This document shows, piece after piece, positions 1 through 64,000 of a stretch of 64,000 nucleotides of DNA (within the stretch, counting starts at the first letter, position 1; every line of letters starts with the position of its first letter). A model generated the notes under the pieces. That model searched no databases. It saw only the letters and a list, made by a program, of their open reading frames with translations, and was not told where the DNA came from. The stretch comes from Orbicella franksi (lineage: Eukaryota): assembly GCA_964199315.1 (NCBI GenBank), contig OZ116708.1, positions 27,342,001 through 27,406,000 on the forward strand, written 5' to 3'. A program made the translations under genes and the position numbers.

Positions 1-1047
1 GAAGGAAAACTCTTTTCAGCCATTGAAGATCATTGTAACGCCTTGTAACTTCTCAGAAACTTAATAACGTCATTGTCAATTATTTTGTCATCTATTTGTC
101 ACACACCATGAATAAGTCAAATGATTTGCTTTCCATTGTACGAGAGAATGCGAGTTTCTACAAGCTCAAGCTTTGCAATGAGATAATTTAAAGCAGCTTG
201 GTCAAAACGTTGACTGCACGGTCACATATCAGATATACCATTTTATGTCATAGCACTGAAATGTCTTCATCTCATTACACGTCAGAGGAGACCTCTCTCA
301 AATGGTTCCATACTCTTAAGCTTGACATTAAAGTAAGATTTTTCCATTGTACCAACGATTGCACGCTACGAGCGCTTCTGTGGATTTTTGTTAAACCAGC
401 ACGCGTGGCAAGTGCGCGTGCGTGTGGTGAGTGTGCTGCTCGCGCGCGTGCGAAAGGAAGAGCTTCTTGAGAGGTTTTTGTCCTCTGCGGGTAACGAACA
501 CTATGCAAAACGACGCCATGTGTTAGACCAAGAACTCGCGAAACCCGACCAAAGGCTGATATATATATATATTCTGTGAAAGGAATCCCCACTATTGTGA
601 TAAAATGCTGCTAAAAGTTATTAAAAATATAACAAGCTTTTGCCAACTTTGTTATTATTAAACACTGACTTGAACTGTTAATACTGGCAAATGGCTAGGT
701 ACATGTACAGCAAATGGCCAGGGGTAAAAGAAATGACATTATGAAAACGGCAGTCTCGTCTTCTATTTCCCACGGACTAAATTAAAAGGGTCGCCATCTG
801 TTTCCAACGCCTTTTTCAACTGCTTCAGAAATGAGCAATTTTTTGGTTCGTAATACTATAAAACACTTCTGTCAAGGAAGGAAAACGAAGGTGAGGCCAC
901 AGAAGACGCCCTTGAAGTCTCGATAAGGGGAGAGGGTCATAAACTAAGAAAGTTATCTCGACTTGTAGATGGCTTTTAACCCTTCTCCTATAGCGAACCT
1001 CGATTGATGTCCTCTGATTAGCAATACTGTTCTTTTTCTCCTCTAGT

Positions 1048-1575
1048 ATGACCTCGTATAGATACCTGGCCGCCTCGGATGACAATCTACTCGATCGGAA
1101 TCAAAACATAACCGGACAACCAGACGGAATCAAGATCACCCGACTATATGGCTCCGATGAGGAACAGGACGAAGAGGGATCTTCGGGTTTTCGTGGTCGG
1201 TCCCAGAGCCTAAAGTACTTGAATGAACGAGTGGAGACTGGATCCATATCTAGGTCAAAAAGCCTCAGGGATGTGGACACGGGCGACTTTGACCGCGCCA
1301 CAGCGCGGGTGTCGTATGTTGATAGCTGGAATCCAGTTAATCCCGCTGGACGTGGTAGGTTAGCGACAAAGATTCAAAGCTGGGAGAACTTGGACGCAGA
1401 CGAAGACACTATGTCGCGGAGCGCGGAACATGGTTTCGGACAAAGACGCATCAGTAGCCAGAACTCGGCAAGAAAACGGAGCTATGAAAATTACACAAGG
1501 AGAGCGTCGGCTGAAGATTATTCAAGGAAGACTTCGTCGGGACAGGAGTATGAAGTTATGGATAGGGATTCAGAG
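1048..1575 (+). CDS. Candidate upstream coding exon of filamin (176 codons, low-complexity, Ser/Arg-rich)
   Basis: Open frame from ATG 1048. Pyrimidine tract plus TAG acceptor ends at 1046. Donor GAG|GTAAGC at 1575/1576 is phase 0 and joins in frame to the acceptor at 9362 (VDTR then Met 9374). Confidence 0.72.
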
Positions 1576-4500
1576 GTAAGCCGATAATCAGCCAGTAAGT
1601 GCGCGCGAGTAAATTCGCGTCTGGCTGGCTCCGGGTCAGTAAATATGCAATTTATCAGACGAGTAAACGGTCCGATAAGAAGTCTTTATAGTTGTACCGC
1701 TTTCGCCGACTGGAACTCAGTAATAACTAGTGCTAAGTAATTAGAAAATACATTTAATGAATGTGAACGGGGAAACTGCGGCAAATTGTTGAGTCTGATA
1801 CATTTAGAATATCGGTAATGTTTTGCCGGCTGTTTCGCCCATCGCAGAACCTGCTCAGTAGTCTAAACTGGCATCAAATCTTCCTTTCATTCTAAAGCAC
1901 CAGTTTAATTCACTCGGTCCTCGCTTGTGGTAGACAGGGTACCACAAACCATCCCGGTGGTCGACCATTGACACCCAATTTTGTTAATTTTATGTCTGTA
2001 AGGGACCGGTAATGTATTTAGTACTGCCAAATATATTTCAACATGTGCAAAGAAACTTTAAAAAGTCGGTCATTACTGCATTGAATACCTGCGCTATTTC
2101 AATCAAACTTATGAATCAAAGAAATCTTTGATTTAATTAACGTAGCAACAAATGTTTAAGCTGCAGAGGTGTCTTGGTTTCGTTCCAGTACGCGGATGTG
2201 ACGACAAAAGTTTATCTGTAGAGTAAACATTGTGAAAACTCGCTACCACTGAGAAAAATATCCGCCGTCTTAGTGAATACTGCAGTTGTTAAGGGCAGCG
2301 CGTTATTTGACTTTTTTTCTCAAGTTCCACTTATTGTATTGTAATGCTAATCGTTTAACAAACAAGCAATGCAGAACTTTCCTAAACAAATTCCACAATG
2401 TAATTTGTTTGGGCCGGAGGATTAGAAGATTGCAGTCTTTAATTCCAGACATTTTCCATAGAAAACTTCATAGAAAGGCTCTTCCGCGGACCTGAAACAG
2501 GCCAACCGTGCGAAGCGCAAACTCCCAGATGAGTTCTAGAGATAATTATCCCGTAAGAATATGGCGCGAAAATTGCTTGGCTTCGGGTTTGTTACGCAAC
2601 GACTCTACTCTATTGTTACCTAATTGACGAGCTTGAACTTGACGGTTTTGTTACACCTGTGATTTAACACTTTTTTAACAGTTAGATTTAACGGTTTTAC
2701 CATTCCGTGAAAATTTTGAAGGGGAAACGAAATTTCTCAATTAGCTGCGCTTAGAACTATTCTCACGAGTACCTGATAAACTACAAGTACTTGAGTAATA
2801 TCACTAATCTCTAATTAGCAGTAAGCAGTCGAAACGTCGCGATCTACATCTCAAGTGACTACATCGTGAGACAAACGATAGTACACTTTATTATTGCATC
2901 TACCACGATGAATAACAACAACCTTTTCCTCGACATCACTAATCTTGTACCTAGGCCTCACTCTGTTTGACCGCCTGGCCGTAAGAGATCTGGATTACAC
3001 TAGCTGTTTTCTGCAAATTGTCTGAATGCCGCAGTGTGATTGGGTCAAAGCTTATCTCTGTGATACTCATCAGGGATAGACTTAGACTGTGCACAGCCTC
3101 GCTATTCTTCAACGCACACGAAAGAAAATTAAAAGTAAGCGAAGCGAGCGCGAAGCACACGGGGGTGGTGTCAAACGAAGCATATCACCAGCATAGCAAG
3201 GAGAGCTAGAGAGAGTGCGCATTTTCCATTTTTAGTCTTAAGCGGACGAAAACACTTTTTCTTCTTTGTAGTTTCAAAATCGAGTTGTTGGTTGTTAAAT
3301 TGACACAATTCGGGTTAAATTAGGAAAGAAAAAGTGAAATTTTGTGATGTGAGTGCCTAAGTCTCGTTCGACAAATCGTAGTTACAATGGCACTTCCATC
3401 TGGAACAATTTAACGAGGAACTAAGGAAGGAGGAGACCCACAAGGCGCGTAATTCAGTCTTTTGAATTCTCATTCTGTCTGATATTTTATCCGTGTATAA
3501 AGAGAGTTTATTGACCTCTTTATTGCGGTTATTGTTGTTGTAATTGTTGTTGTTATTGTTGTTGGCAACTGTGAATATTCTCACGGGTGTAACTTCTATG
3601 TCACGAAGTTGCCATCCAGCTGAATACCACCGAATGAGTCCCGTTCCTTTAAGTGTATATTGATATATTGTTCGAAGATTAACGAGCGAAACAAATTAAC
3701 AGAGCACGTATAAAATAGTGGTCACTTTGCGGAGTGCAGAATGAAGTTTCTTGAAGTGGAAAATTGTTCGACCAACGCAAAGCTAGTGTACGGTGACGGC
3801 GTGCAGCTGAGAAATTGAGAGAATACATTGAAATAGAAATTCGCTGTTATAGCTTTATTGTTTCTCGACTCCATCTTGTCGATATTTATCTTTTTTTTTT
3901 ACTAGGACAATATTGACCGTTCATTTGTTTACAGTCGAGTGTGTGGCAGCAATATCTACCTCAAACGAATAGCAGGAATGATTTTCACGATATTTAACCT
4001 GAACTTCCAGAAAAGCGGAGAATATTTAACGACCTTTGAAGTGGCGAGGCAAAAATCCTTTTTTCTCACCGACATTGCGGCTGAATTACAGTTTCAATAT
4101 ATGCCACACCATTTAAAGGAGAGTACACACGAAATTTTGAGTCCGTTGTTTGATCGATGAACAACGTTACTTTCAGAGAGAAAAGAATCTCCTAGAAACT
4201 TCTTCTAAGGCAGTTACTGACACCAAAAAATGATAACAAGAGGGATTTGAAACGACAAACTTGAAAATAACTGGCCAATCGTTAAAAAATCTCTAGGATA
4301 GGAAATCGTCGATTTGTTTATGTTGTCAAATGCAACTCAAGTCTTAACTGATTGGTTGTCACTTACGCGCGAAAATTCACCACCGGCTTTGTAGGTCTAC
4401 GTCATCAGTATGGCGGACTTTTCGGCAGCCTCGTTCCCAGGTTCCTCTCTCTTCCTGGGCTGACTTTTCGGTTCGAATCTCGGACTTGACTCGAGCAGGG

Positions 4501-7500
4501 AAAGGTCATAAAAGATAAACTGGGCGAGTGAAAAGAAACGTAAGAAAATACAAGTGAATATATGAAAGTTTATATATTTGAACTGCGGAGAATGATATGA
4601 AGATATGATTGATCATCGCAGATATGCAGTTGTGAAATTAAAGCCTTTAATTTCACAACTGCTTAAGTTGTGTGCATAACTTCGATGATCAATCATATCT
4701 TCAAAACATAAGAAAGTCGAGAACTTCAAGAATCTGTTTCCTATCGTACCAACAAGTGACAAGTTAGGGAATCTTAAAGGGAAAGATTTGTTACAACTGT
4801 ACAGACTGATCAGGGCTTTTTACAGCTTCTGTTTTCCTTTTACATTTAAGGGAATCGAATCATAATTCAAATATCACTCAAATAAGTCAAAATGTCTTTC
4901 TAGTAATTTGTTTTAATAACCCTGTGAAAAGACTGATCCGGCTAAAAATGTCGTCGAGTTATTTAGGGTTTCCGGTTTTTATTCAAGAAAAGTGGGATAT
5001 AAACTATTTATGGTTGAAAGGATCGAAACTAGAAACCATAGTCAACAGTTAATGACAACGGTAGCAGTGAAAAGCTGTCACTTAATTAGCTATCACCTTT
5101 TGTTTTCGTTATTGTTTAGTTAGTTACCAGTACCTCGCTTTGTATTTTTAAGTTTTAAATCTTTCGTTTTTTTGTAACCGCCACTTCTGAAGATGCGTGC
5201 TGTAGCATGCGAAACGTCAAGAAAATCTTAGATTGTTGTTCCAAACCATGCGTAGTTCATGTGTTATGTTTGTTGCCGCTGTTTGCATTTTATTTCTACT
5301 TAGAGCTATTTACAAACGAAACCAAACGAAATCTTTTCCCGCACTCTGTGCACTGATCAATACCTATTTCCTCTTACGTCAGTATAACTGATTCCTCTCT
5401 GTCAGGCTGTTATACAGACCGATCACATGACAAACATCAGCATGTAGTTGACCATTCATGGGCGGATCCGAGATTTTTCATGGGGGAGAGGTGGTTGGGC
5501 CGTTGTGGCTGGTATATTGGGGTTGCATAATCCAATTTGAAACTGTTACACCAGAAATACTAACAATGCAACACTGAGTAGAAATTACGATGAGGTACCT
5601 GACCAGAGTGGGGTGGAGTGGTGGCAAATCTCTCCCCCTCCCACCCACTAAATCCGCCCCTGCAACTGAATATTGTCTAGCCTCTTGAGCGCGTGACAAA
5701 CACAAAGACCCTGTGTGTATACACTGTGTTGATCCCCATTGATATTCTTAGGACTAACATTATAGCAATTGTCTCGTGATCATTAAAGAGAATTCCTATT
5801 TTGACTAGGATTGAAAGGCTAATAGCAAACTGATCTGGTAAATTTTAATAACTTTGTCGAGAGGTTGTTCGCCGGTCGGATTATCAGTGTACAACAAATG
5901 GCCGCAGTTATTGCACGTTAAATGTCTCTAAAGCACTGAGTTTGTATCAAGGAAAAGACTTGTAAAATGTCAGGTAACCGATTGATATTGATGGAAGGCA
6001 CGTGTTAAATTGATTCACATCTTATTGCCTTATGTTTAGACAACTGATTGAAATGCATACTGCCGGTGAGTACTTGATTACTTTAATGCATGAGAAACCA
6101 ATTTGCAAAATCAAAAAAATTTAACACTCAGCTTCGAGAGCTTTTTGTGATTCAAAGCACTCTTCTTTCACTTATTCGAGTTTGTTGTTTTTCCTTTCCT
6201 TTCTCATCGGATTTCCTCCTTTCTTTTAGACCAATATTTTTAAATTCCTACCAGCGTGGCCTCTTGTAGCTTTCCTGGATATTATACGATCATTCCTTTT
6301 AAAAATCGTACCGTGTCGATTGTTTTACAGAAAATATTTATTTACTCATTTTCTCTTGGTCGAGACCATTTCCTTTATTACCTTTATTTTCGCATCAGTG
6401 TCAACGACACACTGACTGCAAAATTGATTTCCTTTCGAAACCAGCACGATCCCTGTTTGTTTATACTTGGAGGTCTTTCAAGTATAGGGATAAAAGCGCG
6501 AGTCGATATATGACCCCTTATTCCGAAATCAAGTGCCACCCACAGAGCCCTGCAAGGAGATGTCCCATCACTGAAAAATGCACCATCGCTGTAAGCACAG
6601 CTAGTAGCGATGTTTCAAAGGAGAAACACTAATACGGGGAGGAGGAAGCCTGCCTCGCAGACGGAAATTTACCCGTAAATAACCGTCTAGTAACCCGCGG
6701 AAGGTAGCGTCTAGGACGAAGGCTACGAGGTCGAGGAGGGAGGGAAGCGGAGAACGTATCGGGGGACGGGAGGGATCCATCAACAACTGAATTAACAAAT
6801 TTTGGGGCTGTACTCCGTTTTAAATTTTTTATTGTCTTGTCATTGTTGCATTTAACAGTTATTCTCATTTGAGATGTGCAACCTACGTGATCGGTGGGGC
6901 CGAAGATGTCGCTTGTCGCCTGTCGCCTTTTCATAACAGGAAAGGACTTCAATAAAAAAGACTTGAACAATATCGCCTTATGAGGACAATACTTTCTAAA
7001 TCGACCAAGTTTAAGTTTGTCGTAGAAAAACACTACGATTGTTTTTAAAAGTGAATCGAATTCACATTAGGCACGTTATAGAATTCACACCAATATAACC
7101 GCACAACCAGTTTATTAGCATTTCTTCTGAGCCTGTCACTGTTATCAGATTTATCGTTCTCTAGCTCTGTCGTTAACCTTATACTTTTATCAGTCCGATA
7201 TTTATTTACCCAACCATTCTGTACCAGTTTGTCAAATATTTGCGGTATTTCTCGTCACTATTCGCCTCTTTTCCGCATAATCATTCGAGTTACCAAAAAA
7301 GAGCAATATAGTGACCAGTTATTCCTAGAGATTCTAGAGAATTCGTTCGATTATTTAACGGATCGGAAAAGAACGCCCCTGACCGTAATAACAAAGGTGG
7401 GGCCGGCTGTGAGCATATTTCACATTTTTTCTCGTAGCGTTTTCATCAGGGTCACAGAGGTCGGGATGTTTAATTTGTATACGGTACAGCAGAAAGATAA

Positions 7501-10500
7501 ACTTAAATTTCCATATCTGTTTGATTCCGAGTGTTGAGTGGTAGTTCTGGGTTCGGAAAAAGCAATAATTTTGGCACATTTTTCGCGAATAAAATGGCAT
7601 TATAAATTGGCGATCTGTGACCTTGTCTTCATGTATGGCTGTGAAGTTTCTTAAAAGTTCAAAAAACAGTTTGAAATGCAAAATGAGTACTACGGAAATA
7701 TATCCGGGAAATTTTCTGTCTAATTCTATTGCGTTTGCATTTTAAATGGTTTCGAGTGAGTTCTACGTGCATCTCTTGACCTCAGACCCGGAAATGTAAC
7801 GCTGCCCAGTGTTTTTTGTTAATTCTAATAATAAATAAATATTCAGAAAAAATTCTAAAAATAAATATATATTCGGAAACTTTTTCTTTGCCATTTTCGC
7901 TTTCATATTATATTTGGTGCTTATCAAACGTTCCTTCAAGCAAACAACACAAATGAAATTCGCCATGCCAGTATTGAATAGGACAAAAAACCCCGATTTT
8001 CAAATATCCGGAAAATACGAAGGTATTGCCGTTCTTAAATTAAACCCGGCCTTAAAATAACCAGAAAGTAGCTAAAAAAAATCTTTTCCTTTCACTCATT
8101 CCAGATATAAACACTTGCATGATTGAAATTAGTTTCATTCCACGCAAGGTTTAAAGTTTTCTTAAAAATACAGAGCCGTTTGGAGATTATGCAACGCTCG
8201 CGTGACACCGGTTCAAAGAAAGGCCATTCTTGTCACGCAATACATCTATTTTACTCTGTTACTCTCTGAGGTCACGATATAAAAGCAAAGATAAATATGT
8301 TTTCAATTAACGTTATTCATTATATTTTCTATGACTTGATGATTTCAGTCTAGTTCAAGTCTACGCTGTTTGTGTGGAAAAACTTTTTTAATTTAGCATG
8401 AACGATAGAACAAAAGAGAAATAACGTAAGTGGAAGCTGCAGTTACTAAACGTGACATTTTCATAATATGTTGTCTTGTGTAGAGAAGCTTTCTGTCGAA
8501 ATGACTAAAATGTTCCTTTCTGTGCACAGTAGTTGTTATTTGTGTTTGTTTTGATTTTGCAAAAGATGAAAGAGTTGTCGAGAGGACTGTGTTTTGTAAC
8601 AGTAGCAGTGACCAGTCACGATGTGCCTGTTCATAGACTTTGAATGGCGTTGAGGCAACACAGATAAACAGACCGTGTGTTTGTTGACAAGACTGTTTTT
8701 GTTACAGCAGGGTGAAAATAACACGGGAAAAACGAAGTGAGAAGGCTATGAAATGTTGCCCAGTGATAACAGAAAGTTGGTAAGCCAACTAAGAGCTTAA
8801 TTGCGTGACAACTGTCCCAAACAAAAAACTTTCCCCGAGGATAAATAGGATCATATGGCGCCGGTATTCAATGTTTGTGACACATAACACGCCTTTCCTT
8901 TACGTAGTTTTCCATTGGTTTTCGTGGCATTTTTTCGAGATAAGAATGTCCTATAGGAACGCAGATCCCTAATTTTGCGACATTTTATGAGCGTAGGGCT
9001 TCCTGCGGTGAAGCAGTGCACCGTACAAAAGTACAGGACACTGGTTCTGTACAATTTAAAGCTTATCCTGTGCACGAGAACGGCCGTCTGCAGGGTTCAA
9101 GTCAACAAAAATGGACGTAAGAATCTCACCTTTGATATTTTACTGCGTCTGTCAGCTTATGTATGAAGTATAAACATGAATTATTCAAACAACCTTTGAT
9201 TGGTCGCGCGTAGTGCTACTTAAGACAGCTAGCCTTGCCGTGTCTCTACGTCTAGTGGTCGGTTCAAGGGCGGTTTTTTGCGAAGCTTTCTGGTACATAG
9301 CGACCAGTCGACTTAGCTCCTGTTTGTCCCTTACGGGCTGTCATTTTTCTTGCCACTGTAGGTCGACACGAGAATGCCGGACACAGATCCAACTTCGGCG
9401 GACGCCGAGTGGAAAAAGATTCAACAGAACACCTTCACAAGATGGTGCAACGAGCATCTAAAATGCGTGAACAAGTACATTTACAATTTGGAAACAGACC
9501 TTGTCGACGGATTAAAGCTCATAGCTCTGCTACAAGTCCTTTCGCACAAGAAAATAACGAGATACAACAAGAAGCCTTCGTTTAGACCGCAGAAATTGGA
9601 GAATATTTCTATCGCACTCAAGTTCATCGAAAGCGAGAACATTCGGTTGGTGAATATCGGTGAGTAAAAACCTTGCGTTTGATAATTTTCTCATAACGGC
9701 ACCAAACCACGCTTCGTAATTATATCTCGTAAATAAATGCAGCACTCCATTCCGCGAATTATTATGAAATTTTTATGACCCACCGCTAGTGTTACTTTCG
9801 CTCGTCTGTGTGTAGATTTCTTGCTATTTTTAGTAAGAAGCTTTTCAATCGCTGCTTTAGACAAACATGTTTACCAGAGTCAATATTTCCTAGCCGATAT
9901 TCGTGGTATCTTGTTCAAACTAGAAACAGTGAAGCTGTTAGAAGTTACTTTGGGTGTAAATAGGAGCGAATTCTGCGTTACCTATTGATACTACCATATT
10001 TAGTCATTTGTTCTCCTCAGACATGACTAGCAATGTTTGATTGTGCTGAAATTTGCTGTTGTCTAACCGAGCGTTCTGTATCAGCCGTTTCGTTCATTTG
10101 TTTGTCCGCAGACGTGAGAAGTATTCACCAAGTAATTTAAGATGAAGGATGTTAGGAAGTAAATTTGTTTAAGCTAGTAAATTTGCCAAAGCTTTCTGTC
10201 ATGTTTGATGGGCGTCAACCCAACCCTCTCACGCAAATTTTTCTGTGAACGTAGCAACAATTAGAATTATTATCCGGCTGACGTATGAACTCGAGAATTT
10301 CTCGACTGTTCTGTGTCCAGACTACCCAAAGTTTGTGTTACTGTTCTAAATTGCGTGCCAGATATCGACAAGTTTCCATCTTTTACTCTTGTTCGTGATC
10401 AAGTATTCTTTGTGTGTTCCACACGCTAACCATGGCTTGTTATAATTTTGACTTGAATTCTCCTGCAGTGTACAAATCTAATTAAACTGTCACAAAATAA

Positions 10501-13500
10501 TGGAATACCAAAAAAATAGCAAACAAACGATTCGTCGAGGTTCTGTCTATTTTAACCTAGTTAGCTTAAAAAAACATTCCCTGATTTAAGATACGACTTG
10601 TGAAGTTTAACCCGTGTCAAGTTTCTACAATCAAAACGTTCGAAGCCTATTGTTCCTTTACTCGATTATATGAAAGCGGTGTAAACAAATGAGATTTTTT
10701 AAGTGTGAAGACTTCTAAATTAAAATTCTACTCATTTCCAAGATTTCAATGAGGATTTAATATCAAAACCAGCTTAAGTAATCATAAGTATGAGGCAAAT
10801 TTTCCACTGCCAACGCTTAGACAAATATACTCCTTCTCTTTGGGAGTTCACCTTCACTCAAGCATTGTGGAATTTTAAATTGAGGGGACATGTTAAGTCA
10901 TGCGTATAATCATAAAATTTTTTAGTGAATCTCGGAATTATTCAGTCAATGACCACTAAATCCTGTTTATTGAAGAGTGGATAATCAATGATAAACTTTA
11001 TTTTTTACCCACGAGTTGTTTAAACAGTTACTTCTTGTTTCATGACTTTGGTATTTAATATTAACATAAAAGTAACAATCAAAAAGCTTTTGACAGAAAT
11101 TTAATAAATGATCTTTCAAGATATCTCTAAACACAATAAAAAGCCAATTACCTTGGTCAGTAATCTGTTTGCAAACCTAAATGGAATCTCAGACCGGTTC
11201 GATGTATTTTGACCTGAAGTAAGATTGCAGCTTCATATGAATGGCTTTGCAGAAACGTATGCTGCCAAACTTGGGTCAACTTTGTTTGTCAGGAAAACAC
11301 ATGCTACTTTCTGCATGTAATTAAAACAGCATCAGATTACACTCCTTGAAACACAACAGTTTGGTTGAATGTTTGATTTAACTTGTTTGGGAAAAAAAAC
11401 TGGCATGCTACAGCTTTCTTGTGGATGTTTCATTAATGAGAGTTTAACTCCCTGAAAATTTTGGCAAGCAATACAACACTATGCAATATTTTTTGTGGGG
11501 TTGCAAGTACCCCAATATTGTCACACCATTGTGGTATGGTATTGATACACCAGAGCACTGATGGAATTGAAAGGTTATTAAATTATGGAGATTAACCAGC
11601 ATCAAAATTATGTCAGTTTCTAATTAATGTTGAATATCAGTAGAAGCTTTGTTCAACAATATATTATACAAACCCACAAAATTGTGAACTTCCTTCCTGC
11701 AGAAGAAACCATAATATTGGTCGATGATTTAATTTCCATTTTTATGTGGCAAATAAAAATTTTGGATATCCGAAAACTTAACTAACCCTAACCCATATGA
11801 ACACAATATGTCATGTGTGGCTTAAAAATTATACAGGAACCACTTTTAAACAACAATGTAAAAAGAATGCTAACAGCACTGGTCCAGTGTGAAACCCAGG
11901 ATGATTAGATCAGCAACGAGACTTGTGACCACTACATGTTTGGAAATTTTATGAATATATCATCATTGTGTTAAGCTAACCATCACTAAAGAGCAGACCA
12001 TTTGCTTTTTAGTGCTATTTAGGCTAACAGGGTGGTTAGTTAGGCTTACCAGCTTGCTATTTAGGCCACAAAGTGCTGTTTAGAAGATCAGAGACTCTCA
12101 AGACGATGTTTAGGATTAATTAATGTAAGCTAACTGGGGTGCTATTAGCTTGCTAACTAGACTTGTTCCCAGTGCATTTGGAACTGAGATTGAGTCCTGT
12201 ATTTAATTGCTGTACATTATATATTACCCATATTATATTGTGCTGTTGGCACTCTGAACCATAACAGTATTTGTTGTTTCAAAAAAATCATTGCTGCGTT
12301 ATTAATTCATTTTCACTTGCCATAGCTGCAATTATCACTTTATGTAGCAACACAGATGGTGACGCATTCTTGAATTGCTCCTGACTTTGTGAACCTGAAC
12401 TCAAATTATAACTTTGTAAACTTTGGTTTTAATGTAGGAACCCAGGAAAAAATATGAATTACCTGATCTTATTTTTGCAGCTTCTATTTTGAATTTTAAC
12501 TGCTTTAAGTTTTTGCGAATATTAAATACTGCCAGATGAGAAACTTTGGCCACCTTCATTAAAAATATGTATTTCTAGCAACACTGATTTGAAGAGTTAA
12601 CTTGTTTAAAGTTTGGTTCTAAAAAAATTTGAGCAGGCTCTAAAATTTTGGACCACAAAATGTCAAACAAATGATCTTGTTTGTGTGTTAATGAACTTGA
12701 AGTAAATTTTGCAAGTCACAATAGGAACCTCTTATAATAATAAATTAATATTTTAAGAGGAGGCCTCCAATAGACCACTTTTGATGTATTAAAATTCCGC
12801 TTGGCAGTGAGGCTGAAAGGACACAACCAAAGGAAATTGAATGACCATGTTTATTCATTTCTTTTGTTTGTGTCCTCCAGGCCTCACTGTCAAGCTGAAT
12901 TTTAATATATTGAAAGCAATCTATCAGCTAGCGTCGATTTTCAGGGTGGTCCTCCAAAAAAAATTAAAGTGCAAAAGATGCCTTAAATGTCTAAAATGCA
13001 GAATAGAAATAAGCTAAAAACTTGAGACTAACTAGAACTAAGATTAAAAATACTACTATTTATTAAGGTTAAAGATGGTAAAGTAAAAAATGTTTCAGTT
13101 TGTGTTCAAAAATCCTTTTTGGCGTAAGTTTCTTAAGCTCACTCGGCAGTGAGGCCCAATTGGTAATTGCTTTAAAAAACATTTTAGCAGCATAAAAGTT
13201 AACATGCTCACTTGTGAGCATGCTAACAAGTGCTCAATTCTCAGAAGGCAAAGGGATCGTTGGATATAAATTAATGACAATAGATAGATGTTTTTGCATG
13301 CTTTTCATTTTAAATTGATTTGTCCCTTTATCAAATTCTGGAAATATTTTTATTTTTATTTCTATTGTAAATAATATCTATTGCTAATGTAGTTTTTATT
13401 ATTTGTATTTTTGTATTTTTTAGAGGTCCACAAGTTCATCAGTAATGTTAGTCACTGTTATGTGTCACCCGCATAAAATAAAGTCACTTACTTACTTGCT

Positions 13501-16500
13501 TACTTACTTACTTACTCACCCATGCCTGGCAAGCCTCATATATTTAGAGAAATTTTGTTGATCAATGCCATTTTTGTTTTGTTAAAAATTTCATCCTAAT
13601 TGAACTTGAGTAAGAGTTTATACTAACAAAGAATACTTATGCTGTATCATGACACCTAATTTAAAATATGAATTATAAATGACCCCTTGCACTCTTTTGC
13701 TCAAACATTGTAATCCATTTTTTATGTTAAGCCCCTAAATATCTGAATTTAACTTTTGTTTTGACAACTGGTTCACATTATCAAAAAAAAAAAAAAAAAA
13801 AAACTTAAGAAAAAGAAGAAAAAGCTCAATGCAGGTTAAAGGAAATTACTGGTATATATGTCATGGTTGAAGGCTATAAGTGTATGATGTTTACATCATC
13901 TGTTGTCCAACTATATGCAAATTGAGCAAACAAATGGCATTTATTCATGATTAATAATACCTTATATTATTGCCCTTTGCTTCTCATAAAATCATAAAAA
14001 AGAATAGAACACATTGGTCTGACATAATTAAAAGACCAATCTTTGCTGCCAGTGGGAATAATTCTTCAGCATCCAAACAACTAGAACTAATCTGGTATGA
14101 TCAACAAGATAATTGCTTGAATTAATTGTGATGTTGAGACCTTTAATGTGAAGCTGGAGGGCATGAATCTCCAGACAATAAGCCCCCCAATCTAGTTAAG
14201 GACAGGACATAGTTTTCATTCCATTGTATCTAAGAGCTGTTTTAATTATCTGCACTCTCAGCTACAAGTAAGACAACTTGCCAAAGAACTGATAAAAATA
14301 TTGTTGCATGATAATATTCTCTGTAAGACAGCAGTCTCTTTTTGAAACCAAAGTGACCTCTATGGTGAAGTTATATTATGCCCTTGACTATTCAGACGTG
14401 ATGGTATTTATGTAATTATGACCTGAAATAATTACACCTAGTGTTATTCTCTGGAATTAAAAAATTTGCATATGAGTTTCAATTAAGTATATTTTATGAT
14501 ATTTACTCTGGAATAATGCCTGGGAGGATGTAATAAAAACCACGTGTCAAATACATTAGGCATTGCCAGACGTGATGGTATTTTTATGACATAACAGAGA
14601 AGATTATATTTGCTTAAGTATAACACTTAGTTTGATTAGGGAAAATTATTTTTTCTATTAAATTTTTTAAAACGTAAGATGATTATTTTTTTAAGATAGA
14701 AAGAACCTTGTTCAGGTTGTGATGAATATAACAGACTGGTACAAAATGTGTAACAATGTGAATGCATGTTGAATAGTACTTCAAGTGATATTGCATGATC
14801 TGTATACCAGCTGAAAATGCTTTTGTCTATGTTGACTAGCTTTCAACAGTGCTGACTGTCTTTTATTAGTATTGCCACTGACTTACTCTACGTTGCAAAA
14901 CAAAATGAAGCAAAATGGAACAGTATAAAATGAAATGAAACAAACCAAGACAAGTGACAAAAAGATATATATTGAGTGCTATGGTCAGAAATCTTCTGAA
15001 AGAGGAGTAAAAACAATGGAAAATTGTGTAAAGTTTACTCCAAACTTCAAAATCTATATTGTGAAAAAGTGAGCCAAGAGATGAAAAAACCCTCTTGCTT
15101 TGCAAATGACAGATTCTTAAAAATCTCTATTTTGTGGAGTGATGCTTACAGGCCCATTTCGAATTGAAACTTTATTCTCTGTACTCTGCACTTTTTTGCA
15201 ACATCAGTTGGAAGATTTGTTTCAGATTTTACACTGGCAATATAGCTGATCTCAATGATGCTGATATTATTTATATGGTTTTAAATGCTTCTTTATCATT
15301 GCTAGATGCTAGTGACATCTTCAAGGGAAATATTAAATTGATCCTGGGTCTGATATGGACATTGATTCTGAAGTACCAGATCAGCATGCCATATCTTGAT
15401 GATGACGATGATGAAGGACAGAAGATGACGCCTAAACAAGCACTTCTGGCATGGGTGAAAAGCAAGATGCCAGAGTCTGTTCCAATGGATAATTTCAACA
15501 GAGACTGGAATGATGGACGAGCTGTAGCTTGCCTGGTGGATGCTGTTGCTCCTGGCCTCTTCCCAGAGTGTGAGGATCTGGACCCTGCCGATAGACTTGA
15601 AAATGCAAGACAAGCAATGCAAGCTGCTGAAGACTGGCTTGGTGTTCCTCAGGTAGTCATTTTACAGTCTCGGGGAGGGAATGGGTTGGATTATATTGTA
15701 TGAGTGAGTGTGAGTGACACTGCAGCAGAAAAGCTTATTGCACTGGTATGTTGAATAAAAGTGGTGGCAGTCAAAGATTTCTAGTGTGCATTTGATGCAA
15801 TCAATGAGAAAATTGGATATCTATAAGTATGCAAGAAAAATTACCCCCAAAAGAGCAGAAAGATTGAAGTGAAGTGCACAGAGATGAAATTTTAAGATTT
15901 CTTTCTGTGGTAACTGTAGATTCAGTGTGGCATGTAGGATATCAAGTGGCAGTTATTTTACATATCAAGATTTTCTTGAAAACTTAGAATAGTACAAAGG
16001 TTGCATATAGAGCAAACCCATAGCACTAAATGGATTTTGATAAAGTTATATTAGACCTTAGTTAACAAGGCTAGAGCATGCTTTTAGTGGGTTTGTTGAC
16101 TAAAGTGGGTTGACTAAAGTGGGTAGTATAGGGGTTGAATTGCCTAAAGCTTGATTCAAAGTAAGGTAAACAGTGCAAGAGAGATGTTAAGACTCTCCAG
16201 GGCCAAATTTTTGGAATATCAAGGTTATAATTATATCATTTTAAAAATTTTAAAGTATACTGATGCTCTTCTACATAACTGATATACTTAATTTTCTTAC
16301 AATCTTACAGGTTATCACTCCAGAAGAAATCACTAATCCTAACGTTGATGAACTGAGTGTCATGACATATGTCTCCTACTTTCCTGAGGCAAAACTGAAA
16401 CCCGGTGCTCCCCTGCGCCCAAGGACCCACCCCTCGGCAAAGTGTTCTGCCAAAGGACCCGGTGTGGAACCAAAAGGCCTTGTTGTCAAGAAGCCAGCCG

Positions 16501-19500
16501 ATTTTACTGTGCTCACTCAAGGTGCTGGAATGGGAAAGTTGAGTGTTTCTGTCTGGGGACCTGGAAAGTCAGAAGAGGAAGTAATTGTACGGGACAATCA
16601 AGATCATACCTTTGCATGTCAATACTTTCCACAGAAACAAGGTAATTTAAATATCTCTTTGCCCTTTCACCACTGGATAGCCCTTATGTGCTTGTGACAT
16701 CACTGTTTGGCTCAAATCTGGCCGATTTTGATGAAGGCATTAAATTGTGGCACCCCCACCCCCACCCCCCCCCCCCCCCATACATGATGTAGATGGACTG
16801 GGACAAAGTTCAAGGCACGAAAACACAACACTCCTTAGTTAATTGTACATGGGCAAGGCTGACAGTAACCAGCTTAGCTTTGACAAGCTTTGACAACACA
16901 TCCTGTCAACTCTCTGACTGGTTTTGACCAGTTCCAAAACTAAGGAGTTAATAGTTAAGGAGATTTAACATTTTAAGTTTACAGGTAATCTGTAGCATGA
17001 TTTTCTGTATCAGGAAAATATGATGTGCATGTAAAATGGAATGGGAGACATATCCCCAAGAGTCCATTCCGAGTGGAAGTTGGTCAAGATCTTGATGCCA
17101 GTCAGGCTTACGCCACAGGACCTGGATTGCAGCCTGAAGGAATCCAAGCCGGCAAGTACACAGACTTCACTGTGTTCACAAAAGGTGCTGGAGAAGGACA
17201 AGTGTCTGTCAAAGTTATTGATCCACGTGGTGGAGAAGATGTGGACATTATTATCGAACCACAGGAAGATGGGCAGTATTTTGTTGAATACCAGCCTGTT
17301 AACGCTGGAAAACACACCATCAAGGTGTTGTTTGGAGGACAACCAATTAGTAAGAGCCCCTTCCATGTCATGGTGAGCCCACCACGAATTGAACCCATCC
17401 CATCAAAAGTGCGAGTGTTTGGTCAAGGTAAGCAATCTTAAAGTGTCTATCTCGGTATTCTCTGGTAATGAGCTCCAAGCACACTTTTGACCTCTTGAAC
17501 ATTTTGTTTTTGCAGCCAAATAACTATTAATGAAACCTGTCTTCAGTGGCCATCTCTGCTAAGTTCCAGATAGGCTTTAATGAAAGAAAGGTTACCCATA
17601 TCAATAGGGGCTAAGTTTCAACAGGTCTATGGTTTAGAGGCTTACCAAATTGCAAGAAGTTTTCATTAATTTGTCACATTAGATCTAGCTGACTCTGTAG
17701 GGGTTTTGACCAGAGGCCCTTCCCTAAACTTCTGACTGTTCACCTATGAGGTTTTATTTTGTTTTATATGATTATGATTTGTTGGTTTGTTAAAAGTGAA
17801 AAGTAATGCTGTAGGCTTGAGACACCCATTGAAACTTCCTCTGTGTCTGTTTGTATGACTTTTGCCATACCACAAAAAGTATCTTTCGAAATTATGGACA
17901 AGTATACTTTATGTGGTCTTTGGATCTATAGTTAAAACCTGGTTTTTCCCTGGGTTAATTGATAATGACAAAAGCCGTACTTACATGCATGTATGTTTGT
18001 TAATAATGTTACAGGTGTCGAGCCAACTGGTTTAAAGGCTGGACAGCGAGCACCATTTACAGTTGATGCCAAGGGTGCAGGTGATGGTGAACTGGATGTG
18101 TTTGTGGAGGGCCCTCAAGGAGAAGAAAAAGTTGACATCAAGAACAACGGCGATGGGACATATTCATGTATCTACTATCCTGGGAAATTTGGAAAGTATG
18201 TTGTCAATGTGACATGGAGTTCAGTTCAGGTTCCAAACAGTCCTTTCAATGTCAAAGTTGCTCCAGCTGTTGATGCAAGTAGAATCAAAGCTTATGGACC
18301 TGGTTTGGAGAGAGGTGAAGGTTTTTCCTGTTTTGTTAGACAGGTTTTATTGTCAAGCACTGATTTCTGAGTTTTTGCTTTGGCACATGAGCAAGTTTAG
18401 GAATGATTTGTGGAGGCAGGGGCCACTGTTTTTTTTCTTACATTACTTTCTTGCGAATGAAAATATGGTCAAACCTGTATTAAGCAGCCACCTATTAAGT
18501 GGCTAGTTATCAAAGTCCCAAAATTATTGTCTCTAAAATATTTCAAATGAAACCCGTATTAAACAGCCACGGTCACCTTTTGGTTGTTCAGATGAAGGTT
18601 TTTTGTCTTTAACCCTATGAAACGGCCATGGTCCAAAATTAAATACACATAATTTAGCTTTGTTTTGGAAAAGGTAATGACAGACAAGAGTCAAAAATAG
18701 AAGGTGATGAGTGATAAAAACATTCAAACACTTTATCATGATTGCCTTGGAAGTGATTCCATGTTCACTAAGAAATTAACTAGGTGGTAAAAAGTATTCA
18801 AGTTACACCAACCCCTATTAAGGCACCTCTCATTTTTCCTGAGGGTGGCCACTTAATAGGGGTTCACTTGTACTACTTTTAAAAGCTAAAATTGGTGTTG
18901 AAGCAGTGTTCTGTTCAGGCTAAGATAAGTCATGTATAGATGTCTCACAGTGCTTGTACCCTTTTAACTCTTACCTCACAGGTACTGCAGGCAAGCCATG
19001 TGAGTTCACAGTGGAAACCAAAGGAGCAGGAATTGACAGTCTAGGATTTGCCATTGAAGGGCCATCTCAGGCAGAAATTCACTGTCAAGAGCGGTCACCA
19101 GGCATCTGTGATGTGCATTACTACCCAACTACACCAGGAAATTATGCTATTCATGTCACATGTGGGGATGAAGACATTCCCAAGAGTCCCTTTATGGTGC
19201 CAATATCACCTGCAGGAGATGCCAAGAAAGTGTACGCTGAAGGACCTGGTTTACAGCCTGAGGGTGTTGTAGCAGGTAAAGCTCTTTTCAGTTAGGCAAG
19301 TTTTCAGAGTGTAATGGGACCAGTCCTTTAATATGTTCTCCATGTGTACTTTGATGTTTACTACTTTGTTGATTTGGGCAGTTCCATTTTTTATCCACAC
19401 CCCCATGTTGAGGGTCAAGGAAATCTGAAAGGGTGGGGTAGGTCTTTAAAGGCAGTTTCTGAGGGAGCAACTGTGTCGGTACCTTCGATCTTTTATGTAC

Positions 19501-22500
19501 TCTGAAGGGGGAAGTGAGTCAGCGGTTGTGATAAGTTAACTTTTTTGAGGGGGTAAAATTCAAAGCTCTTCAACAGAGGGGAGGGTGCGGATATAAAATG
19601 GAATGACCCAATGAAGAGTTTTAACAGGTTTACTTATGTTATAAGCCAGTTTTAATTTATGACTATTTGAAATGCGTCGTAATTTATTCACTTGCTGAGT
19701 TGATGGACTATCTGCAAAATTGTAGCAATAAAACACAGGAACGTGGATGTTCTCATATCTTAATTTTTAGGCCTAAATATAGTCTGCAGTCTGCAAGTGT
19801 CATACAGCTGTACACTGACATTTTGGTAAGCTTTAGGTGAACTTACCCGTCGCATTTCTGCAACAATGGATAAACAAAGGCTTGTCCGGTTTGTCAAAGA
19901 CTCTGCAACGGTTTGTAGACAACAGGAAGTTGGAGTACAGTGGCTGCATTACACAGAAAATGACGAAAATTGAAGCTGAATTTTGTTACTTCACAAGTAT
20001 CCCTGCCGCCATATTATTAACACGCGGCCAGAAAATGTGAGGTCTGGGACCAATTTTATTTTCGGAAACTTTTCGTTGACAATCGGGCTATGAAAGTGTT
20101 ACGAACATGTTCCGAAGAAAAGGCGGATCTCAGACCTTCGTTCAATTTACTTTATGAAGTGCAGGGTTGAGGAATAGGAATTTCAGAGACCAGGAAATAA
20201 CACGAGAGTGTGTTTCTTTCTTCAGGTGTGCCAGCTGAGTTCACAGTTTTCACCAAAGAGGCTGGAGAAGGCGATGTTGACGTCCGAGTGATCGATAACA
20301 ACGGCAAGAAGGTTCCAGCGGACATCACTGACAACAAAGATGGAACTTACTCTGTGGTGTACTATCCAACAGCAGTCGGTGCGTACACGGTGAACATCAC
20401 TTTCAACTCTGAAAGTATTCCTAAGAGCCCCTTCAGAGTCAACGTCTGCCAGACCAACTCCGCAGCGTGCCGTGCTTATGGACCAGGCCTGGAGAAGGGC
20501 TTTGTCAATCAGAACAACGAATTCAAGATTGAAACTAAAGGAGCTGGCGAGGGTGGCCTGGGGCTGACCATTGAAGGACCATCAGAAGCGCAGATTGAGT
20601 GTAAAGACAACGGCGATGGGTCATGTGACGTCACTTACCTACCCCCAGACCCCGGCGATTACGTCATCAACATCTTATTTGCCGATGAGCACATCCCAGG
20701 GAGTCCTTTCAAAGCGAGGATCTCTTATCCTTTCGACGCCTCCAAGGTCAAAGTTGAAGGTCCTGGAATTGAGCCCGGGATACGCGCGGGTGAGCCAGCG
20801 GATATTGATATTGACACTCGCATGGCTGGAGATGCGGAACTGAAGGTTGAAGCAGTGGATGAGTTGAACAGCCCTGTTCAGTGCGACATTGATGAAGAGG
20901 AGTATGGAATATACGCTGTGACTTACTATCCCAAAAAGAAAGGTAGGATGTTATTCTCAAGTGCTTGTGGCGTTTGCGTTAAAAAACGCATCACAAAAAC
21001 GTTACCAAACGCGTTGCAAAACTCGTTACTTAGGTGGGTGTCTTGTGAAAACTCTAATGTATTTCACTTCGCTTTTCCTACGTTTGACTCAAGTCACGTG
21101 TTTTTCCCGCTCTTTCTATCTGCAACAGATTTCAGATATATATTTTAACTGGTTGCGCTCATTACAGCTGTAGCAATTGGCTGTTTGTCTCGGTTGTAAC
21201 TTTCCTCGAAAAAAGAAGTAAAAGGTACTTAATAAGGAAGACTTGCATCTGGTTTATTTTCACGCCTTTGAAGGTCGCTTGTATTTTTGAATTCAGATCA
21301 TTTTGAATAACATAAGTTTTGTTCTGTAATTTTTTGAGGTAACCACAAAGTCAGCGTCAAATACGGTGGAGTGCATGCGCCGGGAAGTCCATTCAAAGTT
21401 GCCATCTCGCCCAAGTCTGACGCGTCAAAAGTGAAAGTGACGGGACCTGGGGTTGAACCAACCGGAGTGCAACCTGGCAAGCCCACTTATTTTACTATTA
21501 ATGCTTCTGAAGCCGGAAAGGGAGATGTTCACGTGAAAGTGGAACCAGTCAGTAAGTATCTTTCTGTCTTGTTTGGATGAGAATGTTTTTCTTCGCGGTT
21601 TTCTTTCGCGTCTACACGACGGACTAAGCGAAAGAGGGACTACTCGTAGTCTAACCTTTCTTTGGTAACCAAATGAAGTATAAGATATGGCCGTCGTTTT
21701 TTCTATTTATAGAACGTGGGCGTCCTGTGGATGTGGAAGTGACCGAAGAAGGAAAAGACACATTCAAGTGTGAGTACGTGGCACCGGTGGAAGGAGCCTA
21801 CAAGGTCGATGTGAAATTTGATGGTAGCCCTGTGCCCGGCAGCCCTTTCCCTGTGGAGGTTGCCAAGCCTGGTGATGCTGGAAAATGCAAGGCTCAAGGC
21901 GATGGACTGGAGACGGCCATTATCGATCAACTGGCTGAGTTTGATGTCGACTGTAAATCTGCCGGTAAGATTAAGCTAGCGGAAAAATACATAGGTTCAT
22001 TTCCAAGGGTCTTCCCTTGTAAATTGGCGTTGCGTTTTTAGCGTTTGCAGAAGCCTATGAGTCATGAACCCCTGACGTTTGGGAGATTGTTGGGCGTGGT
22101 CGGGTGCGAGTGGGATGGGGTGTCGTGAAATATATCGTTACGCCATTATGCAACTTTCCCAATATCGCTGATACCATACATCAAAGAAGTGTGTGACAAT
22201 AAGTATATAAGTAGAATATTTGAACTCTGGTGAAGGCGGACAGAGGCCACCGGAAATTCAAGAAAAAGAAAAAAAAGCAGATCGGATTACAAAAAAGTCT
22301 TAGAATGTCTATCACCGATCGCAACACTGGAAGCAGTATTTCAAGCCTGGGGCTTAAAGAGGTGACCTGTGCTTTATTTCAGGAGAGGGACAGTTGATGG
22401 CGGCAGTAGACAATCCATCTGGTGCACACACAGACACCTTAGTCACTGACAATGAAGACGGTACATATTCTGTGTCGTACACACCATTTGAAGAAGGAAT

Positions 22501-25500
22501 ACACACGCTGAACGTTAAGTTTGGAGGTGATCACATTCCTGGCAGCCCGTTCAAGGTTAGTTTGCGTTTCCGCATAGCAAGAGTTAAACTGACATGAACA
22601 ATACTTTATCTACATCACAATACTTTTAAAAGCCTTTATCAGTTTGTAACGGAACACCTGTTGGATATTGTGTGACACCACGGTAACGGTTACGAATAAA
22701 TACGTAAGGCACGCTGTGAACCCATTCGAAGTAATGAAAATACTTTCACTTTATTCACAGGTCGATGTTCTTCCTCCCACGGATGCAACGAAGTGCAAAG
22801 CTTATGGTCCCGGCTTGGAAAATGCCCTTGTGGGTAAACCAGCTGACTTCACCGTGGAAACCAAAGGGGCTGGGGCTGGCGGCCTGAGCCTGGCCATCGA
22901 GGGACCTTCTGAGGCAAAACTCACTTGTAATGACCATGGAGATGGAACGTGCTCAGTGAAATACACGCCCACAGAGCCCGGTGATTATGAGATCCATATA
23001 AAGTTCGCCGATGAGCACATCCCCGGAAGTCCCTTCAACGCAAAGGTTTGCATTATAAAGTGAACATAGTGTTTTCACAAGACGTCTCAGGAGTCATATT
23101 GGTGTCCTGAAACAAATTAATCGGCGGCCATGTCGATGTCCCAAACCAATCCTGTGGGAGTTGAACTATTTTCTTTTGTAAACACTTTCTTTTGTTCGAA
23201 TACATTTGCATGTCTGCTGGCCAAGGGAGTGAAAACGCTCTACAGGATGTCTTATAGTCTTATAGTTAAACAATGTGGACAGACCCAGTCAATATTGATT
23301 TTATTTCTCAGGTGACACGTCCAGTTGATGCAAGTAAAGTGAAGTGTTATGGACCCGGTGTTGATCGTGTTAATCCGTTATACTCCAAGACACCACAAGA
23401 ATTCACTGTAGATACCTCTGAAGCAGGTGATGCTGACCTGGACATAACTGTAGAGACACCTAATAGGAAAACCCTTAAACCTGAGCCTGTCTGCGAGAAA
23501 GGAGATGGGGTCTATACGGTGGATTATACACCCGAGGATGAAGGTGAGATACGCATATTTATCAATTAAGCACGTTCGTTTTAGTGTGCGGTTGTTGTTG
23601 TTGCTTTATATGTACTTTTTTGCCGCTAAGCGGTTGTTCCTCTTTTCCTTGCTTAGCAAATCACTTAACTTCAGTTGTACTCGGGACTGACTTGTTCTTA
23701 TTTGCTAGTTGTAACCTTAGGTTGAACGTGACATAAACTGGCTCCAACTTGACTTCCGAATTCTTTTCACTCAAAGTGACCAAAATTTTTTAAAGAGAAA
23801 AAGAAATAATAAAGCAATGATGGAGTCAGTGATCTGGGAGGAACGAAGTTTGGAGAGGACTTGGGCGAAATTAATGGATGAGAGATGCTTTTAACATACT
23901 GATTACTCAAAAAACCTTCATGGGACAAGAACTGAAATATGCAAAGATATGCCAACGAATGCAAGACTAACATGCTGATTTGTCTTCTCGTCAGGTCGTT
24001 ACACTGTCAACGTGAAGTACGGTGACAAGCATGTCCCCAACAGTCCGTTCCGTGTCCGTGCCGGACCTCCCTTTGACGCGAGTAAAGTCAAGGTATCTGG
24101 ACCAGGAGTGGATGAGTCGCCGCTGACAGATGTGCCTGTACAGTTCGTTGCCGACTGTACCGAAGCTGGCACTGCTCCTCTGACAGGTGTGAACACTTTG
24201 TGGTAATCTTGCTTAAAGTTTTATAGTGATGGAATCAACCTTGTTCACAGGTTCTCTCTTCCCTCCGCGCTCTGGAGCGCAGGAAGAAGAGAGACCCTAA
24301 GAACGAGGTTGTCATGAAAGCTGCTCGTTCCCAGGGTTTTTTATTGTTCTTAGAAACACTGTTGTCTTGTTACTCTACGTTTGCTGTTCTTCTGGATTAT
24401 AAGAAAAGGAGATGTGACGCTCTCATCATTTTCTAATTGCAGCGACTGTAGCGCCGCCTAGTGGCCCTGATCTGCCTGTAGATGTAAAGGAAAATGGTGA
24501 TGGAACTTATACCCTGGAATATGTACCTGAGAAACCAGGCCGCCACAGTGTTGACGTCAAGTACGGTGGCAAGAGAGTTCCAAAGAGTCCGTTTAGAGTC
24601 CAGGTTAAACCGAGTGGTGACGCGTCTAAAGTGGAGGTCGATGGACTGGGACCTGATGATACTTTCACTGTGGGTAAAGAGAATGACTTCACGGTGGACA
24701 CCACAAAAGCTGGGAAAGGTGAGATGCGTCAGGATAGATTTTTAAATAATATTTTATATGGAAAGAGGTGAGTTGAAGAGTCATGGCGAAGACTTTTAAT
24801 ACCCGGCAATAGGCCATATTCGTATTCTCGGTATTGGAGTGGAACTAGCTTGCAACTGAGGTTAATACGGGGAGTCTTTTCAAATGCAAATTAAATTAAT
24901 ATCTTTAAAGGGTATTCTTCCGCGTGAGCCTCCATTGCAAGCTAGGTACAGTCCAATACCGAGAATACAAATATGGCCTACTTTGAGAGAGATTGAAAAA
25001 GTAGCTGTAACTGAGAAGGTTTGCCTGTTATAAGAGTTGATGAACTTAATTACGCTGTGCAAACTCGAGCTATTTTAAATTCATAAGAGTAACAATAGCG
25101 TTTTTACGTCATGTAGGAGTACCCAAGTGTGTTATCAAAGGCCCCAGGAGGAAGGAAGTTCCGGTTGAAGTTCTAGACAATGGTGATGGTACCTTCGACT
25201 GTGTCTTCGTCCCCGAAGATGAAGGACGTCACGATGTCGATGTTCTTTTTGGCGGCGAACCTGTACCCGGAAGTCCCTTCAAAGTGAAGGCTAAAAAACC
25301 TATTGATGTCGACAAGATCAAATGCCAGCCTAAGGCTGATAAGGAGCCAATAGTGGACGAGGAACTTGTCTACGCCATCGACACACGACCCACCGAGTCG
25401 GCCCCTGGTGAAGGCCTCCTAAATGGCTCTCTCTTGACGCCCTCTGGTGAAAAGGAGCCTGTTAAAGTCAAGGACAACAACGACGGTACCTATGACGTTT

Positions 25501-28500
25501 GTTGTGTACCTAAGGAGCCTGGACCCCATGAACTCGCCGTGGATTATGACGGTGTACCGCTGGTTGGTAGTCCGTTCAAGTTTGACGCCGTAGAGGGAGG
25601 AGCAGATAAAGTGAAGGCGTACGGAAAAGGTAAATGTCTCTCCCCTTCACGGCTCTATTTTCTTTATCCCAACCCTTTCCTCGGTTAATTTAACTTGTCT
25701 CAAGTCGATGGACATAAAGTGAAAGCAAACGTCTGTAAATTTGCTTACTTTGCAGGGTTAGAGCGTGGATTGGCTGGAGAGCCTTGCGAATTCACCATCG
25801 TTACAAAAGACGCTGGACCAGGCGGCCTCGCTTTGGCTGTTCACGGACCAAGCAAAGCGGAGATCACGTGCACCGATAATGGAGATGGCACATGCACAGT
25901 GCAGTACGTTCCCGACGAACCTGGTAAGCCTGTGGTTCAGTTTACTTTTTTCATAAGCAGTTTTAGGTTCTGGTATCGCGCACCGAGTTCGATTCTGTAA
26001 GGGGAAAATAAATTGGAATTTAAATGCAGTGATTTTGGAGTAAGGAAATCTAGAAAGTCTGGAGAAAAATATTTAGGGAAAGAAGAGAATGCGAAGAAAA
26101 GTCATAAAGAGTTGGACACCATGGCCGAGGTTAGAATGTTAGCCATGGTTATTTTGAGAGTATTAAAATAAACGACCGGTTCATGTTCTGAAAGACTGTG
26201 ATGAAGTAACTTATTTCTAACCAGTTCGCGTGAAAGTTTTTTTTCTTTTTTCTCATATCTCACTCATCTTGCTTTTTTTTGTTTTAGGTGATTACGACAT
26301 CAGCTGTAAGTTCGCAGATAAAGACATCCCAGGGAGTCCTTTCACAGCTCACATCTACTCTAACTATGATGACCTGGATGCCGCCGCTCCTCGTCCAACA
26401 GTTGGCAAACCATGTGACGTAGAACTGAAAATCCCCGAATCATTCCGACCAGAGGACATCGCGAAGGGCGTGGTCACTGCTGAACTTGAGAGACCAAACG
26501 GACGCAAGGAACCATTGGAACCTCTCCGCGTGAACGACGATGGCACTCTAGCGGTTACGTTCATCCCGTACGAACCCGGCGAGCACTTGATCCACGTGTA
26601 CAAACGCGGACGCGAAGTTCAGAACAGTCCATTCTCGGTTATGGTACATGCGCAACGTGTTGGCGACGTATACCCCGTCGGACACACTTGTGATCTCGAT
26701 TTTAAAGTTCCCGAAGACATCGAAGATCTTGTGGCGACACTGAAGCGCCCCAGTGGTAAGGTAGAAGAGTCGTTGAAGCTACAACCCGGTCCACAGCCAG
26801 GGACAATCAGCGTGTCATTTGTACCTAGAGAGGCTGGAGAGCACTTCCTGTCCATCAAAAGAAAGAAGGACAAGAGCCCTATCGCTGGCAGTCCGTTCTC
26901 TATCCTGGTGGAGTCGGAGGAACCTGTAGAGGGCGTAGGATGCCCCGTAGACTATTGCTTCAGCTTGGATGATGTGAATCTTCCCGAGGATATCGAAAAG
27001 AACAGAATAAAGGCTACAATAAAGAGGCCATCGAGCGATATAGAAGAACCAATTGACGTGAAGCTGAACTCAGACAACACTCTTAGCTGCTCGTTTGTTC
27101 CGCGTGAAACTGGCCTTCATTACATCAACATTAGAAAGTACGGCCGACATGTGGAAGGTAGTCCATTTGTTATCAAGGTGACAGCACCAGAAGGGGTTTC
27201 AAGCGTTGGTAAGCCGTACGGAAAAGGTTTGGAGAGTCCCGATATCAACTTACCGGAAGACTACCCTAGGCTAACTGCTGCTCTGAAGAGACCGTCCAGT
27301 CCTAGAGAGGAGGAGCTGAAACTTGTCCTGAATGGAGATAACACCTTGGGCGTGGCATTCACCCCACGCGAAGAGGGCGAGCATTTGATTCATCTCAGAA
27401 AAGACAAAAAGGATGTACAGAATAGTCCTTACAGCGTGATGGTTGGAGCGAAGGAAGAGAAGGTGGAAGAGGTACATCCTATGGGACGAACGTGCGATGT
27501 GAACCTGGATATTCAAGGTGTCAAGCTGCCTGAAGACCTTGACAAAGATCTGCTTAGAGGATTCCTCAAACGGCCAAATAGCACCAAAGAGGAACCTCTT
27601 AAACTTGAAATCACCAGTGACAATTCTCTGGGCGTGTCATTCGTGCCCCAGGAACCTGGTGAACACCAGATAAGCGTCAGGAAGAAGACTCCGGACAGAA
27701 AATGGAAAGATGTGCCAGGAAGTCCCTTCTCCATCATGGTGGAAGCGGCCGAAGCAGTTAACGCTGTTGGTACACCATGTGATTGTCTCCTAGATATGCC
27801 TAGTGTACGTATCCCTGAGGATCTAAAGAAACTCACTGCGACTCTCAAGAGACCATCGAGCCGCCACGAGGAAGATCTGAAGTTGAGAGTAACATCAGAT
27901 AACAAACCTTTCGCTTCCTTCGTTCCACGCGAGCCTGGCCCGCATTTGATCAGTATCAAGAAATACGGTTCACACGTGAAGAACAGCCCATTCACTGTCA
28001 TGGTGGTCGCCCCCGAGGCTGGAAACGCCATTGGTCGGCCGTGCGGTGTTGGACTCGAGATCCCAGGACTAAAACTCCCGGATGATTACAACAACGGTCT
28101 TTTGAGTGCTAGTCTAAAGAGGCCTTCTGGGAAACCTGAGGAACCTCTCCCTCTTGCTCTCAACTCCGATAACACATTGAGCGTCTCGTTTACACCACAG
28201 GAGACTGGAGAGCACTTTGTCACGGTCAAGAAGTCTGGTAACCACGTGAATGGCAGCCCATTTTCAGTGATGGTCAGTGGTCCAGGCCCAGCTGATCCGA
28301 GCAAAGTGGTCTGCACGGGTCCAGGTAAGAACCGTTGTTTTTTATTTAAGTTAATAATGTAAACTGAAATAATTTGTTACAAGTACGTGGCGTTTATACA
28401 GAGAGACCAATAATTTCAAACTTGTACTTTTTCGTTTAGGTCTACATGACGGTGTGGCCGGTAAGCCCAGCTCTTTCACCATTAACACCCGAGATGCTGG

Positions 28501-30994
28501 CTACGGAGGACTGGGTCTTTCAATTGAGGGACCCTCCAAGGCGGAGATAAACTGTGTTGACAACGAGGATGGCACATGTACAGTGGATTATCTTCCTGTT
28601 GAACCCGGCAAGTACACGATCAATGTGAAGTTTGCCGACGAGGATGTACCCGGAAGTCCATTCACATCAAATGTCCGACCATCGGGAGATGAAATTCAAC
28701 CAGTCGAAGAGAACTTGGTAAGATTGATTGAGATAAAAACGATGAATCCGAAGCTTAGACTGATAACGTGACAATGATGCGACTTAAGAGGCTAATAAAT
28801 TGTCAAAAACATGAACACATTCTGTCGGGTTTCGATGACTGCGACGCCAAACTGTGTTCCAATTATTGAGATTTATTTCAATAAAATAAAGTTAGTGAGA
28901 GTTTCAAGTGTTAATACCAAGTGAACTGCACCTGTTAATGATGTAAAGAAAGTGAATGTTCTGTACTTAACGATCTAGGAAAAGTCATGTATGAGAACCA
29001 AAGTTTGGACAACATTTGCGCGAAAAAATTTGCCGTAGAGATGCGTTGCTGTTGGAATCTTGAAAATTTTCCTTTTTAATTTTTAGTTCGTTTCCAACAA
29101 CAAAACGTATTTTTTGTTTGCAAAGGGTGGGCGCGCGCGACTAGCATAACTGACTTTTTCAATACTCCATCTGTTTGTTGGTCGGATAAAAGCGGTGTTT
29201 TTATTGGTCAAGAGCACGTAAATGATACCCAAGCCGCGTCTCTACGTCATTAAAAACAATAGACGCCGCAGGTCCTGTCAGTTAACAAGTAAAAATACAG
29301 GTCCTTAAGCGATAATGTTGCCTAATGTTACCGTTGTTTAAGATGTGTCGAGTAAAAACTCCCCATGTATATTTCTAATTCAAAGTCTCTCAACCTAGTT
29401 CTCAATATTTCAATAACCAGTCTAAAAGGGTTAAAACTCCCTTCCCTGACAACGATATGTTTCTTGGAAATTTTACGAATTGACTGTTTTCTTCCTCTGT
29501 GTTTTGCAGGTGAGTTCGTCTGCACCAGATCAGTTCTCTGAGCCTCCACATCGAGTGTCTGAAGTTTTCGAGGATCTGGTGACGTTCGGTTCCACTCCCG
29601 CTCAGCCTCATGACTTCGTGTTTGATCTCAAAGGCTACAAGATGGACGATCTTGAAACCATGGTGATAAGCCCTGACGGAACGGAACTCGAGTCCGAGAT
29701 TATCGAAACGACACCGAAGACGTACACCATCCGCTTTGTGCCGAAAGAGAGCGGCGAACACACTATCTATGTTAGATTCAAGAGCGGAAGAAAGAAGGAC
29801 ATCCCTGGAAGTCCATTCAAGGTCTTTGTCGAGGCACCAGTGTGGGGTGGGGCTGCAAAATGCGTGGCTGCAGGTCCTGGGCTTGAAAGAGGTGTGGTGA
29901 ACCATCCGGGAGATTTCACTGTGTGGACACGTGATGCCGGTCCAGGAGGCCTTGCGATTGCAGTCGAAGGTCCTGCCAAGTCAGAGATCAAATGCACCGA
30001 CAACGGAGACGGGTCTTGCAACATTTCCTACCTACCCACCACGCCCGGGGAATACACGTGTCATATTCGGTTTGCGGATGAAGACATTCCCGGAAGTCCT
30101 TACAAGGTCCAAGTATCGCCGGAAGTGGAGGACCGCTTTAGGGATCTCAACGTCACCGACCTCGCCGAGAGCGGATTAAAGGTCAACCAGCCCGCTTCAT
30201 TCTCCGTGCAAACAAATGCAGCTGTAGGAGATGTGACTGCTTCTGTCGTGGCGCCTTCAGGGGACGAAAAAGAAGCTCAAGTGTCTAAACTCGGCGGTGG
30301 GAACTTCGCCATTCGCTTCACCCCTAGGGAATATGGGGACCACCTCGTCAATGTCCGTTTTGATGGCTCTCATATCCCCGGTAGCCCGTTCAAGATCAGG
30401 GTAGGCGGGGCAGAAGGTCATCCAGAGAAAGTCAAGGCTTATGGTGAGGGATTGAGCAAAGGAAGGGTCGGCGAATCAGCAGAGTTTACTGTGAACGCTC
30501 TGGAAGCCGGCTCAGGTGCGCTTGCTCTCTCCGTAGACGGTCCCGCTAAGGTGAAGATGAATTGCAGTGAAAATCCCGACGGTACCTATCAAGTCACGTA
30601 CAACCCGGTCGTAGCAGGCGAGTACACGATAAGAATAAAATTCGCTGGTCAAGACATCCCCGGGAGCCCGTACAACGTAACGATTTACCCGTCCGATGGT
30701 AAATACGCCAGCACGGGCGACGCGTCCAAGTGCACCTCGCGAGGAACTGGTCTTCATAGCGCTGTCCTCGGGCAGCCAAACTCCTTCACTGTCAACGCTA
30801 GCAATGCTGGTCGTGGTTCCCTGATGGTGGGTGTTGAAGGCCCTGCGATACCAGCTAAAGAAATCAACGTCAAGCACACGGGCAGCAACGTGTATGCTGT
30901 GAATTACGCCCTAGAGGAGCCTGGTACCTATGTCCTTAAAGTTCTGTGGGCAGATAAGCACATCCCTGGAAGCCCTTTTCACGTGACAGTTTAA
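1048..30994 (+). CDS. FLN: Filamin (CH1-CH2 actin-binding domain plus 28 filamin Ig repeats), 20 coding exons, about 3110 aa (about 2930 aa if started at ATG 9374)
   Basis: Exons: 1048-1575, 9362-9659, 15306-15652, 16311-16641, 17014-17427, 18015-18314, 18982-19275, 20226-20942, 21339-21551, 21713-21964, 22383-22555, 22761-23045, 23312-23543, 23995-24186, 24443-24718, 25117-25629, 25756-25923, 26288-28324, 28440-28717, 29510-30994. All introns are GT-AG, phases agree and the total is 9333 nt (divisible by 3). Hallmarks: [33 protein letters not shown], repeated GPGL...GSPF Ig motifs, C-terminal [11 protein letters not shown] dimerisation repeat. Inclusion of exon 1 is less certain than the rest. 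Confidence 0.96.
3526..3563. repeat. Imperfect (TTG)n microsatellite
   Basis: TTATTGTTGTTGTAATTGTTGTTGTTATTGTTGTTG. Confidence 0.85.
4598..4703. repeat. Fold-back (hairpin) repeat remnant
   Basis: TGAAGATATGATTGATCATCG...CGATGATCAATCATATCTTCA outer arms with an inner GCAGTTGTGAAATTAAAG/TTTAATTTCACAACTGC stem. Confidence 0.75.
5184..5221 (+). ncRNA. Minimal type I hammerhead ribozyme motif (Penelope-like element type)
   Basis: CUU-CUGAAGA-U-[GCGUGC-UGUA-GCAUGC]-GAAA-CG-UC-AAG: complete core, 6-bp stem II, palindromic ACGU mini stem III, 3-bp stem I (CUU/AAG). Preceded by a U-rich tract typical of PLE ends. Confidence 0.65.
5457..5662. mobile_element. MITE with GGGCGGAT...ATCCGCCC termini (PIF/Harbinger-like)
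   Basis: CATGGGCGGATCC...AATCCGCCCCTG inverted ends plus GGGGGAGAG/CTCTCCCCC subterminal arms. Confidence 0.7.
9190..9361 (+). promoter_or_regulatory. Candidate internal promoter/5'UTR for a short-N-terminus filamin isoform
   Basis: Reverse CCAAT (GATTGG 9198-9203), CGCGCG and GC box GGGCGG (9268-9273) in a CpG-rich patch just upstream of the exon carrying the canonical filamin Met. Confidence 0.4.
12771..12923. mobile_element. MITE (about 150 bp, long imperfect TIRs)
   Basis: TAGACCACTTTTGATGTATTAAAATTC...GAATTTTAATATATTGAAAGCAATCTA, with inner GCAGTGAGGC/GCCTCACTGT arms. Confidence 0.65.
13240..13517 (+). mobile_element. 3' end of a non-LTR retroelement with (TTAC)n tail
   Basis: AT-rich 3' region ending AAATAAAGTCA followed by (CTTA)n. 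About 85 nt of it recurs at 53540-53623, next to the N gap. Confidence 0.55.
19374..19611. mobile_element. MITE
   Basis: TTGGGCAGTTCCATTTTTTATCCACACCCC...GGGTGCGGATATAAAATGGAATGACCCAA inverted termini. Confidence 0.7.
24236..24311. mobile_element. Short hairpin MITE, CAACCTCGTTCCCAG family
   Basis: CAACCTTGTTC...GAACGAGGTTG termini. Family members at 36472-36558 and partial copies near 4428 and 24325. Confidence 0.75.
24811..24979. mobile_element. MITE with about 50-bp TIRs (AGGCCATATTCGTATTCTCGGTATTGG...)
   Basis: Near-perfect inverted arms. A second copy in opposite orientation lies at 31511-31683. Confidence 0.85.
26288..28324 (+). CDS. FLN: Filamin exon 18 (2037 nt): end of the Ig17-like repeat, seven Ig18-like repeats, start of the Ig19-like repeat
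   Basis: Uninterrupted ORF with TTTTAG| acceptor and G|GTAAGA donor. Seven units of the form G.pCd...PED....a.LkRPs...EepL.....DntL.vsF.P.E.GeH.i.vkk....v.gSPF.vmV. Confidence 0.93.
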
Positions 30995-31406
30995 ACACGC
31001 GAGAACACGCGCGTGCGCGAAACGAGAACTCTAGTCTTGTAATTAAGGACTTAAAAAAATTGAAGGAGAAATTATTTTCATTACAACTGTAAGGTTGCAC
31101 CTGAATGTTTTAAGTCGCATTTTGCAATACTAATGCTAGTTTTCTATTCTATTACAATTAAAATTTTGTTAAAAAACCCCTCGTTTGTATCACTGACTGT
31201 AGAAACTTTAGGATCTATTGTAGCTAGTGAAGCATTTTTCGGCGATACAAGTTGTAGCTATGTTGTAATTTCTAAATCGATCATCGTATTATGATAAACG
31301 CGGTAACACGTAGAAGAAAGAGCACTGTAAACTCAAATGTTTTGTTTGTTAGTTTTTCTAGCGAGATCTGTGTGATAATTTTAGGGATATTTTCTAATAA
31401 CTGACA

Positions 31407-31412
31407 AATAAA
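31407..31412 (+). terminator. Probable filamin polyadenylation signal AATAAA
   Basis: AATAAA about 410 nt after the stop codon, followed by a U/GU-rich stretch and then repeat sequence. Confidence 0.5.
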
Positions 31413-31476
31413 TTGGTTAAAGAAATTTTGTATTTTTATTGGTTACCTCTTAAAAGGCATTTCAGTGGTGCACTTT

Positions 31477-31530
31477 TCCCCGGGGGACTCCCATGAGTAA
31501 AGGTCGGAATAGGCCGTATTCGTATTCTCG

Positions 31531-31563
<33 letters not shown>

Positions 31564-31815
31564 CATGCGGGGAATATCATTAAAAAGAGGTGAATGCTAT
31601 TTGTATTTGAAAACACTCCCCGCATTAATTAGCCTCAGTTGCAAGCTAGTTCCAGTCCATTACCGGGAATACGAAGATGGCCTAATGCTCGTCGGAAATT
31701 TGAATTATACCCATAAAAGAGACTAACCTGGGCGTGGTTCGAGCTTTATTTCACCCCTAGGAGAGACGAAGAGCAAGCTCGACCTTTTCAGATGGAAGTC
31801 CCTTCCCCACGGGGC
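31477..31815. mobile_element. CCCCGGGG-type MITE with a nested AGGCC-family MITE (31511-31683)
   Basis: Outer CCCCGGGGGACTCCCA...CCCCACGGGG. The inner element is flanked by AAT on both sides. Confidence 0.7.
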
Positions 31816-32329
31816 ATTTATAGTCTTTATTCGTATTTTGAATTTAAATGTACTGTGATCCTTGTGTTCACACTTAAATTTGGTAAGTCACATTTCCACA
31901 GAGCAACAGCGTTATGTTTTTTTTGTTTTTTTCTTGGAGAATTTCAAGATCTGAATACCTGGAAAACTGTAAACATTTATAACACAACACTGAAACAAAA
32001 ACTTGCTAAAAAGATGAAATTGATTTGAAATTGTCTTCCTTAAAAACAAGTTCCCCTCTAGTCAAATCCCTGAACACTCTTGTCCGCGCGCTTTATGTAG
32101 GGTTGTTACCAAGGCGCTTCGTAGACCACGCGCGTTCGCAAAAAAAATACGACATACAGTAGTTATGAAAAGGTATTGGTGGGGTGCGAAAAACGTTTCT
32201 TTTGCTGCTTTTGTCGGTATTAGTGAACGGCAAATTTGTGAGTTTTCGATGGGGACCAAGAAAAACGTTCGTCGTAACGGAAGATGACTAGTTTCTTGTT
32301 TGTTCTAAACTATCCTCTTATATCCCTTT

Positions 32330-32420
32330 GTTTTGGATTTATCACGTGACTGTTTAGACCACTCGCATGTTATTCAGGAACCCGCAATGATTGGAATTAG
32401 CGTCCGCGCTCACCGATTAG
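32330..32420 (+). promoter_or_regulatory. Probable CADPS promoter region
   Basis: ATCACGTGAC E-box (32341-32350) and reverse CCAAT (GATTGG near 32390) in a CpG-rich context 500-600 nt upstream of the ATG. Confidence 0.4.
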
Positions 32421-32927
32421 TGCCGTTTTTTTTAGTAAGCGTCCCTCAACTAAAAAGCGTCTCCTTCCAATAACCTTACTTAACTGAGATAAAATAAAAA
32501 CAAGTTTTTGCTGTGTAGCACTTTGAATAGAATAGCATTCGTTTAAAATAACAAAAAGTGGTTATATGTGGTATTTTTAGATACCTTTCTGTAAAAACAG
32601 ACGTCCACGTTTGTTTAACGTTTCATTTACGACTGATGAAGAGGGTTTTCCCGAAACGTCTCCGAGATAAAATAGACCGACTGGACGAATGAACGTAATA
32701 TGAGCAATATGACGGGATGGGCCGAGATGGGTTCCTGTTCCGCGGGACTCTTCTGCAACCTAACGGTACTGCCGAAGTACCGGTCCAGCGGTTGCTCCTA
32801 TGAGAGTGAAAAGAGCAGTCATTTGACCATTCATTAGTCGCCCGATGTTTACTTGTTACTTCAGCAGACGTGTTCAATACACGTTCATATCGAGAGGACT
32901 GCGGAGGTTTGAACCTTCACTAGCACA

Positions 32928-35900
32928 ATGATTGCCTCGTCCTCCGACGAAGAGGATGGTGAAGATATCATCGATGGAGACGAGCACACACAGGAGCTTC
33001 TTAGCATTTATCAGCGAGGGGAGCAATTATCAGCAAACTCCACAGCTCCCACTTCTTCACCAAGTGTCAGTCCGTCATTGCATACTCCGAGCCCGACCCC
33101 TTCCGTTCTGTCAGAAGCCACAGTGTTAGAACAGCAAGAAGATGACGAAAGAAGAGAGAGGCTACAGTTGTATATTTTCGTTCTGAGGTGCATTGCATAT
33201 CCATTTAATGCTCGACAACCAACGGACATGGCTCGAAGGCACGCGAGAGTGAGCAAGCAAGATCTGGTAAAAATTAAGCAGAGATTCGAGGATTTCCTCA
33301 AAGGTGACACCAAAATTGCTTCCGACGAGGCGTTCTACAACGCAGTCCGGGCCTATTTTGATATATTCATTTGCAGTGAAAGAGTACAAAAGATGGTCAT
33401 TAGTGGAGGTTGTTCGTCCAATGATTTTCGTGAGGTTTTCAAGGCAATGATCGAGAAGCGCGTTCGAAGTCTGCCTGAAATCGACGGGATCAGTAAGGAA
33501 ACAGTGTTGAGTTCGTGGATGGCGAAAAATGATGCTATTTTTCGTGGAGAGGACGATCCGAAAAAGGGTCCCAGAATTGCAGCATCTGCTGCTTCGGAAC
33601 TGATTTTATCGAAAGAGCAGCTCTATGAAATGTTCCAGACCATCTTAGGAGTGAAAAAATACGAACACCAAATATTGTTCAATGCTTGTCAGGTATGACA
33701 TCGATATTGTGCTCTAATTAAATGTTGTACTGTGTTCTCAAGGGTTTTTGATGTGGGTTTTTAACCGTGTTGAAGATTTCGTGTGATTTCGTTTTATTAC
33801 TAAGAAACAAGAAGATCACGCACGCTTTTTAATATAAATCAAAATTAAGCTTTTTGAAATGATTATATCTTATTGCTTATTAACTGCTAAATTACTGTGT
33901 TTACACAACTGCAGGCTAGGATTTTAATTTATCGATTTATATTTTTAAATATGTATAAAATATTTTGATTCTTCATTTTGGATTTTATGTGTTTACTTGT
34001 GGTTTCCAGTAGACAAATATATGCAAAATAAGGCAATTGATCCCAGGAAGTGTTTGAGAACAAGGCAAAGACGTTAATATTAAGTTAATTGCAATTGCTG
34101 AAAGCTGCTTTGAAGAAAAAATCTCATTACAGACATTTTTGACTGAACTTACATGCAAATGTGGTTACGGTCGTTTAGCCCCTAAGTCGATTATCCCCTG
34201 GCTCGTTAGCCCCCAACCAAAAGTCGATTAGTCCCTCATTCACGCTTAAAGAACAGAAATAGACAGTTTTTACGACTTCTGGTTAGGGATGAAATGGTTA
34301 GGGGCTAAGTGACTTGGGGGCTTAACGACTAGATACCTAAGTGTTTTCCACACTTGACTAATTAAATATCGAAGAGACTAGCCATAGAAAAACAATTTAA
34401 AAACATGTATACCTATCAGAACTCAACCCTTGAGTTGACCACTTCATTAATTGAAAGTCTGTTAATGAGTTTTGGGAAAAATTGAAAATTGGAGCACTTG
34501 TAGTACAAATTGGCAAATCTTAGGTGGTTTTATAATTTTTACTTTCAAATTTACTGTTAAGTTGCAAAATCAGGCACGGCTAATCTTTGTGTTCTTGCTT
34601 TGATCAGTAAGTAGGTTGTCATACTTTGAATCTTATTTTTTTTGTCTTTAAAGCTTGACAGCGCTGATGAACAAGCAGCATGTATTCGTCGAGAACTGCA
34701 TGGAAAATATAAAGCAATTGTGGACCAGAGAAAGGTATTTGATACTTAGTTAAATGATAAGGTTGCTATTTTTAGCAGCATTATTGATTGCATGGAAAAT
34801 CATTAGTTTTAGTTTGTCATAAGGCCTGGTTCAGACTAGTTACATTATGACACAAACGATATAATGACATATCGACATAACAACATAATTGCTTTATGCC
34901 AATAATGTGAACATTCAACAACAAAGACCTAAGCAAAAGATTGTTTTTTTTCTCTCGTTATGTTGCTATATTGCTATAATCTAAGTCATTATTATTGTGA
35001 TGATGTTCACACTGTAAACACGACAATGTAAGGTTCTTCTTTTGTTATGTTTTGTCATTATGTCCCTTGTGTGAACTAGGCTTAACTTTAACCAAAGACT
35101 TTAAATGATCTTTTGTTTCTGATGTGACTAAAAGTGTTCTCTTTTTTAAATTTGGTTTTCTACAGCGTCTGCCTGGCTTTATACACAAAAATATGGAAGC
35201 ACTGTTTGTTGAAGAACAGCAATCTGCTATCAGTCAACTAATGACTAATTTGGAAAGTCAGCCAGTTACTAAAGGATCCTCTGACTCAAAGTATTCAATA
35301 CCGTTTAATAGGATCAAAGGGTATGTAGTACCATTCTTGTATTATCCTGACATTCTTCAACTCTTACACATAGAAGTTAACTTAAGGTGGCTCAAAACGG
35401 TTTCCAGCACTTTCCAAGTCATAGATTTTCATGGGTCGTTATTACCACTCTTTATCAGTTGATGCCAAAATTATGGTATCACAAAACTGCCCAATATTAT
35501 TATTGGTGAAGAGGCTGGTGTTATTTTCATGACACAACAGGTTGCCATAGTAACCCTCTGGCCTGCTAAAAACATCCTTAATTTTAACTTTAAGTACATG
35601 TACTTACAATTCAAGAATGTCATGGTGACCTATAGCCCAAATAAGGGAGTACCCACCCTCCAACCCTGGGAGTGAGTGTCTGCATAAGGGAGTTGTCCAG
35701 GATCAACTTTTCCAGCTGGAACCCTATTGGTCTTATTGCATGCAATTAATCCCTAGACCTCAGAACACAATTTCCATGGTTGAGGCGCAAGATGATGTGG
35801 ATTCAATACTGTCCAAGTCTGATGTCATGCTGAATTTCACCATTGAGGTAATAATTTGACTTATTTATTGACTGAGTCAGAGGGCTGGACTGAGGCCAGT

Positions 35901-38900
35901 AAGGTCTGTGCTTGTGATTAAGGACCACCTACATGTATTCCCAACCCTCCACCTCTTTTAGCTTGATTGACATAAATTTGCAAAAATAGTGACAGCTATT
36001 GTCTGAGTACCTTTTCTAGTTCAGCTGGGTTATATACATGTATGTATAAAGTTAGCCTTGCATACATTCAACTTGTGGTACTGCCATTTTTAATATGTTT
36101 TATAACATTGCATCAGTAGTACCCCACCATTGGCATTCATGTCCAATACTCCCAACTAGAGTTGATTCGTCTGAGGCACTTGACAATTCGACTCGATTCG
36201 CACAGAGTCGATCCGCATCACCGGAAGTCAAGACCCGTGAAATAATGATACATAAATGTTTCTCGTTCTTAAAACGTGACTACAAACTTGAGTCGATTTG
36301 TGTGAGGTACTTAACGATTCGAATCGATTCACGCGGAGTCAATCCGCACCACCACAAGTCAAGACCCGTGAAATAATACATGAACGTTCCTCGTTCTTAA
36401 AACGTGACAACAAACTTGAGTCGATTTGTGTGAGGTACTTAACGATTTGACTCGATTCGAATGGAGTCGATCAACCTCATTTCCAGGGTCTGTCATCTTA
36501 CCGCCCTCTTTGCTCGCTCCAGGGGGCGGTAAGATGAGAGACCCTGGGAACGAGGTTGGGAGTCGATCTGCACCACCGGAAGTCGATACCCATGAAATAA
36601 TGATAAATGAACGTTTGTCGTTCTAAAAACATGGCGACAAACTTCGGTCAATTCAGTGAGGCACTTAACGAAGTAACTCGATTAGTCGGGAATGTTTCCT
36701 GCAAAGTGGAATCATTTCCCTGGAAGTCTACTCACAGTAGGAAGTAACTGGGGTGTGAATTTTTTGACGATTCGAGTCGATTCGCCCAATTAGTCGCGAA
36801 TCGTCTTTTGCAAAGTCGAATCGTCTCACCGGAAATCGACTTGCGGTAGGCAATAACAGGGGGTGTGAAATTGTTGCAATTTGAGTCGATTCGGCATTGC
36901 AAAGTCGAATCGTCTCACTGGAAGTCGACTTGCGCTAGGCAATAACTGGGAGTGTGAAATTGTTGTGGTTCGAGTCGATTCGCACGATTCGTCGCGAATC
37001 GGCCTTGCAAAGTCGAATCGTTTCACCGGAAGTCGACTCGCGGAAGGTATAATAGGGTTGAGGACCTGTCATTAGGTTAAAAACACTGGCATTTCAATAA
37101 AGTTAATTCACTCATTCATTCATTCATCCATCCATCCATCCACACGACTCGCCCGTGGCCAATGGTTTGTTTAAAGGCTGAATACTTTGACCACATGCTC
37201 TCTCTGGTCACAGGATTCTTCTTGAAGGCGCATGTTAATTTCACGTTGTTCGCGTATACAGAAATTACCTAAGTTAATTACCTAATGTTAATCCAGTGAT
37301 ATTGAAATGTTATTCTTCAATTCGATGTGTGCTTTCTTCACTAGAAAAGCCTTGGCTTTGTTCCCCAACAACGATTGGTAACAGAGCCCAAGCTTTTTTA
37401 TAACTGGATCGATTGGTTAATTTATTATTACTTCACAATCCTTTCTGATAACCTGTTTCTTATTTCTACATTATAGTTAAAGCTCGTAATATATGTTTAC
37501 AAAAAGACGGCCATTATGGCGTTTTCCGCGGAATATTGACGCTGGTTTGTGCACTTTACTAGAACACTGTCCGGATCATCAAACTACGGTGGCCCGTAAG
37601 GGCCAACTGGATTTGAGTATCTTTTTTTCTAACCAAAATATTACTGTCGATTTTGTTTGGGTCTCAGTAACACGAGATCTCGACTAAGTAACGCGAGATC
37701 TCGACTTGTAACACGAGATCTTGACTTACAACACGAGATCTCGACTTAGAAACACGAGATCTCGACTTATAACACGAGATCTCGACTTAGAAACGTGAGA
37801 TCTCGACTTATAACACAAGATCTCCACTTGGTAACGCGAGATCTCGACTTACAACACGAGATCTCGACTTAGCAACGCGAGATCTCGACTTATAACGCGA
37901 GTTCTCGACTTAGTAACACGAGATCTCGACTTATAATGTGAGATCTCGTGTTAATAACGCGAGATCTCGACTTATAATGCGTGATCTCGACTTAGTAACA
38001 CGAGATCTCGAATTATAACTCGTGAACATGAGAACTCGGCAAATCATATATTGTGTAACTCGTTAGCACATGGCCAACGTTAATGGTTTACACGTATGAT
38101 GCAGGTGTTTACTCCTTTATCTGGATCTGTTAGCAACGTTTGTGGCTGCAATTTTAAAGATCGCAAGCTAGCTGCTTTTGTACTTTCTTTGGTGTTGTTT
38201 TGTTCCAGTTTTTAAGCCATTAATGCGGTATTGCCATCTTATCTTCCCGCTCTTGGAGTGGCTTACCATGGGAGAGACTCATTAGTGCAACAGTATTTTG
38301 ATCTTGGTTTGAACTATGTTGAAATTATATCCTTTTTACTGTTAGTTCATGGTACAAGTTTAAGTCTCAGGCAATTAAAGAGAATTCTTCGAAGGAAAGG
38401 CATCACGATTTGATCGAATTGAGTCGAATTGACAACATTTTCAACCCACCCTCAAAGCTCAGATGCACTATATTTACTAAGTCTCGCGCAGTATGACGAA
38501 TCGCCAGCAAGGGATACGATTCATGTCGATTCAATCGAATCGTGTTGAATCGACAACATTTTCAACCCACCCTCAAAGCTCAGAAACGCTATATTTACTA
38601 AGTCTCATGCAAATCGACTTCCGACATGACGAATCGACAGCAAGGGATACGATTCATGTCGATTCGATCGAATCGTGTCGAATCGACAACATTTTCAACC
38701 CACCCTCAAAGCCCAGATACGTTATATTTTCTAAGTCTCGCTTAAATCGACTTCCGGTATGACGAATCGACAGCAAGGGATACGATTCGTGTCGATTCGA
38801 TCGAATTGTGTCGAATCGACAACATTTTCAACCCACCCTCAAAGCCCAGATGTGCTATATTTTCTAAGTCTCGTGCAAATCGACTTCCAATATGACGAAT

Positions 38901-41900
38901 CGACAGCAAGGGACACGATTCGTGTCGATTCAATCGAGTCGTGTCGAATTGACAACATTTTCAACCCACCCTCAAAGCCCAGATGCGCTATATTTACTAA
39001 GTCTCGTGCAAATCGACTTCCGGTATGACGAATCGACAGCAAGGGATACGATTCATGTCGATTCGATCGAATCGTGTCGAATCGACAACATTTTCAACCC
39101 ACCCTCAAAGTCCAGATGTGCTATATTTTTTAAGTCTTGCGCAAATCGACTTCTGGTATGACGAATAGACAGCAAGGGACACGATTCGTCACAATTTGAT
39201 CGAATCGTGTCGAATCGACAACATTCTCAACCCACCCTTCAAAGCCCAGATGCGCTCTATTTATTTATTTCTCGCTTAAATCGACTTCCGGTATGACGAA
39301 TCGACAGCAAGGGACACGATTCGTGTCGATTCGATCGAGTCGTGTCGAATCGACAACATTTTCAACCCACCCTCAAAGCCCAGATGCGCTATATTTACTA
39401 AGTCACCCTCAAAGCCCAGATGCGCTATATTTACTAAGTCTCGCGCAAATCGACTTCCGGTATGACGAATAGACAGCAAGGGACACGATTCATCACGATT
39501 CGATTGAATCGAGTTGAATCGACAACATTTTCAACCCACCCTCAAAGCCCAGATATGCTATATTTACTAAGTCTCGCGCAAATCGATTTCCGGCATGACG
39601 AATTGACAGCAAGAGAGACGACTCGTGTTGATTCCATCAAAGAGGGTCCTCGAATCGACATCCGGTTGGTTGAATCGTCAACTTAAAACACGAATCGACT
39701 CTAGTTGGGTGTATTGGACAACCCTCACCATTGGTGGGGCATCATCGAGGTCTCATTTTTACAAGTAGTATAATTTGTAACTATGTGGTGACCTTGCTTT
39801 TTATCTTAGGTCATTGTTGTAGAAGCAAGGGGACTGAAGTCTCTTCCACCAAGAATGAAAATTGTTTACTGCACCATGGAGGTAACAAATAATCTATTAT
39901 TTAATTTCTAATTAATTCTTAAAAAGGAAACAACATTTTTCATTTTACAAAACATGTTTTGACATCCCTATGTCATCTTCAGTTGTAAATATTTGACAGT
40001 TGTACATTTGAATTTTCACTCTATACATGATTACGTTATAGAATTATGCCATAAAATTACGTTAACGGTATTGGAATATACTAGGACCAAAGGACTAAAA
40101 AAAGAAAGAAAATAAATAAAATAAAATACATGTAAACAAAGAAGAATTAAACGGAAAGAGACAAATCTAAGTGCGTCAGCTGTTGGTTTAGAGTTAGAAT
40201 TTCCCACTTGATATACAGTGCCTCTTTTATCTTAACTTGAAAACTCGAGGGGGCAGAATCTAGAATTGTGAAAGATTCTGCAGAGCATGAGTCAAGACAA
40301 GTACCTGATGACTGCAAGTGCCTGTAAACATGCGAAGCCTTGTCCGACACAAATGTGGTGAGTGGTCTCACCAATGTAGCAGGCATTACAGCCAGCACAT
40401 GTGAATTTGTAAACGATGTTTATGTGAATGGAAACTCTGTGGCATGGAATCTTTCAGGCTAAACATGCTTCTAACCTTCAATGTAGAAAAAACTAACTTA
40501 ATATCTAGATCAAATTTGCAGTAACATTTAAGCAGCTGTCTTTATTTAATCTGTGCAACTTTAGAAAAACTGCTAACATAAGGGGGTTTGTAGAAATGTG
40601 TAGAAGTTGGGCAGCCCAGTCCGCTCATTTGCAGGATTGACATTCATTTTGACACATTGGTGAGACCACTCACTACATTTGTACACGTGTCCATGAGCAC
40701 CTTGTGTCGGACAAGGCTTCGCATATTTTTAGCTTTGAATACTGCTTTGAAATTAATTGGAATGGATAAATTTACATATGAGTGCAGTCTTAAGACCTAC
40801 AGACATGCCAGACTCATCTTAGGCCTAATATGCTTGTCTATGAGCAGATTACTAATTCATTATATTAGAAGTTACTTTGTGACAGAACCAGGCTTGAGTC
40901 ATATATAATGCCATTATTTCTGCCCTGTAAAGACTTACTGAAATGTGTGTGTATGTTCTTTTCATTGCTTTGTTAGGTGGAAGGTGGAGATAAATTTCAA
41001 ACTGATCAAGCTGAGGCTAGCAAGCCTGTGTAAGTATTAAAATGGCTGGAAAAGACAATTTTGTCCTGCTTGGCAAACAGACCTGCGCCTTGATCAAATG
41101 GATAACAAACAGACCATAAACGATATCATCTGTTAAAACTTTAGCATACATTTTCCCATGTAAGGCCACAGATTAATCTTTTACAATGATTTGGTATCCC
41201 ATGGACTGTTTGATTAGTCTCTTTTTTTTCTCCAAAGATTATATACTAGGCAAGCCTGAATGCTGAAAAGGTTCCAGCTGACTCATTTGTTGTCTGTCAA
41301 TAGATAGCTCATCTGTTTTCAATTGGCACTCTACATATACATAGGTTTGGGAGGAAAATATATACACATGTAATTAGACTACTTGCAGGAATTGTAATCT
41401 GTGACAGATGATCTCTGACTGATCCTTTAATCAATTTGAATGAAGTGGTGTTCCTCAAGTGATCTGTCAACTGATCTGAATTATGCAATCCTCTTTAAAT
41501 GATTTGTTAATTGAAAAGTTGACAAACTCAGAGTTTTGATTTGACTTAGCTGGGAATCTCAAGGTGATTTTACAACTTGCCACCCACGTCCGGTTGTTAA
41601 AGTGAAACTTTATGCAGAGAATTCAGGACTCTTGGCACTTGACGATAAAGAGCTGGGAAAGGTAATGTCAATAAACTACACCCCTCAAAGATGTATTATC
41701 TGGAGGCAACATGGCAGAGTGCTTAGGGTGCCGGACTTGAAATCCGGAGGTTGTGAATTCAAGTCCCGCTCTGACCACCAGCTGGTGTTGTTCTCGGCAG
41801 TCCTGAGTTCAACTCCTCAGTCACACTTGTAAATAGCCACCTGGTCCGTCTCTTGCCAGTTGGGATTTTTAACCATGTTATGTTCATTTACATTGTATTT

Positions 41901-44900
41901 GTTTCATCCTTTGCTTCCATTGGTCCTGAAAATGGGGGAGTGGTCAATTAAGATAATTATATAATTATAATTTTTTTTATTATGTTGTTGATATCAGATA
42001 ATCTTATTTTGTGGTTTCATCAGAGATAAGTTGACAGCAGATAGCCAGTGTGTGCTGTAGTGTATTCTGAAGATTTTCTTTCTCTGAAACATGGCTCTGA
42101 GTTTGTAAAAGTCGTCTAAAATTTTGTGGAGCTAAAAGCACATGTCTGAAGAAAAATAGTTGTAAAAACAGTAGAAGTCACATTTCTATGCCAGTTTATC
42201 TCATTATGCGGCAGCTCTTTACTCCACCCATTCAAACTTTTGATCTTGTTGTAAATGGGTAACGACAGCAGTTGGTGGAATCTGATAGAACACTAGCCAA
42301 GGGCTATTCTGCATCCCATCCAGGGGAAGTAACAATACTACTATTTGTTTCATGCCATGGAAGTCAGGATGAGCTCTTTCTAACAATGTCAAGGGTCACT
42401 TAAGCATTCTCAGGTTATTAGAATATGCAGTAAAAGGATGGTGCATGTTTGTTTTGTTTGTCCAATTATCCTTCGTCCATAGGTGATAATAAAACCGACA
42501 CCCGGAGGATCAGAGCTGCCTGAGCTGTATGATGTTGTGACACCCAAAGGCTGGACTGGTGATAAAGTTAAATTAAAAATTGCCGTCAAGATGGATAAAC
42601 CTGTGAACCTAAAGAAATGTGGGTTAGTGGGTTGACATTAGGCCTTTCCTTATTGAATTGTCTCTACATCTTTATGATATATCTCTTCATTTCCTCTTTT
42701 TTTCAGGATACTTGTTACCCTTTCAGTTCTGAGCTGTGTGGGTCCGCAGACTATTTGATAATGTTATGACAAAATTCATTGTCAATAACAGGACAGACAT
42801 ATGAGACACTGATGTCATTTTGTTAAACATGTAATTTGGAATGACAATTAGCATGATTACATGTAGCAATCCTCCACCTCTTTTTGAGCCAGTTTTTTAA
42901 TTTCATTCTTAGATTGATTTATGTTCAAGGGAAGAGTGTGTGGAAAAAGTGGAAAACACGCTTCTTTGCACTTGTGCAGGTGTGTAATACCATGGCTTCA
43001 TGAGAACATAAATTCCCATATTTCCACCTCTGGCAGTTCAGTCAATGAGACAAATGTTTTTACATAATAAGCAATATGACACTGGTCTCCCTAAGTACAG
43101 CAGCCTATTGCTTGGTGCATTTGACCATGGAAACCAGGTGATTCTCTTTGTGTTATGTTCTTAGGCAGGACCTGTAATTCACTCTTGAGTGTATTTTCTG
43201 ATTCTCCACCCAAAAGTTACAACTCTGCACTGTACATGTAGTTTTTCATTCACATCCTGAAATCCGTTATTAACTAAAGCAATAGCCTGACAACCAGTCA
43301 GTGTGCTTGGATACAGGATTTTGTTATAACAAATTGTACTTTACTCACTTGCTGTAGGTGAGTAATTATACGTTTGCCATGTGCAGTTACCGTGAGAAGC
43401 AGGCCGAGCCCACAGAAATGATGCAGCTGGATGGTTATACTGTGGATTACTGTGAGGCTGTCGGTGGTAGGTCACTAACATAACAAATCAGTAATTAAGG
43501 ATGTTAATGCTTAGTGGTCGCTGCATGATTTCTAATATGGAACAAAGAGGATAAAGTAAGCCTGTGATGAGGTCAGGTGTCAAGGACCATTTCTATGGAC
43601 AACCTCCACTAGGTATGGTTAGTTTAAGACAGTTTTTCTTCAGCTATGAGCCACCTTTGAAACCCAACAGGCAGCTGTCTGAGTGAAACAATGGTGAAAA
43701 GGAGGAAAGGGGAATAAAGAAAATGAAGAATTTCTGGCAAAATAGATCAGCATCGTCCATGAACTGCAGCCTCTTTCCCCTCTGTTAAAGACACTACAGG
43801 GGAACCCTGTTAATACGACCACCTTCGGGCCGAGGAAAATTGGTCATATTAACGGGGTGGTCATATTAAAGGGGTTCTTAAAATAGGAAAATGACTGACT
43901 GAGCTTTTTTTTGGATCAGAACAAAGTGGCCGTAATAACGAGGCGGTTGTATTAATAGGATGGTCATAAGGTGGGGTTCCACTGTTTTCAAATTCAGCGA
44001 TGCCTATGTTTTAGCATGCTTGAAAATGCTGTCGTCAATAACTGGTAGCACTTATAACACCTGCCCATTGTTGTTGACCTTTAGGATTGAATGAATTGCA
44101 CAAAACTGTTTGTTAGTAATTTAAGTGATGCTTTACCAACTGCATTCCTTGATATCAATTTGTGATTTATTTTAATCTGTAGATGAAGAACACAAAGGTG
44201 GAAGGTTTTTCTTCAAAGCTGTGAAGGAGGGTGATCAAGTCTTGTTTGCAACAGAAGAGGAACTCGAGAGACAGATCTGGGTGAACAAACTGTACACTGC
44301 TACTGGCCAGTCACACAAGCCTGTTGCACCAAACCTGTCAGCCGTCAGTGTCCAGCCGCATGTTAATAACACACTGACAAGACTTCAAGGAGGTCAGTTG
44401 TTTGCCGGTCTTTAATTGAAGATTTAAAATTGTAATGAAAACTGTATTAAGACCCAGTACCCTCCTTGTCCTTGTAAATGGCCCTGTCCCACAGTCATTC
44501 TTTGAAAGATCAAGGTTTGAGTTCTCCAGACTACCCCTACTCCTACCAAGAATGTTACCTAATACATTTTAAAAGATGAAAGACCTACCATAAGGTACGT
44601 AATTTGCCTACTTTATGTAAGATGAAATCTGGATCAGGCAATAAATGTCTTTTACTGTCTGAGCTTCAAATCATGGTTTTTGTAGCATGAAGTCATACTA
44701 GGAGTAATCCTACTCCCCATTCCTGGATGGAATGCTAGTCCATCACAGGGTTACCCTCAGTATAGTGGCTAACCATTAATAGGCAACTCTGTGTAAAATC
44801 CCCATTGGAAGACCCTGACAAGCCCAGAGGGGTGAGGCAGTTATTTTGTTAAGATTATGATTGCATTGCCTTCTGTTTTAAATACTGCTCAGTTCTGAGC

Positions 44901-47900
44901 TACATGTATTTTTGTCTTTGTTGTTTATTTGCGTGTTTAGACCATGACCGTGCCAGGAAACATGGACTTGAGGATTTAATTCAAGCTGATCCAAACACAT
45001 TCAACCACCATGTTCTATTTGAGAAGCTGCAGCACCTGACTCTGACACACAGGCTAAATGACTCGTATTCTTGTTTGGTATGAACATTATTTTATACTTT
45101 TTTGTTTTAAATTGGGTGATTCAAGAAAAATATCCATACCCTACCACAGGCAGCCTGAACATTCCCCCACCTTTGCCTTTGGAAATACCAAAATGCTCCA
45201 CCCCATGTCCTCTGAATTCCAAAATCATTAATGTCCTCCCCTCCGGATTTCCGTTTTTTTTACTACAACTATCTGGAATTCCTCGTTTGACTCTCCACAC
45301 TTTTACATCTTCCCAGATGTTTTTGCTAATATTTTTCAGTCAAACAATTGTCTACAGGGCTTGAAATTGCGACTGAAATGGTCACATGCATTTGGGGACC
45401 AAACTTCCTCTTCAGTCGCAATTTTTGCAACTACTGGTAGTTTTTGACTAAACTAGTGAAGAAAGAAAAATTGCAGTTGCTTTGTGTGGCATGCATGCTT
45501 TTATGTTACAGACCTCTGAATGGTAAGCAGATGATTAAACATGGACTGTACACTGCTAAATGATAGCACAATTTTAATGATGGAATCAAAACTTGTCTGT
45601 CTTCAGGGCTGGTTCTCTCCAGGTCAGGTATTTGTTTTAGATGAGTATTGTGCGCGATATGGAGTACGTGGCTGTCACCGTCAATTAAGTTATCTCAGTG
45701 ACTTGCTAGACAGGGCGGAGGCCGGTGTTATGATTGACCCAACCTTGCTACATTACAGCTTTGCATTTTGTGCATCACATGTGCATGGAAACAGGTTTGT
45801 GTCTAATTTTCCATTCTTTACCCCCCCCCCCTAAGTTTCTGCCAATCATTCCTATGTCAGTCACCCCACTGTCAATCATTCTTATGTCAGTCACCCCACT
45901 GACAGTCATTCCTATGTCAGTTACCCCACTGTCAATCATTTGTATGTCAGTCACCCCACTGTCAATCATTTTTATGCCAGTTACCCCACTGTCAATCATT
46001 CGTATGTCAATCACCCCACTGTCAATCATTTTTATGTCAGTCACCCCACTGTCAATCATTCTTGTGTCAGTCACCCCACTGGCGATCATTCCTATTTCAG
46101 TTACCCCACTGTCAATCATTCTCGTGTCAGTCACTACACCGTCAGTCTTCCCACAGTCAATCAGCTTAGTGTTGGTTTGAGACATTATTGATTGCGTTTT
46201 TCATTATACCACTGTTAATTACTACAGGCCAGATGGCTTAGGAACCATCACAGTTGATGAGAAAACCTGGTTTGAGGAGATCAAGATACGACTCTGGAAT
46301 CTTCTTGCCTATCAAATCACTCGCTTCAGGTAGACTAATATCATATTCTACAATTTTTTATCTTTTAACTGGTCCACCTCCAAGGTAAAACTGGGGATAA
46401 AGTGTAAATCCAGCGATAGGTCTCACATCAATAATATTGGTCTAAAAGAATAGATAAACAGTTTGTGGTTTATTTAGATGTTCTTGAGCTGATGAATATA
46501 ATTTCTGTACTTTTTTGTAGATATTCGTTTCCCTTTGGAAGACCTGAAGGTGCCCTGAAAGCAACAATTGCTCTATTTGAGAGGGTGAGCCTTGTAATTT
46601 TTACTTTATTAACTGTATATCTATGTTGGAATCCTCTTATTCCTTAACTCAGTTTTTGAAAGATTAGAACAAAGCTTATGGTGTTGTATTATGGTGCAGG
46701 TCCAAGCTGCAAGCTTTGACTTCCACTGTGAACAGTATGAATCTGTAAACAACTTTCAATTTAACAAGTAGATTAGGAGCTTGAAATTTCTAGTATTGCG
46801 TGTAGGTGGCAATGCTTGGCGGTGCTTTTGTACAAATGTTTAAAATTATTTATTATGGAAACATACTAGGCTTCTATAATATTGGAGGTGTGGTATGCTG
46901 TGTGTGTTAGACTTTGGATGATGAGGTCTTATCAGGGATGTGTACTTTTTAATTGCTGTAATTTTTTTAACTGGCCTGGTTATCTTGTTGTCATTTTCAG
47001 GTTATGATGAAAGATATATCCACACCAGTCCCACCGGAGGAATTCAGAAAAGAAATGAGAAGTTGCCTCCATCAGGCTGCTCTTGTCAATTATACACGGG
47101 TCTCAACTTTTGCAAAGATTGAAGGTGATTCTCAAAATATCCTGAAATTAATTGCAGCTGATTTGAGTTAACAGGCAATTTCTTAGTCCTGTCGCACTTA
47201 TCAGCTCATAGGAAAGAAACCATTTCATGAGTTAACCCTTTGCCTCTTTGCACTAACAAGCCCTAACTCTCAAAACGTCAGTTTTACCAACTAAGTGGCA
47301 GATTAATTTATCCTGGCTTATTAACTTCAGCTTCATAGGTAAATATTTACTTCAGGTAAATAGCCAAGTGTTTTGTGTTTGAGTTATGTACAAAATTACC
47401 TTTACATTGAAGGAAACCTAAAAATAATAGTTCACTAAGATAAAAAAAAAAAACACGAAAGAGATAGTAATAAACAATAAAAGAACAAAGATGTTTAGGG
47501 ATGGAGGAGATTAACACATATTACAAACAAAAAACTTAAAAAATTTAGGCTAGATTTTTCAAGATGCGAAACCGCGATGTAGCTCCTTATCAGTTGATTT
47601 CTTAGTCCTGTTAAACTTATCAGCTTATTAGGAAAGAAGACATTGTGTACATTAGCCCTTTGTCTCTGCTCTGACAAGGCCTAACATTTGAAACGTCAGT
47701 TTTACCAACAAACTACAGTGCCAGTGTAATTTACCCTTATCAACTTCATGTTAATAAATAGCTAAGTGTTTCTCATCTGCTTGTAAACACAGCACAACAG
47801 TTTCTTTGGAAACTAATAACTTTGCCCTTAAGGAGGAAAATTCCATGTATGTGGAGGGTCTGTAGCTTGTAACCTTCACGAAGGGGTGCCGTTCATTTGA

Positions 47901-59351: not shown

Positions 59352-62300
59352 ATGGGAGAAGCTTATCACCGACCAGACCAGAAAACGCTCCAAGCTTTGA
59401 AAGATATGGCTAGCAAGCTTCGAATTCATAGCATCGAATCCACGAATACGGCTGGCTCTGGGTAAATGCATTGAAATATGAAATTCAGATTGACTGAACA
59501 AATACTGTAGGCTTCACTTTGAGCCAGTTTTTTCACTCGATTTTTTCTTTGCAGACATCCAACTTCATGCTGCTCTATTGCGGAAATAATGTCGGTTCTG
59601 TTTTTCCACACAATGCGCTATAAAGGTGAGTTGCAAAGACGTTTCGCAATCAGCTGAAAGTCTCGTAAATTTGCACGGCAGTGTTACATATCTCAGAGTC
59701 TCGTCTCGATATTGCTACATTGTTGAACACATTTTCAAGCCGTGATAATGTGCATCAGCTATAACTTCGGCTGAAAGCTGTATTATAGTAATAATACAGA
59801 AAAAGTCACGTTTAATATGTTTGTTTATTCACACTATAAGCTCATGTTGGTGCGGAGTTTCAATGTGCGTGAGTATTTTGCACAGTCATTGTAGTGGAAA
59901 GAGGAATTTTAAACTCTTGAATATTTTGATCTCAGCCTTTGTTTCGGCCGATTTCAAATTTTCCGTCTTTAACTATTTAAAGGTACTGTGCTCGTCAAAA
60001 ATTAATTGCTCAATCAATTGTTTAGAGTTTCAATCGAGGTAATGATAAAGAAAAAAATATTAAACTGTGTGCTTAGACTGAATACCTGCTTGAATTTTAA
60101 GCAGAGTATTTGAAATTTTAAGTTTACATGTAAGCTGAATAGTAAAACATGTAGTTATGAGAACACTTAAAGTATAGTTTAAATTTAGTTATATTTGTTG
60201 ACTGAGTACAGCAAAAATAAAAATTCCAGAATGTACTATCCAGTAGTCATGACAACATTTAAAACTGTTGGGATTTTAGTGATGAGTGATGTAAAATGTG
60301 AGCTAAACTTATAATAAGGAATGTTATTCTCCTTACTTTAATCAGAGGAACAATGACTTACAACAACAACAAAAGTTTAAAACACTGATTGGCAGTTCAT
60401 TTCAGTCTATAAATTGTTAGGTGCAACAGGAAAATCAGTGTTACTTGCCAAATGGATTAATGTCATATCCTTGCAAATACAATTAAATGAAGATGTGGCA
60501 GCCAGTAGAACAAACAAAAGAAGCTAACTAGAAAGTGCTATTTACATCCACCAACTTGGAGGTGATGATACCACACTGGAAACTAAACGTTAAATACCTT
60601 GGATGACATTTTGTGGTGGGTGGTTGATAGGGGTTTTATTTACAATATTTTGCTGACAGTAAATTTGGGACTTTGATAACTGGCCGCTTAATAAGGAGTG
60701 GCTGCTTAATAGGCGGTCGCTTAATAGAGGTTCAACTGTATCAATGTATTTGCAAAGTTGGCCACATAAATTTCTTTTCTTTGAAATATTTTAAAGAAGA
60801 GGGATTTCTGTCATCAACTTTTGTCAAAAAAACAGGGAATGCAATGAAATGAGTAGTAACAATAATAAATAACAATAAATAGTCTTCATTGGTTTGTGCA
60901 AGTTGTTAACTTTGACCTCTCTACTTAAATTTTGTTAAATATCAAATGGAACCAACCAAGAGGCTGTGCAGATGAAGCTGCAAAAAGCTATCTAATCATT
61001 TGTGAAAGTGGCAACCATCTGTATGCATATGGCATGTGTTACTCAAAATATTGTGCTAAATTTATACTGCACTTTTAAGGTAGTACTTGGCAATCACTTC
61101 ATTAAGTGATGTTAGGATAGAAACTTGCTCACTTGATTTGAAGATAAATGATGGCTCCATTTTATTTCCTATAATTGACAAATTCTATAAAGTACACCTA
61201 AAAGAGCATAAAAACCGTTTGCCAATATTTATATTACATGTAGTAACTTTGAGCTGTTGTGCATGAGGAACTGATTACGTGTTGAATATTCATTTTAAAA
61301 ACAAGTAGTTTAGAGAGCCATTGTTGTTTGAATCCACTTAAGTCATGCAATCTTTGGGCCTGTTTATTTAGAAGTGTGGTGGCCTTCCTTTACGAATTTT
61401 CCTTGTAGAAGGGCTAAATGGCATAGCTCCTTGTAATTTTACTGTTCAGAGTTAAAAACGAGTAATTGATAACTAATTACTGAAGCATGTCAACGTGTAG
61501 AGAAACAATAGAGTTATATCTACATTATACATGTTTATTTTGCCTCATCAAGAGAGGTTGTTTACCCGAGTGTAAATACTGTGGAACCCCGTTAATCTGG
61601 TCACCAACGGGCCACAAAAATCTGTCTGTAAAGGGGAAAATGACTGACTGAGCTTTTTTTGGGCCAGAATAAAGTGGCCGTAATAATGAGGTGACCGTAT
61701 TATCGGGTTGGTCGTAGGGCAGGGTTTCACTGTAATATTGTCAATTTCCAGTTTCACCATACATTCTGGTGTGAGATCATCAGTAGGTTAGGATTAATTT
61801 CATTCAATATGTTTTGATAATGATGAGATGCCTTTTTTTCAGTGTCCAATCCAAGGGATGCTTCAAGTGACAGATTCATCTTGTCAAAGGTGGGTAGATG
61901 ATTCTGTTGAACTTTATCACACCTCATTCTGTGACCAACTAAACAATTGCATATTATACCCTCCTTAAGCTTTGAGATATATCAATAAAATATGAACACA
62001 TTCAAGTACATTCTAATCATGAACTAATGGTATGACCCTCTTTGCACGTAGTGGAACTCCATCAATTTAACAGTGAGAGTGGTTATGTAAGCTAAATAAT
62101 GTACTAGATAGAGTGATGGATAATCTTGTGGCCTCTTTACCATCAACTCCTGGATAGCTAGTCAACCCTTCAGTACATTACAGGATGCCCATAATCAACA
62201 AGATCATTGTCAGCTAGAACGTAAAAATATGCTAGGGTGCTTGTTAACAGTTATCGTTCTGCAATATTATCTCCAGGGACATGCGGCTCCAATTCTGTAT

Positions 62301-63015
62301 GCAGTGTGGGCAGAGGCTGGTTTGTTTCCAGTGGAGGACCTGGCCAAACTTCGCACAATTGACTCTGATTTGGAGGGTCACCCAACTCCTGTGAGTGCCT
62401 TTTATTTGTTTTGTTGTGGGTAACTTAATAGTCATAGACGGAACAATTTTTCTTGACAATTTTGTTCAAGAGGGGAAAGGTGTAATGAGGTTAACCCTAT
62501 ATGATCGTTGTAGTAATAACCCTTTGATGTTACAGTGTTAGTTTTCCTTTGTCATTTCCAAAACTATTCACAGAGATACCAACTCAAAAAAATCGCAAAG
62601 TAGGAGATTATTGATTTTGCTTCTTCTTCACCCCCAAATAACGTAGGACGTAATTGAGTTTTGCTGATTCAACCACATAAATAACAGGGTCAAATATCCC
62701 TTAAAATGTCCGAAAATCGGCCAAAATAAGTGTGAAAATATGTACTTTAAACCCCACCATTCATATTCAAAGATTCACTGACCCATACTGGTCTGTATTT
62801 GGTGACTCCCAGATAATTTGGGAGAGTTGCCATAGGTGTATTCATTATGCACCATAGAATTACGAAAAATAAACTAAGGTTCTTTGAAATGTCAAGTATT
62901 CTGCTTTTTTTCTATAGCGTCTAAGCTTCGTTGACTTTGCAACTGGTTCGCTTGGACAAGGCTTGAGCTGCTCTGCCGGCATGGCTTACGCTGGCAAGTA
63001 CTTCGACAAAGCAAG
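59352..63015 (+). CDS. TKT: Transketolase, 5' part (first 5 coding exons; gene continues beyond the window)
   Basis: Exons: 59352-59461, 59555-59625, 61843-61889, 62277-62390, 62918-63015. Translation: [60 protein letters not shown]...[22 protein letters not shown]...[40 protein letters not shown], the animal-type TKT N-terminus. Confidence 0.95.
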
Positions 63016-64000
63016 GTGAATGTTTATTTAATTACAGCACTAAGTTTGAAGATGGGAAAATTATATCAGCTGTATACAGGTCTTCTGTCTAGATGAAATT
63101 ATACTTCCAGTTTGAAATTGGTGAGTGCTGAGCTGTGTAGAGGAAATAGTGCATAAGTGCACCATGCCTAATGTGTGTCCTGTCTCTAATAACTACCCTT
63201 CCTGGAGTCAATACTTCACTAATAACATAAATCCTCAAATTAGTGCCCAGGGTGCTTATTTCAAATTTAGGAGAAGATGGGGATGCTTAATCAAGGAGGG
63301 GCACTTATTTAATTTTCCCAAAATCATGGCCTGACATCATCATCTTTTAAATACATCATTTGCATGAAACAAGATAAGCTGTTTATCAACATAAAAAGCT
63401 GATCCTAAAGTTTAAATTGTGGCACTGTGAGTACTTGTAATTTTTTTCTAAACTTGATGTCTTCACAAACTGAAACAAGAAATTGTAGGATGCAACTTAG
63501 AAAAAAAGAACTGGTGTTTCCTGTATTGTAAAAATGTAAATTACTAATGACTGTGTAAAAAAAGGCTGGATGAAAGTGAAACTATGCATCCTTTGTTGTC
63601 TAATTACTTGTCCACAAAACGGGGGGAGGGGAGGGGGGTGCGCTCTTATTTTAAATTTTGGCTGATAGGAGGGGCGCTTATTCGAAGGTTATAAATTGGC
63701 CAGAAATCTTTCTTTACCATGCCATTCAGTTATATGCAACCACTGCTGCCTTGCTCTACGATATAAACCCAACTGAAGGCTACTTTGCATTCATTTGTTT
63801 ACAATACTAAAGTAGCTGTATTTAGTATGGGAAATAGTGTAACTGTATAAGTATTGTAAGTATTGTAGAGTAGATGCATTAGTATCGAAAACAATGTAAA
63901 GTAGGTTTATATTAAGTATTTCAAGTAATGTAAAGTAACTGTGTTGTATTCTAAGTTGTGTAAGTAGATGTATAAATTTGTAATGCTAGTTAGTACATAA

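What the first reader, a model, noticed from the sequence alone, without database searches (positions are those of the whole stretch)
1048..63015. Filamin-CADPS-transketolase cluster echoes the human 3p / 7q / Xq28 paralogous regions
Seen: FLN, CADPS and TKT are consecutive and co-oriented, with spacers of only about 1.9 kb and 4.1 kb between coding regions. Established (recalled): human TKTL1 lies next to FLNA at Xq28; FLNB (3p14.3), CADPS (3p14.2) and TKT (3p21.1) share 3p; FLNC (7q32) and CADPS2 (7q31) share 7q. Inference: this may be the ancestral eumetazoan arrangement, a microsynteny older than the cnidarian-bilaterian split, perhaps held by shared regulation.
Basis: partly seen in the sequence, partly recalled or inferred. 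Interest (0 to 1): 0.7.

Follow-up and report, generated by a model that had tools for sequence, protein, structure and literature searches.

The report
Coral filamin–CADPS–transketolase gene trio
Three ordinary genes (filamin, the vesicle-priming factor CADPS and transketolase) do lie head-to-tail within about 67 kb of a coral chromosome and stay together in other stony corals, but the limited checks possible outside stony corals found no such cluster, so an ancient animal-wide arrangement remains an open idea.

Summary
All three genes are on the + strand with nothing recognisable between them.

- **Filamin:** candidate start 1048, canonical start 9374, stop 30994.
- **CADPS:** 32928-55230.
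- **Transketolase (TKT):** starts at 59352 and runs past the window to about 68209.
- **Assembly gap (53624-53938):** harmless. RNA-seq reads splice 53477 to 54333 across it, and the flanking exons are in frame and consecutive against homologues.
- **Copy number:** CADPS and TKT are single-copy in this genome.

**Conservation in stony-coral-like assemblies.** Filamin sits 1.85-3.7 kb upstream of CADPS in three other assemblies. In one of them TKT lies downstream on the same strand of the same contig.

**Outside that group, no support.**
- Four more distant cnidarian-like assemblies show no filamin within 5-10 kb upstream of CADPS.
- The annotated oyster Pinctada has SET-domain and C2-domain genes flanking CADPS.
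- Priapulus and a compact unidentified animal also lack the cluster.

**Human echo.** It is largely what a shared ancestral linkage group plus vertebrate genome duplication predicts. Filamin is a published member of that set of duplicated regions. Only the FLNA-TKTL1 adjacency hints at older tight linkage.

**Verdict.** A real stony-coral cluster. Ancestral eumetazoan microsynteny is possible (about 0.3) but unproven, and there is no evidence for shared regulation.

The parts
1048..1575 (+). Candidate first coding exon of filamin: 176 codons, serine-rich, no known domain.
   Evidence: The ORF is open over 1018-1584. It ends at a GAG|GTAAGC donor in phase 0, which joins in frame to the exon starting at 9362. 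It has no Pfam hit and is single-copy in the genome. The splice was not verified by RNA.
9362..9664 (+). Filamin exon carrying the canonical N-terminus (ATG at 9374) and most of CH1.
   Evidence: A pyrimidine tract plus TAG acceptor lies at 9359-9361. The translation reads '[28 protein letters not shown]...'. Pfam CH, E 2e-14.
15305..15650 (+). Filamin exon with the end of CH1 and most of CH2. Its edges are approximate.
   Evidence: Translation; Pfam CH, E 9e-18.
16254..30994 (+). Filamin immunoglobulin-repeat rod, in many exons, up to the stop codon. It includes single exons of 713 aa (26221-28359) and 514 aa (29450-30991).
   Evidence: Pfam Filamin repeats in every large ORF, E down to 6.5e-107. 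The C-terminus reads '...[11 protein letters not shown]'.
30995..32927 (.). Spacer between the filamin stop and the CADPS start, 1933 bp. It must hold the filamin 3'UTR and the CADPS promoter.
   Evidence: Coordinates. The homologous spacers are 1.85 kb in L022, 3.3 kb in L009 and 3.7 kb in L003.
32928..55230 (+). CADPS (CAPS/UNC-31) coding region, at least 26 exons.
   Evidence: tblastn with Pinctada, Tubulanus and Ixodes CADPS maps collinear exons. Pfam C2_CAPS at 41548 and MUN at 51333. RNA junctions define the 3' exons 50367-50504, 51327-51482, 52187-52296, 52570-52612, 53157-53232, 53393-53477, 54333-54439, 54586-54691 and 55002 onward. Single-copy in the genome.
53624..53938 (.). Assembly gap (N run), lying inside the CADPS intron 53478-54332.
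   Evidence: A GT..AG junction from 53477 to 54333 is seen in 12, 12 and 2 reads of three RNA runs. The flanking exons are phase 0/0, '...FSLR|NPGTELEE...', and consecutive against P0257 and P0267.
55231..56200 (+). CADPS 3'UTR. The far end given here is a minimum.
   Evidence: RNA depth of 10-18 continues to the end of the laid stretch at 56200.
59352..63015 (+). The first five coding exons of transketolase. The gene continues outside the window to about position 68209 (L001:4206 plus the stop codon).
   Evidence: Translations. Collinear Transketolase_N, Transket_pyr and Transketolase_C hits. Human transketolase structures match at E 5e-46. Single-copy in the genome.

Best explanation
The window holds three unrelated, separately transcribed, ordinary genes arranged head-to-tail:
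- a canonical filamin (two CH domains, a long immunoglobulin-repeat rod and a C-terminal dimerisation repeat);
- the single CADPS/UNC-31 dense-core-vesicle priming factor;
- the single animal-type transketolase.

The tight arrangement is a real microsynteny shared by stony corals. The resemblance to human 3p, 7q and Xq28 arises mainly because the three families sat on one ancestral linkage group, which the vertebrate genome duplications copied into paralogous regions. Direct adjacency is not retained in the bilaterian invertebrates I could examine. It was also not seen in the more distant cnidarian-like assemblies.

On current evidence, therefore, the close packing is most simply a neutral, lineage-retained or lineage-acquired neighbourhood in a compact part of the coral genome, not a cluster held by function.

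- **Shown:** gene identities, order, spacers, gap continuity, and conservation within stony-coral-like assemblies.
- **Inferred:** the linkage-group explanation and the absence of any functional constraint.
For: **Gene identities and coordinates:**

**Transcripts:** CADPS has its own spliced transcript, with a 3'UTR of at least 1 kb.

**Conservation in coral-like assemblies:**
- Filamin's last exons lie 1.85-3.7 kb upstream of CADPS exon 1 on the same strand in L022 (98% identity), L009 (88%) and L003 (80%).
- In the 88% species the TKT exon lies 79,077 bp downstream of CADPS exon 1 on the same strand of the same 1.38 Mb contig.

**No cluster elsewhere:**
- Pinctada CADPS is flanked by a SET-domain gene and a C2-domain gene, with no filamin or TKT by tblastn.
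- Priapulus has nothing within 10 kb.
- A compact unidentified metazoan has neither filamin in the 10 kb upstream nor TKT in the roughly 5.5 kb downstream.
- Four cnidarian-like assemblies have no filamin within 5-10 kb upstream of CADPS.

**Linkage-group background:**
- FLN is a listed member of the vertebrate opsin paralogon (PMC3826523).
- C. elegans unc-31 sits on a 17,493,829-bp record, which from memory is the length of chromosome IV. From memory, fln-1 and tkt-1 are also on IV.
Against: **Points favouring older tight linkage:**
- Human TKTL1 lies directly beside the FLNA-EMD segment (PMC9271157).
- From memory, the retained paralogues lie within about 5-10 Mb of each other on 3p and 7q.
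- By rough estimate, the FLNA-TKTL1 adjacency is unlikely (about 1-5%) even given a shared linkage group.

**Weaknesses of my negatives:**
- Flanks were at most 10 kb.
- The non-coral assemblies are unnamed.
- Molluscs and ecdysozoans often scramble gene order.
- Nematostella, Hydra, amphioxus, echinoderms, Trichoplax and sponges were not tested.

**A complication for the simple picture:** the one plexin locus found in this genome is on contig C9, not C11. The coral chromosome therefore does not simply equal the whole vertebrate paralogon.
Confidence: 0.6

Rival explanations
1. FLN-CADPS-TKT is an ancestral eumetazoan microsyntenic block. Corals keep it intact. In vertebrates it was quadruplicated, and FLNA-TKTL1 at Xq28 is the remnant left after loss of the CADPS copy. 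Other lineages broke it.
For: - The cluster is tight and conserved in order and orientation across stony-coral assemblies.
- TKTL1 lies next to the FLNA-EMD segment in human.
- TKTL1 is described as a product of vertebrate genome duplication (PMC4235042).
- FLN is in the paralogon.
- All three families have members on 3p, and two of them on 7q (recalled from memory).
Against: - No adjacency in Pinctada, Priapulus or a compact metazoan.
- None detected in four more distant cnidarian-like assemblies within 5-10 kb.
- From memory, human TKTL1 and FLNA are convergent rather than tandem, and the FLNA-EMD segment inverts recurrently.
- None of the three genes appears in the main text of the systematic microsynteny survey (PMC3514665). 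Its supplementary lists were not available.
Confidence: 0.3
2. The cluster is kept together by function, through shared enhancers, read-through transcription or a regulatory block. One candidate regulatory block would serve the two POU homeobox genes about 20 kb downstream.
For: - The spacers are very short: 1.9 kb, and less than 3.2 kb once the CADPS 3'UTR is subtracted.
- Two tandem POU-homeobox genes lie about 12-15 kb beyond the TKT stop, roughly 20-23 kb past the window's end.
Against: - The three genes have unrelated roles, and none is a developmental regulator.
- The head-to-tail layout gives no shared promoter.
- The CADPS-to-TKT distance more than doubles in another coral, 79 kb against 33 kb. 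That argues against tight spacing constraints.
- No regulatory data were available.
Confidence: 0.07
3. The juxtaposition is an assembly artefact, a misjoin at the N gap.
For: An N run of estimated length lies at 53624-53938, between most of CADPS and TKT.
Against: - RNA reads splice across the gap within CADPS.
- A spliced transcript from a relative has the same exon order (L032).
- An independent assembly has filamin, CADPS and TKT on one contig in the same order.
Confidence: 0.02

Closest known systems
Vertebrate 2R paralogon carrying the visual opsins, L1CAM, PLXNA and FLN families (human chromosomes 1, 3, 7, 12 and X; Lagman et al. 2013, PMC3826523)
   Same: FLNA, FLNB and FLNC are listed members. 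From memory, CADPS/CADPS2 and TKT/TKTL1 lie in the same human regions.
   Different: CADPS and TKT are not mentioned in that paper's main text. The coral's only detected plexin locus is on another contig, C9. The coral chromosome is therefore not a one-to-one image of the paralogon.
Ancient metazoan microsyntenic pairs (Irimia et al. 2012, PMC3514665)
   Same: It is the same kind of claim: unrelated neighbouring genes kept adjacent across phyla.
   Different: Those pairs are defined by adjacency in several phyla, and many involve a developmental regulator with enhancers in a bystander gene. Here adjacency is shown only within stony corals, and none of the three genes appears in that paper's main text.
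Human Xq28 segment TEX28-TKTL1-[FLNA-EMD]-RPL10 (PMC9271157)
   Same: A transketolase-family gene lies next to a filamin gene.
   Different: There is no CADPS between them. From memory their orientation is convergent, and the FLNA-EMD block is flanked by inverted repeats that invert it recurrently.

Membership tests
Filamin (FLN) | N-terminal tandem calponin-homology actin-binding domains | tested here: met
   Pfam CH in 9374-9664 (E 2e-14) and in the 15164-15700 ORF (E 9e-18). The translation shows the end of CH1 followed by CH2.
Filamin (FLN) | Long array of filamin/ABP280 immunoglobulin repeats ending in a C-terminal dimerisation repeat | tested here: met
   PF00630 hits in all large exons from 16254 to 30991. 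The C-terminal motif reads '...[11 protein letters not shown]'. Dimerisation itself was not tested.
CADPS / CAPS / UNC-31 | CAPS-type C2 domain, PH domain and MUN (Munc13-homology) domain, in that order, after a conserved N-terminal region | tested here: met
   PF25341 at 41548 and PF06292 at 51333. The PH region was matched only through collinear tblastn to annotated CADPS proteins, not by Pfam on the exons themselves. The N-terminal exon's named homologues are all annotated 'calcium-dependent secretion activator'.
Transketolase (animal type) | Thiamine-diphosphate-binding N domain, pyrimidine-binding domain and C-terminal domain, collinear in one protein of about 620 aa | tested here: met
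   Exon-by-exon Pfam hits fall at profile positions 62-99, 107-131, 147-186 and 207-246 of PF00456, followed by PF02779 and PF02780. Human TKT structures match residues 313-421 at E 5e-46. A whole-genome search with PF00456 found nothing because the exons are short.
Ancient (cnidarian-bilaterian) microsyntenic block | Orthologues adjacent in several non-scleractinian cnidarians | tested here: inconclusive
   No filamin within 5.2-10 kb upstream of CADPS exon 1 in four cnidarian-like assemblies. The flanks are short and the taxa unnamed.
Ancient (cnidarian-bilaterian) microsyntenic block | Orthologues adjacent in invertebrate bilaterians | tested here: not met
   Pinctada imbricata CADPS has SET-domain and C2-domain genes as neighbours. 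Priapulus has none within 10 kb. A compact unidentified metazoan has none.
Ancient (cnidarian-bilaterian) microsyntenic block | Adjacency, or its traces, in vertebrates | tested here: inconclusive
   Gene orders in the literature place TKTL1 beside FLNA-EMD. The 3p and 7q positions are recalled, not tested. No human sequence was used.
Ancient (cnidarian-bilaterian) microsyntenic block | Listed in published microsynteny catalogues | not testable with these tools
   The main text of PMC3514665 lacks all three genes, and its supplementary tables are not held.

The most novel reading that the evidence does not exclude
FLN-CADPS-TKT is a genuine pre-bilaterian microsyntenic block. Stony corals preserve it intact, and the FLNA-TKTL1 adjacency at human Xq28 is its last vertebrate trace, left after loss of the CADPS duplicate. 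That would add a non-developmental, three-gene example to the short list of microsyntenies older than the cnidarian-bilaterian split.
Probability: 0.3. Interest if true: 0.5.

Novelty: new member of a known kind. Interest (0 to 1): 0.3.

Why it matters
If the trio proved ancestral, it would be an unusually clean marker for reconstructing the pre-duplication vertebrate chromosome that gave rise to 3p, 7q and Xq28. It would also be a test case for whether microsynteny can persist for more than 600 million years without a developmental regulator. As it stands, the result is mainly a verified annotation of three single-copy housekeeping or neuronal genes in a coral. It also shows that an assembly gap does not disturb them, and that resemblance to human paralogous regions is expected from conserved linkage groups.

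Tried and rejected
**Searches that returned nothing useful:**
- Scanning large ORFs of the TKT and CADPS regions with Pfam missed almost everything, because the exons are short.
- A whole-genome search with PF00456 found nothing, for the same reason.
- The representative search with CADPS exon 1 returned mostly fragments. The one full-length hit used was a nematode protein, so the first homologue search listed only ecdysozoans and two lophotrochozoans.
- Four literature searches combining the three genes with synteny terms gave nothing relevant. So did two CADPS-centred synteny searches.

**Attempts that failed technically:**
- A mixed alignment of window exons with two full-length CADPS proteins was badly misaligned by MAFFT. 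It was not used as a profile.
- The Tubulanus CADPS protein was not on record for a context look-up.
- Three context look-ups returned gene tables but no DNA.

**Tests that were uninformative:**
- The TKT-side look-up in one coral showed a partial plus a full tandem TKT copy and no CADPS within 10 kb, which says nothing either way.
- Matching contig lengths between the TKT-exon and CADPS-exon clusters found one shared contig, in a coral, and none among bilaterian-like assemblies. This is weak, because the assemblies sampled may differ.
- A macrosynteny test with paralogon families gave one locus on another contig (plexin on C9) and one blank (VGCC_alpha2), so I stopped it.

**Rejected reading:** an assembly misjoin at the gap is ruled out.
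Full report
**What the window is.** It is G000:C11:27342001-27406000, about 1.45 Mb from the end of a 28.9 Mb contig of a 497 Mb genome. Public runs that hold the sequence are labelled coral metagenome or coral-like organisms. An earlier scan note on nearby DNA also calls it a reef coral.

**Filamin.**
- The exon at 9362-9664 encodes '[28 protein letters not shown]...' and hits the CH domain.
- The exon at about 15305-15650 carries the end of CH1 and CH2.
- Every large + strand ORF from 16254 to 30991 is made of filamin repeats. These include single exons of 713 and 514 residues.
- The protein ends '...[11 protein letters not shown]' with the stop at 30992-30994.
That ORF has no domain hit and is single-copy.
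- It ends at a good donor (GAG|GTAAGC, 1575/1576) in phase 0. The 9362 exon begins just after a pyrimidine tract and an AG in phase 0, so the two join in frame.
- I regard 1048-1575 as a likely but unproven first coding exon. The conservative start is the ATG at 9374.

**CADPS.**
- The first exon (ATG at 32928) is 60-68% identical to nemertean and oyster CADPS. Its named relatives are all 'calcium-dependent secretion activator'.
- tblastn with three full-length CADPS proteins maps about 25 collinear exons down to 54716.
- Pfam places C2_CAPS at 41548 and MUN at 51333.
- The last exon runs from 55002 to the stop at 55228-55230.

**Transketolase.**
- Exon 1 begins at 59352 ('[18 protein letters not shown]...'). 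Four more exons follow, up to 63015.
- The other seven exons lie in the 4.2 kb beyond the window.
- Exon-wise Pfam hits are collinear through all three transketolase domains.
- The best solved structures are human transketolase.
- The window therefore holds only the first fifth or so of TKT.
- Spacers between coding regions are 1933 bp and 4121 bp. No domain-bearing ORF lies in them or on the opposite strand.

**The assembly gap.**
- The N run at 53624-53938 lies between a CADPS exon ending at 53477 and one starting at 54333.
- The first exon ends '...FSLR' after a complete codon, followed by GTATGT.
- The second begins 'NPGTELEE...' right after a CAG acceptor.
- The two align to consecutive residues of oyster and nemertean CADPS with nothing missing.
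- PolyA RNA-seq raw reads from three runs show the junction 53477 to 54333 directly, in 12, 12 and 2 reads. They also show all neighbouring junctions.
- Those reads reveal two tiny exons (52570-52612 and 53157-53232) that homology had missed.
- A spliced transcript contig from a related coral shows the same exon order (L032).
- The gap is intronic, and the flanks are continuous in the transcript and in frame.
- RNA depth continues at least 1 kb past the CADPS stop. The true intergenic space before TKT is therefore under 3.2 kb.
- The reads differ from the window at fixed positions, so they come from a close relative or another genotype.

**Copy number.** The CADPS first exon and a TKT exon each occur once in the genome. 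A second, distant filamin-repeat gene lies on contig C7.

**Other corals.** Exon-sized gene calls on anonymous public assemblies let me look around CADPS exon 1.
- A tree of these exons places the window with three close relatives (96%, 88% and 80% identity). These sit inside a well-supported cnidarian-like clade of 13-15 sequences, apart from named molluscs, a nemertean, arthropods, echinoderm-like sequences and vertebrates. This is a quick tree only.
- Filamin's last two large exons sit upstream on the same strand in the 98%, 88% and 80% relatives. The spacers are 1.85, 3.3 and 3.7 kb.
- In the 88% relative, the TKT exon is on the same 1,376,586-bp contig and the same strand, 79,077 bp downstream of CADPS exon 1. 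In the window that distance is 32.7 kb.
- Order and orientation are therefore conserved among these corals, while distances are not.

**Further out.**
- A 69% relative shows no filamin in the 5.2 kb available upstream.
- An assembly with a tandem duplicate of CADPS exon 1 has three long minus-strand ORFs without domains in the 10 kb upstream.
- Two long-branch cnidarian-like assemblies show retrotransposon ORFs or nothing.
- In the annotated oyster Pinctada imbricata, the 56 kb CADPS gene is flanked by a SET-domain gene upstream and a C2-domain gene downstream. tblastn finds no filamin or TKT in the 76 kb locus.
- Priapulus shows nothing within 10 kb.
- A very compact, AT-rich, unidentified metazoan contig has a 5 kb CADPS gene, with neither filamin in the 10 kb upstream nor TKT in the roughly 5.5 kb downstream.
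- These negatives are limited by the 10 kb flanks and by unnamed taxa. The oyster and the compact genome are real counter-examples to direct adjacency.

**The human echo.**
- Filamin is a listed member of the vertebrate paralogon that also carries the visual opsins, L1CAM and plexin-A families (PMC3826523).
- Published Xq28 maps give the order TEX28, TKTL1, then the recurrently invertible FLNA-EMD segment, then RPL10 (PMC9271157).
- One paper describes TKTL1 as a product of vertebrate genome duplication (PMC4235042).
- The 3p and 7q positions are from memory.
- For any three neighbouring coral genes on a conserved linkage group, the human co-orthologues are expected to fall in the same set of paralogous regions. 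Most of the echo is therefore macrosynteny.
- The exception is FLNA-TKTL1. By rough estimate, adjacency is only about 1-5% likely even given a shared region. That keeps the ancestral-cluster idea alive.
- Against a simple picture, the only plexin locus found here is on another contig.
- C. elegans unc-31 is on a 17,493,829-bp record, which from memory is the length of chromosome IV. From memory, fln-1 and tkt-1 are on IV too. That fits linkage-group conservation without adjacency.

**Known or new.**
- None of the three genes appears in the main text of the systematic microsynteny survey, and its tables were not available.
- Six literature searches combining these genes with synteny terms found nothing.
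- The cluster itself is not a described system. It is a candidate addition to a known kind of phenomenon.

**Verdict.**
There is a stony-coral microsynteny on an anciently shared linkage group.
- An ancestral eumetazoan block has a probability of about 0.3.
- Functional or regulatory constraint is unsupported.
- Interest is modest.

Noticed in passing
window 51830-51875: A short element inside a CADPS intron has RNA depth 10-50 times that of the neighbouring exons. It also has dozens of different loose ends on both sides and strand-switching joints. This looks like a dispersed, transcribed repeat, possibly a MITE-like element.
   Followed up: no
L017:220-777 and L017:2910-3503 (G000:C11:27426220-27429503): Two tandem single-exon POU-plus-homeodomain genes lie about 12-15 kb beyond the TKT stop, roughly 20-23 kb past the window's end. 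By eye their POU-specific domains resemble class III POU genes. A rhodopsin-type GPCR follows at L017:7517-8554.
   Followed up: partly
L018:9131-9955 (-) and L020:528-863 (-): Further downstream lies an ORF whose N-terminus looks like FAM120 by eye, with no Pfam hit. An RCC1-repeat exon follows.
   Followed up: no
Unnamed assembly ERZ26695794 (loci, no DNA held): CADPS exon 1 is present twice in tandem, 5.5 kb apart. The products are 273 and 278 aa (P0295 and P0301, separate branches of one clade in the tree). These could be alternative first exons or a local duplication.
   Followed up: no
L006:10031-20342: In a coral relative (TKT exon 83% identical), the last four TKT exons are followed 2.2 kb later by the first exons of another TKT copy. 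This is a partial tandem duplication. The window's own genome has a single TKT.
   Followed up: partly
L043:19389-20071: In a compact unidentified metazoan contig, a MARVEL/synaptophysin-like ORF lies about 4 kb downstream of CADPS. From memory, this recalls human SYNPR beside CADPS at 3p14.2.
   Followed up: no
G000:C7:15611778-15621212: A second filamin-repeat gene, 30-41% identical to the window's filamin, lies on another contig.
   Followed up: no
L011:3518-4420 (-) and L002:4229-4773 (-): The 20 kb upstream of the window holds reverse-transcriptase-like ORFs and no obvious conserved gene. The filamin 5' flank is therefore gene-poor.
   Followed up: no

Follow-up and report, generated by a model that had tools for sequence, protein, structure and literature searches.

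A tandem array of seven Ig18-type repeats in a single exon of a coral filamin gene, and its spread across cnidarians

Introduction

Force sensing by filamin is explained by strict even-odd pairs of its immunoglobulin-like (Ig) repeats, 16-17, 18-19 and 20-21, and for two of these, 18-19 and 20-21, masking is an established mechanism (PMC4554727). Variation in repeat number is a known theme for invertebrate filamins; Light et al. (2012), as cited in PMC8275333, described lineage-specific repeat expansions in the leech Hirudo and in Trichoplax. For cnidarians, filamin domain counts have been published for Nematostella (28) and Hydra (26), and the papers that give them single out no cnidarian array. 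Studies of repeat evolution listed cnidarian filamins without noting the array described here, and our literature search turned up no account of an Ig18-type array in cnidarians as such. The sequences themselves are already annotated as filamin.

Here we analyze a 64,000-nt stretch of the genome of the coral Orbicella franksi (the window), for which a preliminary description, made from the DNA letters alone, had proposed a filamin with seven tandem Ig18-like domains in one exon. We found that the array is real and transcribed, and that it is an old trait of cnidarians in general.

Results

The window carries the only canonical filamin gene of the coral

We built a spliced coding model, guided by the Nematostella filamin-A isoform X1 (P0199), and located the following features.

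9374..30991, + strand: filamin gene, 19-exon coding model, 2930 aa
9374..9659, + strand: exon 1, start codon and CH1 of the actin-binding domain (Pfam PF00307 CH, E = 4.1e-14)
15306..15652, + strand: exon 2, end of CH1 and most of CH2 (PF00307 CH, E = 1.1e-15)
25117..25629, + strand: exon 15, end of the last rod-1 repeat, Ig16-like repeat, first strand of the Ig17-like repeat (PF00630, E = 7.7e-33)
25756..25923, + strand: exon 16, core of the Ig17-like (class A) repeat (tree with bilaterian Ig17; RNA joints on both sides)
26288..28324, + strand: exon 17, 2037 nt, phase 1/1, last two strands of the Ig17-like repeat, units U1-U7, first strand of the Ig19-like repeat (splice sites, RNA)
28440..28717, + strand: exon 18, core of the Ig19-like (class A) repeat, then a linker (tree with bilaterian Ig19, 95/80; RNA joints)
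29510..30991, + strand: exon 19, linker, Ig20-, Ig21-, Ig22-, Ig23- and Ig24-like repeats, stop codon (PF00630, five stretches, E = 5.6e-107)

The encoded protein begins with an actin-binding domain of two calponin-homology (CH) domains (PF00307, exons 1 and 2), followed by 28 filamin repeats: 13 of rod 1, one Ig16-like, one Ig17-like, U1-U7, and Ig19- to Ig24-like. All introns are GT..AG and there are no stops. The long PF00630 series lies on one transcript, with its splice joints in RNA, and the model is collinear with a transcript-derived orthologue of 2937 aa from a related coral (P0198; 87.6% identity, the same 28 repeats). The CH1 of exon 1 is 80% identical to a hydrozoan filamin CH1, exon 19 is 80% identical to Nematostella, and FLNA Ig24 gives the last repeat its highest score (262, compared with at most 177 for the other repeats); judged by these scores, it is the orthologue of repeat 24, the dimerisation domain. 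Hence, the CH domains and the C-terminal repeats identify the gene as a true filamin. Exon 19 is the sole strong match of its kind in the 497-Mb genome, and the gene is the coral's only canonical filamin gene.

The protein is shorter than first described, at 2930 aa rather than 3110 aa, a gap about the size of an unverified upstream open reading frame (1018-1584). We considered whether this frame is homologous to the extension that Nematostella isoform X1 carries at its N terminus, and rejected this, as the frame has no significant similarity to it and no Pfam match.

Exon 17 encodes seven units that lack the canonical first strand

Exon 17 lies in an open frame (26221-28359), with its acceptor AG at 26286-26287 and its donor GT at 28325-28326. 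PF00630 matches this frame in seven stretches (E = 1.5e-63); in the one stretch reported, the match begins only at profile position 39. The unit boundaries below come from an HMM built on the units themselves.

26356..26649, + strand: U1, 98 aa, Ig18-type (unit HMM 128 bits; orthologue of Nematostella U1, 100/84)
26650..26913, + strand: U2, 88 aa, Ig18-type, paralogue of U5 (unit HMM; U2,U5 clade 98/88)
26914..27183, + strand: U3, 90 aa, Ig18-type, paralogue of U6 (unit HMM; U3,U6 clade 99/91)
27184..27447, + strand: U4, 88 aa, Ig18-type, paralogue of U7 (unit HMM; U4,U7 clade 97/87)
27448..27744, + strand: U5, 99 aa, Ig18-type, with a short insert, TPDRKWK, ahead of the last strand (unit HMM, tree)
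27745..28008, + strand: U6, 88 aa, Ig18-type (unit HMM, tree)
28009..28278, + strand: U7, 90 aa, Ig18-type, adjoining the Ig19-like repeat (unit HMM, tree)

We aligned U1-U7 with Ovis FLNA Ig16, Ig18 and Ig20 and found that the canonical DASKV..GPGL first strand is replaced in the units by VG.PCDV.LDIP, as it is in vertebrate Ig18 and Ig20. Each unit carries the conserved VG.PCD motif in this strand (at 26401, GTTGGCAAACCATGTGA encodes VGKPCD), and the unit starts given in the preliminary description (26401, 26659 and so on) fall on it. The rest of that description of the array also held: the flanking Ig17-like and Ig19-like repeats are present (exons 25756-25923 and 28440-28717), the usual DASKV strand is missing from the units, they do carry the [LIV]P[ED]D and L.RP[SN]...SF.P.E.GEH motifs, and the extra even-type domains are without odd partners, six of the seven units having no odd-type (class A) neighbour.

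The array is old, exactly spliced and not an artefact

Between units, identity is 37-53% in protein, 46-58% in DNA and 21-40% at third codon positions, close to saturation, and only short repeats are left in the array at the DNA level. Hence, the duplications are old, as had been claimed, and the 1:1 orthology with Nematostella described below agrees with this.

In polyA RNA, the depth over exon 17 is even and equal to that of the neighbouring exons, with the introns at zero depth. Reads join 25629 to 25756, 25923 to 26288, 28324 to 28440 and 28717 to 29510, and no joint lies inside exon 17; the seven units, as proposed, therefore share a single, transcribed exon whose joints lie only at its ends. 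Skipping of the exon was considered given its 1/1 phase, and was rejected: it would leave a hybrid repeat, one half from Ig17 and the other from Ig19, and no skipping joint was present in four RNA runs (two of them as raw reads). With this number of runs, skipping confined to some tissues may have escaped notice. Across these four runs, exon 17 is constitutive.

We also weighed an artefact, either a duplication made in assembly or an untranscribed pseudo-exon, and found no point in its favour. Orthologous single exons occur in two independent coral assemblies (L001 and L002) and in Nematostella, and this reading is refuted by the divergence of the units in DNA together with the coverage and exact splicing of exon 17 in RNA, which leaves it a negligible probability.

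The units most probably descend from Ig18

In the domain tree, all cnidarian units and bilaterian Ig18 form one clade (UFBoot 100 / SH-aLRT 89), and in the best maximum-likelihood tree bilaterian Ig20 and the cnidarian Ig20-like repeats fall outside it. The neighbouring Ig16-like repeat groups with bilaterian Ig16 (96/84). The array sits exactly between the Ig17-clade and Ig19-clade repeats, with a separate Ig20-like repeat downstream, and the best structural match of the units as single domains is FLNB Ig18.

Some of the evidence points instead to Ig20, or to a precursor of Ig18 and Ig20, in which case "Ig18-type" would be a positional label only. Pairwise scores of the units to Ig18 and Ig20 are close: U2 scores highest with FLNA Ig20, and for several units the two scores are almost level. 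The top PDB sequence match of exon 17 is FLNA 19-21, and the Cys-Asp motif in the first strand of the units is closer to that of Ig20 (VGSHCDLSLKIP). Moreover, an AU test did not reject a tree with the units forced to group with Ig20 (p = 0.18, delta lnL 12.4). The Ig18 type given in the preliminary description agrees with the best tree, short of statistical decision against Ig20. We consider an Ig20 origin unlikely in view of the well-supported Ig18 clade, the position of the array and the structural match.

An Ig18 origin is favoured, although not decisively, by the tree, the best pairwise matches, the best PDB matches and the position, and the seven units most probably descend from the single Ig18 of an ancestral rod 2. 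In the tree, U7 shows no special affinity to bilaterian Ig18 compared with the other units, a point against U7 in particular having kept the role of Ig18.

Tandem Ig18-type arrays are a cnidarian trait

The architecture had been presented as unfamiliar; we found the same seven units in the RefSeq Nematostella filamin-A X1, and U1-U7 of the coral are their 1:1 orthologues (tree supports 97-100). Tandem arrays occur in all five cnidarian species Nematostella, Hydra, Clytia, Hydractinia and Rhopilema (5-24 units), and further relatives have 6-25; no cnidarian filamin examined lacks an array. By group, the census gave 6-13 units in anthozoans, 11 in Rhopilema and 5-24 in hydrozoans. No tandem Ig18-type units were found in Trichoplax or in the bilaterian filamins checked (Ovis, two Branchiostoma species, Ptychodera and four molluscs). 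Likewise, four giant multi-repeat proteins among the top matches (P0003, P0004, P0007 and P0009) contain no Ig18-type units. The array is therefore an old, cnidarian-wide trait whose sequences are already in public annotations as filamin: it is real, but it is not new as sequence.

The paralogue pairs U2,U5, U3,U6 and U4,U7 are each well supported; hence, a cassette of three units appears to have been duplicated, U2-U4 and U5-U7 being its two copies. The anthozoan array would have grown partly by this duplication, of U2-U3-U4 into U5-U6-U7, before corals and sea anemones split, and growth in jellyfish and hydroids, to 11-24 units, would have been separate. In some corals, amplification of U1 has brought the array to 11-13 units, and a related coral holds recent U1-type copies that are 89-91% identical. 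Array growth thus appears to be still under way in some corals.

Units are predicted as complete domains without fixed packing

The preliminary description had suggested that units without odd partners may pair with each other. We modelled four domains (U5-U6-U7-Ig19) with AlphaFold2 and obtained a pLDDT of 83 and a pTM of 0.37; the U6-U7 di-unit, modelled from an alignment with 54 rows, each a pair of consecutive units, so that any general contact between units would show, reached 92 and 0.59. In the latter, U6 with its first strand superposes on the isolated FLNB Ig18 solution structure (2DMC; Z 11.6, rmsd 2.1 A, 86 residues). Placement of the first strand was read indirectly, from the ranges of superposition (model residues 3-93 match 2DMC, and 93-178 match canonical repeats). 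The di-unit arrangement resembles no solved filamin pair (TM 0.36-0.41), and neither does that of the four-domain model, whose Foldseek matches to pairs have TM about 0.5 and rmsd 10-27 A. Each unit is thus predicted to be a complete Ig domain, with no confident packing between units, and these models do not bear out the proposed pairing.

These predictions also bear on self-pairing in the form of a daisy chain, in which the displaced first strand of each unit lies on the C-D face of its neighbour, and that of U7 on Ig19, to give serial force-gated latches. Such a chain would agree with VG.PCDV.LDIP being conserved in all units and resembling the Ig20 strand that masks Ig21 in FLNA, with the confident prediction of this strand as a beta strand (pLDDT about 94), and with a di-unit pTM that is not negligible. 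However, each unit superposes whole on single isolated domains, the modelled pair is unlike any solved strand-swapped filamin pair, and in U2-U6 conservation of the first-strand segment does not exceed that of the remainder of the domain; we therefore regard the chain as improbable.

U7 is a candidate mask of Ig19

The first-strand segment of U7 is the most conserved part of the array, with a conservation of 0.97 across anthozoans; the remainder of U7 reaches 0.76, and the first-strand segments of the other units 0.66-0.85. Homology and this conservation suggest that U7 most likely masks Ig19. Against it, the AlphaFold2 model of U7-Ig19 did not reproduce the FLNA 18-19 pair (2K7Q; TM 0.52, rmsd 10 A), and a two-chain prediction of U7 and the Ig19-like repeat from P0198 scored 0.01, which is evidence neither way.

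Discussion

We propose that the coral's only canonical filamin gene carries a constitutive seven-unit exon derived from Ig18, a cnidarian trait, in which U7 masks Ig19 and U1-U6 form a compliant extension; we put the probability of this whole explanation at about 0.6. Each unit would fold as an autonomous Ig domain. U7, abutting the Ig19-like domain, would keep the job of Ig18, with its first strand laid on the ligand face of Ig19, as in the force-gated masking of vertebrate FLNA. U1-U6 most likely form a compliant extension of rod 2, which would be flexible and possibly extensible at low force. Filamin Ig domains are about 3-4 nm long; hence, the extension would come to ~20-25 nm per subunit. 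It would set the 16-17 pair apart from the 18-19 and 20-21 sensor pairs and lengthen the cross-link arm.

More generally, the array may act as a spring, a spacer or a ligand platform. If it were mainly a platform, for multivalent docking or phosphorylation, rather than a mechanical element, its L-K-R-P-S/N loop would be the natural site: this near-invariant loop fits a basic-residue kinase consensus, recurs once per unit, and has its R and P nearly invariant or invariant in 54 unit pairs. Its Ser, however, varies, U1 and U5 having RPN, and the cnidarian consensus keeps only "rP". In addition, the even-type repeats of FLNA are, to our knowledge, not the known ligand-binding class. A regulated platform is hence even less probable than the daisy chain.

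A bolder and rather doubtful extension of our proposal is that the partner-less series is a new mechanosensory element. Conserved, detachable first strands might toggle among their own domain, a neighbour and the class A grooves (Ig17-, Ig19- and Ig21-like). The array would then be either a force gauge that responds in graded steps or a store of masking strands, its range tuned by a copy number that spans 5-25 across cnidarians and still shifts in corals.

In breaking the even-odd rule, cnidarians multiplied the even partner of one pair 5-25 times without odd partners, and kept the array for hundreds of millions of years in the sole canonical filamin gene. The arrays form a natural series of rod-2 lengths in which to ask what an unpartnered Ig18-type domain does; this series also bears on cross-link geometry and on how sensor threshold depends on length and compliance. 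Four carriers, Nematostella, Hydra, Clytia and Hydractinia, are genetically tractable. The present results also correct the picture left by earlier surveys of filamin repeats.

Among known systems, invertebrate filamins generally resemble those of cnidarians in that repeat number varies through tandem and single-domain duplications. In the molluscs checked, it is rod 1 that has gained repeats, and these are Ig9/17-like (class A), unlike the Ig18-type array of the coral; Trichoplax has a known repeat expansion yet no tandem Ig18-type units. The tandem-Ig segment of the titin I-band has no sequence kinship with the coral array beyond the Ig-like fold and far more copies; as a functional analogy only, it too is a chain of autonomous Ig-like domains, joined by short linkers, within a cytoskeletal protein that bears load, and the coral units are likewise predicted as beads without fixed packing.

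Nematostella filamin-A X1 is 72.7% identical overall to the coral protein and has 28 repeats with the same seven units in the same order. The filamins of Hydra, Clytia, Hydractinia and Rhopilema hold the same unit type in the same place. Medusozoan arrays are longer than that of the coral (11-24 units, with 5 in an older Hydra model) and are mostly independent expansions, with orthology between jellyfish and hydroids limited to the first two units.

With repeat 18 of vertebrate FLNA/B/C, the coral units share the fold and the signature VG...I, E.DL..LTA, P.G.EEP, F.P.E.GEH and SPF, as well as the site, after Ig17 and before Ig19, and, in the best tree, a clade; the coral units differ by a 4-residue insert ahead of the P-E-D turn. 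Vertebrate Ig18-19 is a mechanosensor pair, and masking of Ig19 in the coral is a candidate counterpart only. Vertebrate repeat 18 is single, whereas the coral has seven tandem copies, six of them without a class A partner.

Filamin gene structure

The window holds one filamin gene on the + strand, at about 9.4 to 31.0 kb. Using Nematostella vectensis filamin-A (RefSeq isoform X1, P0199) as a guide, we obtained a 19-exon model in which all introns are GT..AG and internal stops are absent; its product of 2930 aa consists of two calponin-homology domains and, for the remainder, 28 filamin repeats. A related coral's transcript-derived filamin (P0198, 2937 aa) aligns collinearly with this product at 87.6% identity and also has 28 repeats, and the Nematostella protein is 72.7% identical to the product. 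Together with sequencing runs labelled 'coral metagenome', these values assign the window to a coral. In the 497-Mb assembly, we found no second strong match to the C-terminal filamin exon. Hence, the gene is the only canonical filamin gene of the assembly.

Features of the window
Exons 1 and 2, + strand: two calponin-homology domains (PF00307)
26288-28324, + strand: exon 17, 2037 nt, phase 1 at both ends, within an open frame of 713 codons
32913-33695, + strand: open frame of 261 codons, downstream of filamin, no Pfam match
35109-35459, + strand: open frame of 117 codons, downstream of filamin, no Pfam match
53624-53938: run of 315 N, assembly gap or masked

Weak filamin-repeat matches on a different contig (G000:C7:15611778-15621212; 30-41% identity to the C-terminal exon) belong to a distant filamin-repeat protein rather than to another canonical filamin. 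In rod 1 (9374-25629 in the window), 12 or 13 repeats precede the Ig16-like repeat in cnidarian filamins versus 15 in vertebrates, and the coral protein has no long hinge-1-like insert ahead of that repeat. Both downstream open frames probably belong, as exons, to the gene that follows. Upstream, a 189-codon open frame at 1018-1584 (+ strand; first 12 residues not shown) is rich in Ser, Arg, Asp and Glu. It matches no Pfam family, and comparison with the N-terminal extension of Nematostella isoform X1 gave no significant similarity. In size it corresponds to about the difference between the 3110-aa model of the preliminary description and our 2930-aa model; it may represent either an alternative 5' exon or another gene.

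Seven tandem repeats in one expressed exon

In order, exon 17 encodes the final two strands of the Ig17-like repeat, then U1 to U7, seven repeats that are each 88-99 residues long, and lastly the Ig19-like repeat's first strand. PF00630 matches the exon in seven stretches (E = 1.5e-63), and an HMM built from the units gives 100-137 bits for each unit versus 10-42 bits for all other repeats of the gene. Identity among the units is 37-53% for protein and 21-40% at third codon positions. Hence, the duplications are old and were not produced by assembly. The preliminary description had proposed an old expansion of seven tandem units in one exon, and these results bear it out; its unit starts fall on the conserved VG.PCD strand of every unit.

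The exon is transcribed. In a polyA RNA-seq run used as raw reads (X23), its depth is about 100-200 reads, similar to the adjoining exons, and depth is zero or near zero in the introns at 26000-26199 and 28800-29399. The joints 25629|25756, 25923|26288, 28324|28440 and 28717|29510 are each covered by more than 100 reads, and all four recur in contigs from two other RNA runs; no joint within or skipping exon 17 was reported in the RNA data examined. The array is real, expressed and old. About 25 positions at 25169-30673 differ in all X23 reads (e.g. 25169 A>G, 27183 A>T and 28167 C>A), a pattern that fits RNA from another individual or strain better than it fits RNA editing.

Descent of the units

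Against sheep FLNA, the best-scoring repeat is Ig18 for five of the seven units, Ig20 for one and, weakly, Ig16 for one, with Ig18 and Ig20 scores that are often close; the solved structures best matching exon 17 by sequence are FLNA 19-21, FLNA 18-19 and FLNB Ig18. We analysed 105 rod-2 repeats, drawn from 12 filamins, with IQ-TREE (outgroup, the Ig17 and Ig19 groups). In this tree, all cnidarian array units form a single clade with the seven bilaterian Ig18 repeats (UFBoot 100 / SH-aLRT 89), and the Ig16, Ig20 and Ig22 orthologue groups fall outside it. The best tree thus groups the units with Ig18, in line with the Ig18-type label of the preliminary description, but a grouping with Ig20 is not rejected: that constraint costs 12.4 log-likelihood units (AU p = 0.18). 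From the tree and the place of the units between Ig17 and Ig19 orthologues, descent from Ig18 is the best reading, not a proven one.

The coral and Nematostella units pair one to one (supports 97-100, 62-65% identity). Hence, the seven-unit array is older than the coral-sea anemone split. Within the U2-U7 clade, the supported sister pairs (U2,U5), (U3,U6) and (U4,U7) carry the apparent signature of duplication of a cassette of three units.

Counted by HMM in each filamin, the units number seven in the window, in P0198, in Nematostella and in two further coral exons. Three anthozoan-like sequences have 6-8 units, and two related coral lineages have 11 and 13, both in the orthologous single exon (P0313 with 11; P0151, L002:10001-13852 in an independent coral assembly, with 13). 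In P0151 a U1-type unit is amplified, with some copies 89-91% identical in an alternating two-unit pattern. Hence, copy number is still changing within corals. The jellyfish Rhopilema has 11 units and hydrozoans 11-24 (Hydra 24, and 5 in an older model); marine transcripts reach up to 25. Jellyfish-hydroid orthology is limited in the domain tree to the first two medusozoan units, so much of the array growth was parallel. Adjacent Ig18-type repeats are absent from Trichoplax, sheep FLNA, two amphioxus species, Ptychodera and four molluscs in this census; each has one or two such repeats, non-adjacent.

The two public Hydra vulgaris filamin models differ greatly (P0194, 4417 aa, 45 repeats, 24 units; the older P0197, 2714 aa, 26 repeats, 5 units), which may reflect alternative splicing of array exons or an incomplete older model. 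Three hydrozoan metatranscriptome proteins (P0171, P0182 and P0184, in the 90% clusters of P0174 and P0015) share residues 1-2603 with a 3197-aa form and continue with one more Ig19-like repeat or with several diverged repeats, after which 5-9 further Ig18-type units form a second run; splice isoforms, paralogues and chimeric assemblies are all conceivable explanations.

Predicted structure and proposed mechanism

In vertebrate FLNA, Ig18 and Ig20 each lay their first strand over the ligand face of the next domain (Ig19 and Ig21, respectively), and the strand comes off under force (PMC4554727). The AlphaFold2 model of U5-U6-U7-Ig19 from the related coral (22-row alignment) reached pLDDT 83 and pTM 0.37, and matched multi-domain PDB structures at a TM of about 0.5 or lower. 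For U6-U7 of the window (alignment of 54 consecutive unit pairs), pLDDT was 92 and pTM 0.59, with both first strands confidently predicted as beta strands. Each modelled unit superposes on single domains, first strand included; residues 3-93 of the U6-U7 model fit isolated FLNB Ig18 with Z 11.6 and an rmsd of 2.1 A over 86 residues. No solved filamin pair among the PDB matches fits the U6-U7 arrangement. Across nine anthozoan sequences, conservation of the first-strand segment of U7 (12 residues, not shown) is 0.97 versus 0.76 for the rest of the unit, and that of the corresponding segment is 0.66-0.85 in U1-U6.

From these models and the conservation of the U7 first strand, we propose that U7 would keep the masking role of Ig18 and that U1-U6 would fold autonomously and extend rod 2 as a flexible segment. 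By filamin domain size, this extension would be of the order of 20-25 nm, and it may unfold or straighten at low force. The units could also be linked as a daisy chain by strand swapping, or the array could act as a regulatory platform; both are less probable alternatives to masking by U7 with extension by U1-U6.

Comparison with known filamins

Cnidarian array proteins are present in RefSeq as 'filamin-A/B-like', and a published 18-species filamin data set includes Nematostella (28 domains) and Hydra (26) (PMC8275333). As lineage-specific expansions, that paper, citing Light et al. 2012, gives only those of leech and Trichoplax. Full-text search, whose coverage does not extend to Light et al. 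2012, turned up no account of tandem Ig18-type arrays in cnidarian filamins. Hence, the architecture, unfamiliar in the preliminary description, is not unique to this genome, but it appears to have gone unremarked, with the sequence public and the repeat count published.

Mollusc filamins (Littorina, Mya, Mactra and Bradybaena) are also long, at 3200-4000 aa. In Littorina (P0205), the one mollusc whose individual repeats were classified, the additional ones (8-16) are an Ig9/17-like run of class A, the ligand-binding type, in rod 1. Hence, this expansion is of another kind than the cnidarian one.
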